From the IMG/VR virus record IMGVR_UViG_3300009545_000018, positions 1-64,000 of that record: a stretch of 64,000 bases of DNA; one strand, written 5' to 3'. The stretch's first letter is position 1, and each line of letters starts with the position of its first letter. The notes below the pieces were generated by a model. It did not search any database. It was not told the origin of the DNA and worked only from the letters and a program-made list of their open reading frames with translations. Both the position numbers and the translations under genes were made by a program. Shown in pieces: positions 1 through 64,000 of this stretch.

Positions 1-2
1 CC

Positions 3-1337
3 AAACCTTCTCATGCCAACATTGTTTTTGTTTTGGCGGATGATTTTTCCTGGGATTTGGTTCAGTACATGCCGCATTTGCAGCAAATGCAAAAAGATGG
101 CATCACTTTCCAAAATTACTTTGTCGCCAATTCTTTGTGTTGTCCTTCTAGGGCAACTATTTTCACTGGTCAATTTCCACACCACACTGGAATTTATACC
201 AATGTAGGACCAGATGGTGGCTTTGTTAAAGCTCTGACTAGTAATCTAGAAGATCGAATGTTTGCATCAACCCTACAAGGTGCAGGATATTCTACTAGCA
301 TGCTAGGTAAGTATCTGAATGGATACAATCCTCTGAAGAATCCTCCTCGTCCTAATTGGGATAACTGGATTGTTGCCGGTTATGGTTATAATGAATTTAA
401 CTATGATTTAAGTGTTAATGGTACAATTGAGCACCATGCTGCATTGCCTGAGGATTATCTGACTGATGTACTATCTACTAAAGCTCAGTCACTGCTTAGC
501 AATGAAGATCCATTCTTTTTGGAATTGGCAACCTTCGCGCCGCATGCTCCATATATTCCGGCTCCGCGGCATGCTGGTCAATTTGGCACACTGATGTATC
601 CACGCACGGCTGCCTTTGCGGCGCGTCCTAAAGATACCGATCCCATCTGGTTACAGGTAGTGCCAGCCTTGACAGATAACAACATTACATATATTGATCG
701 TGAGTATAAGTTGCGAGCGCGTTCGGTTCTGGCAATCGACGAAGCACTAGCTGCCTTGCGCGAAAAATTACCTCCCAACACCTACTTGTTTTTCAGTTCC
801 GATAATGGGTATCACATGGGAGAAAGGTCAATGAAGGCAGGCAAGCGCACGCCTTATGATTTCGATATTCGTGTACCTTTGATTGTTGTAGGTCCGGGAG
901 TGCCAGTTGGAGTTAATGTAAACGAAGTCACTCAGACTATTGACTTGTTTCCGACCTTTGCTGACATTGCTGGGGTGGCTATTCCTGCTACGGTTGATGG
1001 GCGCAGCCTATTGCCGCTCTTGCAAGGGGAGCATCCACCCTGGCGTAGTTATGCTCTGGTGGAGCATCATGGGGGACCACTTGACCCTAGTGATCCTGAC
1101 GCTTTAGACGAAGAGATTGGTGGTCCTCCTACTTATGGCGCATTGCGTTATGATAATAGCTTGTATGTAGAATATTCCAATGGTGACGTAGAGTATCATG
1201 ATTTGGCAACCGATCCACTGGAGCTTGACAATACAGTAGCAGCTTTGCCAGTTGCCAAGAAAAAAGCTCTAAGCTCCAAGCTAGCAGCTTTGCTTAACTG
1301 CAGTCCAGCAGATTGCTGGAATGTTTCTACCAAGTAA
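3..1337 (+). CDS. Sulfatase (N-acetylglucosamine-6-sulfatase-like), 5'-truncated by the window edge
   Basis: Frame is open from base 3: KPSHANIVFVLADD (NIVFxxxDD motif), CCPSR (CxPxR formylglycine motif), GKYLNG, SDNGYHMG, YDLxxDPxELxN. Confidence 0.9.
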   Translation, partial: KPSHANIVFVLADDFSWDLVQYMPHLQQMQKDGITFQNYFVANSLCCPSRATIFTGQFPHHTGIYTNVGPDGGFVKALTSNLEDRMFASTLQGAGYSTSMLGKYLNGYNPLKNPPRPNWDNWIVAGYGYNEFNYDLSVNGTIEHHAALPEDYLTDVLSTKAQSLLSNEDPFFLELATFAPHAPYIPAPRHAGQFGTLMYPRTAAFAARPKDTDPIWLQVVPALTDNNITYIDREYKLRARSVLAIDEALAALREKLPPNTYLFFSSDNGYHMGERSMKAGKRTPYDFDIRVPLIVVGPGVPVGVNVNEVTQTIDLFPTFADIAGVAIPATVDGRSLLPLLQGEHPPWRSYALVEHHGGPLDPSDPDALDEEIGGPPTYGALRYDNSLYVEYSNGDVEYHDLATDPLELDNTVAALPVAKKKALSSKLAALLNCSPADCWNVSTK

Positions 1338-1367
1338 CCCATCGAATAACGGAAGGAAGCGTATAGC

Positions 1368-1577
1368 ATGAGCCGAGACAATTTCATTGTTCAATTAGAT
1401 AATGCTTTAACTCTGCTGCGGATGACGCAACTGCGGCACAAAATGACAGGTCCTGAACTAAGCCTGTTAAACCTAGCAGTTCATCATGCCATTACCAAGA
1501 TTGATCAAGCGATTGGTCCTCCTGGTTTCGATACAGCGGCAGCATTTGAAGAATTCTTCGGACGCCCTTTGGAGTGA
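1368..1577 (+). CDS. hypothetical protein (leaderless-type)
   Basis: ATG 30 nt after motif start. Confidence 0.75.
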   Translation: MSRDNFIVQLDNALTLLRMTQLRHKMTGPELSLLNLAVHHAITKIDQAIGPPGFDTAAAFEEFFGRPLE

Positions 1578-1584
1578 GAAGTTT

Positions 1585-1617
1585 AAGGAGACTGGAAACA
1601 GTCTCCTTTTTCTTTTT
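1585..1617 (+). terminator. Rho-independent terminator
   Basis: AAGGAGACTG-GAAA-CAGTCTCCTT followed by a T-tract. Confidence 0.85.
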
Positions 1618-1625
1618 GTGGCTGG

Positions 1626-1660
1626 TGGTATTGTCTTTGCATATTGCATGACTCATGCCA
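1626..1660. promoter_or_regulatory. Face-to-face pair of sigma54-like -24/-12 sites, copy 1
   Basis: TGGTATTGTCTTTGCA (+, 1626-1641) and TGGCATGAGTCATGCA (-, 1645-1660), both GG-N10-GC. Confidence 0.55.
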
Positions 1661-1812
1661 CATACCGACAAATACCTCCCATCTAATAACGGTAAGGAAC
1701 CACTAATTGATTCTAGCTACTAAGAGTTAGCCTTAATAGTAGTTAGAAGTTGTACCATATGCTAACTATATGGTGCCCCATCTAATAACGGTAAGAGACA
1801 CCAAGTAAAAAC

Positions 1813-2055
1813 ATGCAAAAAGAATACTTCAAAGACATCGTAAGTAAATTGCCAGCCGAATCTTTTGCGGCTGAAGAGTTGCTTGTCATGGCAAGGCATC
1901 AATATCTGGAATGTGCTAAGGATTGTCTTAAACCAGGACGCGGCAAGAGTGACAATGAAGTTGGGTTTTATGCGCTCGAAGCTGCCATTCAACTACAAGA
2001 AACTATCGATGTTTTATTCTGGGATAAGAAAACTTCCCATCCAGTAACTGGTTAA
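1813..2055 (+). CDS. hypothetical protein, paralog of 38099..38314
   Basis: Shared ARHxYLxxAKDxLK...G...A...LQxxID. Confidence 0.8.
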   Translation: MQKEYFKDIVSKLPAESFAAEELLVMARHQYLECAKDCLKPGRGKSDNEVGFYALEAAIQLQETIDVLFWDKKTSHPVTG

Positions 2056-2065
2056 AGTATTAGTC

Positions 2066-2275
2066 ATGGCTGCTAAATGCAAAGGTTACAAGTTTGCGGT
2101 TGAATGTTGTGCTTTCAACGATGAATCTGCTGAGACAGATCTTGAAACCATATCGCAAACCATTAGTGTTAGTTTAGTAGCCGATTTGTTTGGAATACCT
2201 GCCGAAAAAGTAGCCGCTGCTGTTTTGAAGGTTCGCAATAAATCGGACAACTGGATCGATATTGGATATGAATAA
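2066..2275 (+). CDS. hypothetical protein
   Basis: ATG 30 nt after motif. Confidence 0.75.
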   Translation: MAAKCKGYKFAVECCAFNDESAETDLETISQTISVSLVADLFGIPAEKVAAAVLKVRNKSDNWIDIGYE

Positions 2276-2332
2276 TTTTGGGTATCTACCTTAAGAAAAT
2301 AACCCATCCTTTAACGGATAGAGATATTGAAT

Positions 2333-2515
2333 ATGAGAGATAATCAAATCGCAACAACTGAAGATGGTAGGATTTCCATTCCAGACGTTCAAATTTTCCG
2401 AGTAGAAAATGGTTGGAAGCCGGTACCACTACCAGGCTACAGTTATATTGTGGCGGTAGTTAATATGCAAGGTACTTGTATTGGTTGGATGAAGAATCCC
2501 AATCCCATCTTTTGA
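2333..2515 (+). CDS. hypothetical protein
   Basis: Start revised to the ATG 30 nt after motif 2303. Confidence 0.7.
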   Translation: MRDNQIATTEDGRISIPDVQIFRVENGWKPVPLPGYSYIVAVVNMQGTCIGWMKNPNPIF

Positions 2516-2533
2516 CGGATAGATATATCCTAT

Positions 2534-2761
2534 ATGACAATCTCTAGTGATATGAGTCGAGAGTGGGAATTGGAAGGTAAGCTGCATAGAACAGCAGGCG
2601 ATGCTTTTCGGCAATTAGTGCCATCTAAAGGCGGATGTTTGGTAGCAGCCACTGATGTTTATCTCCTGGCTCTTAAAACAGAGTTGCATAAGTGGATTGC
2701 TGAGATTGATCAAGAGTTACAAGAACGTTGTCAAGAAGAGAGCGACAATGAGTTTGGATGA
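2534..2761 (+). CDS. hypothetical protein
   Basis: ATG 30 nt after motif. Confidence 0.75.
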   Translation: MTISSDMSREWELEGKLHRTAGDAFRQLVPSKGGCLVAATDVYLLALKTELHKWIAEIDQELQERCQEESDNEFG

Positions 2762-2915
2762 ATTAAAAGAAAAGATTATTGCAACAGCTTTGGAATGGCG
2801 ATACTTGGATGAAATCGAGCCCATTCCCAGTAACAAGCCGGGCGAGAAACTGAGGGAGCTAGCTTTTCTACTAGATGAATTGAATGAATCCCATCTTATA
2901 ACGGATAAGTCATAA
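2748..2915 (+). CDS. hypothetical protein
   Basis: Internal ATG (MSLDELK) overlapping the end of the upstream gene. Confidence 0.6.
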   Translation: MSLDELKEKIIATALEWRYLDEIEPIPSNKPGEKLRELAFLLDELNESHLITDKS

Positions 2916-2920
2916 CAGTT

Positions 2921-3265
2921 ATGAAGTCTTTCAAAGTTGCTGCCAAAGAAGTGAAATGGTTGACTGAGCCAGCCTTTGCTAGCAAGAAACGAACCGTGAC
3001 AATTGAAGTCTCGGAAACCGTTAGCTTTTATAATACCTTCTGGGATGGTGGTAGTAAGAATACTTACAGGGCTGTTCGTCTGCTAGACGGCAAGGTAGCT
3101 GAACTGGAAACTGGTTCAAGTCCTTGGGCGGCTATTGCTGAGGGCAAAAGCATGACACTAGAGCCCGGCATTGCCATCGTAGAGGAAAGTGTTTTCTGTG
3201 GTAAAATAATGCCACTCAGGATTCATTTGCATCCTTCTAATATCACTCCCTTTCTCAAGGAGTAA
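2921..3265 (+). CDS. hypothetical phage protein (WDGGSK motif)
   Basis: ATG 31 nt after motif; 114 aa. Confidence 0.8.
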   Translation: MKSFKVAAKEVKWLTEPAFASKKRTVTIEVSETVSFYNTFWDGGSKNTYRAVRLLDGKVAELETGSSPWAAIAEGKSMTLEPGIAIVEESVFCGKIMPLRIHLHPSNITPFLKE

Positions 3266-3297
3266 TTCCCATCTTCTAACGGCAGAAGAGAATCAAT

Positions 3298-3513
3298 ATG
3301 ACAGAGCAAGAAATTTTAGATATGTGTGCTAAATATACTACGGTTGACAATGCTATTAGGTTGTTTAATAGTGGTCTTTTAGACACTATGTCTACTGCTT
3401 TGCTGAAGACTTGCCGTTATATTCGGTTTCAAGATGGTCATTATCGGGCGACACATGAAGGCGTTCTAGCTGGATTGAAATTTAATATTCAGATTCAAAA
3501 GATTGGGATTTGA
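3298..3513 (+). CDS. hypothetical protein
   Basis: ATG 30 nt after motif. Confidence 0.75.
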   Translation: MTEQEILDMCAKYTTVDNAIRLFNSGLLDTMSTALLKTCRYIRFQDGHYRATHEGVLAGLKFNIQIQKIGI

Positions 3514-3547
3514 TTATCCCATCTAATGACGGAAAGGTATAACTATC

Positions 3548-3892
3548 ATGGGTTGGTCTTGTAGAGCAGAAGCCGGAAATACTTTGAATGCGTGGCAAGA
3601 TGCTTGTTTTGCCCAAACTGGAATGGCTAATGTCTTTCTGAGTAAGGGAGGTAGCGAGCGCAATCAATTTGCTGGTGGTTCTAAGTACATGTTTGAAGTC
3701 TCCAATAAAGAGCATCATGATGGCGCCATTACTGGCAGCATTCAGCGCTTCGTTGATGACACTCACGTAGTTAAAGCTGGTAGCTTTCGAATTGAACCAG
3801 ACGGCACTGTGAGTAGGGCTCCTGCCTTTCTCAAAGCTATCAAGGGAAAGCTACTAACTAGAAACGGTATTGGTTCTGGTGGTCCCATCTAA
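3548..3892 (+). CDS. hypothetical protein
   Basis: ATG 30 nt after motif; stop codon lies inside the next motif. Confidence 0.8.
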   Translation: MGWSCRAEAGNTLNAWQDACFAQTGMANVFLSKGGSERNQFAGGSKYMFEVSNKEHHDGAITGSIQRFVDDTHVVKAGSFRIEPDGTVSRAPAFLKAIKGKLLTRNGIGSGGPI

Positions 3893-3913
3893 TAACGGAA
3901 TAAACCAATTAGT

Positions 3914-4138
3914 ATGAGTTTAATAACAGAACTTTCTTCTCTGAAAAAAGAGATCAATGAAATTTTCAATTCTAATATGTCATGGGAATTGAAGTATGAT
4001 TTGATCTTTAGCGAGAAGCTTTCACAACAAGTCTTCGAACTAGTCGATCTGGATTACTACGATCCTGATACTACCTATGAGGAAGACGTTACAGCTTTTG
4101 TCAAAGCCCTTAATGACAAATGTCAAGATCTATCATGA
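3914..4138 (+). CDS. hypothetical acidic protein (YYDPDTTYEED)
   Basis: ATG 30 nt after motif. Confidence 0.8.
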   Translation: MSLITELSSLKKEINEIFNSNMSWELKYDLIFSEKLSQQVFELVDLDYYDPDTTYEEDVTAFVKALNDKCQDLS

Positions 4139-4416
4139 AAAAAGAAACCTATCAAGCCGCCCGAAATCGTTTGATCCAAGAATTCAAAGACTTGGGATTT
4201 GTTGTCAAGGATACTTTAAAGGTTCCTCAAGTGGAATTGCCTACTGGCGAGACCCTTTTGTTCAAGGCACAAGCTGTCTACACCAAAAGCAACAAGCTTT
4301 CATTGTGGGTTGACATTCGTGGTATGAGTGCTAGGCAGCTAGCTATTAAAGCTGGCGTTCTGGTATCTACCTTGAATTGGATTGATGGCACGTCTCCTTC
4401 ACTTAAAGTAAAATAA
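4135..4416 (+). CDS. hypothetical protein
   Basis: ATGA coupling to upstream stop. Confidence 0.7.
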   Translation: MKKETYQAARNRLIQEFKDLGFVVKDTLKVPQVELPTGETLLFKAQAVYTKSNKLSLWVDIRGMSARQLAIKAGVLVSTLNWIDGTSPSLKVK

Positions 4417-4570
4417 TGTGTTCTAAATTATTCTACCAATTGGTCTGGAATTCCTTTGATGCTGCATTCAAAGAATATGTGTGGCATCAACACCATGCCA
4501 AACGTGATCATTGGCAATATTACTATCTAGGTTGTTAATCCCATCTACTAACGGATATACACATATGAAT

Positions 4571-4954
4571 ATGGAACTAACAATTCAATGTCCTCTGTAC
4601 CGAATTTCCTACCTACTATGTAGTGCCTTTGAAGGCGGAAGTAATTACTGGTACTCAATTAATTCCGACACTCCTCCACCCAATGGCGTTGATCTTTCCG
4701 CCTTTGACGGTCATTGGGACACAGTATATGCACATGTGCATTATCCCTTGTGTGCGGGGGGCAGCCTCACCATTAAAGATATGGAAGATAACAACAAAAC
4801 CTATACTCTATCTTTGAAAGAAATTGAACACGGGCTGAAAGTCTTCGCTGAGAAGTATCCTCGCCATTTTGGCAATTGGCTGAGTGAAGATGATGATGCT
4901 ATTACTGGCGATGTATTCTTACAATGCTGTCTTTTTGGTGAAGCTAAATACTAA
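4571..4954 (+). CDS. conserved-type phage hypothetical protein (EGGSNYW...DAITGDVFLQxxLFGE)
   Basis: Start revised to the ATG 31 nt after motif 4540. Confidence 0.8.
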   Translation: MELTIQCPLYRISYLLCSAFEGGSNYWYSINSDTPPPNGVDLSAFDGHWDTVYAHVHYPLCAGGSLTIKDMEDNNKTYTLSLKEIEHGLKVFAEKYPRHFGNWLSEDDDAITGDVFLQCCLFGEAKY

Positions 4955-4989
4955 TAATCCCATCTTTTAACGGTCTATACAGGTATAGT

Positions 4990-5274
4990 ATGAAACGTCT
5001 TAATCCCGACAAGATGCAAGCTGTAATTGAAAGCCTACAAAAGTGTGACGATTGCAGCAATTTCGCTACAACCAAAACTGGTGTTTGGGATTGCGAAGAG
5101 CACAATCTCTGTGACTTTCATTTGAAAGAACGTCGTACGGCACTTGTTGCGCGCTATGGTGATTCTTCCAAAGGAGATTGGGAAGTAGAATACCCTTATG
5201 CTAATGCCTTGCGCGCCCTATTTAATGTAACAGAGATTCCAACTGTTATTCATGACGATACTCCCATCATTTAA
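4990..5274 (+). CDS. hypothetical protein with CxxC...CxxH
   Basis: ATG 31 nt after motif. Confidence 0.75.
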   Translation: MKRLNPDKMQAVIESLQKCDDCSNFATTKTGVWDCEEHNLCDFHLKERRTALVARYGDSSKGDWEVEYPYANALRALFNVTEIPTVIHDDTPII

Positions 5275-5292
5275 CGGATAGAGATTGATACT

Positions 5293-5517
5293 ATGAAGAT
5301 TGAACAATTCCTATGGAAAACAGTTGTTAAAACTGGTCGAGAAGCTGACTTACTATTGCAACAACAACTTGTTCGTATTGTTAGTCCTAGCAAGACAACT
5401 GACGGACCAGGTTGGGATCGATTAGCAGAGTTTAATGAGGTTGTAAAGCCAACTGATACTGTCATGGTTTTCGACAAGAAAATTGGTTGGCAGACTATCA
5501 ATCATCCCTCGGAATAA
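5293..5517 (+). CDS. hypothetical protein
   Basis: ATG 30 nt after motif. Confidence 0.75.
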   Translation: MKIEQFLWKTVVKTGREADLLLQQQLVRIVSPSKTTDGPGWDRLAEFNEVVKPTDTVMVFDKKIGWQTINHPSE

Positions 5518-5519
5518 AT

Positions 5520-5756
5520 ATGTTGAAATGTATTAAAGTAGCTGATTACAGGAGGATGCCATTAGAAGTACGTACTTCTACTCTCTGCTACTTACGTGAT
5601 TTTTTTGGTGCGCCAGTAGGAACCTACTACATGAAAACGGTTCCAGGTCCAGCTGACAATAGTAGCTATCCTGCTTTAGATAATTGGTTAGTATCAGAAG
5701 GAGCCTTGTTAGGTGAGCCAGTTCTGATTAAGTTTGATAAGGTACCCATCTTTTAA
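5520..5756 (+). CDS. hypothetical protein
   Basis: ATG 2 nt after upstream stop. Confidence 0.65.
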   Translation: MLKCIKVADYRRMPLEVRTSTLCYLRDFFGAPVGTYYMKTVPGPADNSSYPALDNWLVSEGALLGEPVLIKFDKVPIF

Positions 5757-5774
5757 CGGATACAAATAACAAAT

Positions 5775-5894
5775 ATGCTGACAAATTATCACAAACAAAC
5801 TTGGCGTGGTAAAGTGTTCTTTTGGGCGACCTTACCACTAGCAATTGTTATTGTATCAGCAATGGCAGTAAAAGATCATTTCAATCGAGAATAG
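5775..5894 (+). CDS. 39-aa small membrane protein (not in ORF track)
   Basis: MLTNYHKQTWRGKVFFWATLPLAIVIVSAMAVKDHFNRE; ATG 30 nt after motif 5745, stop just before motif 5897. Confidence 0.7.
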   Translation: MLTNYHKQTWRGKVFFWATLPLAIVIVSAMAVKDHFNRE

Positions 5895-5926
5895 ATCCCA
5901 TCTGCTAACGGACGCTACCATTTGAT

Positions 5927-6136
5927 ATGACAAGGTTCGCAATTAAGAAGGGTGACAAGTTGATTTGTCTTACAACAACTCGCACAGACGGAAGCACGTT
6001 TAAGTGTTTCTATCTTTTCGAAACGGCAGCTGATTGGAATCTGTATAATGCATCTGGTAAACAGAAGTCTAATGTAGTTCGCACCTATGAAGAATATGAT
6101 GGTGAGAGCACTGTAGTTACTAACAATGGTGATTGA
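5927..6136 (+). CDS. hypothetical protein
   Basis: ATG 30 nt after motif. Confidence 0.75.
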   Translation: MTRFAIKKGDKLICLTTTRTDGSTFKCFYLFETAADWNLYNASGKQKSNVVRTYEEYDGESTVVTNNGD

Positions 6137-6174
6137 ATTTCCCATCTAATGACGGAAGTTATAATAGTTTTAAG

Positions 6175-6444
6175 ATGCCCGAAGAAAAAACAGTTGCGCA
6201 AAGGTTTGCAGAAAAAGCCAATCAAATAAATCTTGCCAAGATTGCAAGGGAAAAAGAATCTGCTGAAGAATCTTACAATAAGATCTTGAATCTTATAGAA
6301 GAAGAATCTCAAAAGGGCGAATATAAACTTGCCCTTCCTCCTAATTGTAATCCATCTTCTTTTCTTCGAGAAAGAATTTGTAGTGATGGATTTGATCTTA
6401 CATGCTTTGATAAAGTGTGGATTATTTCTTGGCAAAATAAATAA
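6175..6444 (+). CDS. hypothetical protein, distantly similar to 60857 and 61156
   Basis: Start revised; shared I...A/S.KG...GF...ISW pattern. Confidence 0.7.
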   Translation: MPEEKTVAQRFAEKANQINLAKIAREKESAEESYNKILNLIEEESQKGEYKLALPPNCNPSSFLRERICSDGFDLTCFDKVWIISWQNK

Positions 6445-6614
6445 TGAAAAATATTTTACGTACTTTTCATCATTGGGTAGAGCGCCCTTGTGTTGCTGTA
6501 ATTTATCGACAGAATCGTGCTCGACGTGAAAGGCAAGACTTTAAAGCGCCTTGGTGGTTTTCTTTAGCATCCAAGGTAGAATTCAAGCTACGCTATCTTT
6601 ACAAAAAATCTTAA
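6444..6614 (+). CDS. 56-aa hypothetical protein (not in ORF track)
   Basis: TAATG coupling; stop abuts motif 6616. Confidence 0.55.
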   Translation: MKNILRTFHHWVERPCVAVIYRQNRARRERQDFKAPWWFSLASKVEFKLRYLYKKS

Positions 6615-6645
6615 TCCCATCTGATAACGGAGTCAACCAGTTATT

Positions 6646-6897
6646 ATGACTAAAATAGTTAGTATTTATAAATGCCAAGATGATACATTTAAAGTAGATC
6701 TTTCAATATCTTTTCAAGTTATTACTAATGGTTATTTTACTCCAGAGCAAGATGCTACTTTCAAAATTAGACACTTGAGGGGCTTTACTCAAGAGCAAGC
6801 GGAATCTATTGTAGGCTTGGTAAATAGTTGTTATGACATGGGTTATGTGCAAGCTCAACGAGACCTTGCCAATCGTTTAGGTTTTAGGTTTAAATAA
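6646..6897 (+). CDS. hypothetical protein
   Basis: ATG 30 nt after motif. Confidence 0.75.
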   Translation: MTKIVSIYKCQDDTFKVDLSISFQVITNGYFTPEQDATFKIRHLRGFTQEQAESIVGLVNSCYDMGYVQAQRDLANRLGFRFK

Positions 6898-6963
6898 CCC
6901 ATCGGATAACGGCGTGAGATAACAAACGAGTCTTGCAAAAACCAAAGGAAAACAAAACTGTCA

Positions 6964-7110
6964 ATGAGTTTTAATCAGCAAACGGTTTCTAGACTAGGTG
7001 TCGCTAATCGTCCGGGCGACTATGATGCCAAAACCTTTATGGCAAAGGGGCGGCGTGCCAAAGATCGAAACGAGCAAATGTTTGCTATCAATGGATATAC
7101 TGTCGTCTGA
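6964..7110 (+). CDS. 48-aa hypothetical protein (not in ORF track)
   Basis: Motif 6898, AAAGGA SD-like sequence, MSFNQQTVSRLG... Confidence 0.55.
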   Translation: MSFNQQTVSRLGVANRPGDYDAKTFMAKGRRAKDRNEQMFAINGYTVV

Positions 7111-7292
7111 CTGCTATTCGAAATGATTTGAGTTTACTAGTTAAGTAAATATTACAATTAAATACTAAGCATGACATGTAGGCAGAGTCTTTAAACGCCT
7201 ATTGTCTCAATAAGACATAGAGGGTTTGGTGATCTCCCAAGAGTGAAAACACCATTTTATTTCCCATCTTTTAACGGATGTATGCAACAAGT

Positions 7293-7541
7293 ATGACTAA
7301 GAAAGAAAAAATTAAGTTTCTTCAATCTCTTGTTAAAGATCCAGATATGCTTGGACATGCACGCCAATCAATTGAAGATCATTTGATTGAGTTTCGTGAT
7401 AGGAGAATTTCTCAACCGTTTCGTGGCAATGGTCTGGTTGTTAGGGAACCTAACGGTAAACCTTCTGATATTATCAGACTTGGTACGGAAGATGCTGTTC
7501 GAATTGGTTTGCTTGCTATTATTGAGAAGTTAAATGGTTAA
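7293..7541 (+). CDS. hypothetical protein
   Basis: Start revised to the ATG 30 nt after motif 7263. Confidence 0.8.
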   Translation: MTKKEKIKFLQSLVKDPDMLGHARQSIEDHLIEFRDRRISQPFRGNGLVVREPNGKPSDIIRLGTEDAVRIGLLAIIEKLNG

Positions 7542-7857
7542 GACAGTTCAACAAATTTTGTACATGACTACTTACACTCCCAGCATTCGTTCTGAGGTAG
7601 ATGGCTGGACTTTTGAATGTGGTGATGTTGATATGGATAAGGTGCTTCAAGATCCCAACATTCATGTTGGATTTTTGAAAGGTTGGGAGGCGGGACTTTA
7701 TTATCATCCCAAAACTCCCGCCCATGCTTTACGATTAGGTTGGAAGCTTTTGGCTCCACCAGAAAAATTTGACATGGGTTTAGAAAAATATCCTTGGGGT
7801 TGGCACTGGATTATGGTTAGGGAAGTAGAAACCAACATGCTAGGTGCTTATAAATGA
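7534..7857 (+). CDS. hypothetical protein
   Basis: Overlap-coupled ORF. Confidence 0.75.
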   Translation: MVKTVQQILYMTTYTPSIRSEVDGWTFECGDVDMDKVLQDPNIHVGFLKGWEAGLYYHPKTPAHALRLGWKLLAPPEKFDMGLEKYPWGWHWIMVREVETNMLGAYK

Positions 7858-8093
7858 AATATACTTTAATTGGTGGAATTACACTTAAATCAAACACTGG
7901 CACTACTACGTATACTGGTCTAAAAGTAATTGGTAGTTCTTACACCGAAAATGGAATCAAAGATTTATGGAATAAAAACTATGAAGCTTGCGGTGGACTA
8001 CTGCTAGTGCTAGATGCTGAAGGTCGAGAGACTTATCCAGAAATCATCTATGATGCGATTAAACACAAAGCAGCTTATCAAATCGAATCTTGA
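7854..8093 (+). CDS. hypothetical protein
   Basis: ATGA coupling; followed by terminator. Confidence 0.7.
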   Translation: MKYTLIGGITLKSNTGTTTYTGLKVIGSSYTENGIKDLWNKNYEACGGLLLVLDAEGRETYPEIIYDAIKHKAAYQIES

Positions 8094-8096
8094 ACT

Positions 8097-8132
8097 AAAG
8101 ACCCTGAGCTTAAACAGTTCGGGGTCTTTTTT
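8097..8132 (+). terminator. Rho-independent terminator
   Basis: AAAGACCCTGAGCT-TAAAC-AGTTCGGGGTCTTT plus T-tract. Confidence 0.85.
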
Positions 8133-8143
8133 ATTTTGAGGTA

Positions 8144-8178
8144 TGGTATTGCTTTTGCATAATGCAGCAATCGTACCA
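8144..8178. promoter_or_regulatory. Face-to-face pair of sigma54-like -24/-12 sites, copy 2
   Basis: TGGTATTGCTTTTGCA (+, 8144-8159) and TGGTACGATTGCTGCA (-, 8163-8178). Confidence 0.55.
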
Positions 8179-8320
8179 CCACCTACCACTACTTACAAAA
8201 TGCCACACTGAAACTATTGCTAGTGAAAAAGTGTCTCCCATCATCAAACGGCTGACGGCGCTATTTGCAACACAATGTCAGAATACCACACTGACAACAC
8301 CCTTACCTCAGGAATATGTA

Positions 8321-8548
8321 ATGAAAGTTTTTACTGACGAATTTGTAAACGCTGTTAAAGGCAAACTGGAAACTCTTCCGGATGGTGATTATTTGACGCG
8401 AGAGAAGCTTTGCATTGCCATTAACGTTCCAGCAGTGTATGCCAATGCCATTAGCATGTTGATGGCTCAACCGGAGTTTAGTGGTTTTGAAGCCGTCAAG
8501 AGCCGAGGCATTCGACGTAAAAAGATTCAGCCGATTGCTGCTGAGTAA
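8321..8548 (+). CDS. putative winged-helix DNA-binding protein
   Basis: AGGA SD; helical body with a basic wing FEAVKSRGIRRKK, resembling the 12403 family. Confidence 0.6.
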   Translation: MKVFTDEFVNAVKGKLETLPDGDYLTREKLCIAINVPAVYANAISMLMAQPEFSGFEAVKSRGIRRKKIQPIAAE

Positions 8549-8610
8549 TTTTGCTACAATAGCTCCCATCACATAACGGAACCTATTTCCTATCTAAAGG
8601 AGATAGGAAT

Positions 8611-8916
8611 GTGAAGATTAAAATTCCGTTTTACAATCGTCTGGGTCAACAAGTAGCTGAACTGGACCACGACATTGGTCGTGGTTTTTTCTTAGTTGAA
8701 TTTCAGCAACCATTACAAAATAGGGAAGTAAGAATTTTCCCTTATAAATGGGAGATTACCGAAGATAACGGGCAAAGCGCTGCTGGAGCTTTAAAAGAAG
8801 CTCTCCGCTTTGCCTGTGATCTGCAAAAGAATTCCCATCCTCAACGGATGCTGATGCTTAATGTTCTTGGAGATAATCTCCGAAAGATAATTCATACACT
8901 TCATAGTAGGAACTAA
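8611..8916 (+). CDS. hypothetical protein
   Basis: GTG start with AGGA SD after motif 8565. Confidence 0.7.
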   Translation: MKIKIPFYNRLGQQVAELDHDIGRGFFLVEFQQPLQNREVRIFPYKWEITEDNGQSAAGALKEALRFACDLQKNSHPQRMLMLNVLGDNLRKIIHTLHSRN

Positions 8917-9066
8917 TATGCAACTTCCTCCTCTAATTGATTTTAATTTAGTGTTTGTTCCTTTTGCCAAAATTCATTTTGATGTAACGGCTAATTGCAT
9001 TGATAGTGTAGTTTACATCTTTGGAATTAGAGTGGCATATTGGGTAGCACTTAGGGAAATTTAATA

Positions 9067-9414
9067 ATGAATATCGATCCTGTTCGAGAAAATCTATTAA
9101 AAAGTTATTCTTCCAGAGAATATGGAACTTGGGAGATTTTGGGCGAAGATCCTAATTGTGATTTTAGTGGACCTCATAGTCAACCACGACTAATGATTGT
9201 AACTGGAACTTATCACAATGTGATAGAATATGCCTTGTCACTCAAAGGATTTATCCAGTGGGGTACCGGCGGATCTATCAATAAGATTATAGCGAGGCTA
9301 GATGTTGATCATCTTTATTCTGCTGAAGCTGCAGAGCTAAAGAATAAAAAAGCAAAGCTAGAAAAAGAATTGGCTGAAATTTCTTCCAAACTGGAAAAGA
9401 TTTACAAAAAATAA
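9067..9414 (+). CDS. phage hypothetical protein (GEDPNCD motif, C-terminal coiled coil)
   Basis: 115-aa ORF ending at motif 9417. Confidence 0.8.
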   Translation: MNIDPVRENLLKSYSSREYGTWEILGEDPNCDFSGPHSQPRLMIVTGTYHNVIEYALSLKGFIQWGTGGSINKIIARLDVDHLYSAEAAELKNKKAKLEKELAEISSKLEKIYKK

Positions 9415-9447
9415 TTCCCATCTATTAACGGACGTGTGTCTCTTAAC

Positions 9448-9708
9448 ATGAAGAGTCAAGTTTACAGCATCTTAAGCGGAGAGCAGATTGAAGTTACTTT
9501 CCCAAGTACTTTAGCTCCACCCAGTAAGCATCCATTACGTCGCCATTCTGGTGTTATCGTAAAGAATAGTCTGACCAATAAGATCGAAACTGGAACTATT
9601 GTCTCTCACTTGACACTAAGTGAATGGTCAGTAGTCAATGGCTACCAAGTTATCGACTATGGGCGTACCTATAAGGCTCGTCCAAGTGAAATAACACGGT
9701 TGTTTTAA
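9448..9708 (+). CDS. hypothetical protein
   Basis: Start revised to the ATG 31 nt after motif. Confidence 0.75.
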   Translation: MKSQVYSILSGEQIEVTFPSTLAPPSKHPLRRHSGVIVKNSLTNKIETGTIVSHLTLSEWSVVNGYQVIDYGRTYKARPSEITRLF

Positions 9709-9759
9709 CCGCAGAATTTAACTGCGCCGCACTTACCCATCCTATAACGGACCACAATA

Positions 9760-9996
9760 ATGAATGTATTATTCGATAATGCCTGCGGTAAGTTTCATAT
9801 TTGTGCTATTGAAAGATTCAATGGTGGAAAGATTAGTGAATGCGCTGTAATCTATCGATATGGTGCTGTAGTACTAAAAGAACTTACCTTTCCTCCGGAG
9901 AAGAGCCAGGTTGCAATCGATATTGCTTCACATATTTTTGATGCGATTGAAACATATCATGATTATGTCGTCTGTGATTTTGCTGACAGTATGTGA
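9760..9996 (+). CDS. hypothetical protein
   Basis: Bounded by motifs 9736 and 9997. Confidence 0.7.
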   Translation: MNVLFDNACGKFHICAIERFNGGKISECAVIYRYGAVVLKELTFPPEKSQVAIDIASHIFDAIETYHDYVVCDFADSM

Positions 9997-10026
9997 CCCA
10001 TCAAATAACGGAATGATTCATAAGTT

Positions 10027-10275
10027 ATGACACAATTTCATCGTAGGAGTGTTGGTAACTACCAAATTGTAGTAAAAGAGGATACTCATGGCTATCCAGT
10101 TTTGGAATATGGTTATGGTGAAAATCCAAAACAACTTCGCCACTTTCATAAAAATGAAATTGGAACTGCAGTAGACGAAGCTAATTTCATTGCAGACATA
10201 ATTAAAGAATATCGTAGTAATTTAGTAAATCAAATCGGAAAACTGTTACAAGAAGAATATATTACTAAATTGTAA
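10027..10275 (+). CDS. hypothetical protein
   Basis: ATG 30 nt after motif. Confidence 0.75.
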   Translation: MTQFHRRSVGNYQIVVKEDTHGYPVLEYGYGENPKQLRHFHKNEIGTAVDEANFIADIIKEYRSNLVNQIGKLLQEEYITKL

Positions 10276-10648
10276 TCCCATCAATTAACGGATGAATATT
10301 TAAAATGAAATTAAAGAATATCTGGAAAAGAATCAAAGATTATATTTTAGATGTTAAAGCCACTTGGGACTACACTACCAATGAAGGTGGGCAATTTGGG
10401 GCAGCAGATATTCCTGATAAAAATTTAAAGCAAGAAAAAGAATCATAACAAACGAGTAAATTTGATATGTCACGTCGTATTACAGAGCTAGCAGTCATTC
10501 AAAAACAAGATCCTACTCGTCTTAGAATCCGAACCGTTGAGACGGAACGACGGAAGCAGGTTAAGTCTCGAGCCCGCCGTAAAGAAGCTTGGCGCAAAGA
10601 TCCCATCAATTAACGGCAGAAAGACATAAAACAGAAGGAGAAAAGAAA

Positions 10649-10831
10649 ATGCTGAAATATCTAGTAATCGGTCTGGCAATGATTGGCAGTGCATATCTTC
10701 TGATGGTATATGCCAATCCGCTCTGGCAAAAGGTAGCATTCACCACAAATCTAACCGGGGCAGTTTCATATGCCACTTGTGTTTTGATTGCTGTTGCGTG
10801 TTTCCTGTTTACCAAACTTGCCACTAAGTAA
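10649..10831 (+). CDS. small two-TM membrane protein
   Basis: AAGGAG SD; two hydrophobic segments. Confidence 0.75.
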   Translation: MLKYLVIGLAMIGSAYLLMVYANPLWQKVAFTTNLTGAVSYATCVLIAVACFLFTKLATK

Positions 10832-10850
10832 AAATAAACAAGACTCTTTT

Positions 10851-10960
10851 GGGTTGAACCTAACTAGCCACTACATAGCAGTAAATCCTTATTAGGTTGC
10901 TACAAGTAGCAAGACAGGCAAGTCAGCTGGCATTAGGCTGTAAGAGTGTGCTCTAAACCC
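10851..10960 (+). ncRNA. candidate multibranch structured RNA
   Basis: GGGTT/AACCC closing stem around several hairpins (AACCTAA/TTAGGTT, TGCTAC/GTAGCA, AGAG/CTCT). Confidence 0.35.
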
Positions 10961-10975
10961 ACTATTGTAAATTAC

Positions 10976-11149
10976 ATGAAATTCAATAATAAAACTCACC
11001 TTTACGATCCTCAGTGTACTTGTCACGCTTGTTCTCAATTTGAGATTAGCTTGAAAGACATGATTCAAAGGGAACGGGAATATCGTCCTCATTGGTCGGA
11101 GCTGGGACGACCCGTATCTGAAAAGACTTTCAAGAAACCCATCGCTTAA
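10976..11149 (+). CDS. hypothetical protein (CxCxxC)
   Basis: Internal ATG; stop inside motif 11138. Confidence 0.55.
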   Translation: MKFNNKTHLYDPQCTCHACSQFEISLKDMIQREREYRPHWSELGRPVSEKTFKKPIA

Positions 11150-11162
11150 CGGATAAGACACT

Positions 11163-11579
11163 ATGATTGAACTTGGAAAGAAAGTTAGGTTTGAATACGA
11201 TAACAATTACTACGCAGGTATTGTTATTATTATCAATCATGCATTAACAAATTGTATTGTATCTAGTCTTGATCCTATTTTAAATAATCCTGTATTTGAA
11301 GCTTGCCAACTAGGCGATCACGTAGATAAAAGTTGGTGTGGTAATCATTTTGAGTGTGTGGATAATATCTCTGATTACCATCATAAGTGGCATGGTTGGT
11401 TTCAAATGGGTGATCTTGAAGTTGTTGAGCCTCAGGTGTTTTCTCCACGCACAGACACTATTGATGGTTGCAATTGCAAGACTTGCGGTCAGTTCACTTT
11501 TATGGCAGCCGCTAATCAAAGTGATGGAACCTTCAAGTGTTATTCGTGTAGAAATAATCCAATTCGAACGTACTACTAA
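11163..11579 (+). CDS. protein with C-terminal zinc ribbon (CxxC...NQxDGTFxCxxC)
   Basis: Module shared with 22991 and 60348. Confidence 0.8.
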   Translation: MIELGKKVRFEYDNNYYAGIVIIINHALTNCIVSSLDPILNNPVFEACQLGDHVDKSWCGNHFECVDNISDYHHKWHGWFQMGDLEVVEPQVFSPRTDTIDGCNCKTCGQFTFMAAANQSDGTFKCYSCRNNPIRTYY

Positions 11580-11611
11580 TTCCCATCCATTAACGGATTG
11601 AACTAAATAGT

Positions 11612-11920
11612 ATGACTGAATGGAATAAAGAAAAACTCATCAATCTACTTACAGTCAATGATAAAGCTGTAGAGCTTGCCATTGTAATTATCTACAATCG
11701 CCAGACTTTAGAGGAACAATCTTTGGAAAAAACTAAACATCACAATGGAATTGGTTTCACAGGATGGCACGCTAGTCTAGGAACCTATTACGCAAAATGG
11801 ATTTTGCGAGGTAAGTCTCTTAGTGGTCAGCAGCTAGCCAAAGCTCGTAAGATTGCTTTGAGTTATACGTCTCAGCTCTTGGACGAAATTAAGAGCAAAC
11901 AACATCATGCCGCTCTATAG
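11612..11920 (+). CDS. phage hypothetical protein, paralog of 28747..29049
   Basis: NDKAV...QTxEEQ...NxxGF...ARxIALxY. Confidence 0.85.
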   Translation: MTEWNKEKLINLLTVNDKAVELAIVIIYNRQTLEEQSLEKTKHHNGIGFTGWHASLGTYYAKWILRGKSLSGQQLAKARKIALSYTSQLLDEIKSKQHHAAL

Positions 11921-11927
11921 GGCGGAA

Positions 11928-12003
11928 GTCACCTAGTCAGTTGAGGTTACCCGAATAAAAAGGGGGCTATTGCAATAGTTGCCGATGAAACTGGCTAGGT
12001 GGC
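11928..12003 (+). ncRNA. candidate structured RNA with kink-turn
   Basis: 15-bp stem GTCACCTAGTCAGTT/AACTGGCTAGGTGGC, GA / GAT-GA internal loop, two inner hairpins. Confidence 0.45.
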
Positions 12004-12052
12004 GGTACTAATTTCCCATCAGATAACGGATAAGATAGTGAGATAGAGATAA

Positions 12053-12136
12053 GCTACTGTGGTGGAACTGGCATACACAGTTGATTTAAAATCAACCGCC
12101 GTAATTGGCTTGGGGGTTCAAGTCCCTCCAGTAGCA
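12053..12136 (+). tRNA. tRNA-Leu(UAA), CCA not encoded
   Basis: GCTACTG/CAGTAGC acceptor stem, GTTGA-TTTAAAA-TCAAC anticodon arm, long variable arm, GGGGG-TTCAAGT-CCCTC T arm. Confidence 0.9.
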
Positions 12137-12154
12137 CTAAAAAAAGTAAGTAAC

Positions 12155-12277
12155 ATGAAGGATAGCAGTAGGCACAAAAATGACAGCGCAGATTTTCTGT
12201 ATGGTGCCGCTTGGTGCATCATTGGATGCCTGAGCATTCTGGCAGTGTTGGCTGGCATTGCAGTCTGGTTTAAATAA
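12155..12277 (+). CDS. small membrane protein
   Basis: Start moved downstream of the tRNA; one TM segment. Confidence 0.55.
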   Translation: MKDSSRHKNDSADFLYGAAWCIIGCLSILAVLAGIAVWFK

Positions 12278-12402
12278 AACAAGTTCAATCTTCCCATCAG
12301 ATAACGGTGGTAAGCAGTAAGATGTAAGAGCGGCGAAGACGACAGGATGTCGACGAAGTCTCTCGAAAATAAACAAAAACAAAAAACAAAGGAAGTAACA
12401 AA

Positions 12403-12759
12403 ATGGATCTAAATAAGTTGGTTGTGCGTAGTGGTGGTTTGGTTGATGTGACTGCGACTCTCAAGGCTTGTGGTGAGGCTCTCACTGCTGCCAATACGGA
12501 AGCGCAAGAGGCGTTTGCTGCGGTTGGTCCCGCGGTTGATGCGGTGTTTGCGAAGCATGCTGGTAGCAGCATCAATATGCCTGCTATCGAGTCATTCGTG
12601 GTTGCCGAGCTTGGCACTTCGCCTGCCAAGTATAAGGAGACTGCGGAGTTGGTTTCTAACTACGTTCGCGCCAATGCTGGTGAGAATGGTAAGTTTGAAA
12701 TCCGCAAGGGTAAGGGCGGCGGCGTTCGCCTCCGTGCCACGGCTGCTGCCGCGGAGTAA
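12403..12759 (+). CDS. putative winged-helix / nucleoid-type DNA-binding protein, KGKGGG family copy 1
   Basis: Strong SD after an A-rich leader; FEIRKGKGGGVRLR wing; paralogs at 15401 and 21779. Confidence 0.75.
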   Translation: MDLNKLVVRSGGLVDVTATLKACGEALTAANTEAQEAFAAVGPAVDAVFAKHAGSSINMPAIESFVVAELGTSPAKYKETAELVSNYVRANAGENGKFEIRKGKGGGVRLRATAAAAE

Positions 12760-13140
12760 TCCGAGCAGAGGTTAGATCTGACTGTATACTGGAAGATCAA
12801 AAACAATCCGCTGGACATAAGTTCTGCAGGCTGAATTAACAGTGCATGAGACGGCAACGCCTCATGGGATGCTAGTGCAGAGATTACCTATCAACGTATT
12901 AGCGCTAAGGAGATATTAATGCAACATAAAGTTATGCACGTTCGTGTAGAAGATATAGCAAAATTTATTGCTGAAATCAATAAATTACAGTGTGTTGTAT
13001 TAATGGTAACTCCATGTACAGTTGAAAGTCTTTATAATAAACAAGACTATATGACAGTAGAATATAAGCAACCATAAATTCAGCAATCTAATTCTAAACA
13101 TTAGAGATTCATATCTAGACGATAGTGGTAGCACTATAAA

Positions 13141-13830
13141 ATGAAATTTAAAATTGAGTGTGTGAACGCGGATACTATCACCAAAGGTTCTCGTATGTTC
13201 AAACAAATTATGCTTGAACTATGTATTAGAGAATCCAACAACTGTGTTGGTAGTGGTCTGGGTGGAAATAACTTTCAGGCGTATGCTCTTATGGATATGT
13301 CTCATACCTTGTTGGAAGACACGACAACCAAGCTGTCTGTTCAAGGTAAAGAAATGCAGTGGAACCTTAACTGGCTTGCTACGGCAAAGGCGGCTGAGGT
13401 TCGGCAAGAATTGAATCAAGTCTTTGATTCAATGCCGGAGCACCATAAGCTTAAGGCATGTGCCATGCTTGCACTTATGCGTGCAGGTAATCTTCGGCAG
13501 ACCTTTCAAGAGCATAAGGATCAGTTTCCTAAACTTAAAACCTTTATTGATAAGGGTTATTATTCTGATTTGCTATCAGATAAACTATCTATTGCAGATA
13601 AACTAATTGTTGCTTGCATTCTGTGTCAGGAGTTGGCGGCAGAGTTAGATGCCAATAATGAAGCTAATGTCGATAAAGTGGGTGGAGCATTATCTGATAT
13701 GCCTGATATTGTGATTCTTTTATCTGTACGGTTGTTTATTCAGATTGGCAGATTAATTAAATTTAATCTAGATGAACGATCTACTTGGGCACCATGGCTC
13801 ATGAACATCAATAGAAGTGTAGATAAATAA
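13141..13830 (+). CDS. hypothetical protein
   Basis: 229-aa ORF; start uncertain. Confidence 0.8.
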   Translation: MKFKIECVNADTITKGSRMFKQIMLELCIRESNNCVGSGLGGNNFQAYALMDMSHTLLEDTTTKLSVQGKEMQWNLNWLATAKAAEVRQELNQVFDSMPEHHKLKACAMLALMRAGNLRQTFQEHKDQFPKLKTFIDKGYYSDLLSDKLSIADKLIVACILCQELAAELDANNEANVDKVGGALSDMPDIVILLSVRLFIQIGRLIKFNLDERSTWAPWLMNINRSVDK

Positions 13831-13833
13831 TAC

Positions 13834-14172
13834 ATGAATAATACATTTCAGATTAATGAATCCTCTCACATAGAAATTAGTGATGGATTCATTCGCATTA
13901 ATAATTCTGTGGGTAATACAGATATTAGATATGAAGGCAACTTCGCACTCAAGCAATTGTCTGAGTGCCTTCAAATAATTCTGGAAGCTCCCACAGCTAA
14001 TAATGGAAAATGTTTTAGCAACTGGGAACATGGCATGTCAATTGCTATTGAGTTTATCGACTCTGACTATTGCAACATTTACCTGTCATGCGAATACGTG
14101 TATATCTGTATTAATATTAAAAGAGATCTGCTACCATCTTTGACACAGTTTTTTGCTAGTCCCATCCTCTAA
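13834..14172 (+). CDS. hypothetical protein
   Basis: Stop lies within motif 14161. Confidence 0.75.
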   Translation: MNNTFQINESSHIEISDGFIRINNSVGNTDIRYEGNFALKQLSECLQIILEAPTANNGKCFSNWEHGMSIAIEFIDSDYCNIYLSCEYVYICINIKRDLLPSLTQFFASPIL

Positions 14173-14175
14173 CGG
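14161..14175 (+). promoter_or_regulatory. CCCATC-N3-TAACGG motif
   Basis: CCCATCCTCTAACGG; ATG 33 nt on. Confidence 0.8.
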
Positions 14176-14193
14176 GTCACTGTATCTTTCTAT

Positions 14194-14466
14194 ATGCGCA
14201 CAATCACCCACGTAGCCATCCGCTTTCAAGGACAGATTTGGTCACTGCCTAAACCTAATCGACATAACGATGTTATTAGGCTTATTGGGACAACGCTCGG
14301 AATTAAGTACGTAGACGCCCGCAAGCGCGACCAGGGCTTTCTAGATAACGAGGGAAATTACCTCACTAGGAAGGAAAGTCTTGCTGTAGCTATGGCTGCT
14401 AATCAGCTTACAGCTCGTGCTACTGGTCATAAGTTAGGAGAGCTTTACTCGGAGGATGTTTGGTGA
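14194..14466 (+). CDS. conserved-type phage protein (RH...QGFLD..G.YLTR.E...LYSED)
   Basis: Motif pattern recognised from phage proteins; function unknown. Confidence 0.8.
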   Translation: MRTITHVAIRFQGQIWSLPKPNRHNDVIRLIGTTLGIKYVDARKRDQGFLDNEGNYLTRKESLAVAMAANQLTARATGHKLGELYSEDVW

Positions 14467-14468
14467 AT

Positions 14469-14711
14469 ATGGATCCTGAAACGTTTGCTAATAAGGTTTT
14501 ATCAAGAATGCCTGAGGCTTTTTATCGGGCAGAGAATTGCGACCTATAAGAGCTTCTGGCGTTCAAGAAAGACCTAATGAGAAAGCAAGCTCAAGGCTGG
14601 TCATTGGAAGATGCTGTAAGGTACATGCGATGTACCGAAAATGCTTCTCCTGATTTAGATGAAGAAATTGCTTTAACTAGAATGTCTCAAATTGAAGCTA
14701 AGTATAAATGA
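14469..14711 (+). pseudogene. ORF with a single in-frame TAA at 14547
   Basis: MDPETF...ENCDL*ELLAFKK...EAKYK continues in frame to an ATGA junction. Confidence 0.55.
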
Positions 14712-14883
14712 ATAGATTAGAAGAATTATTATTTGAGTATGAAAACTACTTGAAGTATTCACGTAGTTATTTAACCGATCAAGCTCGACAAAATCAATTG
14801 AATTTGGTGAGTCGACAGATTGCGGATCATTTAATTAAGATTAAATCCATCAATTTGAATTTAATCAAATCAATAAAAGACAA

Positions 14884-15099
14884 ATGAAACTTACTAAGAA
14901 ACAAATTAAATTAGTAGATGAATTATTAACAGCTGAAGCTAATCTATTATTAGCGTTTGGCTATGTTAAGGATAAACGACCAGGTAATTTCTGGCTGACG
15001 CCAGATAAGCAAGGCAGTCTGTTTATGTCTAGTGCAATGGAAGAGGTAAAGTCTTTACTGTCGGATGACATCGACATGCGACGCAAAGGTATCGTTTAA
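14884..15099 (+). CDS. hypothetical protein
   Basis: ORF followed by terminator. Confidence 0.65.
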   Translation: MKLTKKQIKLVDELLTAEANLLLAFGYVKDKRPGNFWLTPDKQGSLFMSSAMEEVKSLLSDDIDMRRKGIV

Positions 15100-15137
15100 T
15101 ACATACTCACGTACGCGAACGCAGGCGTGTGTTTGAA

Positions 15138-15161
15138 AGGCTCCTTAAGGGAGCTTTTTTT
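15138..15161 (+). terminator. Rho-independent terminator
   Basis: GGCTCCT-TAA-GGGAGCT plus T-tract. Confidence 0.7.
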
Positions 15162-15176
15162 GGCCAAAATTAATCT

Positions 15177-15314
15177 CCCATCATCTAACGGCAAACGTGT
15201 ACCTAATGTCCACGGCGTGACATCATGACACAGACAATCTTTCCCCTGTAGCAACAATGAATAGTCAGAACTACTGACGTAGCAATAATGACAAGAACTC
15301 CCATCCTTTAACGG
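15177..15314 (+). promoter_or_regulatory. Two CCCATC-N3-TAACGG motifs (15177, 15300)
   Basis: Exact matches. Confidence 0.8.
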
Positions 15315-15400
15315 AGTAGTGTATTTATTGAGAGTCAACGGCAGCGGCTTCCGCCTCCGGAATGATTCTCAAAATGAAACTATAAAAGGAGTGATTGCAC

Positions 15401-15766
15401 ATGATTGATCTCAATAAGGTAGTTGTTCGTAAAGGTGGTTTGGTTGATACTCGGGCTTCTTTGGCAGCTTTCAAAACTGAGCTGGATTATCTAACTCAGC
15501 AAGAAAAATCTGAAGCTGTTATCTTCGAAGATGCCGCCCACGCTGTCTTTGATTCTCAACCAGGCACCTCTATCCCGATGCCAGCTCTCATCGCTCATAT
15601 CGTCAATGCTATGGCTGCTACGCCAGACAATTGGTCTGAACTAGCGGGTAGGGCTCGAAACTATCTACATACTAATGCAGAGGGTGATAGGTCAGTTTTT
15701 ATCATCACTAAAGGTAAAGGCGGTGGAGTTCGGCGCCGCTCGGATATTCCAATCGAACAAAACTAA
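15401..15766 (+). CDS. KGKGGG family DNA-binding protein, copy 2
   Basis: AAGGAG SD; FIITKGKGGGVRRRSDIP. Confidence 0.8.
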   Translation: MIDLNKVVVRKGGLVDTRASLAAFKTELDYLTQQEKSEAVIFEDAAHAVFDSQPGTSIPMPALIAHIVNAMAATPDNWSELAGRARNYLHTNAEGDRSVFIITKGKGGGVRRRSDIPIEQN

Positions 15767-15873
15767 AGTACAAACAAAAGGTTAGGTGGTCTCCATAAAC
15801 ACCCGCTTTCTTATTGTGGTTTAGGTGTTATGATCCTTGGCTTATATATGTGAGTCTAAAAACACCTTTTAAA

Positions 15874-16092
15874 ATGAAAACCAAAATACCTAAAACGCCC
15901 CAAGAAATTATTGATATTCTTCATTCTATCAAAGATGTTAAATTTGAAAATGGAGAAGTGTGGGTTAAATTTCAAGAAGAATCAACCACATTTTCTGATG
16001 GTTGGGAACCTAATGCTGGATTTATCTATAATTCATTTACTAGAAATCTTTTAGATCTTATTGAAGATGAGTTAAGTAATTCGTCACAATGA
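15874..16092 (+). CDS. hypothetical protein
   Basis: Start revised (MKTKIPK). Confidence 0.65.
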   Translation: MKTKIPKTPQEIIDILHSIKDVKFENGEVWVKFQEESTTFSDGWEPNAGFIYNSFTRNLLDLIEDELSNSSQ

Positions 16093-16358
16093 TTATTGCC
16101 GACTGTTCAGACCTAGATCCTATTAACAGGAAAATGTATTCTGTACAATATCAGGATAACAGTTATTGGTTTCGACCAGTTGGTAATCGTACAGATTTGT
16201 GGGTGGCAGTCAAAGACTCCCCTGAGAACGCTGAGTATACCAGATATTCTCTTCAAATAAAGAATAAGATTTATTGTGACTGTGAGGGGTATCGGCGAGC
16301 ACATAAGTGCCGACACGTAGAAATGTTACAGGAAATCAAAAAGCAATTTAAATTATGA
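16089..16358 (+). CDS. SWIM-type zinc finger protein
   Basis: CDCEGYRRAHKCRH (CxC...CxH). Confidence 0.7.
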   Translation: MIIADCSDLDPINRKMYSVQYQDNSYWFRPVGNRTDLWVAVKDSPENAEYTRYSLQIKNKIYCDCEGYRRAHKCRHVEMLQEIKKQFKL

Positions 16359-16642
16359 AACTAGTAAAATTTCTTTATAATATACTATCAACTATAGTAA
16401 TAGGTCTTGTGATTTATTTTGGTTTTATGATTGGGGTGACTTGGTTTAAAGCAACCAATCATGTTTTTACTTCACAAAATGTAAATGCTGCTGAAGTTTG
16501 GTGCCGTGAAATGAAGCTGGAGTGTCAGGCAGTTTACTGTCAAGGTCCGGGAAAATTTACTAACTGTGACGTTAAATACAACAACGAAGTTCACTCATTG
16601 AATTGTAACACTGAATACTGTGAGTTAAGAAATGGAAAATAA
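16355..16642 (+). CDS. membrane-anchored Cys-rich protein
   Basis: N-terminal TM, six Cys. Confidence 0.7.
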   Translation: MKLVKFLYNILSTIVIGLVIYFGFMIGVTWFKATNHVFTSQNVNAAEVWCREMKLECQAVYCQGPGKFTNCDVKYNNEVHSLNCNTEYCELRNGK

Positions 16643-16874
16643 AGGAATTCCCGTTTTAGGTTTGATGCCTGGTTGTCATGCTGAGCGGGCTGGTGTCAAG
16701 GTGGGCGATCAAATTGTTTCTGTCAATGGGCAGGAAATTAATACTTGGGATGATTATGTAGCGGCTAGTGCCCTGCGCAATCATTCACGGACAGTTGTAG
16801 TGGTTCGTGAGGGCGTCTCACTTGAAATTGAAATGGTTGTGGGACCTCCGGTCTCAGAAAGGTCGTCAAACTAA
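16632..16874 (+). CDS. stand-alone PDZ domain protein
   Basis: PGCHAERAGVKVGDQIVSVNG...VVVVREG, the bacterial PDZ pattern. Confidence 0.85.
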   Translation: MENKGIPVLGLMPGCHAERAGVKVGDQIVSVNGQEINTWDDYVAASALRNHSRTVVVVREGVSLEIEMVVGPPVSERSSN

Positions 16875-17117
16875 ATGAAACGTTATATTTTATTGGCTGC
16901 AGCTTTGAGCTTGTTGGCTTGTACAGCTCCTGACATGTCAACCGAAACCTTACACAAGGCAGGTTTTACCCAAATAACAACTGGAGGCTATGCCTTCTTT
17001 ACCTGTGGTGATGACTATACTTTCAGCACTAAATTCTCTGCCAAGAATCCTAATAAGGAGTGGGTAGATGGCGCAGTTTGTTGTGGTATTCTTAAGGGAT
17101 GTACTATCAAGTTTTGA
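16875..17117 (+). CDS. putative lipoprotein
   Basis: Signal peptide plus LLAC lipobox; VCCG..KGCTI.F ending. Confidence 0.75.
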   Translation: MKRYILLAAALSLLACTAPDMSTETLHKAGFTQITTGGYAFFTCGDDYTFSTKFSAKNPNKEWVDGAVCCGILKGCTIKF

Positions 17118-17128
17118 GGTAAAATTAA

Positions 17129-17368
17129 ATGCTTACCATAATCTTATTATATATGACGGGGTTATTCCCACTAGGGATTTTTCTTAGGATCCTAAATAAA
17201 AAGGGAGCTGGCTTTACAGCTAATAATTGTTTCTTTTATGTTTTATTTAGTTGGTTGGGATTTTTTGCTTTAGTATTTATGTCGATTTGTATCGTAATAG
17301 CGTCATTATTTTACAACAATAATTATCTTAAAAAGATTGGTAAATTTCTTTTTCTTTCCGATGGATAA
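17129..17368 (+). CDS. membrane protein
   Basis: Hydrophobic segments. Confidence 0.6.
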   Translation: MLTIILLYMTGLFPLGIFLRILNKKGAGFTANNCFFYVLFSWLGFFALVFMSICIVIASLFYNNNYLKKIGKFLFLSDG

Positions 17369-17517
17369 AAAGATCATGCACAAGCGTGCGTGAGTGCGTA
17401 TATTTACACGCCCCTCAGTGAAACTAAAATAGCAGTAAACAAGCTAGTTTGTTATTCATGCGATTTAACATGACGAACATTATGCCCTGCTTGTCTGTCT
17501 GCATGACTTAGTCTAGT

Positions 17518-17907
17518 TTAAATATTACCAGATTGTCTTTGACAGTTTAAACATCTAACATTAGAGTTATCTAATATTGTTTGTAATTCAGTTCGGGGTA
17601 TAGCTAAACAATTTAGTATAGACTTTTGTTGGCAGATGTAATCATATTCTAATAATTTGATGTCATCAATTCCACAATCTTGACAGCTTTTTCCGATTAA
17701 ACTGCCAATAACAAAGTTTTTGAAATTGATAAATTTTTCCTTTAATAAATCTTTAGGCTCTATATAGGTAGTAACTACAACTGGTTTTTTTATTTTTGAA
17801 GGCTTAAACTTAACTGGATTGTCTGGTAAGACATTATTATCTAATAAGTCTTTTTTTGTAATAAATGACTCTTCTACCTCGGGCAGCTTGACTGGCTTTT
17901 TATTCAT
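17518..17907 (-). CDS. degenerate HNH-like zinc-binding protein
   Basis: CQDCG..D..LLEYDY...CLNCQR; catalytic His residues not retained. Confidence 0.55.
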   Translation of the reverse strand: MNKKPVKLPEVEESFITKKDLLDNNVLPDNPVKFKPSKIKKPVVVTTYIEPKDLLKEKFINFKNFVIGSLIGKSCQDCGIDDIKLLEYDYICQQKSILNCLAIPRTELQTILDNSNVRCLNCQRQSGNI

Positions 17908-17959
17908 ACATAATATGTATTATTATGGTAAAAATTATTTATTAAAAATATACTAGGTT

Positions 17960-17974
17960 CCCATCTTATAACGG
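17960..17974 (+). promoter_or_regulatory. CCCATC-N3-TAACGG motif
   Basis: ATG at 17990 is 30 nt on. Confidence 0.8.
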
Positions 17975-17989
17975 CGGGAGAAAATGATT

Positions 17990-18205
17990 ATGGCAACCAA
18001 GAAACAAATATTTGATTCCATCATTAAAGAATTGGATGAACTTATTCCTCCTTTAGAAGAAAAACATCAGAAAGTTTATCGAGCTAGATTGGACTCAATT
18101 GATTTTGATGATGAGAATTATCTATGTTCAGTGCAAGATAGTTTAAAAAATCAAATACTTATTGTTAATAAGTTAAAAAATATTGTAATTAAAAATTTTA
18201 AATGA
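17990..18205 (+). CDS. hypothetical protein
   Basis: Start revised by motif spacing. Confidence 0.7.
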   Translation: MATKKQIFDSIIKELDELIPPLEEKHQKVYRARLDSIDFDDENYLCSVQDSLKNQILIVNKLKNIVIKNFK

Positions 18206-18501
18206 ATTGTCCAATCTGTAATACAAAGTTAACAGTAAATACTAATGCCACAAATGTTTTTGGTTACAGATCCATTTGTATGGCATCAATAGGTCATACA
18301 TTTTATTTTTATTCCAACACTATGTTTGAATTATATGCGTGGCATACTAATGCTAAAATTACCATTAGTATTAAAAGGGATGGAAACAAATGTTCTTATA
18401 CTATACTTAACTGGGGTGGGTGGACTCCCCTTCATATTATAGAGTTGGATGAAATAAATTCTACTATAGAAAAGCTTGCTAAACTTAAAGCATTTTACTA
18501 A
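18202..18501 (+). CDS. KAFx-tail protein, CPxC class
   Basis: MNCPIC...KLAKLKAFY. Confidence 0.8.
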   Translation: MNCPICNTKLTVNTNATNVFGYRSICMASIGHTFYFYSNTMFELYAWHTNAKITISIKRDGNKCSYTILNWGGWTPLHIIELDEINSTIEKLAKLKAFY

Positions 18502-18517
18502 AATAAATAGGAATTAA

Positions 18518-18706
18518 ATGGACCAAAATATATTTATAAATCATTGTCAGGGAGCCTTAGATAATATTAGGTATAATATTTCTAGATTAACTGATAGATA
18601 TATTGAAACTGAAGATCCTAGTTGTTCATATACTGAAGCAGTGGCTCCATTACTTAAACAGCAATTAGATATTTTAAATCTACTTAAAGATAGTATTAAA
18701 GAATAA
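18518..18706 (+). CDS. hypothetical protein
   Basis: AGGA SD. Confidence 0.6.
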   Translation: MDQNIFINHCQGALDNIRYNISRLTDRYIETEDPSCSYTEAVAPLLKQQLDILNLLKDSIKE

Positions 18707-18887
18707 TTTGCTGATAAATTAAATGTACAAGACAGAAGTTAAAGACATTAAAAAAGATAGGCATACTCAAATCTTTATTGAAGTAACTATCAACACCGAG
18801 ATCACTAAAGAATACAGTCAGAAGATTATCATCTATAGTGGTCCCGATAATGCTATTGCAGATTCAATCCGTAGGGATTTAAATCTC

Positions 18888-18902
18888 CCCATCACATAAC
18901 GG
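18888..18902 (+). promoter_or_regulatory. CCCATC-N3-TAACGG motif
   Basis: CCCATCACATAACGG. Confidence 0.8.
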
Positions 18903-18942
18903 CAGTAACACTCAACTTACAAGGTATATAAATAAAATACAA

Positions 18943-19533
18943 ATGACTGAACGTAAGACTTCTTTTAAGGTTTTTATCAAAAAGGCTACTACTACATCTG
19001 CCGCAGAAGGTTTTCTGGCGCAGTATCGAGAGTATTTAACTACCGGGGAAGTTGCATCAATTACTTCTCCAATCTTAGCCAAAATTGACAGTGGTGCCTT
19101 GAGCCCCCAAATTGGATTAGAAGAAATTACTAATGCAGTCTTTGCCCATATGATGGTTCGTAGTCTTCAAAAGGCTGAAGAAAGCATTAATAAGGCAAGT
19201 GAGCCTTCGAGCAGCAAGCCGGTTATTGCCAAGATTCTTTCTGCTGATGGTACAGAATTAGAGTCTGGTTCTTTCAACTTACATCAAGATGCTGAGCGCT
19301 GGGTTGACAATCGCTTGTACTCTGGTTATCCTGGCAGTCATGGTGAAGTAATTCATACTAGGATTTTAATCAAAGGGGTTGCTCAAACTACCTTTATTAC
19401 TCGTGAAGATTCTATTGCCCGTATCTTGCGAAAGCCAAAGAGCGCTGCTACTAAGAAGCTTGGAGCAGCATCAGGTAAGATTGGTTTTGGAATTAAAGCT
19501 AAGCAATCTCATTCTCATTTTTCTCGCGGCTAA
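18943..19533 (+). CDS. hypothetical protein with basic C-terminus
   Basis: 196-aa ORF after motif. Confidence 0.85.
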   Translation: MTERKTSFKVFIKKATTTSAAEGFLAQYREYLTTGEVASITSPILAKIDSGALSPQIGLEEITNAVFAHMMVRSLQKAEESINKASEPSSSKPVIAKILSADGTELESGSFNLHQDAERWVDNRLYSGYPGSHGEVIHTRILIKGVAQTTFITREDSIARILRKPKSAATKKLGAASGKIGFGIKAKQSHSHFSRG

Positions 19534-19539
19534 GACAGA

Positions 19540-19857
19540 ATGTTTTCTAAACAAGAATTAAAAGAATTTACCAATTTTAATGCTGTGGCTTTTGATTTAT
19601 TAAGAGTGAAATCAAGAGAAACCAAAACTCCAGTAAGTTATTGGTTATGTATGAGTGATACGTTAAAGCAAAAATGTCGTCAAGACTTTTTACAATGGTA
19701 TCAAGACCAAGGATTTAGTGGACCTTCAGACTCTATTGAAGTTGTTGTTAATTCATTACCGGTAAGTAAAGCGGTAGGCAATTGGGTTATTATGGAAGGT
19801 CTTGCTAAAGATGCCAGAGAGAATGGTGATGCGGGCGGATTCTTCATTGATATGTAA
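19540..19857 (+). CDS. hypothetical protein
   Basis: 105-aa ORF. Confidence 0.75.
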   Translation: MFSKQELKEFTNFNAVAFDLLRVKSRETKTPVSYWLCMSDTLKQKCRQDFLQWYQDQGFSGPSDSIEVVVNSLPVSKAVGNWVIMEGLAKDARENGDAGGFFIDM

Positions 19858-20181
19858 GATATCATGTTTAAAAATAAAACAGATTGGATTTTAGTATCAG
19901 TTGTATTGGTTGGTATAGGTGTAATTTATTTTAAAGCATATACTAATCCTAGTAATTTAGTTAGATTAAAAAATTGGTTTAAGTAAAAGGAATTATAATA
20001 ATATATCATGGGCAGTAAAATCAAAGGTTGGCATAACAAAACGCCGAAGGGCGAGAAGCGACGTATGTTTGAAGAATCATCAAGTCGACGTCCCAAGAAT
20101 AGAGATCGCGATCGTAAGTCATTTGATAATAAACGGGTAGATTATTTTCGTAATGAAAATAATGATCCTCAATGGTAACAA

Positions 20182-20364
20182 ATGATTTACGCAGAAGCTA
20201 TCAAAATTCGTGATGAATATCTACAGGCAGATTCTCCATATATCATTGCCGCCTATGCTACCAATAAACAGGGAACTGATAATTGGTTTGTAGATGTTGT
20301 TTGGTTTTATGCTCATCGCAATGATGATCAATATGATTTTGAAAAGATAGGTTATCACCAATGA
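20182..20364 (+). CDS. hypothetical protein
   Basis: 60-aa ORF. Confidence 0.55.
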   Translation: MIYAEAIKIRDEYLQADSPYIIAAYATNKQGTDNWFVDVVWFYAHRNDDQYDFEKIGYHQ

Positions 20365-20437
20365 TACTTCTACTATTTGTTATGTTTGTATTTATAGTAA
20401 CTTTTATTATTCGGCAAGGACGTTTACGTTAAAAGTA

Positions 20438-20872
20438 ATGTCCTGGTGGCAACGTCTTAAACTAACAATAAGGATATTTTTAATTATGTCTAATCCTACT
20501 TGGGATGATGAGAATTGTATACCTGGTGCTATTTGCTCTGATTGTGGGGCAGATACCATTATTCGCTTCTCTATAAAACCTAGCTATCCAAAATGTGATG
20601 GATTCTGTGATTGTTGTGGTTGTCCTTGGGTTAAAGGAAACCGTGGTGAGTCTAAAACTCCTGATATCTGGGACGAAAAAGATGTGATTGTTTTAGATTA
20701 TTTTAAACCAACTTTGACTCTTGTTTCTTCTCAAAAAGAAGTTAAATCAGAAGTGCCGGATTTGAAAAATTCTATTGCCAATATTTTTCCGGCAGATTAT
20801 AATGAGTGTAATATTTGTGGCTATGATCATAAATATGATGCGGCTCCTGCTGCCAGAAAACATCAATTATAG
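20438..20872 (+). CDS. Cys-rich hypothetical protein
   Basis: Several CxxC pairs. Confidence 0.7.
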   Translation: MSWWQRLKLTIRIFLIMSNPTWDDENCIPGAICSDCGADTIIRFSIKPSYPKCDGFCDCCGCPWVKGNRGESKTPDIWDEKDVIVLDYFKPTLTLVSSQKEVKSEVPDLKNSIANIFPADYNECNICGYDHKYDAAPAARKHQL

Positions 20873-20881
20873 TTTGAATTT

Positions 20882-21145
20882 ATGACATTAAGCATTTGTC
20901 CTTATTGTGGAGATTTATTAAGTAAAATTGCAGATTCACGTTGTAATAAATCAGATCACAGTTTCTATTGGCATTCCAATAGTTATTGGTGGTTAATGGA
21001 TACGACCAATCACATTATTGTAAATGGATATTCTATATATTATTTCTCTAATGAAGAAAATATAATATTATTTGAGTCCAAGAAATCTATAGAAGAGGCA
21101 ATTGCTATTTTTAAATCTGTTTTAAAAATAAAAGCATTTATATAA
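20882..21145 (+). CDS. KAFx-tail protein, CPxC class
   Basis: CPYC...CNKSDH...VLKIKAFI. Confidence 0.8.
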   Translation: MTLSICPYCGDLLSKIADSRCNKSDHSFYWHSNSYWWLMDTTNHIIVNGYSIYYFSNEENIILFESKKSIEEAIAIFKSVLKIKAFI

Positions 21146-21146
21146 G

Positions 21147-21413
21147 ATGGAAGCTCCTAATAATTGTCCTTATTGTTTTGAGTTGATTAGCCCCTTTTTA
21201 GAGTGCGATAAATCGGATCATAGATTTCATTTTAACTCAAAAGACAACTGGTGGATTTTACATAGAACTAGTAGAATAATGGCAAATGGACATGTTATAT
21301 ATTATTCTGGAACTGATTCTGTAGTTAATTTAATAATATTTGATTCTGTAAAATCTATAGAAGAGGTTACATCTGCCCTTAAAAAGATTTTAAAATTAAA
21401 AGCATTTATATAA
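21147..21413 (+). CDS. KAFx-tail protein, CPxC class (tandem paralog)
   Basis: CPYC...CDKSDH...ILKLKAFI. Confidence 0.8.
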   Translation: MEAPNNCPYCFELISPFLECDKSDHRFHFNSKDNWWILHRTSRIMANGHVIYYSGTDSVVNLIIFDSVKSIEEVTSALKKILKLKAFI

Positions 21414-21677
21414 TTATGTTAAAAGTATTTTTCATTCATGTTTTTTATGGGCTTGCTATAACTTTAATAGCGTTAAGCTATTATCTTTACGATCAAAATT
21501 ATCAAAAAATGCATGAATGTCATGAACAGAAAAAGTAGTAAACTATGGGTTATTCTAGCTTTAGCTGCTGGATTTTTACTAGGGCATTACCTACGCGAAT
21601 CCTGGCAGTATTTAGAATCCAAGGACAATAAAATAATTTATAAGTAAATCGGAAGTTTTAACAAACCTGTAGAGCTT

Positions 21678-21692
21678 CCCATCCGCTAACGG
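21678..21692 (+). promoter_or_regulatory. CCCATC-N3-TAACGG motif
   Basis: CCCATCCGCTAACGG. Confidence 0.8.
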
Positions 21693-21778
21693 ATGAAGAG
21701 ATAAGATGTAAGATATGAATCAGCGTTACCGGTTTCCGGGACGGTATGGTAAATATCAAAATAAAAGGAGAAATTAAA

Positions 21779-22141
21779 ATGAATCTTTCTAATGTTGTGG
21801 TGCGTAACAAGAATGGTGCTGTGGATACGAAGGCTTCGGTTACTGCTTTTAAGGCAGAGTTGGATAGCCTTATTGCTGCGGAAAAGACTGAGAGTGCGGT
21901 ATTTGAAGATGCGGCTCATGCTGCGTTTGATAAGTACCCTGGTACGGCAATTTCGATGCCTGCCTTGTGTGCAGCAATTACGGTTGCTATGAATGCGGAG
22001 CCTGTTAACCATGCAGCTCTTACTGAACGGGCTCGTAAGTACATTCAGAACAACTCGGTTGGTGAGAAGTCGATCTTTACCATCACTAAAGGTAAGGGTG
22101 GCGGGGTGCGCCGTCGTTCGGATATTCCGGTCGAGAGCTAA
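21779..22141 (+). CDS. KGKGGG family DNA-binding protein, copy 3
   Basis: AAAGGAG SD; FTITKGKGGGVRRRSDIP. Confidence 0.8.
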   Translation: MNLSNVVVRNKNGAVDTKASVTAFKAELDSLIAAEKTESAVFEDAAHAAFDKYPGTAISMPALCAAITVAMNAEPVNHAALTERARKYIQNNSVGEKSIFTITKGKGGGVRRRSDIPVES

Positions 22142-22418
22142 TCCAAAGTAGGTTAGGTGGTCTCCCAAAAACACCAATTTCTATTAGTGAGATTACATCA
22201 ACAAGTTTGCAAACTTGTTTCAATCTAATAGGACTAATCAAGCAAGTAATCATACATATGGTACAGGCTATATGTAGAGATCGACAAGTGCTAGCATCTA
22301 ATAATGCTGTAGCATAACTATAAATATCCGCTTGATAATAAAAACCTGCTTAATATTTAGGTTTGGTGTTATTTGCCCATGATTTAAGTTTAAATCAAAA
22401 AACACCTTTTAATTAAAA

Positions 22419-22642
22419 TCGCCTAAGGATTATGGGTGAAAAGTTATTAACGTAAGTAAAATAACGAAGATCAGTAATATATTCAGAACTGGAGCCTTAA
22501 ATATTTAAGGCAGGAGAGAAGTTAACTGATAAGGGTAGCTAAAGTAATTTGGAGTAAAACAATAGTAAAATAATTGTTAGCCAAAGATGATTAAATCATT
22601 TAATTATTAGAACGATAATTATCACAGTGTTCCTCAACCTTG
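22419..22642 (+). ncRNA. structured ncRNA, copy 1 of a duplicated element
   Basis: Colinear with 31887-32160; shared stems with compensatory changes. Confidence 0.7.
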
Positions 22643-22649
22643 TTTTTAA

Positions 22650-22994
22650 ATGAAAAGATTATATATTCTTTTGTTTGCAATTTTGTTAATCATTATCGCA
22701 ATTGGCTTAATGGTTTACTTTAAACCAGTCAGCACAGATGATCTAACAGACTTAGCATTAAAAGAATACTTTTCATGTGTTGAAGAAAAACATAATGAAA
22801 ACCTTTGTTTAAATGAGTCTTCAAAAGTTTATCAGTTTCTTAATAAATTAGATGTTGAAGATAAATTAAAACATCCTATCCGAAATGGATTTGGAGAAAA
22901 AGAAGAGTTTAATAGGATTGCTAGTAAATGTCTTGCCACTAAAGAATGTACAACTTACTCTTGCTTAAACTATCAAATGGATTTATGTAAATGA
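22650..22994 (+). CDS. membrane-anchored hypothetical protein
   Basis: N-terminal TM. Confidence 0.7.
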   Translation: MKRLYILLFAILLIIIAIGLMVYFKPVSTDDLTDLALKEYFSCVEEKHNENLCLNESSKVYQFLNKLDVEDKLKHPIRNGFGEKEEFNRIASKCLATKECTTYSCLNYQMDLCK

Positions 22995-23446
22995 ATCAAG
23001 AAGAGTTATTTTTAGAAGATGAAATTATATTCTCCTATCATGATTATACTGGAACTATTTTTATAGTAGAAGGTATTGGGATAATCATTATTAAAGAATA
23101 TGATCTCCAAAAAAATCTGCTACATATCGCAGTAAGTTTTACCTCAGAAGTTTCTGAGAATTGTGATCAGTGGACCTTACACTCTTCCTTTGCCCAAGAT
23201 AAATGGATGCAAAATACTCCTTATCGAGAAGTAGTAAAAGATATTTCAAGATTTTTTGAGTCCAAATGTATCTGGATAGACGCTTATGATGTTAAAGGTT
23301 TAAAAAATAAATTATTAAAAAAGCAACCTGAAGGTTCTAGCTGTAAGTGTTGCAGCCAATATTTTCATTATTCTATTCCTAATCAATTAGATAACACATT
23401 TATTTGTTATTCTTGCACTAATAACCCACTAAGACAATATTATTAA
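22991..23446 (+). CDS. protein with C-terminal NQxDxTF zinc ribbon
   Basis: CKCC...NQLDNTFICYSCTNNPLRQYY, similar to 11163. Confidence 0.8.
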   Translation: MNQEELFLEDEIIFSYHDYTGTIFIVEGIGIIIIKEYDLQKNLLHIAVSFTSEVSENCDQWTLHSSFAQDKWMQNTPYREVVKDISRFFESKCIWIDAYDVKGLKNKLLKKQPEGSSCKCCSQYFHYSIPNQLDNTFICYSCTNNPLRQYY

Positions 23447-23447
23447 A

Positions 23448-23705
23448 ATGGAAGAAAAGATTTTAAAAGCCAAAGAATTAAAAGATCTGCTATCTAAATT
23501 AGCAAGATTAAAGGGTCAAATGAGCGTGATTCCTTTTGATAATCATACTATTGTGGGCGTCTTTTTAGGGCATGGTGATTTAAGGACCCTCTTTCATCAA
23601 GAGTCTTTTCATTCTTATGAAGAAGATCCTTCCAAATGTAACCTTTCCGTTTTGAGGGGATTCTTTTCTTTACCAGAAATTGAAGACAGACTGGCTAAAT
23701 TATGA
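23448..23705 (+). CDS. hypothetical protein
   Basis: Coupled ORF. Confidence 0.65.
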   Translation: MEEKILKAKELKDLLSKLARLKGQMSVIPFDNHTIVGVFLGHGDLRTLFHQESFHSYEEDPSKCNLSVLRGFFSLPEIEDRLAKL

Positions 23706-24046
23706 ATATACGACCTATAGCTTTATCTCTTTTCTTATATAGTTGCACTCAGAATACCTCTGTAGTAAGCGCTAATGAAGTAGAAAAAGAACCAATTGCT
23801 AAGGTATTTCAAACTTTAGAATCTGCTCAAGAAATTAACGAAAATACTTTTACTATAGTGCTTGACAGTTGTATGTTCTTTTGTTTAGACGAACAATCTG
23901 AATGCACTTGTCGCTGTAATGTTGGCGTTAATAAATTAAGAAATGTGACATATAGTCATAGTTTAAAAAACGTAGAGCAATGGTATAGTTATCTTGACGA
24001 GTGGACCTTGTCTCAGAGGGAACTAAACGACTGTAAACCATTGTAG
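23702..24046 (+). CDS. putative lipoprotein
   Basis: LFLYSC lipobox-like sequence. Confidence 0.6.
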   Translation: MNIRPIALSLFLYSCTQNTSVVSANEVEKEPIAKVFQTLESAQEINENTFTIVLDSCMFFCLDEQSECTCRCNVGVNKLRNVTYSHSLKNVEQWYSYLDEWTLSQRELNDCKPL

Positions 24047-24343
24047 ATGAAAAAGTTTATCTTAAAAGAATTTAAATATGAAATAAACAAATTCTCTTTA
24101 ATGGTTGAACAATACGTATCATCTGATTTTAAAAATATTGTTGAGTTTTATATTTGCGGCAAAAGTATTTGGATTGGAGAATATTCCAATTATATTAAGG
24201 CTGAACAAAGATTCTTAACAATCAAAAACATTATAAGAAACTTAAAGATTAAATTTGCAGATTTAAATCCAGAAGAAATTAATTCTGATAAGATAAAAGA
24301 AATCAGCAAAGAGTTTCTAATTGAATTTAGAAAGATTAAATAA
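24047..24343 (+). CDS. hypothetical protein
   Basis: Adjacent ORF. Confidence 0.65.
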   Translation: MKKFILKEFKYEINKFSLMVEQYVSSDFKNIVEFYICGKSIWIGEYSNYIKAEQRFLTIKNIIRNLKIKFADLNPEEINSDKIKEISKEFLIEFRKIK

Positions 24344-24580
24344 ATGAGTGAGTCGCTGTATAATTTTAAAGTTGGTGATGAAGTTTGGGAACTAAAAAAA
24401 CCGGGATTTTATGGTACAGTTTTATCAGTTTTTGGAGATGATGTTTCTGTTCTTTGGAAAAAAGATGGCAATGTGTTTTCTAAACGGTATTATGGTGGAG
24501 ATGGTATTAGACCAAGATTTTTAAGAGATAAACCATATTCTGTAGGTGTAATGAGACATACTCACCCTATTAATAAGTAA
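24344..24580 (+). CDS. SH3/KOW-like small protein
   Basis: FKVGDEV...GTV...VSVLW. Confidence 0.6.
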   Translation: MSESLYNFKVGDEVWELKKPGFYGTVLSVFGDDVSVLWKKDGNVFSKRYYGGDGIRPRFLRDKPYSVGVMRHTHPINK

Positions 24581-24592
24581 TAGATTTATTCT

Positions 24593-24669
24593 CCGCCGGT
24601 AGCTCAGTTGGTTAGAGCGGGGTCCTTATACGGCTTAGGTCGGGGGTTCAAGTCCCTCCTGGCGGACCA
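24593..24669 (+). tRNA. tRNA-Ile(UAU)
   Basis: CCGCCGG/CTGGCGG acceptor stem, GCTC/GAGC D stem, loop CT-TAT-AC, T arm GGGGG-TTCAAGT-CCCTC, ACCA end; anticodon stem rich in G-U. Confidence 0.85.
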
Positions 24670-24683
24670 ATTAAAACAAAAAT

Positions 24684-24932
24684 ATGAATCTTTATCGTTG
24701 CAAATTCCTTCTTGTAGATTATAATAATCTTGAGTCTAATATTTTCATTAGATCTCTAGATGAAGAAACTGCCAAGAATAATGCAAAAAAGATATATGAA
24801 AATACACTGCAATCTCGTGGTATTGCAAAATCTAAATATGTTCAAATCGTTACATTAAGCTCCGATCAAGAGTTATTAGAATATCAATCTAATATGAAGA
24901 AGAGAAATAACTCTGATAAGAGTCTTAATTAA
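24684..24932 (+). CDS. hypothetical protein
   Basis: 82-aa ORF. Confidence 0.65.
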   Translation: MNLYRCKFLLVDYNNLESNIFIRSLDEETAKNNAKKIYENTLQSRGIAKSKYVQIVTLSSDQELLEYQSNMKKRNNSDKSLN

Positions 24933-24972
24933 ATAGACTCTAGTGTTATTATGTGCCTGAGTAGGGAGAGAT

Positions 24973-24987
24973 CCCATCCGCTAACGG
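24973..24987 (+). promoter_or_regulatory. CCCATC-N3-TAACGG motif
   Basis: ATG 32 nt on. Confidence 0.8.
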
Positions 24988-25004
24988 TAGTGTCACGCTA
25001 TAAA

Positions 25005-25577
25005 ATGAAAAACATTCTTCTAATTTCAGTTGTGACGTTAATCGGTTGTAGTGGTGCTGCCTTTACTGCCGAAGAAAAATCTGCTACAACCAATATGCAT
25101 CAAGCAGGCGAAACTTCTTCTGGAGAAGCTGGAGATAAAAATACTGCCGGGATGACAGTTGGCGGTTCCAATTCTGGAGGAACTAATGATAATGGTGGTA
25201 ATAATCCAACTGGTGGAACCAACCCAAATAGCGGAGGAATGAATCAAGATGGTCTTTCCGGCACCACTAATGGTGGTAGCAATATTGGTGGAGCAATTAT
25301 TGCAGACAATGCTGGTTCTGGTGGCGAAGGTGGTTCAGTGCCACAGGAAACCTGCAATCCTTCTAGCAAAGGTTTTGCTTGTACGATGGCAGTATTTACT
25401 TGGGAAGGTAATTCTACACCAGCTCCTAATGCTTGGGAGTGTTCTGAAGTCACTAATGCCCCTCCTATTTATCTTGAGCAAAATTCATTAGGTAATAACA
25501 TTCGTCATTGTACAATCCCTTCATTCCCCTCATTTGGAAGCTTACCAAATAATCTTTGGTGCTGTACCGATCATTAA
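25005..25577 (+). CDS. Gly-rich lipoprotein with Cys-rich C-terminus
   Basis: MKNILLISVVTLIGC lipobox, GGS/GGT low-complexity linker, WCC near the end. Confidence 0.8.
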   Translation: MKNILLISVVTLIGCSGAAFTAEEKSATTNMHQAGETSSGEAGDKNTAGMTVGGSNSGGTNDNGGNNPTGGTNPNSGGMNQDGLSGTTNGGSNIGGAIIADNAGSGGEGGSVPQETCNPSSKGFACTMAVFTWEGNSTPAPNAWECSEVTNAPPIYLEQNSLGNNIRHCTIPSFPSFGSLPNNLWCCTDH

Positions 25578-25578
25578 A

Positions 25579-25767
25579 ATGAAATGTACTATTCAGTGGA
25601 TTGATGCAGATGGTGAACCGACTCCAGATAATAATGAAGCTGTAGCTTTAGTTAGATGTACTGATACAATCAATTGTTCTGGTAAGAAACACCCCATTTG
25701 TCAGCATCATTTAAAAAGATTAAAATATTTAGATAATTGGGAGATGTTCCCTCTAGAAGATAAATAA
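25579..25767 (+). CDS. hypothetical protein
   Basis: Start revised (MKCTIQW). Confidence 0.6.
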   Translation: MKCTIQWIDADGEPTPDNNEAVALVRCTDTINCSGKKHPICQHHLKRLKYLDNWEMFPLEDK

Positions 25768-25941
25768 TGTCTGTATGGTTTCTAGTACTAATACTAATTA
25801 GTTTATGTATGCTATACATGTGGATTAGAAGATTTCCTATAGATGAACTTGAGTGGGTATTAGCTATTGTATTTACTCTAATGTGTCTTTCTTTGTGGCA
25901 AAATGTAATAATGGAATGGTTTAAATAGAAAAGAATTAATT

Positions 25942-26265
25942 ATGGAAACTAGCAGTTTATTGGTTTATAATGAGGTTCCTGATAACGTTTATTTCTTTAT
26001 TATTCCAGATGAAGATTTAGCCATTCATCCAGAATGGGAGAAGCATTTAAAAGCTGCCTGCCATAAAATTATTAATGTTGATGATAACAATGCTTCTATG
26101 CTTTGGCTTTCTGAAGCGGTATGTTCCAAGCCAGAGTATTGTGTCGATCCTTCAGGACAAGATTGTTGTTGCCTTTATAAATATAAGGTAGAGCCTGAAG
26201 GGCAAGCAATCACTGCTGTTACTGGTACTATTTCTAAGGTATTTTATTCTGGATTTTTCCTATGA
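25942..26265 (+). CDS. hypothetical protein
   Basis: 107-aa ORF. Confidence 0.75.
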   Translation: METSSLLVYNEVPDNVYFFIIPDEDLAIHPEWEKHLKAACHKIINVDDNNASMLWLSEAVCSKPEYCVDPSGQDCCCLYKYKVEPEGQAITAVTGTISKVFYSGFFL

Positions 26266-26456
26266 ATAAAACATATCTTATGAATTGTCCTGGTTGTCAA
26301 AGTCAATTTGAAGTAGATTCTATCTTTACTGTAAGATTAGGCGATTATTTTTCTTGTTCTTGTGGTAAAAAACTGTTTGTAAAATCTTTAGGTAATCCTC
26401 TTCAAATGGAAGAGGTAATACCACCTAAGTTTTCTTCTTTAAAAGAAAAGAAATAA
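26262..26456 (+). CDS. zinc-ribbon protein
   Basis: CPGC...CSCG. Confidence 0.6.
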   Translation: MNKTYLMNCPGCQSQFEVDSIFTVRLGDYFSCSCGKKLFVKSLGNPLQMEEVIPPKFSSLKEKK

Positions 26457-27337
26457 TTTAAAAATCTATGTTAGATTTATCTAATCCAAGTAAAATCAGA
26501 AAGAAAGATTTACTTCAGGTTGCTAAATCTAATCCACAAGCTATTAAACGTTTAACTATTTTTTTTAAAATTAAAAACCGAAGGTTATTCGGCAAGACAA
26601 ATTGCTAAACTTATTAATTGGTTATTAAATAAACGTATGGACTTTAAAAGATGGTAAATAATTATGGCAAATATTGAAGATAAATTTATGATAAAGAAAC
26701 AAAGGGGGCGCAATTTATTCAAAGCGATTGGTACCTTTTTTGTAGTAGCAGTATTACTTAGCGGAAGTTTGGTATGTGGACTTTTATATGTTCTATACCA
26801 TTTTTTGATCAAACTTTGGTAATTTATCTATATGAATAGAACATTGGTTGGAATCTTATTTACTGTTGGTATTGTTACTACTACTTTATCAATTATAATT
26901 AATAATCTGTTAATGCCAACATGCGGTGCTTTTTTATCATGGTGGGTAGGAATAATGATTTCTATGTTACTATGGTCTTGGGCATATTCTATACTAGAAA
27001 ATAAATTCCCATCTAAAGATTAAAATGAATAATATTTTTGTTTTACAAAAAGAGATAGACGATCTAAATAGGGAAAATACTCTCTTAACAAATCGTCTGG
27101 CTAAAGCTACTGATGATAGCTCCAAATTGTTTCTTCAAAATTTAATTAATTATAATGAAGAATCAATTGCTAAATTAGTTGACCTGCAAAATGCACAAGC
27201 TAAGTAATCGTTTTAATTCAAAAATATTATTTAATAGTTTAGCAACTATTACTCTTATTTCATTTGTAGAATTAACTTTAATACTTGGAACGATCAAGTA
27301 TTTATCCTATATACTTAATTAAATTTAGGAGTTTCCT

Positions 27338-27352
27338 CCCATCATATAACGG
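27338..27352 (+). promoter_or_regulatory. CCCATC-N3-TAACGG motif
   Basis: CCCATCATATAACGG. Confidence 0.8.
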
Positions 27353-27747
27353 CGGGGATCCTATATTTAAGGAAATGAATTTCTTGATTAAGAATCAATA
27401 TTAATTCATATAAGTAATGAAGCAATTTCTATTAATTCTATTGGTTGTATTTGGTGCCGGCTATATGAATAGCTGTCAGGAGTATCACTCTCCACCAGAA
27501 TTTCAACCTGAATATGAAGAGCCTAAGCCACATATTCAATTAGAACAGCCTATTAAGGTGCACCTCTACTATAATCGGGGACGGGCATAAAGATGGCTTT
27601 CCGCTGGTTGTTGTTGCTAATGTTACTAACAGCAGCCTGCGGGAAAACTGCCCCTAAATATCCTATTAAAGAACCAATTAAACAAGAAGATAATCAAATA
27701 AAACCAGTACTTGCTCCGCCAGCCAGATATGGTAATAAGATAGTTTA

Positions 27748-28233
27748 ATGTTTACTTTTACAAAATTAGATTTTGCATCCACTTTACCATTAATTGGTGA
27801 AGGTAAGAGAAAAATTGTAGTCCAAACAGAGCACGGAATTATTAAAGTTAGTGCTAGTTCCAAGAGATTAAATTGTTTTTCAAAAAATCATGCCTGTGTA
27901 ACTTGTTATAGAAAAGGATCTGTTTTTCTAGTACAGTCTCATAAAATCAAAAATGTTAATGCTTGTAAGTGGTGCATCCACCATAAACATTTTACTAAAT
28001 GTCATTTAGATACTCCACATATTAATATGTACCATGTAGAAAACAATGGTCAATTAATCTTAATGACAAGAGATCATATTATACCTTCTTGTAAAGGCGG
28101 AAAAGATACTCTTGATAATTTACATACCATGTGTAGTATTTGCAACACAAATAAATCATACTTTTCTTTTGAAGATTTTGTAAAACATGGTTGCCAAAAC
28201 ATGGAAAAATTGTCTGCTGCTGGACATATTTAG
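27748..28233 (+). CDS. HNH endonuclease
   Basis: CVTC...DHIIPSCKGGKDTLDNLHTMCSICNTNK. Confidence 0.9.
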   Translation: MFTFTKLDFASTLPLIGEGKRKIVVQTEHGIIKVSASSKRLNCFSKNHACVTCYRKGSVFLVQSHKIKNVNACKWCIHHKHFTKCHLDTPHINMYHVENNGQLILMTRDHIIPSCKGGKDTLDNLHTMCSICNTNKSYFSFEDFVKHGCQNMEKLSAAGHI

Positions 28234-28370
28234 CAGTCGTATTGAATAACCGCGTTAAGGTATTCCGTTGAGGCGAAACTTGAACGTCTTTTAAACGAGA
28301 ACAAAAAGACTAAATGTAAAGTATTAGCCTTTCTGCTACCTACGTAAATAGGGTAGCACTAATTTTTAAC

Positions 28371-28652
28371 ATGAAACTACTAATTGCTCCCATAGGTTTA
28401 CTTACCAATAATATATTTACTGATAATGCTTTAATACTAGAGGCTCGTTGGCTATTAGCTAATCGCTATCAATGGGAAGGTCGATGTATTGAAGCTAATA
28501 AAGCTTTTAATAATAGTGGTAGATTCTCTATTGATGAGCTATTAGAAATTTGGGATCTGTATAATAAGGATATGGAAAATCGTTCACGTCGTGATTACTA
28601 CATTATGTCAAGACTGGATCTGGATAATTGGGGGCTGGAGACTACAGACTGA
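28371..28652 (+). CDS. hypothetical protein
   Basis: 93-aa ORF. Confidence 0.65.
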   Translation: MKLLIAPIGLLTNNIFTDNALILEARWLLANRYQWEGRCIEANKAFNNSGRFSIDELLEIWDLYNKDMENRSRRDYYIMSRLDLDNWGLETTD

Positions 28653-28693
28653 TAAAGTCCAGCCAAAGTAAAACAGAAACCAGAAAGAAACAT

Positions 28694-28708
28694 CCCATCA
28701 TTTAACGG
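28694..28708 (+). promoter_or_regulatory. CCCATC-N3-TAACGG motif
   Basis: CCCATCATTTAACGG. Confidence 0.8.
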
Positions 28709-28746
28709 TCGGTACCTAGTTATCAAACAACGATAAACAAGGAAAC

Positions 28747-29049
28747 ATGACCGTGACTAAGCAACATTCATACGACATTCAGTGGTGGACCCTGGTCAGC
28801 AATGACAAGGCAGTTCAGAAAGCCATGATTGATCTGTATCATCTGCAAACTAAAGAAGAGCAAAGTCATCGTAGAACCACTCAAGCTAATAGCAGGGGAT
28901 TCTCTTCGGCTCATGCCAAGGTTGGTTCTATGTTTGCAGAAAAATTGATTAATGGTCAAGAGTTAAGTCAAGAGCAAATTGAAAATGCCCGCCGTATTGC
29001 ATTACATTACGTAAAGCAAATTGCGGAACTTCACCAGGAATCTAACTAA
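28747..29049 (+). CDS. paralog of 11612..11920
   Basis: NDKAVQKA...QTKEEQ...ARRIALHY; AAGGA SD. Confidence 0.85.
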   Translation: MTVTKQHSYDIQWWTLVSNDKAVQKAMIDLYHLQTKEEQSHRRTTQANSRGFSSAHAKVGSMFAEKLINGQELSQEQIENARRIALHYVKQIAELHQESN

Positions 29050-29050
29050 A

Positions 29051-29311
29051 ATGAAATCATTTTTACTTATTGTAATTGGGTTTACTATTGGTTATTTTAT
29101 TAAATCAAATGGAACAGTTTCTCAAGTTACTTATAGTGATAAGGGAAACAAAACTGTAATAACATCTTGTGATAAAGATCAACAATGTATGATCAATATT
29201 GGTCAGCAATGTGAAGATCGTGGATATAAGATTATCAAAATTGATCATGATGATATGAAAACGATCATCAGCGCTGAATGTGGATTAGAAAATAAATTTA
29301 AATTATTTTAA
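29051..29311 (+). CDS. membrane-anchored hypothetical protein
   Basis: Start revised; N-terminal TM. Confidence 0.65.
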   Translation: MKSFLLIVIGFTIGYFIKSNGTVSQVTYSDKGNKTVITSCDKDQQCMINIGQQCEDRGYKIIKIDHDDMKTIISAECGLENKFKLF

Positions 29312-29312
29312 A

Positions 29313-29624
29313 ATGAAATATTCAGAGCTTGATTTTAAGGGAGGAATTGTTACGTATGATCTTTATAGTATGTACCCAGATGAATCAGAACACTTTAGTA
29401 AAGGTTTTCTTAGCCAAGATCTTTTAGTTATAAATTATGGTAAATTTACAATAGATCTAGGTCACTATTATACCTGTTATGGTATCAGCATAATTGATAA
29501 TTCAGAAAAAGAATGGAAACCTTTTTATACTCTTAAAGTAATAGAGCACGAAAAGATTTTTGATTCTCTTCAAGAAGTTATTAATAACGCTGAAAAACTC
29601 TTTAACTTGAAAGCTTATATATAA
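29313..29624 (+). CDS. KAFx-tail protein (LxxxGG class)
   Basis: LDFKGGIV...LFNLKAYI. Confidence 0.75.
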   Translation: MKYSELDFKGGIVTYDLYSMYPDESEHFSKGFLSQDLLVINYGKFTIDLGHYYTCYGISIIDNSEKEWKPFYTLKVIEHEKIFDSLQEVINNAEKLFNLKAYI

Positions 29625-29628
29625 CTTA

Positions 29629-30369
29629 ATGTTATTAAATAAAGTCTACATCAGACACAAAGAAAATTATCCAGATGACATTAATACTTTTAATGCTTAT
29701 CAAGGGTTTTATAATCTAGGTGTAGAAACTGTTCCTTTTTATGGGTTTGGTGATATTGTAGATCTGAAGGATTTGGGTCCAGAAGTAGGCATAGTAGGAT
29801 TTATTGGTGATGTCTGGGAGGCTCTAAGACTATTAAATAAACCCATTCCTAAACCTTTAGATTATCCAGAAGAGTTAATGCCATGGCTAGGTCGATCTAT
29901 CCGTAAAAGTACTATTGGAGAAATTAGACAATCCAAGAGCAAATGTTTCATTAAACCAGTTGCTCATAAACTATTTACTGGATTTGTTTGGGAAGCATCA
30001 GTTGGTGATAGGCTATCCATTGCTACTCAAGAATCAGATACTGAGGTATGGGTATCAGATGTTGTTTCATTTGTGAGTGAATATAGGTGCTTTATTCAAG
30101 ATGGTGAAATTGTTGGAGTAAGATTATACAAAGGTGATTGGTCCAAAGCTCTTAATAAAGATACTGTTATTACTGCAGTAAAAGCTTATTCAAAACAACC
30201 TCGAGGATTCTCTTTAGATTTTGGTGTAACAACTGAAGGGCAAACTTTATTAGTAGAAGTAAATGACGGATTTGCTTTGGGTTGTTATGGTCTTTACTGT
30301 ATTACTTATGCTAGATTGATAGAAGCTAGGTGGCAAGAGCTAATAGGATGTAGTGATAATTTGCCATAA
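29629..30369 (+). CDS. ATP-grasp domain protein (R2K/DUF4343-like)
   Basis: FIKP..KLFTG, EYRCFI.DG.I, DFGV...LVEVND. Confidence 0.8.
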   Translation: MLLNKVYIRHKENYPDDINTFNAYQGFYNLGVETVPFYGFGDIVDLKDLGPEVGIVGFIGDVWEALRLLNKPIPKPLDYPEELMPWLGRSIRKSTIGEIRQSKSKCFIKPVAHKLFTGFVWEASVGDRLSIATQESDTEVWVSDVVSFVSEYRCFIQDGEIVGVRLYKGDWSKALNKDTVITAVKAYSKQPRGFSLDFGVTTEGQTLLVEVNDGFALGCYGLYCITYARLIEARWQELIGCSDNLP

Positions 30370-30373
30370 AGTT

Positions 30374-30679
30374 ATGGCAAAAGATGACGAACGCCCAACG
30401 GATAGACCAGCAGAATATAGCGAAGTATTTAAAATTATACCGCCAATAACTGTTAAAGGAAATACTTACAAAGATGTAAGTCACGATCCTATTAAACAAT
30501 CTTCTCAAACAATGGAGTTGTATAATAGGTGGCTAGAGTTATACCATGGTTTAGAAGACTCAGATAGATTTTCAGCATTAGAAATGCTGGATGTATTTTG
30601 TGATTTAACCTTAATTCAAAAGAATTTAATAATAAAATTAATAGAAGAATTCTATAAATCCAATTCTTTAAGAAAGTAA
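30374..30679 (+). CDS. hypothetical protein
   Basis: Start revised. Confidence 0.65.
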   Translation: MAKDDERPTDRPAEYSEVFKIIPPITVKGNTYKDVSHDPIKQSSQTMELYNRWLELYHGLEDSDRFSALEMLDVFCDLTLIQKNLIIKLIEEFYKSNSLRK

Positions 30680-30683
30680 TTCC

Positions 30684-30893
30684 GTGCATTTAAAACTTTA
30701 TAAGCAATTAGAAAAGCAAACCTTACAGTTAGACAATCATGGCGATGATTGTATTGCTGAAAAAATTAGAACTGTGATGGATTACATTTGGCGGGAACGT
30801 CTTTCTAGTGCTGAAAAAAATGAGCTTAACAATCGTCACTTACCGGTATTAAATCGAGATCGTTCTTTTGAAGATACTGGTTTTGGTGACTAA
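30684..30893 (+). CDS. hypothetical protein
   Basis: GTG start. Confidence 0.6.
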   Translation: MHLKLYKQLEKQTLQLDNHGDDCIAEKIRTVMDYIWRERLSSAEKNELNNRHLPVLNRDRSFEDTGFGD

Positions 30894-31054
30894 GATGAGA
30901 CTTAAGGTTCCTTTTAAAGTTTCTAAAAGAGAAGAAGCTATAGCGGCAGTTTCAAAAAGCTATTGGAAATCTTTAAAGAAAATAATTAAACAAAAAGAAT
31001 ATGTAGAAGCAGTTAATAAACTTTTTGAACTCAATAAGTTATTTAGAAATAAAA

Positions 31055-31261
31055 ATGAAAAATAAATTAGCTGTTAAGATATTGGTTGAAGTAGAATATG
31101 ATCTTAATGATGATAAATCATATGATTTAATTACTTCTTTAGAACAAAGCATAGATAATAATATGCGTAAAATTTTACAATGTTCTAGCGATGATGGTCC
31201 TGAGCATGCTACTGCTGATCTTAAGACTTGGTCATATTCTATATCATCAGAAGATATTTAA
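31055..31261 (+). CDS. hypothetical protein
   Basis: Start revised. Confidence 0.6.
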   Translation: MKNKLAVKILVEVEYDLNDDKSYDLITSLEQSIDNNMRKILQCSSDDGPEHATADLKTWSYSISSEDI

Positions 31262-31471
31262 ATGTATATTATAGTGATTATATTAAATATAATCTTATTA
31301 AGAACTGTTTATATACTTGGTTGGAAAAAATGTTATAATACAACATTTCTACCTTTATCAAAAAATATCCGTAATCTTCATAATAAACACATTGAAGATA
31401 TTTCTGCAGTTTTAACTGAAATCAAAAATATTGAATCTATTATAAATAAACAAAATAATATTAATAAATAA
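31262..31471 (+). CDS. membrane-anchored protein, tandem paralog of the next gene
   Basis: LRxVYxxG...YxTT...IxxLHN shared. Confidence 0.65.
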   Translation: MYIIVIILNIILLRTVYILGWKKCYNTTFLPLSKNIRNLHNKHIEDISAVLTEIKNIESIINKQNNINK

Positions 31472-31836
31472 TGCATATCATACTAATAATTTTGTTTTTA
31501 ATGTTCTTTATTGGTTCATTAAGAATTGTCTATGTTCGTGGTATTAATAAAGGATGGCAAAGCTTTTATAGTACGACATATTCATCTATGTCTCGTCATA
31601 TTAATCATCTTCATAATGAACGCATTAAAATATTAAATGATGATCCTATAGCTGCTAATAAAAGAAATTTACAATTAGCTATTGATCTGGCTCGTTTTAA
31701 ATTAAAAGCAAAAACTTTAGCCATTAAATATGGGCGTTTAAATAAACAATGTAATCAACCATTACATAATAGTGCGTTCATGATGGAAGCTGCCCGCTCT
31801 TTTATTATGAGTACTATTACAAATAATACAGAATAA
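31471..31836 (+). CDS. membrane-anchored protein
   Basis: N-terminal TM; paralog of previous gene. Confidence 0.7.
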   Translation: MHIILIILFLMFFIGSLRIVYVRGINKGWQSFYSTTYSSMSRHINHLHNERIKILNDDPIAANKRNLQLAIDLARFKLKAKTLAIKYGRLNKQCNQPLHNSAFMMEAARSFIMSTITNNTE

Positions 31837-31853
31837 TATGCTGTAAGCCCCTT

Positions 31854-31868
31854 CCCATCGAGTAACGG
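31854..31868 (+). promoter_or_regulatory. CCCATC-N3-TAACGG motif in front of the ncRNA
   Basis: The +30 position (~31884) coincides with the start of the duplicated element. Confidence 0.8.
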
Positions 31869-31886
31869 GGGAGTCTACGATGAAAC

Positions 31887-32160
31887 TCGCCTGAGGATTG
31901 TGGGTGAGAAAGTTATTAGAGTAATCGAAATAACGAAGGTCAACGTCGTTCAGAACCGGAGCCTTAATATTTAATAAAATTAAGGCAGGAGAGAAGCAGA
32001 TTGACAAGGGCAGCTAAGATGACTATGTTTCTCTTAGAGTAAAATAATATATTAATATTATTAGCCAAGAATGATTTAAATCATTCAGTTATTATTTAAT
32101 AATAACTATCACCTAAGGGACCAGCTTCAGTATCGCGCAGTATAATCATCCTCGGTTAGG
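31887..32160 (+). ncRNA. structured ncRNA, copy 2 of a duplicated element
   Basis: Colinear with 22419-22642; closing stem CTGAGGAT/ATCCTCGG; own promoter motif. Confidence 0.7.
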
Positions 32161-32868
32161 AATTAATGTCTCTTATTAAGAATATTTTACTAGCTATTTT
32201 ACTTTGGATATTTGCATTAGTATTTTATCTAATGTTAGGTTTCTGGATGTTAACTGGTTGGTTAAGAGATCATGGTCCTAAGTTTACTAAACCACTTTTT
32301 ATTTGGTTTGCCGGTCCTGCAATGCATAAGGAAAAATCATGAACGAAAAACAGCGAGTACCAAGCCCTAATGAACGACAAATCGAAATTTGGAAGCAATG
32401 CTGGGATTTCTTAGGTGGCACTAAATTGTGGTCAAGTGTTTTAAAGAAATGAATAAGCTAAAACATTTACTTAAGACGTTTGTGTATACTTTACTATTAT
32501 TCTTTATAGTTGCAGTATATTTTTATATGATAAACTTTTTTCCATGGGTCGCAATAGTTATTGGTATAACAGTAATATTTTGTCTTGCCTGGTCATTTAT
32601 TTATGTTGTATCTAAAAACAAATGAAAAAAGAAATTAAAAAATTATTAATTGCTATGTTTGGGGCGGCATTTTTACTTGCAATAACTATATTATGTACAA
32701 TATTCCCTGCATTTAGAATTATTGCAATGTTTTTGTTGTTAACACTTCTTATTTATGTATTACTAAAATACAATGAGCATGAAGATTTAAAATAAATTTA
32801 AAGAAACTATTTATTCGAAAATTAATTATAACTGAATCGGTATAACCGAGTGCAAAGGAACAGTTGAA

Positions 32869-33135
32869 ATGTCAAATGAAAATCGTAATTCTAATGGTCA
32901 AGTTGGTGAAGGTACTCCTAGCAAGCGTCTAAAGGGACGTTGGCACAAAGAAGGTAAGGGTAAATCTTTACGACAGTTTGCTCGCAATCTAATGAAGGCG
33001 GGCGATAAGGATGCGACAGATTGGTTTGCTGCTAAAGCAGGAGCTATGAATCTGTCACGTTCAGATAAGAACAAACAACTGGCAGCTGCCACTAAAGCAG
33101 CTACCAAAATGAGCCGAACCAAGGGAAAGAAGTAA
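32869..33135 (+). CDS. small basic protein
   Basis: K/R/A-rich; AAGGA SD. Confidence 0.75.
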   Translation: MSNENRNSNGQVGEGTPSKRLKGRWHKEGKGKSLRQFARNLMKAGDKDATDWFAAKAGAMNLSRSDKNKQLAAATKAATKMSRTKGKK

Positions 33136-33138
33136 AAC

Positions 33139-33462
33139 ATGTCAAATAACTTAAGAGATGAAATTAATGAGACTTTGGAGCAATTAAAGGTTTTCAGTAG
33201 GAAATTAGCTAACACTGTAGATATTTTAGAGAAAACAGCTAATGCTCCAGCTGCTACCAATAACTCAGCAATGGATTTAATTTCTGATTTAAAGAAGCAT
33301 CAGTGGGTAGAAAAGACTAAGTTCAGCACGGCACTAACGGGCGTTCATAAGTCTTTATTTCGTGATGCTAATATTAAGCTTGCTAATAGGATTGCAACTG
33401 AACGAGAAGCTTTAGCTCATCGTAATCCCATTAAGATTTCTAAAAAGAAAATCGAAGATTAA
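33139..33462 (+). CDS. hypothetical protein
   Basis: 107-aa ORF. Confidence 0.75.
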   Translation: MSNNLRDEINETLEQLKVFSRKLANTVDILEKTANAPAATNNSAMDLISDLKKHQWVEKTKFSTALTGVHKSLFRDANIKLANRIATEREALAHRNPIKISKKKIED

Positions 33463-33797
33463 TGAAATCTGAAATTACTTATGATGATTTTGCTAAACTA
33501 GATATTCGAGTTGGTACCATTACAAAAGCAGAAAGAATTCCGAAGAGCAAAAAACTTCTCAAATTAGAAGTTTTCTTTGGTTCTGAAATTGGTAGTCGAA
33601 CGATTTTGGCAGGCATTGCTAGTAGTTATGATCCTGAAGGAGCCGAAGGATTAAAAGTAATGGCGATTATTAATTTAGCCCCGCGCCAAATGATGGGGGA
33701 AACTTCTCATGGAATGTTGTTAGCAGGCATGACTTCTACTAATGGATTACAATTGGCAGAATGTTATGGAGCAGATGACGGTGCCGAAATCGGATAA
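33462..33797 (+). CDS. tRNA-binding OB-fold protein (Trbp111/CsaA/MetRS C-domain)
   Basis: YDDFAKLDIRVGTI...KLLKL...RTILAGI...NLAPR.MMG.TSHGMLL. Confidence 0.9.
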   Translation: MKSEITYDDFAKLDIRVGTITKAERIPKSKKLLKLEVFFGSEIGSRTILAGIASSYDPEGAEGLKVMAIINLAPRQMMGETSHGMLLAGMTSTNGLQLAECYGADDGAEIG

Positions 33798-34137
33798 TAT
33801 AACCTTGTTACAAATTATTAATCAACATTATCGTTTATCATTTATATTATTATTAGTATTTATGATATTGATTTGGCGAATAGTTGCCAATATCAGGGTT
33901 ATTTTTGTAGCATTTATTAATCGAAGAAAGCCATATTATCACGAAGAAGAAATTGAAGATGACTGAACAATCAATTTTAATTAGATCTAATGATAAAAAG
34001 ATTTTCAAAGTAAAATTCTTATCACATTGGTCATCTATCGTTTCAGATGATGGTGAGATTGATACTGTAAAACATTTAGGCGGGTATGAGTACGTGTCTA
34101 CAAGTAAAGGTTTTACTTATATTATCAAGGAAGAAGA

Positions 34138-34365
34138 ATGAATAATATAAAGATATTGTTTTTACTTTTACTCACTTCATGTGAAGTACATAGTGCGCCA
34201 CAGCAACAATCAGCAGGCATTTATTATATGGGACAAGTAAAACCCAATCTTGATTTATATAGATTTCAAGATGAGTTTGATAGTACTATTACCTGCTATA
34301 TAGTTGAAGGTAATAGGTATGATACATCAATTAGTTGCGTAAAGAATTCAGAAAAGGTTAAGTAA
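34138..34365 (+). CDS. putative lipoprotein
   Basis: LLTSC lipobox. Confidence 0.65.
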   Translation: MNNIKILFLLLLTSCEVHSAPQQQSAGIYYMGQVKPNLDLYRFQDEFDSTITCYIVEGNRYDTSISCVKNSEKVK

Positions 34366-34409
34366 AATTTATTCCTACTGCTGTAGGAGAAAGTAAGTGT
34401 GAAAGAGAT

Positions 34410-34661
34410 ATGTTAAAATTTAATGCATTTTATCAAGATGATAAGGTTATGTATGTTGGCTCGCAGCTCTCTAAAGAATTGGGAAATAAACAAGGCTGGA
34501 TTATTAGTCAGATCAAAAATGAGCCCGGAGTTTATGTAGTAGAGTTTGAAGGCGAATCATACATTATGCCTGAATCATCCTTAACCAGGTTTAAGGTTAC
34601 TTCGAAAGACTCTGGTCCAGAGATTCGACAAATTCGCAAACGTCATGTAGAGGATGAATAA
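34410..34661 (+). CDS. SH3-like hypothetical protein
   Basis: DKV.YVG...GWII...YVVEF. Confidence 0.65.
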   Translation: MLKFNAFYQDDKVMYVGSQLSKELGNKQGWIISQIKNEPGVYVVEFEGESYIMPESSLTRFKVTSKDSGPEIRQIRKRHVEDE

Positions 34662-35077
34662 TGACTATGTTTAAAATTGGAGATGAAGTTTATTGGGATC
34701 CAGATTGTGAAGATCCGATTAGTGTAGAAAATTTAACTAAAAGATCAATTGATCAGCTGCGATCCGGAACTATTAAATTTGTTAATGAAGGCGAAGTTGG
34801 TATTGCTACCCAAAGTAATCGCATCTATTTGGTAAAAGTATGTTACGTTTGTTCTGCTGAAGACGTTAAATACAAAAAATCTTCTCTTGAAGAAGAATAC
34901 AATAAAGTGCAAAAAGAAATTGCAGCACAGATTAAAGCTGGTGTTGATTTAATTTATCAAGCCGAAGCTAAATTAAATACAATTGGCTGTAATATTATTG
35001 ATGATTATGATCTTTCTAGACCTGTTAGAGGAATGATTGATCAGTTGGGGTGGAGCTCTTCTTCACTTAGTTGTTAA
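34661..35077 (+). CDS. SH3-like domain fused to a WxSSxxxC-tail module
   Basis: FKIGDEV N-terminus; SLEEEY...GWSSSSLSC. Confidence 0.75.
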   Translation: MTMFKIGDEVYWDPDCEDPISVENLTKRSIDQLRSGTIKFVNEGEVGIATQSNRIYLVKVCYVCSAEDVKYKKSSLEEEYNKVQKEIAAQIKAGVDLIYQAEAKLNTIGCNIIDDYDLSRPVRGMIDQLGWSSSSLSC

Positions 35078-35292
35078 TGAAAGTTGTTAAATCATTTGTT
35101 ACCAGTCATGATAATGGCAATCACTTTGCCGTTATACATGATCTATGTGCTGGTCGATCTAATGTCTATACAGTTTTTGTATGGCGCGTAGGAAAGACTG
35201 CCAAAATTATTGGTAAGGAATTAGATTTAAAACTAGCTACAAAAATAATCAAATGTTATCCAAAGAAATATGTGTCAAGAACACACAAATAA
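35077..35292 (+). CDS. hypothetical protein
   Basis: TAATG coupling. Confidence 0.6.
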   Translation: MKVVKSFVTSHDNGNHFAVIHDLCAGRSNVYTVFVWRVGKTAKIIGKELDLKLATKIIKCYPKKYVSRTHK

Positions 35293-35304
35293 AAAAGGTA
35301 CAAT

Positions 35305-35562
35305 ATGTTTAAATGTCAGGTTTCCAAAAGAATGTCATTGCCCGGCGAAAAATGTAATAAGATTGTAGTGGCTCGCCGCGACAAAGTATATACTGGTTGG
35401 TTTCGTAATGAGGAAACTAACAAGTGGGAAGAGCGCGAAGTAGGGCGGGGCTGGGAAATTGTTAAAGAAATTAATGCTGTAGATTCTGGAGTTGAACTTT
35501 GGAATTCTTGGCCAGAATCAGAGCGAGCATTATTTGTTAAACGATTGTCTTCTGGGGGCTAA
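35305..35562 (+). CDS. hypothetical phage protein (GWEIVKE motif)
   Basis: AAGG SD. Confidence 0.7.
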   Translation: MFKCQVSKRMSLPGEKCNKIVVARRDKVYTGWFRNEETNKWEEREVGRGWEIVKEINAVDSGVELWNSWPESERALFVKRLSSGG

Positions 35563-35781
35563 ATGAAATTTACATTCCATTTACCTGATGAAACTGTCCT
35601 TAAATATTTGATTGAAGATGTAGAGGCTATCAGAAAAGAATCTGAGGTTAAGCTTAAGAAATCAATCAGCTATTTAGGAAAAGATAAGGCAGCCGAAGTT
35701 GCAACTTATTTTTTCGGATCTAATCCAGAGATAGAAAACCTAACAAAAACTCTTTTAAAAGATCTAAAAATTATTCCATAA
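35563..35781 (+). CDS. hypothetical protein
   Basis: Adjacent ORF. Confidence 0.6.
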   Translation: MKFTFHLPDETVLKYLIEDVEAIRKESEVKLKKSISYLGKDKAAEVATYFFGSNPEIENLTKTLLKDLKIIP

Positions 35782-35820
35782 AATATTTTTATATCTATAA
35801 ATTGTAATTAAAGTATCCAA

Positions 35821-36030
35821 ATGACTACATATTCTCAACAAGATTTTTTTCTTCATGAAATTAATGAAGAAATTTCTAGATATCAGCAGGAAATTTCTTC
35901 ATTAAAAAAGAAAATTCTTGAACTAGAAACTGAGTGTATTGGTCTTTTATTACAAAAAGAAAACTATGAAGAGCGACTTCGCCTTTATAGATTAAAGAAG
36001 GGTTTGCTTTCTGATGGATCACCAGAATAA
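35821..36030 (+). CDS. coiled-coil hypothetical protein
   Basis: Heptad pattern. Confidence 0.6.
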   Translation: MTTYSQQDFFLHEINEEISRYQQEISSLKKKILELETECIGLLLQKENYEERLRLYRLKKGLLSDGSPE

Positions 36031-36295
36031 CGGAATAAAAAATATTATAATTTCCTTACTATTTGCATTAGTAGGGTTATCTATAGGTTTAATTTTTGGA
36101 GTTCGATTGGGTTTAACTACTATTGAGTTGAATTTTAAAAGTAATTTAAATAATCTTAATTCTAAAATTGATAAAATTGATGAAGCTCAAATTAAATGTT
36201 ATCCTCCAATAATTCCGTTTCCATTAAACGATTCTGATTTAGAAAAAGAAAATCCTGTTAAGCCCGAGAAAAAGGGACAGCCAATTTCATTGTGA
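36014..36295 (+). CDS. membrane-anchored protein
   Basis: N-terminal TM. Confidence 0.6.
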   Translation: MDHQNNGIKNIIISLLFALVGLSIGLIFGVRLGLTTIELNFKSNLNNLNSKIDKIDEAQIKCYPPIIPFPLNDSDLEKENPVKPEKKGQPISL

Positions 36296-36304
36296 ACAAT
36301 TAAG

Positions 36305-36490
36305 ATGTATTTTTCATTAGAAATTGAATCTAATAGTGCTAATAAGTTATCTCAAGCTGAGATAGCTCAAGCAGTATGGGTTATTGCTCAAAAACTAGCT
36401 GAAGAACCAGAGTTGCCTATTGGTCCAACGATGGCTCCAGTTATAGATAGTAATGGTAATACTGTTGGACATTGGCTTTTAAAAAAGTAA
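36305..36490 (+). CDS. hypothetical phage protein (IDSNGNTVG)
   Basis: D.NGN.VG motif. Confidence 0.65.
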   Translation: MYFSLEIESNSANKLSQAEIAQAVWVIAQKLAEEPELPIGPTMAPVIDSNGNTVGHWLLKK

Positions 36491-36667
36491 ATACCATGTA
36501 TTACATTATTATCCAAAATGGAATAGTTTTTGAAGGGTCCCTTAAAGACTTTAGAAAAAAATTTTATGACTATCCTGATATTTGGTCTGATGAAAAAGTA
36601 TTATCCCATGCTAAAGAGTGGTCAGAAACTAATGGTTGGACTTTTGAGTCTAACTTATTAAATTAAT

Positions 36668-36862
36668 ATGAATTACTTAAAACCTATTGAGGTGCGAGCT
36701 TTAAATGCATTAGCTGCAAGAAAGCAAAATGGTTGCAGTTGGTGGTGTACTTTTTTAGATGATGCGCATATAATGTGCAATATTTGTCAGTGTATTATAT
36801 TATATACTACATTACGTTCTCATGCTATGGATCATTTAAAAACGATAAAATCTTTTCTATAA
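36668..36862 (+). CDS. KAFx-tail protein, C2H2-like class
   Basis: ALNAL...WW...CNIC...HAMDH...TIKSFL. Confidence 0.75.
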   Translation: MNYLKPIEVRALNALAARKQNGCSWWCTFLDDAHIMCNICQCIILYTTLRSHAMDHLKTIKSFL

Positions 36863-36866
36863 ATTA

Positions 36867-37100
36867 ATGACCAAAACTAATCGAACTTTTTTATCTAATG
36901 AAGAATTATCAATTCTAAATGCTTTAGCCTATAGAAAATCCATCCAAAATAATTGGTGGTGTCATTTCGTTAACTTCGATAAAATGTGTCCAAATGATGA
37001 ATTAGTTTGCCACATTTGTGATAATAAATTTGTATTTTGTAAAATACAAGAGCATGGCAAACAACATATTCATGAGTGTAATTTAAAAATTTTTATTTAA
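36867..37100 (+). CDS. KAFx-tail protein, C2H2-like class
   Basis: LNAL...WW...CHIC...HGKQH...NLKIFI. Confidence 0.75.
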   Translation: MTKTNRTFLSNEELSILNALAYRKSIQNNWWCHFVNFDKMCPNDELVCHICDNKFVFCKIQEHGKQHIHECNLKIFI

Positions 37101-37108
37101 AGTTTTAT

Positions 37109-37209
37109 GGAGTTTTCACCGGCGGCCAAAAAGAAAGATAGAAATATCCTAGCTACAAGTGAGTGTCACTGATCATGACTGAGTGGTGTAAACCCACTAG
37201 GCTCCACCA
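37109..37209 (+). ncRNA. non-canonical tRNA-like RNA (GAU loop, expanded D region)
   Basis: GGAGTTT/AGGCTCC acceptor stem plus ACCA, AGTGG-7nt-CCACT T-like arm, GTCA-CTGATCA-TGAC hairpin. Confidence 0.6.
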
Positions 37210-37217
37210 ATTTTACC

Positions 37218-37694
37218 ATGCTAAATTCATTAGAATATGATACTAATTTACCTCCATTTATTGAGGTAATAAATGAAAACATTGTCAGGAAACATGCTAG
37301 TGCTAGCAATGAAGATTTTCTTAAGATTAAATCTATAATTGAAAAATATATTGCTGAGCCATCAGAGCAAGTAGTAAATGTCTTATTCTTTCAAATAAAA
37401 GATACATTTAAGTTTTTTAATAAAACTTATGTTAATTACTGCTATGATATGAAACGTTTATATAAATTATCTGAAGAGGAAAGAGATATTATTCATTCTG
37501 CTTCAACAAATTTATGTTGCATGTGGGAAGATGATGTTCCATTAATTAAACTTGGAAAAGAAAAATATCCCAATTTAATTAAATTATTAAAAGAAATTAT
37601 TCATGATAATGAATATCATGATTTGCATTCTTATAATATCTTAAAAGACTCTGATGGCTCTTATAAAATTGTGGATCTGGAAGGCTTTGTTTAA
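37218..37694 (+). CDS. protein with kinase-like catalytic-loop motifs
   Basis: YHDLHSYNIL...KIVDLE (HxDxxxxN and DFG-like); N-lobe not recognisable. Confidence 0.55.
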   Translation: MLNSLEYDTNLPPFIEVINENIVRKHASASNEDFLKIKSIIEKYIAEPSEQVVNVLFFQIKDTFKFFNKTYVNYCYDMKRLYKLSEEERDIIHSASTNLCCMWEDDVPLIKLGKEKYPNLIKLLKEIIHDNEYHDLHSYNILKDSDGSYKIVDLEGFV

Positions 37695-38047
37695 TGGAAA
37701 AATGGCAGCATTTTCAATTAGATGAATCTAAATGTATCTGTCAAGGCGAGGGGTGGGCGATGTTTGAGGATTCTCTTGAAGAATGCCCTATTCATTTTGA
37801 TGGACAATTGCATCCCGATTCTAAAGCTCTATTATTAGATGATATAATCAATCTCCGAGAAGAAGAAAGAAAATCCAAAATTATTTGGAAGATCAAACAA
37901 AATTTAAAAAACATTTCTTGTCTCGAAAAAGAGATAACTGCCCTAAAATCTGAAAATATAAAATTATATAATGATATGTTGCATAAAGCAACCACTGTAA
38001 AAATGAAAGCTATAAAGATTGTAGATAAATTACTAGTAAATAAATAA
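37694..38047 (+). CDS. hypothetical protein (CxCxGxGW...CPxH plus coiled coil)
   Basis: TAATG coupling. Confidence 0.7.
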   Translation: MEKWQHFQLDESKCICQGEGWAMFEDSLEECPIHFDGQLHPDSKALLLDDIINLREEERKSKIIWKIKQNLKNISCLEKEITALKSENIKLYNDMLHKATTVKMKAIKIVDKLLVNK

Positions 38048-38054
38048 TAAGGCT

Positions 38055-38069
38055 CCCATCATGTAACGG
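38055..38069 (+). promoter_or_regulatory. CCCATC-N3-TAACGG motif
   Basis: CCCATCATGTAACGG. Confidence 0.8.
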
Positions 38070-38098
38070 CAGCAACATCCTTTATTTAAGGTAAACAA

Positions 38099-38314
38099 AT
38101 GTCATTTGAAGAAATTACTAATAATGAATTGGTTATTAATCTGACCCCAATAGATTTATTAATTCATGCTCGTCATTTATATTTATCTGCAGCTAAAGAT
38201 TTATTAAAGAGCCCTGCTCAAGGTGATATGAATCTTGGTTTACAATGCGCTCAAACTGTTGAATCCTTACAGCAAGCAATTGATATTGAACTTTTGCCAT
38301 ATGAAAACTCATAA
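38099..38314 (+). CDS. paralog of 1813..2055
   Basis: HARHLYLSAAKDLLK. Confidence 0.75.
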   Translation: MSFEEITNNELVINLTPIDLLIHARHLYLSAAKDLLKSPAQGDMNLGLQCAQTVESLQQAIDIELLPYENS

Positions 38315-38480
38315 TATTGATAATTTTTCTCAGCAAGAAATAGAAGAAACTTTACAAAGCCTTGTTAAAAAAGGATGCATAAAAGCTATAGATAATAATG
38401 GAGAAATTACCTATGAGCTAACAGATATCGGAGAGGCTTTTATTAATCATTCTGATTCAGATCCATCTACTCAAAATTAA
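38301..38480 (+). CDS. wHTH-like fragment
   Basis: LQSLVKKGCI...YELTDIG. Confidence 0.55.
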   Translation: MKTHNIDNFSQQEIEETLQSLVKKGCIKAIDNNGEITYELTDIGEAFINHSDSDPSTQN

Positions 38481-38489
38481 AACTTAAAT

Positions 38490-38900
38490 CTTAGGTTCTT
38501 TACTATAAGTAAGATATCAATTATAGTAAGTGGTGATTTAGCTAATTGCCATAGTTTATTAATTAGTTTCTAATTAATAATTAGCTTAAGCGGGTTCCAA
38601 TAACTGTATCAATTGGAGGCGCTGGAATTCCGTCTTATAATATCCATAGTTTTTTCGTCGTCTTGTTGTCTAGATAAAAACAAGCTTCTTTAGCTCCGTC
38701 TCTAAGAGCGAATCTAATCTAAGAGGGTATTTGTACTATAGTTATACCAAACCTAAATCAATAGAGGCTCTGTCTTGCCAAACCGACAGCAACATAATTA
38801 CTACTTATCTGTTGTAAAATAGTTAATTCTCGTTCTATGATTAAGTTGCAACTAAATCATTTAATCTGAGTTATAAGTAGAAATTTTATCCCACTTTAAT
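38490..38900. ncRNA. candidate large structured RNA (intergenic, ~410 nt)
   Basis: No ORF in the track; nested inverted repeats TTAGGTT/AACCTAA, TTACTATAA/TTATAGTAA, AGCTAATT/AATTAGCT, TCCAAT/ATTGGA, CTTGTT/AACAAG. Confidence 0.45.
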
Positions 38901-38910
38901 GTGAGGTTTT

Positions 38911-39165
38911 ATGAAAGATGATGACAAAAATCTATCTATAGAAGAAGTTGATGCATTAATTTTTCTTTCGAAGAAAAACATTTCTTCTTTATCAAAAGAA
39001 CATGCAAATGTAGTAAATAATAGATTTTGGGCAACCACTGTTTCTGCTAGTGATTTTTATTGTTTTATTTGTAATAAAGATATTAAATATACAAATAAAG
39101 ATCTGCGCTTTCCAGCTGCACAGCATGGCAGAGAGCATCTTAAAGATATAAAAGCGTTCTTATGA
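38911..39165 (+). CDS. KAFx-tail protein, C2H2-like class
   Basis: CFIC...HGREH...DIKAFL. Confidence 0.75.
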   Translation: MKDDDKNLSIEEVDALIFLSKKNISSLSKEHANVVNNRFWATTVSASDFYCFICNKDIKYTNKDLRFPAAQHGREHLKDIKAFL

Positions 39166-39410
39166 TTTCTAATGAAGAATTAAAGGCTTTAAATTTATTA
39201 GTAGTACATAATAAATCTACACCTCCTGAATATAAAGTTTTTGCATCTAATACTGGTGCCTGCGCTACAATATTAAACTACGATGATTTAAATAAATGTG
39301 AAATTATTTGTCTTGTTTGTTTAACCTCATTTATAATTGATCCATCAGATCAATCTGAATGGCAGAAACATCTTTTAAGTCATTTAAATAAAATTAAAGC
39401 TTTTATATGA
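39162..39410 (+). CDS. KAFx-tail protein, C2H2-like class
   Basis: ALNLL...CLVC...HLLSH...KIKAFI. Confidence 0.75.
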   Translation: MISNEELKALNLLVVHNKSTPPEYKVFASNTGACATILNYDDLNKCEIICLVCLTSFIIDPSDQSEWQKHLLSHLNKIKAFI

Positions 39411-39745
39411 AATATTTAGAATTAGCTGCTCGGATTGCGCAAGGTGCCGCCTGGCATGAAAAACATTTTTTATTGGGAGCTGTTGCTATTCGTAACGACG
39501 GAGCTATAGTAACAGCAACAAATATCAGAACTCAGAACCGTGAACATTCGGCTCATGCTGAATTTAGATGCCTCCGCAAATCAGGTTCAGGTTCTGTACT
39601 TTATGTGGCACGTATTGATCGTTTTGGCGAATGGGCTATGGCTAAACCATGTGAACTTTGTCAATCTCTTATTAAAAATAAGAGAGTAAAAAAAGTTTTT
39701 TATACCATCTCTCCAAAAGAATTTGGCGTAATGGAATTATATTAA
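39407..39745 (+). CDS. zinc-dependent nucleoside/nucleotide deaminase (CDA superfamily)
   Basis: HAE and PCxxC motifs. Confidence 0.85.
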   Translation: MKYLELAARIAQGAAWHEKHFLLGAVAIRNDGAIVTATNIRTQNREHSAHAEFRCLRKSGSGSVLYVARIDRFGEWAMAKPCELCQSLIKNKRVKKVFYTISPKEFGVMELY

Positions 39746-39757
39746 TTAGGAGTTTGT

Positions 39758-40039
39758 ATGTCATTAGAAAGTGAATTTCAAAAAGTATATGAAGATAACA
39801 TAATTTTAATTAGAGCTAAAGTTGCCCAAGCTTCAAAGATTCTAAACGAAGCTATTTCAATCGCTGAGGAGCATGGTATTCCATTTGACTCTAACATATC
39901 AGAGATTGGTCAACAATATACCCCAGAATCTTTTCATAAAAAGTGGAACTCTTTAGATGATGAGAAGCTGGCTGAGCTTGGACTTTATATCTATGTTAGC
40001 GAATATAATACTGGCTGGGAAAACAGCGCAATATGTTGA
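39758..40039 (+). CDS. WxSSxxxC-tail family protein
   Basis: MSLESEF...GWENSAIC; AGGAG SD. Confidence 0.75.
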   Translation: MSLESEFQKVYEDNIILIRAKVAQASKILNEAISIAEEHGIPFDSNISEIGQQYTPESFHKKWNSLDDEKLAELGLYIYVSEYNTGWENSAIC

Positions 40040-40046
40040 GTCTATT

Positions 40047-40277
40047 ATGTCTAATTTAAATTCAGAATTCGAAGCAATACAAGAAACAATTACAGAAAAA
40101 ATAAGAAGTGCACAAAAACTCTTAGCAGAAGCCTCCAAATTAGCAACTGAAAACAGAATATCAGTTGATAAGGGTGATGCAAATAATCTTATGGATTTAG
40201 TTAATGATCTTCCTGTTTATGATTGGGAAGAATCAGAATATGAAGATTCTTGGTCTAGTTCAACATTGAGTTGTTAA
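40047..40277 (+). CDS. WxSSxxxC-tail family protein
   Basis: MSNLNSEF...SWSSSTLSC. Confidence 0.7.
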   Translation: MSNLNSEFEAIQETITEKIRSAQKLLAEASKLATENRISVDKGDANNLMDLVNDLPVYDWEESEYEDSWSSSTLSC

Positions 40278-40278
40278 T

Positions 40279-41190
40279 ATGATATTAATTGGAAGTAGAG
40301 CTTTAAAACTTCGGGCAGGTTCTTTATTTGTAAGACAAATAAGAGACTTTGACTTTGTCTGTACTGAAGATGAAGTTATGAACTGGCTAAGCAAAAACTT
40401 ATCCAAGTTTAAAGAATTTAAAGCTTATTCATTAGAAGGCAAGCACGATAAGTATATCGTTGAGGGAGATTCTATTTGCGAATTTGAATTGGTTAAACCA
40501 AATACTAGCACTGAACTATTAGTTAAATTGGTGGAGTCTGATCCGGATACCATTGAAACTTCCTTTGGTTTACTGCCCAGTTTAGATATGCTATTCACAA
40601 TTAAATCTTCCCATAAGCACTTGAAGAATAGCCCGCATTTTTGGAAGAACCTGAGTGACTATCACTTTATGAAACGATTGGGAGCGAAGGTTCGACCGGA
40701 ATGGCAAAGCTTTTTAAAGATGCGCGAACGCGAAACCTATAATTATTTGCATCCTAAACTTAATCAAAGCAAGAAAGACTTCTTTTCTGATGACGGTTTG
40801 ACCTATACTTTTGATCACGATACGATTCATATGGCTGTAAAGCTTTATGATAAGCCGGCTTATTCTTATTTTAAGAAAGATGATGCCGAAGTAGAGACTA
40901 GTAAAGAAAAATTTCTTGCATGTTCTCATGATATTCAAATTGCTTCTGTATTAGAAGAATCAGCAGTTTTAGCTATTGAGCGTTCATTGGTGCCACACCC
41001 AGATATTCTAACTCCAGAACAAGCTTGGCGCTTTGCCTTTTCGAAAATATGCAGCAGCATCGCTTCCGGATGGTGGAGGGATTTTGCTTATGAAAATGCT
41101 CCAGAAATTGTATCCAAATATCCAAAAGATTACTTTGAAAAGTTTCAACAAGGACTTTCTAGTGGCTTAGTGAAGCCTCATCTAAGCTAA
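40279..41190 (+). CDS. putative nucleotidyltransferase-fold phage protein
   Basis: LIGSRAL...RDFDF (GS...DxD); C-terminal FDHD.IH and EE..V.A.ER. Confidence 0.6.
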   Translation: MILIGSRALKLRAGSLFVRQIRDFDFVCTEDEVMNWLSKNLSKFKEFKAYSLEGKHDKYIVEGDSICEFELVKPNTSTELLVKLVESDPDTIETSFGLLPSLDMLFTIKSSHKHLKNSPHFWKNLSDYHFMKRLGAKVRPEWQSFLKMRERETYNYLHPKLNQSKKDFFSDDGLTYTFDHDTIHMAVKLYDKPAYSYFKKDDAEVETSKEKFLACSHDIQIASVLEESAVLAIERSLVPHPDILTPEQAWRFAFSKICSSIASGWWRDFAYENAPEIVSKYPKDYFEKFQQGLSSGLVKPHLS

Positions 41191-41450
41191 TGATTTGTCC
41201 AAGTTGTTTTGAACAATTAAAAAAATATACATCAACATCATTAAGTCTTTATTATCAATATTGTGATAGCGCTATTTGTAAACAAAATAGTTTCAGTATA
41301 CAATTTTGGGATAAAAATAATCTTAATATTTTAAAAAATGGAAATGTTATATATTCAAAGCAATTTGGAAAAACAGATCTAAATTATAATTTAGACAGTA
41401 AAATTCTAATTAATTTATATAAAATACTAAATAACAAAGCTTTTCTTTAA
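41190..41450 (+). CDS. KAFx-tail protein, CPxC class
   Basis: MICPSCF...LNNKAFL. Confidence 0.75.
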   Translation: MICPSCFEQLKKYTSTSLSLYYQYCDSAICKQNSFSIQFWDKNNLNILKNGNVIYSKQFGKTDLNYNLDSKILINLYKILNNKAFL

Positions 41451-41451
41451 A

Positions 41452-41736
41452 ATGCTCTGTCCAATTTGTTTTCAAAAATGCAGCAAAGTACCAAATGAAT
41501 ATGGTATAAATATAATGTATGATTATTATTGCTATGGTGATAGTCATATAGATGGATCACTCATTGAGTTTGATAATGAAAATAATTTTGTAGTTAAAAA
41601 ATACAACTTAAATAAAATGTATTTTGAAAATACATACCGTATGGAAAATGGTATAGGTAACGGCACTATAACTAAAGAAGTTGAATTAATCATTTCTAAT
41701 TTGACAAAGATTTTTAAATGCAAAGGTTTTATATAA
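41452..41736 (+). CDS. KAFx-tail protein, CPxC class
   Basis: MLCPICF...FKCKGFI. Confidence 0.75.
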   Translation: MLCPICFQKCSKVPNEYGINIMYDYYCYGDSHIDGSLIEFDNENNFVVKKYNLNKMYFENTYRMENGIGNGTITKEVELIISNLTKIFKCKGFI

Positions 41737-41737
41737 G

Positions 41738-42430
41738 ATGTTAAATTTAATTGCTATGATACTTGTGATCTGTTTACTTCTAGTAGATATATTTCTAGTC
41801 GAATTAGAAAACTTTGGATGGATTACTCTTTCGATAATTTTTACTGGTGTAATTATTTGTGATTTCAAGTTATGGGGGATTCCATATTGGATAGCAGCAA
41901 ATCTAAAGTTATGTATTGGATTTTTTGTCCTTTACTTTGTAGTCGGCGTGCTTTGGTCCTTTATCAAATGGTATTCTTATTTAATTAATTATCGAGATCA
42001 ATTCGCAACAATTAAAGATAATTTTATTTTTAATAAAAGGAATCTTATTGAAAGTCAATATGAGTGGGCGTCTGCCAATCACATTGAAATTAATAATAAA
42101 ATAGTTTCAAAAGAAGTCTTGCCTTTTGATTTCTATGCGCATCATAATATATTGGATAACTATTATGCTCAAGTAAAAGATGGTAAAAAAATCTATAATG
42201 CTTTCGTTGAATCCGAAGTAGAGTATAAAGAGTTTTATAAGCCTGTAGCAGCTAGTAATAAAGGAAGAATTGTGGCTTGGATCTGCTATTGGCCATGGAG
42301 TTTGGTTGCCACCATTGTTAATGATCCCATTCGTCGTTTAGTAGAATGGATCTTCCGATTCTTAAAAGAAACCTATCAAAAAATGTCAGATAAAATATTT
42401 GCTGATTTTCCAGATAAAAAACGTTATTAA
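41738..42430 (+). CDS. multi-pass membrane protein
   Basis: Several TM segments; WSFIKW and WICYWPWS motifs. Confidence 0.8.
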   Translation: MLNLIAMILVICLLLVDIFLVELENFGWITLSIIFTGVIICDFKLWGIPYWIAANLKLCIGFFVLYFVVGVLWSFIKWYSYLINYRDQFATIKDNFIFNKRNLIESQYEWASANHIEINNKIVSKEVLPFDFYAHHNILDNYYAQVKDGKKIYNAFVESEVEYKEFYKPVAASNKGRIVAWICYWPWSLVATIVNDPIRRLVEWIFRFLKETYQKMSDKIFADFPDKKRY

Positions 42431-42675
42431 TGATTTGTCCCATTTGTTTTCAAGAATTAAGACTATATAAAGGTGTACCTGATTCAAAGGTATGTATCAA
42501 TCACGATATATGGTTTTCTTTTAAGAGTAAAAACAAATATCGCCTTATAAAAGGAGATACATTAACAATTGAATATGAAGTAGATAAGGGATCTATTATT
42601 ATAAATAATGGAACTATACCTGCCGAAGTATTAAATAATTTAGATAAAATTTTAAAACAAAAAGCATTTATATAA
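42430..42675 (+). CDS. KAFx-tail protein, CPxC class
   Basis: MICPICF...LKQKAFI. Confidence 0.75.
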   Translation: MICPICFQELRLYKGVPDSKVCINHDIWFSFKSKNKYRLIKGDTLTIEYEVDKGSIIINNGTIPAEVLNNLDKILKQKAFI

Positions 42676-42918
42676 ATGATTTGTTTTCAAGAGTTAGGAT
42701 CGTATCAATACGTACCTAATTCAAAGATATGTGGTAATCATAATTTTACCTTCTGTTTTGTTAATATTAATAACTATTATTTTATGGCAAATCATGGATC
42801 AACCGCAGGATGTGTATATGAAGTAAAAAATGGTAAAGTCACACATCATGATGGTAGTATATCTTCTTCAATATTAGAGAACTTAAACAGGATTTTAAGT
42901 CAGAAAATATTTATTTAA
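42676..42918 (+). CDS. KAFx-tail protein (tandem paralog lacking the first CPI)
   Basis: MICFQEL...LSQKIFI. Confidence 0.7.
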   Translation: MICFQELGSYQYVPNSKICGNHNFTFCFVNINNYYFMANHGSTAGCVYEVKNGKVTHHDGSISSSILENLNRILSQKIFI

Positions 42919-43200
42919 ATGACTTTTGAAAAAATTATAATTGAAATAAAAAGAATTCATAGCATATCAACTAATAAAGATAGCAGTATTTTTATTACAT
43001 ATAAAGGCACCAGTGGTGGAGTTACTAAACCATGGAATATTAAAATTGATACCAAAGAAGCGGATGGCACCTCTGAAATAGAGGCTGCCTTAAATCTTTT
43101 TAATATAGTAAAAGATGATTTATCTGAACGAATTAAGTTTATGGAAAATCAAGCCCGTCAATTAAAAGAAGCATTGAATAATAGTTCTAAGGCAAATTAA
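42919..43200 (+). CDS. hypothetical protein
   Basis: 93-aa ORF. Confidence 0.7.
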   Translation: MTFEKIIIEIKRIHSISTNKDSSIFITYKGTSGGVTKPWNIKIDTKEADGTSEIEAALNLFNIVKDDLSERIKFMENQARQLKEALNNSSKAN

Positions 43201-43454
43201 TGTGTGATGAATGTGAAGAATTTACGACCGGAGTTAACACAACCAGTCATTATAATTTTACAGTTGTTCACAGATTAAACAAAAATAAATCACACTTTCA
43301 TTGCCTATCTGGTCCAGCTATCATATATTATGACAACAATCAAATTACCACTAGAAAGTGGTATATTAATGGTAGTTATGTTCTTGTTTCTTCTCAAGAA
43401 GAATTTGAAAATAGTAAAGAATACAGAGAGTGGAAGCTAAAGGCTTTTAAATAA
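43200..43454 (+). CDS. KAFx-tail protein, HxxxGPA-repeat class
   Basis: HCLSGPA...WYING...SQEEFE...WKLKAFK. Confidence 0.8.
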   Translation: MCDECEEFTTGVNTTSHYNFTVVHRLNKNKSHFHCLSGPAIIYYDNNQITTRKWYINGSYVLVSSQEEFENSKEYREWKLKAFK

Positions 43455-43730
43455 ATGTGTAATGAGTGTGTTGAAACTAAAATAAACGTTACAATATTAT
43501 TTCCTAATAATATTCAGGATTATGATACTGTAATAAATTATCATCATATTAATAAAAATAAAATACATTGGCATTGTTTATCGGGTCCTGCCCGAATCTT
43601 TTTAAAGAACAATTCAATAGTTGGTAGAGATTGGTATATTGATGGTAAACTTGTTTTAACAGACTCTTGTCAAGAAGAATTTGAAAAGACTACACAATAT
43701 AGAGAGTGGAAGTTAAAAGTTTTTAAATGA
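43455..43730 (+). CDS. KAFx-tail protein, HxxxGPA-repeat class
   Basis: HCLSGPA...WYIDG...WKLKVFK. Confidence 0.8.
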   Translation: MCNECVETKINVTILFPNNIQDYDTVINYHHINKNKIHWHCLSGPARIFLKNNSIVGRDWYIDGKLVLTDSCQEEFEKTTQYREWKLKVFK

Positions 43731-44062
43731 GTTCCAACAGAAATTTATACTCCGTTACAGATCAATATAGAACTACTTGGTATGATGGAGACATGCTTCA
43801 TCGAGAAGATGGTCCTGCTATTATTAATACTGATGGTTCCAAACTTTGGTATTATAATGATCATTTACATAGGAATGATGGTCCTGCCTCAACACATCCT
43901 GATGGTGATGAAATGTGGTTTACTCATGGCAAACTACATAGGCTAGATGGTCCTGCTGTCATTTTTGGTGGAATTAAAGAATGGTGGATTAATGATGAAC
44001 AAATTAACTGTTCCTCTCAAGAAGAGTTTGAGAAAATTTTAAAACTAAAAATATTTTGGTAA
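43727..44062 (+). CDS. KAFx-tail protein with three HRxDGPA repeats
   Basis: LHREDGPA, LHRNDGPA, LHRLDGPA; SQEEFEKILKLKIFW. Confidence 0.85.
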   Translation: MSSNRNLYSVTDQYRTTWYDGDMLHREDGPAIINTDGSKLWYYNDHLHRNDGPASTHPDGDEMWFTHGKLHRLDGPAVIFGGIKEWWINDEQINCSSQEEFEKILKLKIFW

Positions 44063-44082
44063 GTAAAAGAAAGAGCATCATC

Positions 44083-45183
44083 ATGGGAGATTGGGCACCA
44101 CAAGTAGTTAAAATAGAAAAAGTTGTTAATCATCCTAATGCCGATGCATTAGATATAGCAACAGTACTAGGAGATTATCCTGTTATTGTTAAACGCAATG
44201 AATATAAAATAGATGATCTGGCATGTTATTTACCAATAGATTCAATCGTTCAAGATACAGATCAATTTTATTTTCTATGCCCCAAAGCATATGAAAAATA
44301 TGAAGATGATAAAGGGAACATTCAACAGCGACAAATGGGTCCCAAATACTCAATTGGGTCGGTTCCAGAGAAGTATCGTATTCTTAAAGCTAAGAAGATT
44401 CGTAACGTGTATAGTCAGGGCATGTTAGTACCATTAACTAATCAAAGTAATCTACAAATTGGTGACTCTGTAATAGCCTTATTAGGGCTGAAAAAATGGG
44501 AAGAGGAAGAGGAAGATAATATTCCTAACGCTAAAAAGTCTAAAGGAGCGAATGCAGCTCCAGCACCTAAGGGATGGTCTATTCCATTCTATGATATTGA
44601 AGGGCTCCGTAAGTATATTGCTTGCTTAAATGCTGATGAAGAAATTGTTTTAACAGAAAAAATTCATGGTAGCAATGCTGCTTTCTGTCATGATGGTGAG
44701 AAGTTATGGGTTAAATCTAGAAATTTCTATAAGAAGATGGATGAAGATGATCCATGGTGGGACATAGCCATTCGTTATGATTTAGTTAATAAACTATCTC
44801 AATTCCCTATGAAAATCTTTTTTGGAGAATTATATGGAAATAATAAAGGGTTTCGTTATGATTGTGAGTTAATTAATGGTGCCATGCACTCTAAGATTAA
44901 ATTCTTTGATGTATGTGATGCTAAGACCGGTCTGTACTTAGATTATGACGATTTTGTTTCTATTGTTAAATCTGCGGGATTAGAAGCGGTTCCCGAATTA
45001 TATCGTGGAGTTTGGAAAGGTAAAGAGGAAATGTATCCTTATGCTGAAGGATTAACTACTCTGGGCGGCAAACATGTTAGGGAAGGTTTCGTATTACGTA
45101 CCACCAAAGAGCATTTTGAGCCTAAACTTAATTCCCGTATGGTTATAAAATTAGTTGGAGAAGGATACAATTTAGTTAAATAA
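44083..45183 (+). CDS. RNA ligase, DRB0094/Rnl2-like
   Basis: N-terminal HPNADAL OB module; TEKIHGSN, FGE, FFD, REGFV and terminal K motifs. Confidence 0.85.
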   Translation: MGDWAPQVVKIEKVVNHPNADALDIATVLGDYPVIVKRNEYKIDDLACYLPIDSIVQDTDQFYFLCPKAYEKYEDDKGNIQQRQMGPKYSIGSVPEKYRILKAKKIRNVYSQGMLVPLTNQSNLQIGDSVIALLGLKKWEEEEEDNIPNAKKSKGANAAPAPKGWSIPFYDIEGLRKYIACLNADEEIVLTEKIHGSNAAFCHDGEKLWVKSRNFYKKMDEDDPWWDIAIRYDLVNKLSQFPMKIFFGELYGNNKGFRYDCELINGAMHSKIKFFDVCDAKTGLYLDYDDFVSIVKSAGLEAVPELYRGVWKGKEEMYPYAEGLTTLGGKHVREGFVLRTTKEHFEPKLNSRMVIKLVGEGYNLVK

Positions 45184-45209
45184 TAAATTTAGATGAAAAG
45201 GTTTTATAA

Positions 45210-45557
45210 ATGAATTTAATTATTACTAAATGTTTAGATAGACTAAAATTAGTTACGTTTATTAGACATAAGTTAACTAGATATACAATTCTTCCAAAAG
45301 AGGCTTTTTATATAGCAGATCATTTGCCATACATAAAAGAATGTTTATGGAGAGATGAAGCCGATCATTTGGCTAATGAATTAAATGGCATTGCCGAATT
45401 TACTATTGAACTTACTCAAGAAGAAATTAATCATAAATTGCAAGAAGATTTTTTAAATAAAAAATATACTGAAGCTCAGGAATTTTATGATTCCTTATCA
45501 AAAGAAGACCAAGAAAAAATAGATTTATTAATACAAAGAAATCAGCCAATAGGGTAA
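45210..45557 (+). CDS. hypothetical protein
   Basis: 115-aa ORF. Confidence 0.7.
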   Translation: MNLIITKCLDRLKLVTFIRHKLTRYTILPKEAFYIADHLPYIKECLWRDEADHLANELNGIAEFTIELTQEEINHKLQEDFLNKKYTEAQEFYDSLSKEDQEKIDLLIQRNQPIG

Positions 45558-45564
45558 TCTTAAT

Positions 45565-45579
45565 CCCATCGACTAACGG
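45565..45579 (+). promoter_or_regulatory. CCCATC-N3-TAACGG motif
   Basis: ATG 32 nt on. Confidence 0.8.
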
Positions 45580-45596
45580 CAGGGATCCTTTTAACA

Positions 45597-46106
45597 ATGG
45601 AAATCGAAGAACTAATTAAGCAGTTACCAGACCACTGGGAAATGTGGACTGCTGAAGAGTGTAAAAACATCTGGTCAGATAGTTGTAGAGAATATGATAA
45701 GCCTATCTTTCTTCGTAAAGATGGATTGGCTCGTATTTATTTTTGTAGCCAACCCAGTACTGATTGTGTCTTTTCAATTGCTTTTGACTATCATTACGAT
45801 GGGGAGTGTCGCGGCACTTTAGAAGAAGCTATTAGATATTCTGATTGGTATGTAGAAGCTTTCCCATTACAATTTAATACATGTGTAAACTGCACCAAGA
45901 AAGCAGTTTGGTATTATGAACCGGTTTCGGAGGGCTCACTTAACAATAAATATTATTGTGATGATTGTGTTCCCACCAGAGGTTGTAACTGTAATATTGA
46001 TTCTGATGGTCATGAAGAACTACAAGAAGTTAATGGTATTTTAAAATCATTTCCATGTTGTGAGTACCGATATGACATTTATGGTTTTCCTGTAAATGAA
46101 AATTAA
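45597..46106 (+). CDS. Cys-rich hypothetical protein
   Basis: CxxC...AVWYY...CDDCV..RGC.C...PCCEY. Confidence 0.75.
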   Translation: MEIEELIKQLPDHWEMWTAEECKNIWSDSCREYDKPIFLRKDGLARIYFCSQPSTDCVFSIAFDYHYDGECRGTLEEAIRYSDWYVEAFPLQFNTCVNCTKKAVWYYEPVSEGSLNNKYYCDDCVPTRGCNCNIDSDGHEELQEVNGILKSFPCCEYRYDIYGFPVNEN

Positions 46107-46205
46107 TTATAAATAATTATTTTGACCTTGTCTTCAATTTTAAAAAATGCATGTTATATTTATAAGCGAGGGGAAATATACCAATTTAAAACAAGGAGAA
46201 AAATT

Positions 46206-46616
46206 ATGTCAAATAAATTAAAATTATATAATCCTTTTGCCTTATCATCTTTGGTAGATAACACTTTAGATGATTCATTTTTTGGATCATTCTTTAAAAT
46301 AAATGATTCTTATAATAATGTTAAATTTTATACTCATGATAAATCATTAGTTATAACAATTGAAGCGCCCGGATTTTCTGAAGAAGAAATTAAAATTTCT
46401 TTAAAAGGAAGAGTTTTATCAGTCAAAGGAGATAGTCTTTACAATGGAGTTCAACGTTCCATAACTCATTCCTTTAACGTACCCAACGGTTATAATTTAG
46501 AGGGTTCTTTAGAAGCAAAGTTAGAAAAAGGAATATTAACAATTAGTCTTCCTCATGAAAATATAGAGCCTGTAGTTGAGCCTGATACTAAAAATATACC
46601 AGTAAAATCTGTGTAA
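46206..46616 (+). CDS. small heat-shock protein (Hsp20)
   Basis: APGFSEEEIKI...LSVKG...AKLEKGILTISLP; AGGAG SD. Confidence 0.9.
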   Translation: MSNKLKLYNPFALSSLVDNTLDDSFFGSFFKINDSYNNVKFYTHDKSLVITIEAPGFSEEEIKISLKGRVLSVKGDSLYNGVQRSITHSFNVPNGYNLEGSLEAKLEKGILTISLPHENIEPVVEPDTKNIPVKSV

Positions 46617-46686
46617 AATAATTTAATTAAGATAATAGGGCAGCATAATTAATTACGCTTCCTTATTTTATTATAAGAAGAAATCA

Positions 46687-47058
46687 ATGAACATTTCAGA
46701 ATTTGAAGATAAAATTGAGCATCCTAATCATAAAAAAGAGTTTAGAAAACTAAACACTTTAAGTAAAGATAAGTTGTTCCAAAAACTTTATAATGATAAA
46801 TTATTATTAAGAAATAATATTTATTATAATTATAATACTCTGACTCAGGTAGTAGATAATATTGTTAAAGATATTTATTCTTCTATTGATGAGATTATGA
46901 AAAATAAGGAACCTAACGAGGAAGTATTTTTCTTTTTAGATAATAACGGACCTTATAATTTACATTTGATTTGTTGGAAACATTCCAATACTGTAGAATT
47001 AGAGACGATATATAAGAAAGCTGTGAGATATACTAAATTAGGATCATTGGTGGATTAA
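46687..47058 (+). CDS. hypothetical protein
   Basis: 123-aa ORF. Confidence 0.7.
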   Translation: MNISEFEDKIEHPNHKKEFRKLNTLSKDKLFQKLYNDKLLLRNNIYYNYNTLTQVVDNIVKDIYSSIDEIMKNKEPNEEVFFFLDNNGPYNLHLICWKHSNTVELETIYKKAVRYTKLGSLVD

Positions 47059-47066
47059 GTTGAAAG

Positions 47067-47329
47067 AAGGATGAACCGGCGATCTATTATAGGCGCAAAG
47101 GCGAAGTAGCTTATTTTTATAATGGAAAAATGCATAGAGACAAGGTCCTGCTTATATCGATACTATTAATGGTGTGCGTTATTACCAACATGGAAAACGT
47201 CATCGTTTAGATGGTCCTGCTATTGATATGATTAATGGTATAAAACTTTGGTTTTATAATGATATCCAAGTTAATTGTCATTCTCAAGAAGAATTTGAAA
47301 GTTTAATAAAGCTAAAAGCGTTTTGGTAA
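47067..47329 (+). pseudogene. frameshifted HRxDGPA-repeat KAFx-tail gene
   Basis: ...YFYNGKMHRD, 1-nt loss near 47142, then GPAYID...HRLDGPA...SQEEFESLIKLKAFW*. Confidence 0.7.
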
Positions 47330-47332
47330 ATA

Positions 47333-47992
47333 ATGAAAATTGTTGCAGTAAGCGATACTCATGGCACCCACCGCCAAGTAGATTTAAGTAATATTGAAGC
47401 TGATACTCTAATAGTAGCTGGAGATATTACTAATACGGGAGAACTATCTCTTATTGAAGATGTTTGTGATTGGGCAAGCAATCTTCAATTTAAAAATAAA
47501 GTTTTAATCTGTGGTAACCATGAAGTCGGAATCTCGGCTGGACCTAAAAGAAAGAAAGCTATTAAATTATTAAAAAATCATTTTACTTATCTGGAAAATA
47601 GCTTTGAAATGATAGATGGTTATAAGTTTTATGGATCTCCTGCAACTCCATATTTTTGTGGTTGGGAATGGAATTATAACCGAGGCATTACTATTGCAGA
47701 ACAATGGGCAAAGATTCCGCTGGATGTAGATGTTTTGATTACTCATGGTCCTCCTTATGGGGTTTTAGATTTAGTAGAAGATAATATATATAATGTGGGC
47801 AGAGACTTACATCAAGGGTGTGCCGACTTAACTAATAAGTTAATGGAACTAACTAATCTTAAGGCGCATGTTTTTGGGCACCTTCATCATAGTCATGGAC
47901 TTTTAAAAATAAATAACACTATATTTGCAAATAGTGCCATATGCAATGAAAATTATCAGCCAATTAACCCACCTCATATTTTTGAGATTTAA
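47333..47992 (+). CDS. calcineurin-like metallophosphoesterase (MPPED-type)
   Basis: SDTH, AGD, GNHE, THGPP, GHLH. Confidence 0.9.
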   Translation: MKIVAVSDTHGTHRQVDLSNIEADTLIVAGDITNTGELSLIEDVCDWASNLQFKNKVLICGNHEVGISAGPKRKKAIKLLKNHFTYLENSFEMIDGYKFYGSPATPYFCGWEWNYNRGITIAEQWAKIPLDVDVLITHGPPYGVLDLVEDNIYNVGRDLHQGCADLTNKLMELTNLKAHVFGHLHHSHGLLKINNTIFANSAICNENYQPINPPHIFEI

Positions 47993-48764
47993 TATAATTA
48001 TAAATATTTTTCCATTTTCTTTCTAATAATATAGAATAATATTTATTAATATTTAATATTTTAGCTAAATCAATAACATCTTGTTTTCGGCGCACCCTAA
48101 TTCTTTTCCATTTGTTTTTAGGAAAGAAATATTTAATAGATCCTTTAAATCCCAAATTTTTAATTTGTTGTTCATACCAATTCATAATCAAGTTATTACC
48201 AACAATATCTATGTCATAATGTTTATTTAAAGTAAAATTAATATGACCATCAGCATCAAGTAATCCTAATAAAAATGGTTTTATATATTTTTTTGGTATA
48301 ATAGGCTTTACGGGGTTGTAAGTCTTATTAGGAACAATTCCATATTTAAATAAATTTTTATCTATTCTTTTAGAATAAATATTAAGTCTACAAACTGTAT
48401 TATTTTGATAATATTTTATATTTGAATAATCTATATTCAGCCAATCACAAAAATTTTGCAATATACATACGTCCTTTATATTTAAAGAAATAGTAATTAT
48501 TTTATTATTTCTATTCGATATTAACGACCCATCACCTAATACAAATCCCCAAAAATAATATAAATTATCGCTCTTTTTTGTGAAGAAATTTTCATTATAC
48601 TTTATTCTAAAAGAGGAAGGATCTCTAACTTTAATTTTATTTTTGATCAAAAATTGTTTAATAGACCATCTGCTGACATTGTATTCAACAGATAATTTTG
48701 TTAAAGTGACTCCCGAGTTGTAATCATTTAATATTTTATTTTTGTTGTTTTCCAACAGTTGCAT
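47964..48764 (-). CDS. free-standing LAGLIDADG homing endonuclease
   Basis: YFWGFVLGDGS and FLLGLLDADGH; N-terminal HTH. Confidence 0.9.
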   Translation of the reverse strand: MQLLENNKNKILNDYNSGVTLTKLSVEYNVSRWSIKQFLIKNKIKVRDPSSFRIKYNENFFTKKSDNLYYFWGFVLGDGSLISNRNNKIITISLNIKDVCILQNFCDWLNIDYSNIKYYQNNTVCRLNIYSKRIDKNLFKYGIVPNKTYNPVKPIIPKKYIKPFLLGLLDADGHINFTLNKHYDIDIVGNNLIMNWYEQQIKNLGFKGSIKYFFPKNKWKRIRVRRKQDVIDLAKILNINKYYSILLERKWKNIYNYIKSQKYEVG

Positions 48765-48861
48765 GAATACATACCAAACTATTGATATACATTAATAAGA
48801 TATAATATTTGTATAAACAATATTACTCGTAATTTTTGAGATATAAAGAATAGGATAATAA

Positions 48862-49428
48862 ATGCTTTGGCTAACTTCAGATAATCATTTTTTTCATGAC
48901 AAAATTCGGATCTATTCTTCCCGCCCATTCTCTTCAGTAGAAGATATGAACGAAGCATTAATTAAGAACTGGAATCAAGTAGTCCAACCTAATGATGAAG
49001 TTTGGGACTTAGGAGATTTTTCATTCGGTAATTATGAACAAACCTGTTCTATTCTTAAACGTTTAAATGGTAAGCATAATTTTATTATGGGTAATCATGA
49101 TAAAATCATTGCCAAAAATAAAGAAGATCTACTTAAGTCTGGTTATTTTCAAAGCATACAGGATTACAAACATTTAAAGTTTAATAATCAAAGTATAATT
49201 TTATTTCACTTCGCTTGCCGCGTTTGGGATAAATCACACCACGGGTCCTGGCATTTGTGGGGACACAGCCATAATAGTTTACCACCATATGGTAAATCAT
49301 TTGATGTAGGCGTTGATTCTACAGTTATCACTACAGAATATCGTCCCACTTCTTTTGATGAAGTAAAACAATACATGGATAAAATTGAAATTAAAGTAGT
49401 GGATCATCATGATGGAAGTAGGATGTAA
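48862..49428 (+). CDS. calcineurin-like phosphoesterase
   Basis: TSDNHFFH, LGDFS, GNHD, GHSH, DVGVD. Confidence 0.9.
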   Translation: MLWLTSDNHFFHDKIRIYSSRPFSSVEDMNEALIKNWNQVVQPNDEVWDLGDFSFGNYEQTCSILKRLNGKHNFIMGNHDKIIAKNKEDLLKSGYFQSIQDYKHLKFNNQSIILFHFACRVWDKSHHGSWHLWGHSHNSLPPYGKSFDVGVDSTVITTEYRPTSFDEVKQYMDKIEIKVVDHHDGSRM

Positions 49429-49500
49429 TTTATTATTCTAAATTAATGAAATACTAATAATAAAGAATATTGTTAATTGCTTTGAAACAAGGGATTAACA

Positions 49501-50676
49501 ATGAAATTCAAATCTTATATTAAACACAATAGATTTAAACACTCTACTGCTGGAACCAATTATACTCCAAAACAACTTGCTGCCTTTTATGGCTTCCCAA
49601 CCAACGCTAAAGGTACTGGAAAAAAGGTAGCTGTTATTGAACTTGGCGGAGCTTATAATCAAAAAGATTTAGATAACTACTTTCATAGTTTAGGTTTAAC
49701 TGTTAAACCAGTTGTATTTCATTCTATAGATGGTGCTCAAAACATTTCTGATGGACCTAATGGAGCAGATGGTGAAGTTATGCTTGACCTTTGTGTAATT
49801 GGTGGTATGGCTCCTGAAGCAGAGTTACATTGTTATACTGCTCCTAATACTGATTCTGGATTTTTAAATGCTATCAAACAAGCCATTGCAGACAAAATGG
49901 ATGCCATTAGTATAAGTTGGGGTGGTCCTGAAGACTCATGGACCTCAGCTTCCTTAAAAGAATTTAATGATGTATTTTTAGCTGCTAGTCAATCCGGAAT
50001 TACAGTAACTGCTGCTTCTGGAGATAATGGATCTAGTGATGGTGAATCTGGAAAACATGTAGATTTTCCAGCAAGTTCTCCTTATGTTTTAGGTTGTGGC
50101 GGAACATCCTTACCTAGTACAAGTCCAATACAAGAAGTTGTTTGGAATGATGGTTCTGCTGGTGGTGCTGCTGGTGGAGGAATAAGTTCTGTATTTACAA
50201 TTCCTACTTGGCAAACTAAAGCAAATGCTCCAAGTACAAAGTATCGTTGTGTTCCAGATGTAGCTGGGGTTGCAGACCCAAACACAGGTTGGATAATTAT
50301 GGTAGATGGTCAACAAATGGTTATTGGTGGTACTAGCGCTGTTGCTCCTATGTGGGCAGCATTATCAGTTTGTTTGAGTCAAGCACTTGGAAAAAATGTT
50401 GGTTTTATAAATCCAACCTTATATTCTTTGGCTGGTTGGTCAAGAGATATTACGTCTGGTAATAATGGAACTTATGTAGCTAAGTCTGGTTATGATTGCT
50501 GTACTGGCATTGGAGTTCCAATAGGTACTAAGTTGTTGCAATTATTACAAGCTCCTGTTCCTACTCCTACTCCTACTCCTACTCCTACTCCTACTCCAGT
50601 TCCCACACATAGTTCACATACCATTACAGTTACTGGAGATAACGTTACTGTTACAGTAGATGGAAAAAATATTTAA
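49501..50676 (+). CDS. sedolisin/kumamolisin (S53) serine peptidase without pro-domain, with PT linker
   Basis: EVMLD (ExxxD), SGDNG, PDVAG, GGTSAVAP, GYDxxTGxG. Confidence 0.9.
   Translation: MKFKSYIKHNRFKHSTAGTNYTPKQLAAFYGFPTNAKGTGKKVAVIELGGAYNQKDLDNYFHSLGLTVKPVVFHSIDGAQNISDGPNGADGEVMLDLCVIGGMAPEAELHCYTAPNTDSGFLNAIKQAIADKMDAISISWGGPEDSWTSASLKEFNDVFLAASQSGITVTAASGDNGSSDGESGKHVDFPASSPYVLGCGGTSLPSTSPIQEVVWNDGSAGGAAGGGISSVFTIPTWQTKANAPSTKYRCVPDVAGVADPNTGWIIMVDGQQMVIGGTSAVAPMWAALSVCLSQALGKNVGFINPTLYSLAGWSRDITSGNNGTYVAKSGYDCCTGIGVPIGTKLLQLLQAPVPTPTPTPTPTPTPVPTHSSHTITVTGDNVTVTVDGKNI
50560..50598 (+). repeat. CCTACT tandem repeat encoding a Pro-Thr linker
   Basis: About six CCTACT units. Confidence 0.85.
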
Positions 50677-50705
50677 ATTCTAAGTTAATAGAAAGATATT
50701 TTTAC

Positions 50706-51017
50706 TTGAAAGAGCTTGAGCTAAAAATATATCTAGATGATGAAAGAAAATCACCAGAAGGTTGGATTCAGGTATTCTCTTATCAAGAGTGTATTAATAT
50801 GCTTTGCCAATTTAATCCAACTAATCTTTCTTTAGATCATGATTTAGGTGAAGAGAAAACTGGTTATGATGTAATAAAATGGATTGAACAAAAAGTATTT
50901 AAGGATTCAAATTACCAACCACCTATTATAGTTATTCACTCTGCTAATCCGGCGGGTCGGCAGAATATGGAACGAGGCATCAAATCAATTCAGAAAATCG
51001 TAAATTCAAGGATGTGA
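50706..51017 (+). CDS. cyclic-phosphate-processing receiver-domain protein
   Basis: YLDDER.P, LSLDHDLG, TGYDV, HSANPAG. Confidence 0.8.
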   Translation: MKELELKIYLDDERKSPEGWIQVFSYQECINMLCQFNPTNLSLDHDLGEEKTGYDVIKWIEQKVFKDSNYQPPIIVIHSANPAGRQNMERGIKSIQKIVNSRM

Positions 51018-51295
51018 ACTGTCCCATTTGCCATAAAGATGCTCTATATTGTTATGATGATAAAAATTATAATAAAGATCATTGTTTTGTATATGGAAGT
51101 CATGATAATTGGTATTTAACTATAGATTATATTAAGTTTAAAACTACATTAAATATGATTGGGTATATTAATGGCACTCCTTATATTTGTGGAGAAAATG
51201 ATCCTGAGGGCACAGATATCTTAATTAAAGATTTTGATGTAAGTGAAGCATTTAATATTTTAATGAAATATAAAAATTTAACAGTGTTCTTATGA
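51014..51295 (+). CDS. KAFx-tail protein, CPxC class
   Basis: CPIC...WYL...YKNLTVFL. Confidence 0.75.
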   Translation: MNCPICHKDALYCYDDKNYNKDHCFVYGSHDNWYLTIDYIKFKTTLNMIGYINGTPYICGENDPEGTDILIKDFDVSEAFNILMKYKNLTVFL

Positions 51296-51552
51296 AATGC
51301 CCCTATTGTCATCATAATATCTATTATAGTATTCAGTGTGCTGATTCTGAACACGAGTTTTATTATGACTCAATAAATGCTTGGTATCTTATTATTGCCG
51401 GATATAAATTTAATATGATTGGGGCTATTAATGGTAGATTTTATCTTGGTTCAAATCTTTACTTAAACAAAGATGTTACTATTAATAAATTTAACATTAA
51501 TGATGCTGTTAAAACAATGATCAAACTTAATAAATTAAATTGTTTTATATAA
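51292..51552 (+). CDS. KAFx-tail protein, CPxC class
   Basis: CPYC...WYL...NKLNCFI. Confidence 0.75.
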   Translation: MKCPYCHHNIYYSIQCADSEHEFYYDSINAWYLIIAGYKFNMIGAINGRFYLGSNLYLNKDVTINKFNINDAVKTMIKLNKLNCFI

Positions 51553-51553
51553 T

Positions 51554-51883
51554 ATGAGTACACTTATTTATGAAGGACAGATTTTATCTGAGTGGAAACC
51601 TGATGAGGGGCATGGTTATAATTGGGTAAGATATGAAAATAAGACTCAAAGTTTTATTGGATTAAATTGTGCAGATGGTATATTATATGACCTCTATAAT
51701 AAAATAGTAACTGAATCAGATCTTCGATGGAGAATATTTGGTAGAGGATTTTTACAAAAATGTGTAGACCAATATATTAAGATTTATGGATATCAACTAT
51801 ATCGTTATGGTGAATTAGATGAAGTCAAAAATAATATTGATAAAGTTTTGATTTCATTCCCCAAATTAAAAGTTTTTATATGA
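51554..51883 (+). CDS. KAFx-tail protein, unrelated N-terminus
   Basis: ...FPKLKVFI. Confidence 0.75.
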   Translation: MSTLIYEGQILSEWKPDEGHGYNWVRYENKTQSFIGLNCADGILYDLYNKIVTESDLRWRIFGRGFLQKCVDQYIKIYGYQLYRYGELDEVKNNIDKVLISFPKLKVFI

Positions 51884-52155
51884 AGTGCCCTTATTGTAAT
51901 CTTGATACTGTAGATAAAACTTTACATTTATCTTGTAAAGATAATTCACACTGGTTTGTCTTTACTAAAGGAAAACCCAATTATTGGTTCTTACATATTG
52001 ACAATTTGCCAATATTTAACCAAATTGGACGTGGCGCAAGTGGATTTTATATAAAACATTTAATGGCAGAATTTATTACTAAATTAGAAAAAATAGATAT
52101 CAAAAAGTCTAAAGAAATATTAATTAAGTATAATAAATTAAAAGCATTTATATGA
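51880..52155 (+). CDS. KAFx-tail protein, CPxC class
   Basis: CPYC...PNYW...NKLKAFI. Confidence 0.8.
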   Translation: MKCPYCNLDTVDKTLHLSCKDNSHWFVFTKGKPNYWFLHIDNLPIFNQIGRGASGFYIKHLMAEFITKLEKIDIKKSKEILIKYNKLKAFI

Positions 52156-52427
52156 AATGTCCATATTGTAACAATAAAACTAAAAATGTAATTGATCAAT
52201 TACATTGCCAATCAGATACTCATTGGTTTGTTTGTGTTAAAAAACAGCCTAATTATTGGTATTTGCAAGTGACAGGTTTGCCAATATTTAACCAAATTGG
52301 ATTGTGTAAACGCGGATATTATATAAGAGGAATAACTGATAATAGTTTTATTCTAATAGAAAAAATAGATATCGAAGAATCTAAAGAATTTTTAATTAAA
52401 AAAAATAAGCTAATAGCATTTGCATGA
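52152..52427 (+). CDS. KAFx-tail protein, CPxC class (tandem paralog)
   Basis: CPYC...PNYW...NKLIAFA. Confidence 0.8.
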   Translation: MKCPYCNNKTKNVIDQLHCQSDTHWFVCVKKQPNYWYLQVTGLPIFNQIGLCKRGYYIRGITDNSFILIEKIDIEESKEFLIKKNKLIAFA

Positions 52428-52728
52428 TTTTAAAATGAAAAACATTAATTGTATTGTTTGTAATAAAGAAATGTTATTTATCCGAAATAGAGGTTTATTT
52501 GGATTATATACTTGTGAACTAGATAACCATTATTTTGAAGTAACCGCTGAAGATTGGACATTTATTTTACAAATTGATAATTTGAAAATAAAATCTTTAG
52601 GCTATATATCAGGAAGACCTTTTTCATTTGAAATGAATAAAGGTCAACCAGGTATTCCTTTTGAATTTAAAATGTCTGAAACATATACGACTTTATTAAA
52701 GATAAATAAATTATTAAGCTTTATGTAA
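52420..52728 (+). CDS. KAFx-tail protein, CxxC class
   Basis: CIVC...NKLLSFM. Confidence 0.75.
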   Translation: MHDFKMKNINCIVCNKEMLFIRNRGLFGLYTCELDNHYFEVTAEDWTFILQIDNLKIKSLGYISGRPFSFEMNKGQPGIPFEFKMSETYTTLLKINKLLSFM

Positions 52729-52757
52729 ATAATTTAATCAATATAAGGAAAATTAAA

Positions 52758-52946
52758 ATGCAAGAACAAGATTTTATTGGGTTAACTAAAAAGGGTGCAC
52801 AACAAAAAGCTGAACAATTAAACCTAATTTTTCGGCTTATAAGAGTGGATGATAAAACAATGTTCAGTTATCCATCTGATACACGAAACGATAGAGTTTG
52901 TGTGGAAATAGATAATGGTGCCGTAACTATTGCTAAACTACAATAA
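52758..52946 (+). CDS. putative peptidase inhibitor (I78/potato-I-like)
   Basis: FIGL...A...R...D.R.DRV...NG.V pattern. Confidence 0.55.
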   Translation: MQEQDFIGLTKKGAQQKAEQLNLIFRLIRVDDKTMFSYPSDTRNDRVCVEIDNGAVTIAKLQ

Positions 52947-52953
52947 GTATAAT

Positions 52954-53217
52954 ATGTTCTTAACTGAAGAAATAAAAAGCAAACTTACACCTGAACAATT
53001 AAAAATTGCCCAAATTTGGGAGGCGGAAAACATTAAACGAGACAAATTAATGGATCAGGTAGAAAAAGGATCCTTATCTTTATCTGATGCATTAGATCTA
53101 ATGAAAGATATGACTCCTGAGTTTTGCGAACATAATAGGTCAATAATGGGAATGTGCTCTGCCTGCGATGAAATTGAAAGAATTATTAATCCAGATGCTT
53201 TTAAAGAAGAAGATTAA
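52954..53217 (+). CDS. hypothetical protein
   Basis: CEH...CSAC. Confidence 0.65.
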   Translation: MFLTEEIKSKLTPEQLKIAQIWEAENIKRDKLMDQVEKGSLSLSDALDLMKDMTPEFCEHNRSIMGMCSACDEIERIINPDAFKEED

Positions 53218-53240
53218 TATTACATTCTCATTGTAACCAT

Positions 53241-53255
53241 CCCATCAGTAGACGG
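53241..53255 (+). promoter_or_regulatory. variant motif CCCATC-AGT-AGACGG
   Basis: Two mismatches; precedes a non-coding hairpin tract. Confidence 0.55.
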
Positions 53256-53417
53256 CACTCAGCAGTTAACTGACAAGATCTTAATTTCTCTTTATCGAGA
53301 TTAAGTGGTGGAGGCGATTGATAAGATCGCCCTAAGGTTAAGTGGTCTCCTTAAAACTCTATTTTTAAATATAGACACTATTGTTTATATGCGTTATATC
53401 CTTATCTGAGGTATCAG

Positions 53418-53771
53418 ATGAAATATTTATTAGCATTATCAATTTTATTAATTACAAGCATTACATTAGCGGCTGCCCCTTTAGATAGAACTATCTTTTC
53501 TTCTTTAGAGCCGGGCAAATCTAAATCATATGATCTTTCCATTCCAAAAGGAAAAACTTCTATAGCTGTCTTGCAAACAGAAGAAAGCAATGAACAAGTT
53601 TTTACTTGCGTCTTTTCTTCAGACGGTGAAGTGGGTTTAGAGCAAAAGCATGTTGCTAAATGTTTGGGCAAAATGGATCTAAAAGAAGACACTAAAGTAT
53701 CTTTAAAGATAACAAACGCTTCTAAGAAGACTGTTGATTTTCAAATTAAACAATTTACTACTAAGCATTAA
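53418..53771 (+). CDS. secreted hypothetical protein
   Basis: Signal peptide; GAGG SD. Confidence 0.75.
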   Translation: MKYLLALSILLITSITLAAAPLDRTIFSSLEPGKSKSYDLSIPKGKTSIAVLQTEESNEQVFTCVFSSDGEVGLEQKHVAKCLGKMDLKEDTKVSLKITNASKKTVDFQIKQFTTKH

Positions 53772-54371
53772 ATGATTACTTTCGCTATTACTGGTAGCAT
53801 CGCAACTGGGAAAAGTACAGTTACTTCAACTATTAGAGATAAATATAATATCCCTATTGTTGACGCTGATGTGATAGCTCGAGAGGTTGTTGAAGTTGGT
53901 AGACCTTGTCTAACACATTTAGTACATGCTTTTAGTGATAAAATTTTAAACCAAGATGGCACTTTAAATAGAAAGTATCTTGGTAATTTATGCTTTAATA
54001 ATAAAGATATTCTTAATTCTGTTAATAGGATAGTAGGTCCCTTTATTAAAGAAGAATCTTTTAAACAAATTCAATCTCTTCATGAATCAGGACATTATTT
54101 AGTAGGATATGATAGTGCTCTTTTAATTGAGATGAAACTACATACATTATACAAACCTATAATAGTAGTAACTTGTTCTCCTGAAACTCAACTGAATAGG
54201 TTAATGAACCGCAATAATTTTTCTAAGGAAGAAGCTATGGCAAGAATTTCTTCCCAGATGAGTCTTAGTGATAAGGTCAAATATGCTGATCTTATCATTA
54301 ATAATGACAGTGGATTAATGGAACTCAATTCAGAGATCTATTCTGTTGTTAATAAATTAAAACAATTATAA
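53772..54371 (+). CDS. coaE: dephospho-CoA kinase
   Basis: ITGSIATGKSTV, DADVIAREVV, LNRKYLG, RLMNRN...RISSQM. Confidence 0.92.
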   Translation: MITFAITGSIATGKSTVTSTIRDKYNIPIVDADVIAREVVEVGRPCLTHLVHAFSDKILNQDGTLNRKYLGNLCFNNKDILNSVNRIVGPFIKEESFKQIQSLHESGHYLVGYDSALLIEMKLHTLYKPIIVVTCSPETQLNRLMNRNNFSKEEAMARISSQMSLSDKVKYADLIINNDSGLMELNSEIYSVVNKLKQL

Positions 54372-54396
54372 CGCCTTACAAGGCAAGGAGGTTTTA

Positions 54397-54909
54397 ATGG
54401 ATCTTTTTACCATTAAAATGGCACTTTCACTAGCATGCTCTGGTCTACCTACTCCTTCGGTAGATGCTTATGCTACTGTAATCTACAATCAATCTGTTAA
54501 ATTAGAGCAAGACCCTCTAATTACTGTTGCTATTATTAAACATGAAAGTAAATGTGTTAGTAGTATTATATCTGATGACGGATTTGATTTTGGGTTAATG
54601 CAGATTAGAGCTATGTATTATGGCGGTCCTTCCGTTAATTTGCTTAATCCTTGGGTAAATATTACAGTAGGTTCTTATTGGATTCAATCAAGCCAAGACT
54701 TTTGTCATAAACAATTGGGAAGAGAGCCTGCTGCAACGGAATATTTAAGTTGTTATACTGGCGCTTGTAAAACCAAAGGTAAATGGTGTCAACCAACTAA
54801 AATGTCTAGAGATATTGCAGAGTATGCTGCTTGTTTACAAGATAACTTATCAGTAAAGATGTCAGTACATAATTGTGACGCCATCTATCTTAGGGGAATG
54901 AAAATCTAA
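54397..54909 (+). CDS. lytic transglycosylase (SLT domain)
   Basis: AIIKHES, GLMQI, LLNPWVNI.VG. Confidence 0.8.
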   Translation: MDLFTIKMALSLACSGLPTPSVDAYATVIYNQSVKLEQDPLITVAIIKHESKCVSSIISDDGFDFGLMQIRAMYYGGPSVNLLNPWVNITVGSYWIQSSQDFCHKQLGREPAATEYLSCYTGACKTKGKWCQPTKMSRDIAEYAACLQDNLSVKMSVHNCDAIYLRGMKI

Positions 54910-54913
54910 AAAT

Positions 54914-55243
54914 ATGATAATAGATTTATGTGATTTTCTAAAAGATAAACCACATATTTATGTGTCTGATTATAGCATAAACTATGGAAATAGTATTAGG
55001 TTTGTAGATGATAATGTAACAGGATTTCTATTTAATATAGAGGTCGGTGATAAATTTATTATTGAATTGTTTAAAAATCCTAATAGAGTAAAATATTACG
55101 GGTACCACATAATAATCTGGGATCATGAAAATGATTCTTCTATTTATGAAAAAGATAATATTACAGGCTCTTTAATCAAAGAGGAATTAATCAACTGTAT
55201 CACATATTGTGAAAAATATTTAAATTTAATTGTCTTCTCATGA
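54914..55243 (+). CDS. KAFx-tail protein
   Basis: ...KYLNLIVFS. Confidence 0.7.
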   Translation: MIIDLCDFLKDKPHIYVSDYSINYGNSIRFVDDNVTGFLFNIEVGDKFIIELFKNPNRVKYYGYHIIIWDHENDSSIYEKDNITGSLIKEELINCITYCEKYLNLIVFS

Positions 55244-55542
55244 ATTCATTTTTACAATTAGATTGTGGAAAATATCCATATTATTTAGCAAACTATTATA
55301 ATTATAGTATTAGTTATTTATTAGAAAATAATATAGAAGGCATTGTTTTTAATATAAATTTTCATCAACATAAAGTAAGTGTAATTTTTTCTTATGAAGA
55401 AAAATTATATGCTATATATTGTAGTACTAATAAAATGGTTGTTAATATATATGATTGTTATTCATTAAAACAAACATTAAATAAATGTCAAGAGTTAATT
55501 AATTATTATACTAGAATTGATAAATTGAAATCATTTTCATAA
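55240..55542 (+). CDS. KAFx-tail protein
   Basis: ...IDKLKSFS. Confidence 0.7.
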   Translation: MNSFLQLDCGKYPYYLANYYNYSISYLLENNIEGIVFNINFHQHKVSVIFSYEEKLYAIYCSTNKMVVNIYDCYSLKQTLNKCQELINYYTRIDKLKSFS

Positions 55543-55546
55543 AATT

Positions 55547-55903
55547 ATGTTTGATAGAGAACTGCTTAAAAAAGAATATTATTCTAAGTTAAATCTTAAT
55601 GGTGGAGAATTATATTTAAACTCTTCTTTTCAAAAAGATTTTAATAAATATTATGGATATATGTCTATCGTATATAAAAGTTTTAGTATAGAGGTATTAA
55701 GAGTTCCACATTTATTTAAAATAAATAACTTCAAAATTAAAGTTTGGGATCATACAAAAATATATTATAATCATTTTGCGGGAGATTATTATAAGTGTCA
55801 TTTAGAAATTATCCATATACCAAAATCTCATTTATTAAATGAGCTTCAAAAGCAAATTGATTTCTTTCATAGAAGATATATTAAACTAGCAGCTTTTACA
55901 TGA
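55547..55903 (+). CDS. KAFx-tail protein (LxxxGG class)
   Basis: LNLNGG...YIKLAAFT. Confidence 0.75.
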   Translation: MFDRELLKKEYYSKLNLNGGELYLNSSFQKDFNKYYGYMSIVYKSFSIEVLRVPHLFKINNFKIKVWDHTKIYYNHFAGDYYKCHLEIIHIPKSHLLNELQKQIDFFHRRYIKLAAFT

Positions 55904-56217
55904 GTGATGTTTTCAAAAAATCATATTATAATCTTTTAGATTTAAAAGGTGGCAAAATAGATATTTGTGACTTTAACATTAAATATTTTAATAACTATAA
56001 TAATTATGTTACCATACTAAATATTAATTATGAAAAATACTATATATCATTAACTCATCAAACGAATATGATCTTCGCAGTTCATACTTTATTTTTTAAT
56101 TCTTTTGATACTCCTAGTAGTACTTATAATGTAAACAAATATAGTGTACTTACAACATTGCAAAACACTATTAATTTTAATTATAAAAAATATATAAAAC
56201 TGTCAGTATTTACATAA
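55900..56217 (+). CDS. KAFx-tail protein (LxxxGG class)
   Basis: LDLKGG...YIKLSVFT. Confidence 0.75.
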   Translation: MSDVFKKSYYNLLDLKGGKIDICDFNIKYFNNYNNYVTILNINYEKYYISLTHQTNMIFAVHTLFFNSFDTPSSTYNVNKYSVLTTLQNTINFNYKKYIKLSVFT

Positions 56218-56220
56218 CCT

Positions 56221-56473
56221 ATGAATGAATTAAAAGTATTACAAGATCAAATAATTAATTTTAGTTTCGATAAATTCAATTGATCAACGTACTTATACTA
56301 AAAGTATGTTCATTGAATATGAATTATTTGCTTTATATTTTGTATTTGATGAATTAAATAATTTACTTAAAGCAAATACGGCTTATATTTCAGACTTATA
56401 TCATTATGAAGAATGGACAGAAATTAAAAAATTTTCCTCCATAGAAGATATACAAAATATTATAGATGAATGA
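56221..56473 (+). pseudogene. broken paralog of 56466..56744
   Basis: Stop at 56281; a second frame from 56306 gives YISDLYHYEEWTEIK...DIQNIID, matching FISDLYTNIKWTKIK...DVQPTID; tail missing. Confidence 0.55.
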
Positions 56474-56744
56474 TTATTTAATTAAATTTTCTAAATCATT
56501 AAATTATCATAGTGGACATTTTAGTATTATTAGCAATAGTATTTATGTTGATTCTCCTAAAAAAATTTTAGATTATAAAATATGTTTTAATTTTACGAAT
56601 AAAACAATTTTCATTTCTGATTTATATACAAACATAAAATGGACTAAAATTAAAGATAATTTTACAGAAAAAGATGTGCAACCAACAATAGATTTTTATT
56701 ATAATTATTATAATAAGTTACAAAAACTAAAGTCATTTATTTAA
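56466..56744 (+). CDS. KAFx-tail protein
   Basis: ...LQKLKSFI. Confidence 0.75.
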   Translation: MNDYLIKFSKSLNYHSGHFSIISNSIYVDSPKKILDYKICFNFTNKTIFISDLYTNIKWTKIKDNFTEKDVQPTIDFYYNYYNKLQKLKSFI

Positions 56745-56758
56745 AAGGAATAACAACA

Positions 56759-57118
56759 ATGAAAACTCGCATTATGTATCTACGTGACAATAACAATCCA
56801 CAAGGCAAAGGTAATCCAATTGGATGCCTAGCTATTGATGTTCTTAAGGGACAAGACAATCGAATTGCTATTAACTACCAAGTATCTGTACTGCACCCTA
56901 CCGATGTATTTGATCGTAAGTTAGGTCAATTAAAAGCTACTAGTAAGTTAGATGGTTCACCTATTTGTGCCGATGTAGTCTTCGAAAATGACATTTCAAT
57001 ACATCAAGTATCTTCTATTGTTATGAACCATTTGGTTAGTAATAAGAAAGTTCCAACGCGGGCGCGCAAAGCAGCCGCTCGTTGGCTAGTTAATGCTAAT
57101 AATTTAGTTACAAAGTAA
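56759..57118 (+). CDS. hypothetical phage protein
   Basis: AAGGA SD; P.D.FDRK.G...A motif. Confidence 0.8.
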   Translation: MKTRIMYLRDNNNPQGKGNPIGCLAIDVLKGQDNRIAINYQVSVLHPTDVFDRKLGQLKATSKLDGSPICADVVFENDISIHQVSSIVMNHLVSNKKVPTRARKAAARWLVNANNLVTK

Positions 57119-57123
57119 TAAGA

Positions 57124-57160
57124 GAACTTCCCATCGTATAACGGTGGGAAGCTTCTTTTT
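57124..57160 (+). terminator. terminator-like hairpin containing a CCCATC-N3-TAACGG motif (57130)
   Basis: CTTCCCATCGT-ATA-ACGGTGGGAAG, T-tract follows. Confidence 0.6.
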
Positions 57161-57170
57161 GTAGGATAAA

Positions 57171-57605
57171 ATGAACTCAATCGATTTAATTACAAAAATG
57201 GGTGGATTGTTTGCAATATTTACATTTGTTCACTTCTTGGTGGACTGGATTCTGCAAACTCATGCAGAGGCTATGGCTAAACATAATAACTGGAAAGTTA
57301 GGGCAAGGCACTGTGTAATCTACACAATTGGCTTTGTTCCTCTAATGTTGATATTAAAACTGTCAACATTAGAATTTATGTTTGGTCTTAATATTCTTTT
57401 TTGGTCTCACTTCATAGAAGATAGTTATATTCCTGTGTTTCTATGGGCGAAATATATTCGCAAGCCTCCAGAGATGAATGCTAACCCTAAAGAAGGTTTT
57501 ATACAATTTGTATCTACTCCACTAGGAAAGATACTAATGATTGCTGTCGATCAAATTATTCATTTGGCTTTTTTGTTTCCATTAGTTTGGATGTCTATTA
57601 ATTAA
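57171..57605 (+). CDS. DUF3307-like membrane protein
   Basis: HFLVDWILQT..MA..K, H..IY, HFIED, DQIIH. Confidence 0.75.
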   Translation: MNSIDLITKMGGLFAIFTFVHFLVDWILQTHAEAMAKHNNWKVRARHCVIYTIGFVPLMLILKLSTLEFMFGLNILFWSHFIEDSYIPVFLWAKYIRKPPEMNANPKEGFIQFVSTPLGKILMIAVDQIIHLAFLFPLVWMSIN

Positions 57606-57621
57606 ATTTCGGAGAAATATA

Positions 57622-57867
57622 ATGAGCAATACTCAACACATTGATGATTCGTTAACCAAGATTCGCGCTATTTTTGAAAAGGCTTCCGATCGTATCGAAG
57701 CTTTGCAACCTGGGGAAAAGATTCCTGCTACTAAGTTAGCTGAAGATTTAGCTAGTGAAATTGGTATGACAGGCGCAAGCTTATATCCTACTTTACGTTT
57801 CTTATTTGAAAGTTATCCTGGAGTTACGGTTACTCGTGGAGCACATGGAGGCATTAAGAAACTTTAA
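57622..57867 (+). CDS. winged-helix protein with Rrf2-like wing
   Basis: KLAEDL...VTVTRGAHGGI. Confidence 0.65.
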   Translation: MSNTQHIDDSLTKIRAIFEKASDRIEALQPGEKIPATKLAEDLASEIGMTGASLYPTLRFLFESYPGVTVTRGAHGGIKKL

Positions 57868-58483
57868 TTTCGGGCCATATTTTTTCATGTTTTATTAAAC
57901 TGATAGTGGCTTCAGAAACTGAAAATTGTTTAGCAATAATTCTATTTTTGACGCCACTATTGATTAGTAATTTAATTTGTTTAACATCATCCGATTTAAG
58001 TTTACCTTTATTTTCTTTCCATTCTATGGTTTGATGTTTTCCAAATTGTGAATGTCTTTCTCCACTTTGAGCTTCAGATAATGCTTTTTTGTGTTCATCA
58101 CTAAAAGTTTTACCTTTACGTGATTCAGACATTTTCTTTTTTGATTCTTCTGTATGTTTCCATCCAGAAATTCCAGAATTGGATCTACCGCCATTTCCTA
58201 TATTATAAATTTCAATATTATTATCCCTAGCATTTTTAATCTCAATCACTTCTAAATCAAGCGATTCTTGTTTAGTTGACACTGTATGAATAATTTCAAA
58301 CTTAAAATTATCAATACTATATTTTGTAATAGCTGCATGAATAATATGAAATTTGCCAGGATATTTAGCTTTGCCGCCACGCGCAATTTTACGATGATCT
58401 AAAAATCTTTGCTTAGGATCTTTAGTCTCACCAACATAAAATTTACCGTTGATTAAATTTGTAATTTTATAAACATAAAACAT
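57854..58483 (-). CDS. free-standing GIY-YIG homing endonuclease (NUMOD3 plus HTH)
   Basis: YVYKITNLINGKFYVGET...RF..H; KHTEESKKKMS. Confidence 0.9.
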   Translation of the reverse strand: MFYVYKITNLINGKFYVGETKDPKQRFLDHRKIARGGKAKYPGKFHIIHAAITKYSIDNFKFEIIHTVSTKQESLDLEVIEIKNARDNNIEIYNIGNGGRSNSGISGWKHTEESKKKMSESRKGKTFSDEHKKALSEAQSGERHSQFGKHQTIEWKENKGKLKSDDVKQIKLLINSGVKNRIIAKQFSVSEATISLIKHEKIWPEIKVS

Positions 58484-58522
58484 ATCAACAATTTGAGACT
58501 TTTTGTAAGGACAAATATCTAA

Positions 58523-58852
58523 TTGCAAATTATTTCTCTAGAAAATGCACAAGTTTCTATTAACAGAATAGATTTAATCTTTAAAGATTTTAAAGTAAAC
58601 TCTAAGTTTCTTCAAAAAGAATCATTAGATGATAGTGCTTTTATCTTTGTACTAAAGTACAACAATTTATTTGGCATAGATGCCTATGTAGCAAAAGATT
58701 ATTCAATTTCTATTAGATTATTTCATTATAATAAATTTACTCATGAGCTTGTAGATTTACAATATGTGCCTCCATTTCATATTATTCCTGCCTTAAATGA
58801 AGTAATTAATTTTAATTATAAATATTTTGAAAAGATGAAAGTTTTTGCTTAA
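58523..58852 (+). CDS. KAFx-tail protein
   Basis: IPALNEVINFNYKYFEKMKVFA; TTG start uncertain. Confidence 0.7.
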   Translation: MQIISLENAQVSINRIDLIFKDFKVNSKFLQKESLDDSAFIFVLKYNNLFGIDAYVAKDYSISIRLFHYNKFTHELVDLQYVPPFHIIPALNEVINFNYKYFEKMKVFA

Positions 58853-59220
58853 TGCTGGATCTTAAAGAGGGCGGCAATGTTACTGTTAATAAAATTGATG
58901 TTTTAGTTAAACATAACTTTATCATTAATGATTTAGTTCTAAGAGAACTAGAATCAAATAGTGGTCAGACTTATATTTTCTGCATAAAATATCCTACATA
59001 TTTTGCCATTGATTGTTATTTAGATGTAAATAATATGATTAATATTAGGACATTTGTTTATATAAGCCCCTCTAATAGAACTGAACTTGACAGATCATAT
59101 AATATAGAGTATAGTTTTATTGGTAAAAAATTAGTAAATATATCTGAATTTATTCCTACATTAAATTATATTATAAACTATAATCATAAAAAATATTTTA
59201 CATTAAAAGCATTTGGATAA
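58852..59220 (+). CDS. KAFx-tail protein (tandem paralog)
   Basis: LKEGG...IPTLNYIINYNHKKYFTLKAFG. Confidence 0.75.
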   Translation: MLDLKEGGNVTVNKIDVLVKHNFIINDLVLRELESNSGQTYIFCIKYPTYFAIDCYLDVNNMINIRTFVYISPSNRTELDRSYNIEYSFIGKKLVNISEFIPTLNYIINYNHKKYFTLKAFG

Positions 59221-59226
59221 CATTCA

Positions 59227-59457
59227 ATGATCACTATACTAATATTTTTATCAATAGCATTTGTTATGTCGCCCATTTTATATAGTGCATTATGGGTAAC
59301 TAATAATAAAAAACCTCATGTTTCAGGTAATTCCAAACATGAAAAAGTTAAGGATGATTTGGAATCAAATTGTGCCGCTGTTGTGATTGATATTGATAAT
59401 AGTCATTCACATAACAGTAGCCATAACTGTAGTCACAGTTGTAGTAGTAGTCACTAA
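59227..59457 (+). CDS. membrane-anchored protein with His/Ser-rich tail
   Basis: TM plus SHSHNSSH. Confidence 0.6.
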   Translation: MITILIFLSIAFVMSPILYSALWVTNNKKPHVSGNSKHEKVKDDLESNCAAVVIDIDNSHSHNSSHNCSHSCSSSH

Positions 59458-59474
59458 TTAAGGAGATATTGTAT

Positions 59475-59690
59475 ATGTTATATGATGAATTAGAGGAAGC
59501 CTTAGATGATCTGTTACCAGCAGGATATTCAATTTCTATTAATCGTCGGGGCGAAGTTGTAATCTTTACTAATTGTCGTAAGGATGATGATGGAGAATTA
59601 GTTTCTATGGATGAAGAAATAGATGAAGATTCATCTTTTAACGATGAAGATACTATTCCTCTAGAAGACGAAGTTGATGAAGATGAATGA
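59475..59690 (+). CDS. highly acidic small protein
   Basis: AAGGAG SD; D/E-rich. Confidence 0.7.
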   Translation: MLYDELEEALDDLLPAGYSISINRRGEVVIFTNCRKDDDGELVSMDEEIDEDSSFNDEDTIPLEDEVDEDE

Positions 59691-59928
59691 ATGGACATTA
59701 ATTAAAATATTAATGATCTTATCATTGACATTAACTGGATGCAGTACCATGTATTTTAGTCCAGTATCTTGGTTTAAATATTATGGACATAAGGATCCTG
59801 AGACATCAGCTACTGTGTATGGAGACTGTACTACTGATGCTCAGTGTGAAGAGTTAGTTCCGGGTCAAAATTATTTTTGTTACAAAACTACATCTTATGT
59901 AGGTCAATGTATTAATATAGTGGAATAA
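59683..59928 (+). CDS. putative Cys-rich lipoprotein
   Basis: LTGC lipobox; CTTDAQC. Confidence 0.65.
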   Translation: MNEWTLIKILMILSLTLTGCSTMYFSPVSWFKYYGHKDPETSATVYGDCTTDAQCEELVPGQNYFCYKTTSYVGQCINIVE

Positions 59929-60212
59929 TGTCAGATATTAATTCGATTAAAGACTCTTTAGAGTTTGCTTATAATAAATTTTGTGTATCTAAAAATTTTG
60001 ATAAAAAAATCAAATCCGCTACAATCTCAATTAGAATGCGAACTGAAGACTTTAAAATTCTTCAAAAATCTTTTAAAGATACTAAGGAAGCGCATTGGCA
60101 CTTTATTGATTTGCCTAAATCATTTTTTTCAGAATTTGAACAAGAAGTTAAAATAGAAGAATTTATAGTTCATAAATCAAACTATGATGAAGGTATAAAA
60201 AATTGTCTCTGA
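59928..60212 (+). CDS. hypothetical protein
   Basis: TAATG coupling. Confidence 0.65.
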   Translation: MSDINSIKDSLEFAYNKFCVSKNFDKKIKSATISIRMRTEDFKILQKSFKDTKEAHWHFIDLPKSFFSEFEQEVKIEEFIVHKSNYDEGIKNCL

Positions 60213-60347
60213 AACAATGACAGTATTTATTGATTTCTTTTTTGAAGACGGAGAATTTAGTCATAGAAATTTTGATTCTTCTAAACATAATACTCCTATA
60301 GTTACTATTTTAAACAAAGAAGATAGACATGCGTTATAATTTAATGT

Positions 60348-60626
60348 ATGCCTGTTAATAGAAAAAATAGAGTTACAGTAAAGAAAAAGATGTTTAATCG
60401 TAAAGTTTTCACCTTAAATAAAGGCGGAGTAATTTCAAGTAAAATTTTACTTGATGATGAAAATTTTCCAGCCGAAATAATTATATTAACTGATGGCGAG
60501 CAAATAATTAAAAATAATTCTGCAAATGGTTGCACTTGCCGGAAGTGTGGTAATTTTAATGAGTACGCAGAACCGAACCAACAGGATGGAACTTTTGTGT
60601 GTTTTGGTTGTAAAAGTGGATTATAA
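60348..60626 (+). CDS. protein with C-terminal NQxDGTF zinc ribbon
   Basis: GCTCRKCGNF..YAEPNQQDGTFVCFGC. Confidence 0.75.
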   Translation: MPVNRKNRVTVKKKMFNRKVFTLNKGGVISSKILLDDENFPAEIIILTDGEQIIKNNSANGCTCRKCGNFNEYAEPNQQDGTFVCFGCKSGL

Positions 60627-60655
60627 TATGGAATAATGTGATATATAATTTACAT

Positions 60656-60744
60656 TAGGGAATAGAGTAACAGGCAGCTCCCCATGCTTTGAACATGGTT
60701 TTGCGAAAGCAATAGTGTAGGTTCGAATCCTTCTTCCCTAGCCA
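60656..60744 (+). tRNA. tRNA-Gln(UUG) with an atypical long variable arm
   Basis: TAGGGAA/TTCCCTA acceptor stem, G73 plus CCA, CCATG-CTTTGAA-CATGG, extra arm TTGC-GAAA-GCAA, TTCGAAT T loop. Confidence 0.85.
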
Positions 60745-60748
60745 CTAT

Positions 60749-60831
60749 GGTGATATGGCGTAACTGGCAGCCGCACAATACTTAAAATATTGCGTTAATT
60801 CGTGGGGGTTCAAATCCCTCTATCACCACCA
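60749..60831 (+). tRNA. tRNA-Leu(UAA)
   Basis: GGTGATA/TATCACC, CAATA-CTTAAAA-TATTG, GGGGG-TTCAAAT-CCCTC, ACCA. Confidence 0.9.
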
Positions 60832-60856
60832 ACATTACCTATTTAGGATTTTTATT

Positions 60857-61153
60857 ATGTTAAATGAACTTCAATTTCTTGATGCTTTAAAAGCAGCCAT
60901 TATTAATGGTAAGTATAATTTTGTTAAGCAAGAAACTGAAAAATTAATAAATACTTGGCAATTAAAGATTTTGGATGCCGCAAACAAAGGAAATAAATCA
61001 GTAGATATTTTCTTGGGAGATAGTGAGCCACCACAAGTTTATTTAGATGGAGCCTTTAAATTCTTTAAAGAATGCCGTTTACAATTATCTTATTATACAA
61101 ATAATACTCCTAAAAATCATACACATTATTATGTTAGTATAACATGGAATTAA
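60857..61153 (+). CDS. hypothetical protein
   Basis: I..AA.KG...ITW, similar to the next gene. Confidence 0.7.
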   Translation: MLNELQFLDALKAAIINGKYNFVKQETEKLINTWQLKILDAANKGNKSVDIFLGDSEPPQVYLDGAFKFFKECRLQLSYYTNNTPKNHTHYYVSITWN

Positions 61154-61155
61154 AT

Positions 61156-61467
61156 ATGTCAGATTTTTATAAAGAAATCATTAATCTTACTAAAGAATCT
61201 AAGGCGTCACAATTAAACGCTTTACTATCATCTTCTATTATTGCAATTAAAGATCATATTAAAACTGCTGCTCTTCGCGGAGAAGATGATATTGTTCTAG
61301 AATTACCGCATCTTTCTAAAGAAATTAAAGAAGAGTTAGCTCATCGATTTTATAAATTGGGATTTAATGCCTGTGTTAAAAAAGTAAATTTAGAAGCTAA
61401 TGCCTACACCTATAATGATCCTATAGGTAGATTTGAAGCTGATTGCTTATGTATTAACTGGAAATGA
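61156..61467 (+). CDS. hypothetical protein (paralog of previous)
   Basis: IKTAALRG...GF...INW. Confidence 0.7.
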   Translation: MSDFYKEIINLTKESKASQLNALLSSSIIAIKDHIKTAALRGEDDIVLELPHLSKEIKEELAHRFYKLGFNACVKKVNLEANAYTYNDPIGRFEADCLCINWK

Positions 61468-61618
61468 AAAAGACTAAACCACCACGTAACAAATTTGTCA
61501 TAGCTATGAAGAAGGGGCGGAAAGGTGGTCCCATGAAAAATAAAAAAGACAAACGTAAATCTGGTAAGAATAAACAAAAAGATTATCTTAAAGATAATTA
61601 TTAGATTTAGAAAATAAA

Positions 61619-62119
61619 ATGCCATATTCCCTAATCGTTGTAGATCTACAAAAAGAATTTACTGCCGCCAATAATATTTCCACCATTAATGCTTGTCAAA
61701 ACTTATTGATCCAAGCTATGGAAGACAATGCAACGATCATCTTCTTAGAGTTTATTGGATGTGGTAGAACTATGGAAACCATCTATGATTTGGTAGATAA
61801 CTATTATAATATATATGTTCTAAAGAAACCGAGCTGTGATGGAAGTTCTTATATTAAGAAACTGACAGCAAGTTTTGAAATACCTACCATGCACTTTAAA
61901 GTATGTGGTGTTAATACTGATGCTTGTGTATTAGATACTGTCTTAGGGTTAAGCCACAGTTATCCAGATGCAGTAGTTGAAGTTATTGAATCTGCCTGTA
62001 ATTCAGATTTAGATCATAACAAAGCAATAAGTATAATGGAAAAGAAAAGCAATGTTGTGGTAACTAACAGACGAATTATTATAGAGCACGACACACTTAG
62101 AGTAGCTAATGTCAACTAA
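61619..62119 (+). CDS. isochorismatase-like cysteine hydrolase
   Basis: LIVVDLQ.EF, K, CGVNTDACV. Confidence 0.85.
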   Translation: MPYSLIVVDLQKEFTAANNISTINACQNLLIQAMEDNATIIFLEFIGCGRTMETIYDLVDNYYNIYVLKKPSCDGSSYIKKLTASFEIPTMHFKVCGVNTDACVLDTVLGLSHSYPDAVVEVIESACNSDLDHNKAISIMEKKSNVVVTNRRIIIEHDTLRVANVN

Positions 62120-62516
62120 TATTTATATTATCATAGCGACTATTCTTTGGGGAGTGGGAGCCATTTTTACTAAGGTAGGCGCTAACAATTTACATCCTTT
62201 AATGTTAGCATTAGTGGCAGAATTGTTCTATATAATATTTGTACCTTTAGGTATTTGGTTTACTAAAACTCCAATTCAAATGAACACTACGGGATTTATT
62301 TTTGGATTTATTTCGGCGGCATGTGTTGGGGCAGGGTCCTTAGCTTATTACTTTGCTTTGCAGAAGGGTGCTGCGGGCACCATTGCAGCAGCAACAAGTG
62401 TATACCCTGTGTTAACTTTAATTATTTCCGTTGCAATTTTAAACGAAGAAATAAGTTTAAGAAAAATAATTGGCTGCCTTCTTGCTATTATTTCTGTTAT
62501 TATTATTTCAAAATGA
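62109..62516 (+). CDS. EamA/DMT family small transporter
   Basis: LWG..AIF.K, YYFAL..G, YP.LT...LNE..S.RKIIG. Confidence 0.85.
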   Translation: MSTNIYIIIATILWGVGAIFTKVGANNLHPLMLALVAELFYIIFVPLGIWFTKTPIQMNTTGFIFGFISAACVGAGSLAYYFALQKGAAGTIAAATSVYPVLTLIISVAILNEEISLRKIIGCLLAIISVIIISK

Positions 62517-62830
62517 AATGTCCTATTTGTCAGAAATTATTATTAACTAATATTAATGAAAAATGGTGTGAACAAACCGTTTTTACTAATGATAGTGCAA
62601 ATTTACATTATGTAGTTTTTAATATTAAAAATAATAATATGGCTTTATTTTTTAAATATAAAGATCATTCATATGAATTTGACTATTTTTCTTCATCTCA
62701 AAAAACAAATATAACATATTATATGGGCAAAACTACTCATGATAGTGATTTTTATTTAGGGGAAATGAAAAATCTAGAAGAACTCTATAAGGCAACACTT
62801 AAGTATTTAAAAAACAAAGCATTCTTATGA
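62513..62830 (+). CDS. KAFx-tail protein, CPxC class
   Basis: Start revised (ATGA overlap): MKCPIC...LKNKAFL. Confidence 0.75.
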   Translation: MKCPICQKLLLTNINEKWCEQTVFTNDSANLHYVVFNIKNNNMALFFKYKDHSYEFDYFSSSQKTNITYYMGKTTHDSDFYLGEMKNLEELYKATLKYLKNKAFL

Positions 62831-63144
62831 TAATGAAATGTCCCTTTTGTAAAGAAGAACTACAATTAGGTATAGAAATATATTTTTGTAATAATGATAA
62901 ATTTATTTATCATGATGTAAGTTTTAATACAATAACAAAAGATATACATTTAGCATTTTTATCAGAAAATAAAGAAATAGAATATGAATTTGAATATCTT
63001 TCAGATAAAAAACTTGTAAGTCTATTTGTGTACTCTAACAATCCAGTTACAAGTTTTCTATCTTTAAATTTCGGGGAAATAAATTCTTTGGATGAATTTT
63101 ATACTAAAACAAAATCTTACGTCAAAAATATAGCATTTCAATGA
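62827..63144 (+). CDS. KAFx-tail protein, CPxC class (tandem paralog)
   Basis: CPFC...VKNIAFQ. Confidence 0.75.
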   Translation: MIMKCPFCKEELQLGIEIYFCNNDKFIYHDVSFNTITKDIHLAFLSENKEIEYEFEYLSDKKLVSLFVYSNNPVTSFLSLNFGEINSLDEFYTKTKSYVKNIAFQ

Positions 63145-63863
63145 TTGAACAATTAAAAACATTATACAACACTTCTCCTCTTGCTTCTAACTGGATTAAA
63201 GAAAATGAACCTGATCCAAATCTTATTTATAACAGTGGAGTTGGGCATCAAGTTAAGCAAGGAATAGCATTATCTAACTTAGTTAGGTTTGATTTAGATG
63301 AGCCTAGGGTGGCAGCCACTCATAGAAGTAAATCTTGCATACTTCCAGTCTTAATGTTTAAGGTTTGGCATTATGATAATGGAGGTGCCTTTTGCTTTAT
63401 AAGAGATAATTTTCATGATGTCAAGCTATCAGTAGTATCTGAGTTTCCTATTGATATTAATTATAATTATATACATCATGAAATGTCTCAAGAAGAATAT
63501 GATGCTGAAAAGAAACGCTGTATTGATTATGATAATAAAGGAACTCCCAGATTAACTGAAGATGAGAAATCTGGAGATGGTTGGATAAATGGTTGGTCCG
63601 GCAATAAAATTATCAGGAAAGATAATAAGATTTGGAAAGCCTATAACGTTAATGAAGTGTATTGTGAAGGCATTAATAGATTAAATTTGCCCAATGAAGT
63701 CTTTCGACCTTATGAAGAAGGTTATGATATGTTTACAATTGCGGCAGGATCTTTTGCACATGTTGCTTATTTATTTGAACATCTTCAAAACGAAATACAA
63801 CATAAGGTTTATTTAAAATTAAAACAAATTAGGGATCAAAATGATAATCTCAAAAGTATGTGA
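63141..63863 (+). CDS. hypothetical phage protein (H.SKS..LPV...RDNFHD.K.SV)
   Basis: 240-aa ORF. Confidence 0.8.
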   Translation: MIEQLKTLYNTSPLASNWIKENEPDPNLIYNSGVGHQVKQGIALSNLVRFDLDEPRVAATHRSKSCILPVLMFKVWHYDNGGAFCFIRDNFHDVKLSVVSEFPIDINYNYIHHEMSQEEYDAEKKRCIDYDNKGTPRLTEDEKSGDGWINGWSGNKIIRKDNKIWKAYNVNEVYCEGINRLNLPNEVFRPYEEGYDMFTIAAGSFAHVAYLFEHLQNEIQHKVYLKLKQIRDQNDNLKSM

Positions 63864-64000
63864 GAAAATTTCCAAAAGTTTGCCAGGTATAACTATTCGT
63901 TTGCCAAACCCTAAAACAAAAATTAAACAAGATTATTTAAGTCGTTTCTATTTTTTCTTAGCTGATCGAGATTTTGGAAACATATTCTTACATCACTTTC

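What the first reader, a model, noticed from the sequence alone, without database searches (positions are those of the whole stretch)
18202..63144. About 31 small proteins on unrelated scaffolds share one C-terminal tag, (K/N)-L-K-A-F-x-COOH: candidate modular adaptor or targeting system
Seen: these ORFs end as follows. 18202 KLKAFY, 20882 KIKAFI, 21147 KLKAFI, 29313 NLKAYI, 36668 TIKSFL, 36867 NLKIFI, 38911 DIKAFL, 39162 KIKAFI, 41190 NNKAFL, 41452 KCKGFI, 42430 KQKAFI, 42676 SQKIFI, 43200 KLKAFK, 43455 KLKVFK, 43727 KLKIFW, 47329 (pseudogene) KLKAFW, 51014 NLTVFL, 51292 KLNCFI, 51554 KLKVFI, 51880 KLKAFI, 52152 KLIAFA, 52420 KLLSFM, 54914 NLIVFS, 55240 KLKSFS, 55547 KLAAFT, 55900 KLSVFT, 56466 KLKSFI, 58523 KMKVFA, 58852 TLKAFG, 62513 KNKAFL, 62827 KNIAFQ. 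The penultimate residue is always aromatic (30 F, 1 Y) and follows a basic amphipathic helix. The N-terminal parts fall into at least four dissimilar classes: CPxC zinc-binding, C2H2-like, HRxDGPA repeats, and LxxxGG. Codons vary synonymously (TTT/TTC, GCA/GCT/GCG), so the constraint is on the protein. Inference: a variable recognition domain plus a constant docking tail, as in poxvirus ankyrin/F-box adaptors. The tail could dock on one hub such as a protease, chaperone, or virion-loading or export apparatus. Established parallels for a hydrophobic-aromatic-X end are the proteasome-activator HbYX motif and C-terminal PDZ/Tsp/Clp ligands; which one applies, if any, is unknown.
Basis: partly seen in the sequence, partly recalled or inferred. 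Interest (0 to 1): 0.9.

Follow-up and report, generated by a model that had tools for sequence, protein, structure and literature searches.

The report
Shared C-terminal helix tag on phage proteins
About 31 small, otherwise unrelated proteins of an uncultivated 448-kb phage all end in the same short helix, ...K-L-K-A-F-x, and the same ending sits on at least 80 unrelated protein families in other environmental phages, so it is a real, undescribed, portable tag whose binding partner is still unknown.

Summary
All 30 intact ORFs and one frameshifted fragment end as listed. Penultimate Phe occurs in 35 of 160 plus-strand ORFs against 4.9% background (p about 1e-13). A profile built only from homologues outside the window separates all 31 from the other 143 genes. 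The constraint is on the protein, because synonymous codons follow genome usage and nothing is conserved after the stop. With the last 18-20 residues trimmed, no similarity remains between the classes. The same ending sits on 83 BLAST-unrelated groups in metagenomic phages. These include a T4-type dNMP kinase clade that gained it as a 15-residue add-on, Imm5-like domains, and a large HRxDGPA-repeat family. AlphaFold2 puts it at the end of an alpha-helix in two different folds. In a syntenic relative, tail-bearing genes diverge faster (39% versus 63% identity) while keeping the tail. No Pfam, PHROG, NCBIfam, PDB, BFVD or literature match exists, and none was found in 185,579 bacterial genomes. 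Best reading (about 0.5): a portable docking or tethering helix for one shared partner. The partner was not identified. HbYX, PDZ-ligand, MinD-type, clamp-motif and FtsZ-tail memberships each fail a defining feature.

The parts
18202..18501 (+). Class A (CPxC zinc-ribbon) protein, 99 aa, ends KLKAFY
20882..21145 (+). Class A, 87 aa, ends KIKAFI
21147..21413 (+). Class A, 88 aa, ends KLKAFI
29313..29624 (+). Orphan scaffold (group D3), 103 aa, ends NLKAYI (the only Tyr)
36668..36862 (+). Class B (N-terminal helix plus C..C..H..H), 64 aa, ends TIKSFL
36867..37100 (+). Class B, 77 aa, ends NLKIFI
38911..39165 (+). Class B, 84 aa, ends DIKAFL
39162..39410 (+). Class B, 82 aa, ends KIKAFI
41190..41450 (+). 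Class A subfamily 2, 86 aa, ends NNKAFL
41452..41736 (+). Class A subfamily 2, 94 aa, ends KCKGFI
42430..42675 (+). Class A subfamily 2, 81 aa, ends KQKAFI
42676..42918 (+). Class A subfamily 2 that has lost the first CPxC pair but keeps the tail, 80 aa, ends SQKIFI
43200..43454 (+). Class C (HRxDGPA-type repeat family), 84 aa, ends KLKAFK
43455..43730 (+). Class C, 91 aa, ends KLKVFK
43727..44062 (+). Class C with three HRxDGPA repeats, 111 aa, ends SSQEEFEKILKLKIFW
47174..47329 (+). 3' fragment of a frameshifted class C gene, ends SQEEFESLIKLKAFW; the upstream part is in another frame from about 47060
51014..51295 (+). Class A, 93 aa, ends NLTVFL
51292..51552 (+). Class A, 86 aa, ends KLNCFI
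51554..51883 (+). Orphan scaffold (D7), 109 aa, ends KLKVFI
51880..52155 (+). Class A, 91 aa, ends KLKAFI. AlphaFold2 model (pLDDT 95): zinc ribbon, six strands, and a C-terminal helix at residues 74-89 that carries the tail
52152..52427 (+). Class A, 91 aa, ends KLIAFA
52420..52728 (+). Class A, ends KLLSFM (database gene call starts at 52435, 97 aa)
54914..55243 (+). Orphan scaffold (D4), 109 aa, ends NLIVFS
55240..55542 (+). Orphan scaffold (D5), 100 aa, ends KLKSFS
55547..55903 (+). Group D1, 118 aa, ends KLAAFT; its orthologue in the syntenic relative is 39% identical and keeps the tail
55900..56217 (+). Group D1, 105 aa, ends KLSVFT
56466..56744 (+). Orphan scaffold (D6), 92 aa, ends KLKSFI; orthologue 35% identical and keeps the tail
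58523..58852 (+). Group D2, 109 aa, ends KMKVFA
58852..59220 (+). Group D2, 122 aa, ends TLKAFG; orthologue 36% identical and keeps the tail
62513..62830 (+). Class A subfamily 3, 105 aa, ends KNKAFL
62827..63144 (+). Class A subfamily 3, ends KNIAFQ (database gene call starts at 62833, 103 aa)

Best explanation
The shared ending is a portable protein module of about 8-18 residues. In its full form it reads [ST]-x-[ED]-[ED]-hydrophobic-x3-[LI]-x-[KR]-[YIL]-x-K-L-K-[AS]-F-x-COOH. It begins with a helix-capping acidic stretch, continues as a basic alpha-helix, and ends with an invariant aromatic residue exactly one position from the free C-terminus. Large uncultivated phages have attached it to many unrelated, mostly about 90-residue, fast-evolving proteins arranged in tandem arrays, and occasionally to an enzyme. 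My best reading is that it is a docking or tethering tag. The variable body supplies the specificity or activity. The constant helix with its L(-5), small(-3), F(-2) and carboxylate end plugs into one shared partner, so all carriers are brought to the same place or machine. Shown here: the module is real, is constrained at the protein level, is portable, is helical in models, sits at a strictly fixed distance from the C-terminus, and is retained while the bodies diverge. Inferred: that it binds a common partner, and that it serves localisation or tethering rather than degradation. Unknown: the partner's identity. Candidates are the host sliding clamp or replisome, FtsZ-tail-binding division proteins, an AAA+ protease, the capsid interior, or a phage-encoded hub.
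For: Cross-class conservation is restricted to the tail. hhalign aligns only the last 11-26 residues between classes, and the probability falls below 1% once 20 residues are trimmed. Trimmed profiles retrieve only their own class. The tail is found well beyond this genome. An exhaustive HMM search with class A gave 96 hits. Of the 82 not encoded in the window, 79 have F at -2, with consensus [KR]-Y-x-K-L-[KL]-A-F-[LIS]. Nine of 10 sampled hits lie on other contigs. Pattern scans of IMG/VR and metagenomes found multi-copy tail arrays in many contigs. In total, 286 tail proteins fall into 83 BLAST clusters after trimming. Portability on known domains is clear. In a DNMK kinase the Pfam domain ends near residue 181 of 213. 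Only the 6 closest of 117 homologues carry the tail, and the others stop about 15 residues earlier. Cultured-phage homologues align only up to residue 198. Imm5-like domains occupy residues 57-174 of about 200, with the tail beyond them. AlphaFold2 gives a helix in both contexts. In class A (pLDDT 95, pTM 0.85) it is residues 74-89. In DNMK it is a separate terminal helix at 200-212 after the canonical last helix at 178-194, with pLDDT about 88 and the last 3 residues at 59. In the syntenic relative L364, tail genes have 39% body identity against 63% for non-tail genes (p = 2.7e-4). Their last 8 residues are 60% identical, and three positional counterparts have no BLAST match yet still carry the tail. 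An enzyme carrying the tag fits tethering better than degradation.
Against: No partner was identified and no binding was tested. In class A the helix is the only helix on a six-stranded sheet and is modelled with high confidence, so there it is probably also a structural element. The conserved Phe could therefore be a packing residue. The hydrophobic moment is unremarkable. The tail-bearing phages share few other genes in the DNA sampled, and no recurrent non-tail neighbour family emerged, so a phage-encoded hub is unsupported. The metagenome sample was ascertained with a pattern that favours the HRxDGPA family's version of the tail.
Confidence: 0.5

Rival explanations
1. The helix is an intramolecular cap or a self-association (oligomerisation) element. 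It stabilises small domains or makes carriers homo- or hetero-oligomerise, and there is no external hub.
For: AlphaFold2 places it confidently as the single helix covering the class A sheet and as a confident terminal helix next to the last kinase helix. Hydrophobic positions follow an i, i+3/4 spacing at -12, -11, -8, -5, -1.
Against: One identical cap on unrelated folds (zinc-ribbon sheet, repeat protein, alpha-helical Imm5-like domain, P-loop kinase) is hard to explain by packing alone. Of 117 DNMK homologues, 111 fold without it. The strict 'one residue after Phe' rule in 79 of 82 divergent homologues points to a role for the free terminus. In both models the last residues have the lowest confidence.
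Confidence: 0.2
2. It is a peripheral membrane-targeting helix like the C-terminal sequences of MinD or FtsA. It would bring the carriers to the cytoplasmic face of the inner membrane.
For: It is at the extreme C-terminus, is Lys-rich with Leu/Phe/Ile/Trp, and has net charge +2. From memory, it resembles the Bacillus MinD ending. It would work in any host, which fits its spread across very different phages (GC 0.21-0.50).
Against: The helical hydrophobic moment, 0.29, equals that of non-tail C-termini. K(-4) falls on the hydrophobic side of an ideal helix and F(-2) on the polar side. Membrane helices do not need a fixed distance to the terminus.
Confidence: 0.12
3. It is a C-terminal degron, or a recognition tag for an AAA+ protease (ClpXP, Lon, FtsH, HslUV), that gives early proteins a short life or titrates the protease.
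For: By general knowledge, non-polar or aromatic C-terminal ends are classical protease signals. One class A homologue (P0090) has a degenerate tail read through into an extension ending in an ssrA-like ...NYALAA.
Against: The tail is modelled as a structured helix, not a free peptide. A nucleotide kinase clade acquiring a degron is odd. P0090 lies on an 825-bp contig with no DNA available.
Confidence: 0.08
4. Simple paralogy: all members share one full-length fold, and the tail is just its last helix.
For: Within class A the tail is an integral, always-retained part of the family. Profiles for classes B-D are thin, so remote homology could be missed.
Against: There is no similarity once tails are trimmed. 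The tail also occurs on DNMK and Imm5-like Pfam domains, which are different folds, and was gained by a single DNMK clade.
Confidence: 0.03
5. It is a nucleotide-level signal: a ribosome-binding site or translational-coupling signal for the next gene, a promoter, or a recombination repeat that happens to encode K-L-K-A-F.
For: Most tail genes are followed within -8 to +4 nt by the next start.
Against: Lys is AAA rather than AAG-G, so there is no Shine-Dalgarno sequence. Synonymous codons vary as in the genome, third positions carry about half the information, and there is no conservation after the stop. DNA repeats are confined to paralogue coding sequence. The tail is also on genes followed by gaps of 88-1236 nt. 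The amino-acid motif persists in contigs of GC 0.21-0.50.
Confidence: 0.02

Closest known systems
HbYX motif of proteasome activators (hydrophobic-Tyr-any residue at the C-terminus; PMC12352868)
   Same: The invariant aromatic residue is exactly penultimate, the last residue is free to vary, and the free carboxylate is apparently important. It acts as a docking plug shared by different proteins.
   Different: The residue is Phe, not Tyr (30 F and 1 Y in the window; 79 of 79 outside). Position -3 is mostly small (Ala/Ser). The tail is part of a modelled helix, not a flexible tail. The carriers are small monomer-sized proteins, not ring ATPases. No 20S or HslV partner is known here.
Bacterial sliding-clamp-binding motif QL[SD]LF (general knowledge)
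   Same: It is a five-residue core x-L-x-x-F, often at the extreme C-terminus. It is carried by many unrelated proteins and binds a hub conserved in all bacteria. A dNMP kinase tethered to the replisome would make sense.
   Different: Position 1 is Lys/Asn, not Gln. Position 4 is Ala/Ser, not Leu. One extra residue follows Phe. The context is basic and helical. This was not tested.
FtsZ conserved C-terminal tail, DYLDIPAFLRKQAD in E. coli, which binds ZipA, FtsA, MinC, ZapD, ClpX and SlmA (PMC4117426)
   Same: The core hydrophobic-x-Ala-Phe-hydrophobic (I-P-A-F-L versus L-K-A-F-L/I) places residues equivalent to the ZipA-critical I374 and L378 (PMC4117426) and to F377 between them. It is a short terminal peptide read by many partners.
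   Different: Lys replaces the conserved Pro. The upstream context is acidic in FtsZ and basic here. FtsZ continues for five more residues, whereas the phage tail ends one residue after Phe.
MinD/FtsA C-terminal membrane-targeting helices (general knowledge)
   Same: They are transplantable, extreme C-terminal, Lys-rich helices with Phe/Leu.
   Different: The hydrophobic moment here is not elevated. The register relative to the terminus is strict here and loose in MinD.
Poxvirus ankyrin-repeat/PRANC (F-box-like) adaptors and the SspB C-terminal ClpX-tethering peptide (general knowledge)
   Same: The architecture is the same: a variable binding domain plus a constant C-terminal element that recruits one machine. 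The families are expanded and fast-evolving in large viral genomes.
   Different: There is no sequence or structural relationship. PRANC is a domain of about 50 residues. No recruited machine is known here.
Encapsulin cargo-loading peptides and the T4 capsid-targeting sequence (general knowledge)
   Same: They are short terminal peptides that load unrelated cargo into an HK97-fold shell.
   Different: The sequences differ. The T4 signal is N-terminal and cleaved. There is no virion evidence here.

Membership tests
HbYX proteasome-activator motif | Penultimate residue is tyrosine | tested here: not met
   30 Phe and 1 Tyr in the window; 79 of 79 Phe in homologues not encoded in the window
HbYX proteasome-activator motif | Hydrophobic residue at position -3 | tested here: inconclusive
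   A16 V6 S4 I3 G1 C1 in the window; A40 S16 V9 outside
HbYX proteasome-activator motif | Flexible C-terminal tail on a ring-forming activator, with a 20S or HslV partner present | tested here: not met
   The tail is the end of a confidently modelled helix on 80-120 aa proteins. The presence of a partner was not testable.
PDZ / tail-specific-protease C-terminal ligand | Conserved residues at P0 (last) and P-2, with P-1 free | tested here: not met
   The invariant residue is P-1. P0 is the most variable tail position, I12 L5 K2 W2 A2 S2 and others.
MinD/FtsA-type membrane-targeting sequence | Strongly amphipathic helix (high hydrophobic moment) | tested here: not met
   Hydrophobic moment 0.29 for tails versus 0.29 for the last 11 residues of non-tail proteins
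MinD/FtsA-type membrane-targeting sequence | Sufficient to bring a reporter to the membrane | not testable with these tools
   Needs GFP-fusion microscopy or liposome binding
Bacterial beta-clamp-binding motif QL[SD]LF | Gln at position 1 and a hydrophobic residue at position 4 | tested here: not met
   Position -6 is K22 N5; position -3 is Ala/Ser/Val. Leu at position 2 and Phe at position 5 are met.
FtsZ C-terminal peptide | Conserved Pro before x-F-L, followed by a basic variable extension | tested here: not met
   Lys at the Pro position (K23 of 31). The chain ends one residue after Phe. FtsZ sequence taken from PMC4117426.
Any curated protein family (Pfam, PHROGs, NCBIfam) or solved/predicted fold | Significant profile or fold match covering the tail or the window's carrier proteins | tested here: not met
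   Pfam, PHROGs and NCBIfam gave no significant match. Foldseek best E was 0.9 against PDB and 0.06 against BFVD. PDB sequence search best E was 0.19.
Single paralogous family (one full-length fold) | Detectable homology outside the last 20 residues | tested here: not met
   hhalign probability below 1% for all class pairs after trimming. The tail also occurs on DNMK and Imm5_like domains.
MORN-repeat variant / DUF6745 (class C bodies only) | Pfam match above the gathering score | tested here: inconclusive
   DUF6745 scores 17 bits for window 43727 (below the cut-off of 27) and 29.2 bits for the longer relative L342. There was no MORN_2 hit.

The most novel reading that the evidence does not exclude
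The tail is a phage 'postcode': one conserved terminal helix that delivers dozens of fast-evolving small binder proteins per genome (zinc ribbons, HRxDGPA repeats, Imm5-like immunity-type domains), and occasionally an enzyme, to a single conserved machine. This could be a bacterial-virus counterpart of F-box/PRANC-type adaptors that hand host defence proteins to a host protease. It could equally be a capsid-loading signal for a large arsenal of injected counter-defence proteins. Either would be a targeting system not described for phages.
Probability: 0.3. Interest if true: 0.9.

Novelty: new variant of a known kind. Interest (0 to 1): 0.8.

Why it matters
Huge phages devote much of their genome to arrays of small orphan genes with no known function. 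Here at least 49 genes in the first 107 kb of one genome, and at least 80 unrelated families across soil, sediment and freshwater-type metagenomes, share one short terminal element. That is a single experimental handle on hundreds of orphan families: finding what the tail binds would assign a common pathway to all of them. The tail is easy to recognise by its last six residues at the exact C-terminus. The carriers diverge faster than the rest of the genome, as arms-race proteins do, and include immunity-protein-like and repeat-type binding domains. If the tail recruits a host machine, it would be a new way for phages to redirect host functions and possibly a portable tag for synthetic biology.

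Tried and rejected
- **Shine-Dalgarno or coupling artefact.** Rejected: Lys codons are AAA, third positions vary, and the tail is also present on genes followed by long gaps.
- **Repeated DNA element at gene 3' ends.** Rejected: repeats stop at the stop codon and only link paralogues.
- **Phage S8 subtilase (49501-50676) as the tail's partner.** L-K-A-F looks like a subtilisin P4-P1 site. However, 17 related loci from other phages (32-74% identical protease) carry no tail ORF within 10 kb either side. This is unsupported.
- **Cultured-phage relatives.** Megablast of 12 kb found nothing. tblastn with class A and with an external tail protein against 50,697 phage records also found nothing.
- **HRxDGPA proteins of Atu_ph07 and PA5oct.** They share the repeats but not the tail.
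- **Bacterial genomes.** A strict module pattern gave 5 hits in 185,579 species, all chance matches without an ORF.
- **Recurrent non-tail neighbours as hub candidates.** Only homing endonucleases, antisense shadow ORFs and a set of about 12 chance Bacteroidales loci recurred.
- **P0090 (tail replaced by an ssrA-like end).** It lies on an 825-bp contig with no DNA, so it could not be followed.

Full report
**What the window is.** The window is bases 1-64000 of a 447,763-bp viral contig (IMGVR_UViG_3300009545_000018, also Ga0105237_10000004). From about 16 kb onward it is AT-rich (GC about 0.30). Small ORFs are packed almost entirely on the plus strand, with four tRNA genes. Recognisable genes include a sulfatase, an RNA ligase, an R2K ATP-grasp protein, two phosphoesterases, an S8 subtilase and homing endonucleases. 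No cultured phage is close.

**Checking the observation.**
- Every listed ORF translates to the stated ending. The entry '47329' is the end of a 51-codon fragment of a frameshifted gene.
- Penultimate Phe occurs in 35 of 160 plus-strand ORFs, against 4.9% Phe overall (p = 1e-13). No neighbouring C-terminal position is enriched.
- The core motif occurs 14 times at position -6 and once elsewhere in about 17,000 residues.
- A position matrix was built only from 79 homologues not encoded in the window. On the last six residues it scores all 31 tails, from every class, above every one of the 143 other genes.
- Codon usage in the tail mirrors genome-wide synonymous usage. Third positions carry about half the information of first and second positions. 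Nothing is conserved downstream of the stop. Lys is AAA, so no Shine-Dalgarno sequence is hidden there.
- DNA repeats link only paralogues and end at the stop codon.
- The constraint is therefore on the protein.

**Are the scaffolds unrelated?**
- BLAST groups the 31 into a CPxC zinc-ribbon class (A, 14 members in three subfamilies), a C..C..H..H class (B, 4), an HRxDGPA-repeat class (C, 4), and nine further proteins (D).
- Profile-profile comparison aligns the classes only over their last 11-26 residues. After trimming 20 residues, all probabilities fall below 1%.
- Trimmed profiles retrieve only their own class among all ORFs. The D proteins split into seven groups with no mutual similarity.
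- Pfam, PHROGs and NCBIfam recognise none of them.
- AlphaFold2 with an 89-sequence alignment gives a confident class A model (pLDDT 95, pTM 0.85). It has an N-terminal zinc ribbon, six strands and one C-terminal helix (residues 74-89) that carries the tail.
- That fold has no significant match in PDB or BFVD.

**Beyond the window and the genome.**
- The same contig has at least 9 more tail ORFs at 64-72 kb and 9 at 95-107 kb.
- An exhaustive HMM search with class A found 96 proteins at E below 1e-3. Of the 82 not encoded in the window, 79 have Phe at -2 and end one residue later. Nine of 10 sampled lie on other contigs, and some sit in arrays of about 20 tandem genes of about 95 codons.
- DNA-pattern scans for the tail found multi-copy arrays in other viral contigs of 12-394 kb.
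About a dozen of those loci are chance hits in Bacteroidales DNA.
- The same pattern found only five chance matches in 185,579 bacterial and archaeal genomes.
- Pooling everything gives 286 tail proteins. With 18 residues trimmed they form 83 BLAST clusters. The largest (164 members) is the HRxDGPA-repeat family, ending ...SQEEFERLLKLKAFW.

**Portability on known domains.**
- One external carrier is a T4-type dNMP kinase. Its Pfam DNMK domain ends near residue 181 of 213.
- Among 117 homologues, only the six closest (71% identity or more) carry the roughly 15-residue extension [ST]-A-[DE]-E-F-R-[RK]-I-L-K-L-K-S-F-[LI]. All others stop just before it. Cultured-phage homologues align no further than residue 198.
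- AlphaFold2 models the extension as a separate terminal helix (200-212) after the kinase's own last helix.
- A second family joins an Imm5-like putative immunity domain (above the Pfam cut-off, residues 57-174 of about 200) to the tail.
- This rules out simple paralogy and shows that the tail can be gained.

**Evolutionary behaviour.** A 67-kb contig (L364) is syntenic with 53-74 kb of this phage. The shared order is CoaE, SLT, small genes, EamA, class A genes, Peptidase_M50, a cytidylyltransferase-like gene and a GSP_synth-like gene.
- Nineteen non-tail orthologue pairs average 63% identity. Eight tail-bearing pairs average 39% (p = 2.7e-4).
- Three positional counterparts have no BLAST match yet still end in the tail.
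- In tail genes the last eight residues are more conserved than the body (60% versus 39%). In other genes the reverse holds (52% versus 63%).
- The carriers are thus the fast-evolving fraction of the genome, with a conserved end.

**Anatomy of the module.**
- Conservation outside the window runs from about -20 to -1: hydrophobic at -20, E/D at -17 and -16, S/A/C at -15, I/V at -12, L/I at -11, K/R at -9, Y/F at -8, K/N at -6, L at -5, K at -4, A/S at -3, F at -2, and L/I/S/T at -1.
- Class D shares at least 14 positions with class A, class C about 10, and class B about 6-8.
- Net charge is about +2. The helical hydrophobic moment is no higher than for other C-termini.
- The strongest feature is positional: an invariant aromatic residue exactly one position from the free carboxylate, maintained over more than 100 divergent sequences on unrelated bodies.

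**Mechanism.** I commit, at about 0.5, to a docking or tethering tag read by one shared partner. The alternatives I consider are:
- a structural or self-association helix (0.2);
- a membrane-targeting helix (0.12);
- a degron (0.08);
- paralogy (0.03);
- a nucleotide signal (0.02).

Tethering fits the presence of an enzyme among the carriers better than degradation does. The fixed register fits recognition of the terminus better than membrane binding does. Occurrence on unrelated folds fits an external reader better than a packing role, although in class A the helix is probably structural as well. The tail-bearing phages share few genes in the DNA sampled. A conserved host component is therefore somewhat more likely than a phage-encoded hub, but this rests on little sequence.

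Two leads are recalled from general knowledge and checked only by eye. One is the bacterial clamp-binding pentapeptide (x-L-x-x-F). The other is the FtsZ C-terminal tail, I-P-A-F-L in E. coli (PMC4117426). Each fails a defining position. HbYX (PMC12352868) matches in register but requires Tyr and a flexible tail. The nearby S8 subtilase was tested as a candidate partner by neighbourhood and is not supported.

**Novelty.** No database family, solved or predicted structure, or paper in the searchable library describes the motif. The general idea of a constant C-terminal tag on variable proteins is known from PRANC, the SspB tail, HbYX and encapsulin cargo peptides. I therefore rate it a new variant of a known kind. 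There is a substantial chance that the system it belongs to is new.

Noticed in passing
window 47060-47329: An HRxDGPA-repeat gene is split by a frameshift. '...FYNGKMHRD' is in one frame and '(R)QGPAYID...KLKAFW' is in another. This may be a pseudogene or an assembly error. I did not read through it.
   Followed up: partly
window 49501-50676: The S8 subtilase-like gene is 62-74% identical to genes in viral contigs of very different base composition (GC 0.42-0.63), which is unusually conserved for this genome. None of those loci carries tail ORFs.
   Followed up: partly
window 1-16000 versus 16000-64000: GC drops from about 0.40 to about 0.30 near 16 kb. All tail-bearing genes lie in the AT-rich part.
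   Followed up: no
window 12053-12137, 24593-24669, 60656-60744, 60749-60831: Four tRNA genes (Leu-TAA twice, Ile-TAT, Gln-TTG), all decoding A-ending codons favoured by this AT-rich genome.
   Followed up: no
window 47964-48764 (-) and 57854-58528 (-): Two of the few minus-strand genes are homing endonucleases (LAGLIDADG-like/PHROG endonuclease, and GIY-YIG SegE-like) inserted among the arrays. Relatives of the second recur next to tail arrays in other contigs.
   Followed up: partly
L362 12215-12949 (contig 65355-66089) and L364 10325-11062: A 244-aa Peptidase_M50 (site-2-protease family) gene lies directly after class A tail genes in both syntenic phages. This is unusual cargo for a phage. 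It was not tested as a partner.
   Followed up: no
L078 5086-6108 (-): A 394-kb viral contig has a tandem array of 49-64 aa mini zinc-ribbon proteins ending C-x2-C-x-x-L-x-[AGC]-[FW]-x. This is a minimal version of the tail that directly follows a zinc knuckle.
   Followed up: no
P0090 (ENA ERZ27297709, 825-bp contig): A class A homologue has a degenerate tail (…KLFGF) that runs on for about 40 residues and ends in an ssrA-like ...NANYALAA. This may be a read-through into a tmRNA-like gene or a real degron swap.
   Followed up: partly
P0014 (640 aa, metagenome protein): A long protein has ten separate matches to the zinc-ribbon part of the class A profile, so the ribbon also exists as a tandem repeat in one polypeptide.
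   Followed up: no
L031 7846-8754, L188 5607-6854, L042 9418-11613 (-), L093 4472-6052: Tail-bearing phage contigs encode translation- and RNA-related proteins: EF-Ts, trigger factor, CCA-adding enzyme/poly(A) polymerase family, and Ro60/TROVE.
   Followed up: no
window 42676-42918: This class A paralogue has lost the first CPxC pair of the zinc ribbon but keeps an intact tail.
   Followed up: no

What the first reader, a model, noticed from the sequence alone, without database searches (positions are those of the whole stretch)
31887..32160. Duplicated ~230-270 nt structured non-coding RNA (22419-22642 and 31887-32160) with compensatory base changes
Seen: both copies share ordered blocks TCGCCTRAGGATTRTGGGTGA, AAAGTTATTA, AAATAACGAAG, TTCAGAACYGGAGCCTTAA, TTAAGGCAGGAGAGAAG, AAGGGYAGCTAA, TTAGCCAA, ATGATT..AATCATT and TATCAC. 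Length differences fall mainly in hairpin loops. Compensatory changes: ATCAG/CTGAT versus GTCAA/TTGAC (two pairs) and AATTAT/ATAATT versus AGTTAT/ATAACT (one pair). Copy 2 begins at about the predicted +30 start of its own motif (31854). Inference: an independently transcribed multi-stem RNA with conserved purine-rich junctions, as in ribozymes or large orphan ncRNAs. A few blocks loosely recall my memory of the raiA-motif RNA, but I cannot confirm any family.
Basis: partly seen in the sequence, partly recalled or inferred. Interest (0 to 1): 0.75.

Follow-up and report, generated by a model that had tools for sequence, protein, structure and literature searches.

The report
Orphan structured RNA in jumbo phage
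Two diverged copies of a 207-226-nt non-coding element with a conserved multi-helix RNA fold sit just upstream of small membrane-protein genes in an uncultivated 448-kb phage; it matches no known RNA family, no relative was found elsewhere, and its role is still a guess.

Summary
Window 22419-22625 and 31887-32112 are the only two copies of one element in a 447,763-bp, 31% GC phage genome from a rhizosphere metagenome. They are about 72% identical.

Every indel lies in an unpaired column, and none of the 60 predicted base pairs is broken in either copy. Eight or nine pairs show compensatory double changes. A GUAA tetraloop is kept while its closing pairs covary. Three different controls reject chance, and the + strand folds better than the - strand. 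No frame is open in both copies.

No Rfam 15 family matches, raiA included. No homologue turned up in 21 related phage records, about 45 kb of sister-phage promoter-rich-arm contigs, 95 metagenome loci, 12 genome loci or 151 Bacteroidota genomes.

Copy 2 starts 18 nt after one of 67 phage-specific promoter-like motifs. It has no terminator and runs into a 58-aa membrane-protein ORF. Copy 1 has no such motif of its own. A sister phage has the orthologous genes at that site but not the element.

My best guess, at low confidence, is a modular cis-acting 5' leader RNA. A processed trans-acting RNA is nearly as likely. It is a credible new RNA family, but only two sequences and no expression data support it.

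The parts
22419..22625 (+). Copy 1 of the structured element (207 nt). Helices: P1 22419-25/22433-39; P2 22443-48/22460-65 with an inner AC/GT stem and GUAA loop; P3 22470-22530; P4 three-way 22534-22582; P5 22585-22601; P6 22602-22620.
31887..32112 (+). Copy 2 of the structured element (226 nt). Helices: P1 31887-93/31901-07; P2 31912-17/31929-34 with an inner GA/TC stem and GUAA loop; P3 31939-32005; P4 32009-32066; P5 32069-32086; P6 32087-32107.
31852..31868 (+). Phage-specific promoter-like motif TTCCCATCGAGTAACGG, 18 nt upstream of copy 2. It is one of 67 copies, all on the + strand.
31869..31886 (+). Non-homologous 5' segment between the motif and the conserved core. It holds a 4-codon mini-ORF (ATG at 31880, stop at 31892-94) that copy 1 does not share.
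32113..32165 (+). Non-conserved 53-nt linker between copy 2 and the next start codon. No terminator. It contains TCCTC 12 nt before the ATG.
32166..32342 (+). 58-aa ORF with two hydrophobic segments. It is the first gene of a roughly 6-kb run that lacks a further promoter motif; the next motif is at 38054.
22626..22649 (+). Non-conserved 24-nt linker between copy 1 and the next start codon. It contains TCCTC 14 nt before the ATG.
22650..22994 (+). 114-aa ORF with a hydrophobic N-terminus and a Cys-rich remainder. Its orthologue in sister phage contig L218 (39% identity, E = 2e-27) has no element in front of it.
21676..22141 (+). Nearest intact promoter-like motif upstream of copy 1 (21676-21692), with the 120-aa protein gene it drives (21779-22141). 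This is the likely source of transcripts that cover copy 1.
22142..22418 (+). Spacer upstream of copy 1. It is homologous to the spacer in sister phages L218, L219 and L220 and ends in the hairpin GGTTTGGTGT..AAAACACC. In L218 the next gene's ATG follows that hairpin after 8 nt.

Best explanation
The two loci encode paralogous copies of a previously undescribed structured RNA domain of 207 and 226 nt. The fold is six helical elements joined by conserved purine-rich linkers: a P1 hairpin with an AGGAUUR loop, P2 capped by a GUAA tetraloop, a long three-tiered P3, a three-way P4, then P5 and P6.

It is read on the + strand as part of phage transcripts from the promoter-rich arm of the genome. 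I infer that this arm is early-expressed.

I propose that it acts in cis as a modular 5' leader. Copy 2 would be transcribed from the phage-specific motif at 31852-31868. Copy 1 would be transcribed by read-through from the motif at 21676. Each copy ends 24-53 nt before the start codon of a small membrane-protein gene, with no terminator between. The folded domain would set how much of that gene, or of the promoter-less operon behind it, is expressed. It could do so by binding a ligand or protein, or by its structure alone. The effect could be on translation initiation, on message stability or processing, or on read-through by the polymerase.

Shown here: the duplication, the non-coding status, the strand, selection for the fold, the promoter-motif context, the lack of a terminator, and the modular presence or absence.

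Inferred, not shown: transcription itself, cis action, and the regulatory output.
For: A structured RNA under selection:
- None of 60 pairs is broken in either copy, and 8-9 pairs carry compensatory changes.
- Three independent nulls reject chance.
- All 28 gap columns are unpaired.
- The GUAA loop is kept while its closing pairs covary.
- The + strand consensus energy is -39.85, against -29.5 for the reverse complement.
- No frame is open in both copies, even if TAG is read through.

Leader context:
- The motif is present 67 times, all on the + strand. The ATG lies 15 nt after it in 26 of the 67 cases.
- Copy 2's site is the outlier, with 296 nt to the next ORF.
- The same motif also precedes two tRNA genes, so it acts on RNA synthesis or processing rather than translation.
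- No terminator-like site follows either copy.
- The two downstream genes are not paralogous, yet both encode small hydrophobic proteins. One RNA motif in front of unrelated genes is the classic signature of a cis-regulator.

Modularity:
- A sister phage has the same gene pair and spacer without the element.
Against: - There are no expression data; no RNA run was listed.
- Only two sequences exist, both from one phage. A second assembly, L217, is identical. A proper covariation test such as R-scape is therefore impossible.
- No expression platform was found. There is no terminator or antiterminator. Pairing between the conserved 5' block and the translation-initiation region is no better than for shuffled linkers (fraction of shuffles at least as stable: 0.34 and 0.24).
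- The orthologue of the copy 1 gene works without the element in the sister phage, so the element is not needed for that gene's basic expression.
- In a genome this tightly packed, lying next to an ORF is weak evidence for cis action.
Confidence: 0.4

Rival explanations
1. It is a stand-alone stable non-coding RNA gene. The domain would be cut out of the transcript and act in trans, for example by binding a host or phage protein or the ribosome, or by forming an RNA-only assembly. This would resemble other orphan phage-associated RNAs such as GOLLD and ROOL.
For: - The unit of duplication is the RNA domain alone. The flanks and downstream genes are unrelated.
- Copy 2 has its own promoter-like motif, and the same motif drives two tRNA genes.
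- The element is dispensable at the copy 1 site in a sister phage.
- Conserved linkers and a GNRA loop suggest a compact tertiary fold.
Against: - No terminator or recognisable processing signal marks the 3' end.
- Copy 1 has no intact promoter motif.
- No covariance-model match to GOLLD, ROOL, raiA or any other Rfam family.
- No expression data.
Confidence: 0.27
2. It is a promoter-proximal element that modifies the polymerase, as HK022 put, lambda nut or the Bacillus EAR element do. The nascent RNA would make the transcribing polymerase resistant to termination, so that long promoter-less gene runs are read.
For: - There are two copies per genome. Copy 2 follows a promoter-like motif directly, and copy 1 lies in a transcribed spacer.
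- Both sit where promoter motifs thin out from about every 0.5 kb to every 2-19 kb. Copy 2 heads a 6.2-kb stretch without a motif.
Against: - Other long motif-free stretches (38054-45564, 45564-57129, 57129-76020) have no such element.
- Terminator-like sites are not enriched over shuffled sequence (8 against 5.0 +/- 1.9).
- The known elements of this kind are 65-120 nt and unrelated in sequence. That statement rests on my own knowledge.
Confidence: 0.08
3. It is a selfish or mobile structured element, such as a degenerate ORF-less intron, a ribozyme-bearing insertion or a MITE-like repeat. The fold would be kept for its own propagation or for removal from the transcript.
For: - There is presence/absence polymorphism with a clean empty site in sister phage L218.
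- Both copies sit within a few tens of nucleotides upstream of a start codon.
- GNRA loops and purine-rich junctions are also typical of group I introns. That statement rests on my own knowledge.
Against: - No Rfam hit to group I or II introns or to any small ribozyme, even at E <= 10.
- Copy 1 lies in a non-coding spacer, so there are no exons to rejoin.
- Only 2 nt separate P4 from P5, which leaves no room for the P7/P3 strands of a group I core.
- No terminal inverted repeats. The only possible target duplication is TTTTAA, in AT-rich DNA (sequence).
- No TnpB gene in the genome.
- There are only two copies, and they are 28% diverged.
Confidence: 0.08
4. It has no RNA function. It could be a DNA-level element such as an origin or a binding array, or just a duplicated AT-rich spacer whose hairpins survive by chance or by gene conversion.
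For: - Only two sequences exist.
- AT-rich DNA forms many hairpins. The single-sequence fold z-scores are modest (-2.6 and -1.0).
- No homologue was found anywhere.
Against: - Substitutions avoid breaking pairs far more than random placement would.
- Indels avoid stems entirely.
- Eight G-U pairs make the fold strand-specific: -39.85 forward against -29.5 reverse.
- Blocks of 17-21 identical bases alternate with loops of different length and sequence. Simple gene conversion does not produce that pattern.
Confidence: 0.12

Closest known systems
Riboswitch-type and other cis-regulatory 5' leader RNAs, meaning motifs found upstream of several unrelated genes, often for membrane proteins
   Same: It lies directly upstream of the start codons of two unrelated genes on the same strand. 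It has a multi-helix junction with conserved purine-rich linkers and variable terminal loops. It is a modular unit that appears at different loci.
   Different: No Rfam 15 model matches. No terminator/antiterminator or significant sequestering of the start region was found. No ligand is implied by the neighbouring genes. It is known from one phage only.
Large orphan phage-associated non-coding RNAs (GOLLD, ROOL) and the raiA motif
   Same: Phage genome context with many tRNA genes nearby, an elaborate fold, and unknown function.
   Different: No covariance-model match even at E <= 10. From my own knowledge, GOLLD and ROOL are several hundred nucleotides long and far more widespread, and raiA is a bacterial motif. 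This element is 207-226 nt and confined to one genome.
HK022 put, lambda nut and the EAR processive-antitermination RNAs
   Same: Two promoter-proximal copies of a cis-acting RNA in phage operons. This is an analogy of context only.
   Different: Size and sequence are unrelated. There is no evidence for terminators that need to be overcome. Other long operons lack the element.
PeSL-type cassettes of T4-like phages (early promoter plus stem-loop repeats that shuffle small early genes; my own knowledge)
   Same: This genome has 67 copies of a short promoter-like motif. Several are fused to a recurring hairpin, ACAAGTTT..AAACTTGT, in an arm of small ORFs. Repeats of this kind could explain how a module is gained or lost at a site.
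   Different: The element is not the promoter/hairpin repeat itself. It is a 207-226-nt multi-helix domain whose structure is kept by compensatory change.
Small non-autonomous insertion repeats in transcribed spacers (MITE, ERIC and Correia-type)
   Same: Short, non-coding, inserted in a transcribed intergenic region, with an empty site in a relative.
   Different: No terminal inverted repeats and no clear target duplication. Only two copies, 28% diverged. The fold has several helices rather than one long palindrome.

Membership tests
   No raiA hit at the gathering threshold. None in sensitive mode at E <= 10 on either copy.
Any Rfam 15 family (4227 models, including GOLLD, ROOL, OLE, HEARO, riboswitches, small ribozymes and phage pRNA) | Covariance-model match at or near the gathering score | tested here: not met
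   Only tRNAs reach gathering in the window. The best hits on the two copies are 11-23 bits to snoRNA or miRNA models at E 0.4-8.
Group I intron | Covariance-model match | tested here: not met
   No Intron_gpI hit at E <= 10.
Group I intron | Interrupts a gene so that removal restores an open frame or a functional RNA | tested here: not met
   Copy 1 lies in a non-coding spacer. The sister phage's empty site is also non-coding. At copy 2 the frame of the 32166 ORF is closed by a stop at 32157.
Group I intron | P3-P7 pseudoknot core with a guanosine-binding site | tested here: inconclusive
   Only 2 nt separate P4 from P5 and 0 nt separate P5 from P6, which leaves no obvious strands for P7/P3. 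Pseudoknots cannot be settled with two sequences.
Transcription-terminating riboswitch or attenuator | Intrinsic terminator between the aptamer and the ORF, with a competing antiterminator | tested here: not met
   No terminator-like site in 22626-22649 or 32113-32165.
Translation-controlling riboswitch or leader | A conserved segment able to sequester the start region of the downstream ORF | tested here: inconclusive
   The 5' block can pair with pyrimidine tracts 7-18 nt before each ATG, but no better than with shuffled linkers (0.34 and 0.24). The start codons are about 50% unpaired in the ensemble.
MITE-like or IS200/IS605-derived element (omega-RNA) | Terminal inverted repeats or subterminal hairpins, a target duplication, and a cognate TnpA/TnpB in the genome | tested here: not met
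   The ends, TCGCCT... and ...TATCAC, are not inverted repeats. No TnpB zinc-ribbon domain in the genome. No omega-RNA family hit.
Independent non-coding RNA gene | Its own promoter and a defined 3' end | tested here: inconclusive
   Copy 2 has a promoter-like motif and copy 1 does not. No terminator follows either copy. No RNA data.

The most novel reading that the evidence does not exclude
This is a new class of complex-folded RNA, of riboswitch or ribozyme grade, or one that assembles into an RNA-only particle. A lineage of jumbo phages would carry it as a movable plug-in module placed in front of the start codons of membrane-protein genes. That would let the phage couple expression of those genes to a signal sensed directly by RNA early in infection.
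Probability: 0.15. Interest if true: 0.8.

Novelty: new variant of a known kind. Interest (0 to 1): 0.45.

Why it matters
If real, this adds a new family to the short list of elaborate non-coding RNAs in phages. GOLLD and ROOL are on that list, and their functions are still unknown.

It has two features that make it testable. Its promoter context is precisely defined. A sister phage offers a natural knock-out, with the same genes and spacer but no element.

It would also show that structured leader modules can be gained or lost in the hyperplastic, promoter-rich arms of jumbo phage genomes.

The weakness is that it is known from only one uncultivated phage. At present only biochemistry on synthetic RNA and wider database searches can take it further.

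Tried and rejected
Known families:
- Rfam in gathering and sensitive modes gave nothing.

Sequence searches for homologues, all negative:
- blastn against the phage collection and against E. coli genomes.
- Four exact-pattern scans of IMG/VR built on different conserved blocks.
- One metagenome scan returned 95 loci. Only the window's own contig scores with the model.
- One scan of prokaryote genome contigs returned 12 chance hits.

Covariance model R1, all negative:
- The window's own genome holds only the two copies.
- 19 records of the TerL clade. A 13-bit hit in G003 lies inside a nucleotidyltransferase ORF.
- 2 records found through the tRNA-binding protein.
- 4 bacterial MAGs plus 151 Bacteroidota genomes.
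- Sister-phage promoter-rich-arm contigs L216 and L218-L226. An 18-bit hit in L224/L225 is antisense inside an ORF and lacks P3.

Searches through neighbouring proteins:
- Protein searches on the flanking ORFs 22650 and 31471 found only themselves.

Ideas tested and dropped:
- Coding potential is rejected.
- Recoding of TAG as a sense codon is not supported.
- A 'decayed promoter' GCCCATGATTTAAGTT upstream of copy 1 is rejected. The sister phage that lacks the element has the homologous spacer sequence, so it is ancestral spacer.
- Pairing of the 5' block with the start region is not significant.
- Copy 1 contains the words CCUAAG...UAUGG of the classical 11-nt tetraloop receptor. The register leaves no flanking helices, and copy 2 reads CCUGAG...UGUGG. 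I treat this as a curiosity.
- Alternative pseudoknot or long-range pairings cannot be told apart with two sequences.

Other:
- No T7-like or multisubunit RNA polymerase gene was detected. The PF00940 search had no positive control, so its negative result is weak.
- No RNA sequencing run was listed.
- One model search failed internally.

Full report
**What the window is.** The window is the first 64 kb of a 447,763-bp virus record, JGI contig Ga0105237_10000004. It has 31% GC and almost all genes are on the + strand. The one public DNA run that holds it is a rhizosphere metagenome. The genome encodes a large terminase, rIIA, an NAD-dependent ligase and an SbcC-like nuclease. It also carries 37 tRNA genes. 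The nearest cultured phage shares only 25% identity in TerL. IMG/VR holds 225 TerL relatives at 70-89% identity, and some of those records are 350-446 kb long. This is therefore an uncultivated jumbo phage clade.

**The observation.** blastn gives 72% identity over 22419-22625 versus 31887-32115. blastn and a covariance model built from the pair (R1) find only these two copies in the genome. Homology begins at the AAA before TCGCC and ends at TATCAC (22625 and 32112). The flanks beyond those points are unrelated. The genes downstream of the two copies are not paralogues. The repeated unit is therefore the 207-nt or 226-nt element itself. No reading frame is open in both copies on either strand, even if TAG is read through.

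**Evidence for an RNA structure.** RNAalifold predicts 60 pairs in these helices:
- P1, a hairpin with an AGGAUUR loop.
- P2.
- P3, with three tiers separated by purine-rich internal loops.
- P4, a three-way junction with arms P4a and P4b.
- P5 and P6.

No pair is broken in either copy. Nine pairs changed on both sides and seven on one side through G-U. The covarying pairs lie in P2b (2), P3a (2), P4a, P4b, P5 and P6, and one more is an isolated pair. P2 keeps a GUAA tetraloop while its two closing pairs switch from AC/GU to GA/UC. All 28 gap columns are unpaired, 22 of them in hairpin loops. The linkers GAAAG, CGAAG, AAGGG and CCAA are conserved.

Three controls argue against chance:
- Column shuffles of the alignment give -13.0 +/- 3.5 kcal/mol against -39.85 observed (z = -7.7). 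They give 2.2 +/- 1.4 compensatory pairs against 9, with at most 7 in 300 shuffles.
- Sliding the 3' partners by 1-3 columns gives no compensatory pair.
- In a non-circular test the structure is predicted from one copy alone and the other copy's substitutions are placed at random. Broken pairs are 5 against 15.7 +/- 2.5 expected and compensatory pairs 6 against 1.5. The reciprocal test gives 6 against 13.3 and 6 against 2.3.

The + strand consensus folds at -39.85 and the reverse complement at -29.5. Eight G-U positions account for that difference. This fits an RNA read in the direction of all neighbouring genes.

There are limits to this evidence. With two sequences no R-scape-type test is possible. 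Single-sequence z-scores are modest, at -2.6 and -1.0. Alternatives cannot be resolved, such as a GGGUGA/UCACC closing helix in place of P1, or other long-range pairings.

**Genomic context.** A 16-17-nt motif, TCCCATCNNNTAACGG, occurs 67 times, always on the + strand. All but one copy lie in the two ends of the record, at 1.7-57 kb and 434-447.5 kb; the exception is at 76020, just before a tRNA gene. In 26 of the 67 cases an ATG follows exactly 15 nt later. The motif also directly precedes tRNA-Leu genes at 12053 and 76113. It therefore acts on RNA synthesis or processing, not on translation. I read it as a phage-specific promoter, probably early, but that is an inference. Sister-phage contigs use the same motif, while more distant TerL relatives do not. 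The genome encodes a sigma-70-family protein at about 382.7 kb. No T7-like or multisubunit polymerase was detected.

Copy 2 starts 18 nt after the motif at 31852-31868. The distance from that motif to the next ORF is 296 nt. That is the clear outlier among the 67 sites. Neither copy is followed by a terminator-like site. The start codon of a small hydrophobic protein follows 24 nt after copy 1 (114 aa) and 53 nt after copy 2 (58 aa). As the sequence stands, the element is a 5' leader.

**Relatives and an empty site.** No homologue of the RNA was found:
- in the phage collection;
- by four IMG/VR pattern scans;
- in 21 related phage records searched whole with R1;
- in 95 metagenome loci;
- in 12 genome loci;
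- in 155 bacterial genomes.

A profile of the 120-aa protein encoded just upstream of copy 1 did find sister phages. L217 is a second assembly of the same phage, and both RNA copies in it are identical. L218 comes from a different JGI sample and carries:
- the same promoter motif;
- a 71%-identical orthologue of that protein;
- a homologous spacer ending in the same hairpin, GGTTTGGTGT..AAAACACC;
- 8 nt later, the ATG of a 129-aa ORF that is 39% identical (E = 2e-27) to the ORF downstream of copy 1.

The element is absent between the hairpin and the ATG. Copy 1 is therefore a roughly 235-nt insertion just before a start codon, or else L218 has a clean deletion. About 45 kb of further contigs from at least five sister phages use the same motif and have no R1 match. 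The element is thus optional, modular and, so far, confined to one phage. There its two copies have diverged by 28% without damaging a single helix.

**What it most likely is.** I am fairly confident, at about 0.75, that this is a genuine structured RNA domain under selection. Its role is much less certain.

I favour a modular cis-acting leader, at 0.4. The same domain sits in front of two unrelated small membrane-protein genes, with no terminator, in a genome where leaders are normally 15 nt. One motif upstream of unrelated genes is the pattern by which regulatory leaders are usually recognised. Three points count against this reading:
- No expression platform was found.
- Pairing between the 5' block and the start region is not significant.
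- The sister phage expresses the orthologous gene without the element.

A processed, trans-acting stable RNA is nearly as likely, at 0.27. An antitermination-type element (0.08), a selfish or intron-like element (0.08) and a non-RNA or chance explanation (0.12) remain possible.

**Comparison with known systems.** The element is not a member of any Rfam 15 family, and raiA in particular fails. It fails the tested criteria for a group I intron, a terminator riboswitch and a MITE or omega-RNA element; the membership table gives details. In its context it resembles riboswitch-like leaders. In being an elaborate orphan phage RNA it resembles GOLLD and ROOL. A published survey of IMG/VR reported candidate RNAs of 29-151 nt that matched at least three regions, so it would not have captured this one (PMC10690425).

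**Verdict.** This is a real and statistically supported duplicated RNA-like structure, and it is a new family. It rests on two sequences from one uncultivated phage, and there are no expression or functional data. Interest is moderate.

Noticed in passing
window 1677-57144, one outlier at G000 76020, and G000 434386-447542: The promoter-like motif TCCCATCNNNTAACGG occurs 67 times, all on the + strand. All but one copy lie in the two ends of the record. An ATG follows exactly 15 nt later in 26 cases. The motif also precedes tRNA-Leu at 12053 and at 76113. Sister-phage contigs share the motif, but TerL relatives at about 79% identity do not.
   Followed up: partly
window 22200-22219; G000 about 434720, 438220 and 439900: A recurring hairpin, ACAAGTTT-loop-AAACTTGT, is fused directly to the promoter-like motif at three sites. 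A fourth copy at 22200-22219 is an insertion relative to the sister phages (alignment A4) and is followed by a degenerate motif, TTTCAATCTAATAGGAC. This recalls the promoter/stem-loop shuffling cassettes of T4-type phages.
   Followed up: partly
window 21779-22141 and 12403-12759 (a third paralogue lies elsewhere in G000): A paralogous family of GC-richer proteins of about 120 aa ends in KGKGGGVR. Each gene sits behind a promoter motif with a long leader that shares TAAGATGTAAGA. Each is followed by a spacer that is conserved in sister phages (L218-L220, L226). The leader and spacer may hold further conserved RNA elements. One quick fold of the spacer was not convincing.
   Followed up: partly
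G000 212881-213035: Two adjacent tRNA genes have a CUA anticodon (amber suppressors; ARAGORN labels them Pyl). TAG is a rare stop (10 of 274 long frames). Reading TAG through lengthens frames by only 4-25%, so recoding is not evident.
   Followed up: partly
window 33462-33797: A 111-aa protein with a tRNA-binding domain (PF01588, E = 7e-21) lies 1.3 kb downstream of copy 2 in the same motif-free gene run. An RNA ligase lies at 44056-45183.
   Followed up: no
window 3-1337: A sulfatase-family ORF (PF00884, E = 5e-45) runs off the start of the record. It could be an auxiliary gene or a sign of how the record was cut. The promoter-rich arm seems to continue across the record's ends.
   Followed up: no
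G000 382747-382866 (locus L215): A sigma-70 region 2 match (27 bits) lies in a 214-aa frame, so the phage encodes its own sigma factor. Whether it reads the TCCCATC motif is unknown.
   Followed up: no
window 31880-31894: A mini-ORF, ATG AAA CTC GCC TGA, lies 11 nt after the promoter motif and overlaps the 5' end of copy 2. Copy 1 has ATT AAA ATC GCC TAA at the same place, with no start codon. This is probably incidental, or a trace of the start codon of the cassette that the element entered.
   Followed up: partly
window 22423-22435: Copy 1 contains the two words of the classical 11-nt GNRA-tetraloop receptor, CCUAAG and UAUGG, separated by GAU. Copy 2 has CCUGAG and UGUGG. The register has no flanking helices, so this may be coincidence.
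   Followed up: partly
L217 (ENA ERZ27252310, 399,192-bp contig): A second public assembly holds the same phage with both RNA copies identical. It is not independent evidence.
   Followed up: yes
L226 3402-4141: A sister-phage contig has a 740-nt gap without a called gene after its copy of the 120-aa gene. The gap contains tRNA-like T-arm sequences and gives no R1 match.
   Followed up: no
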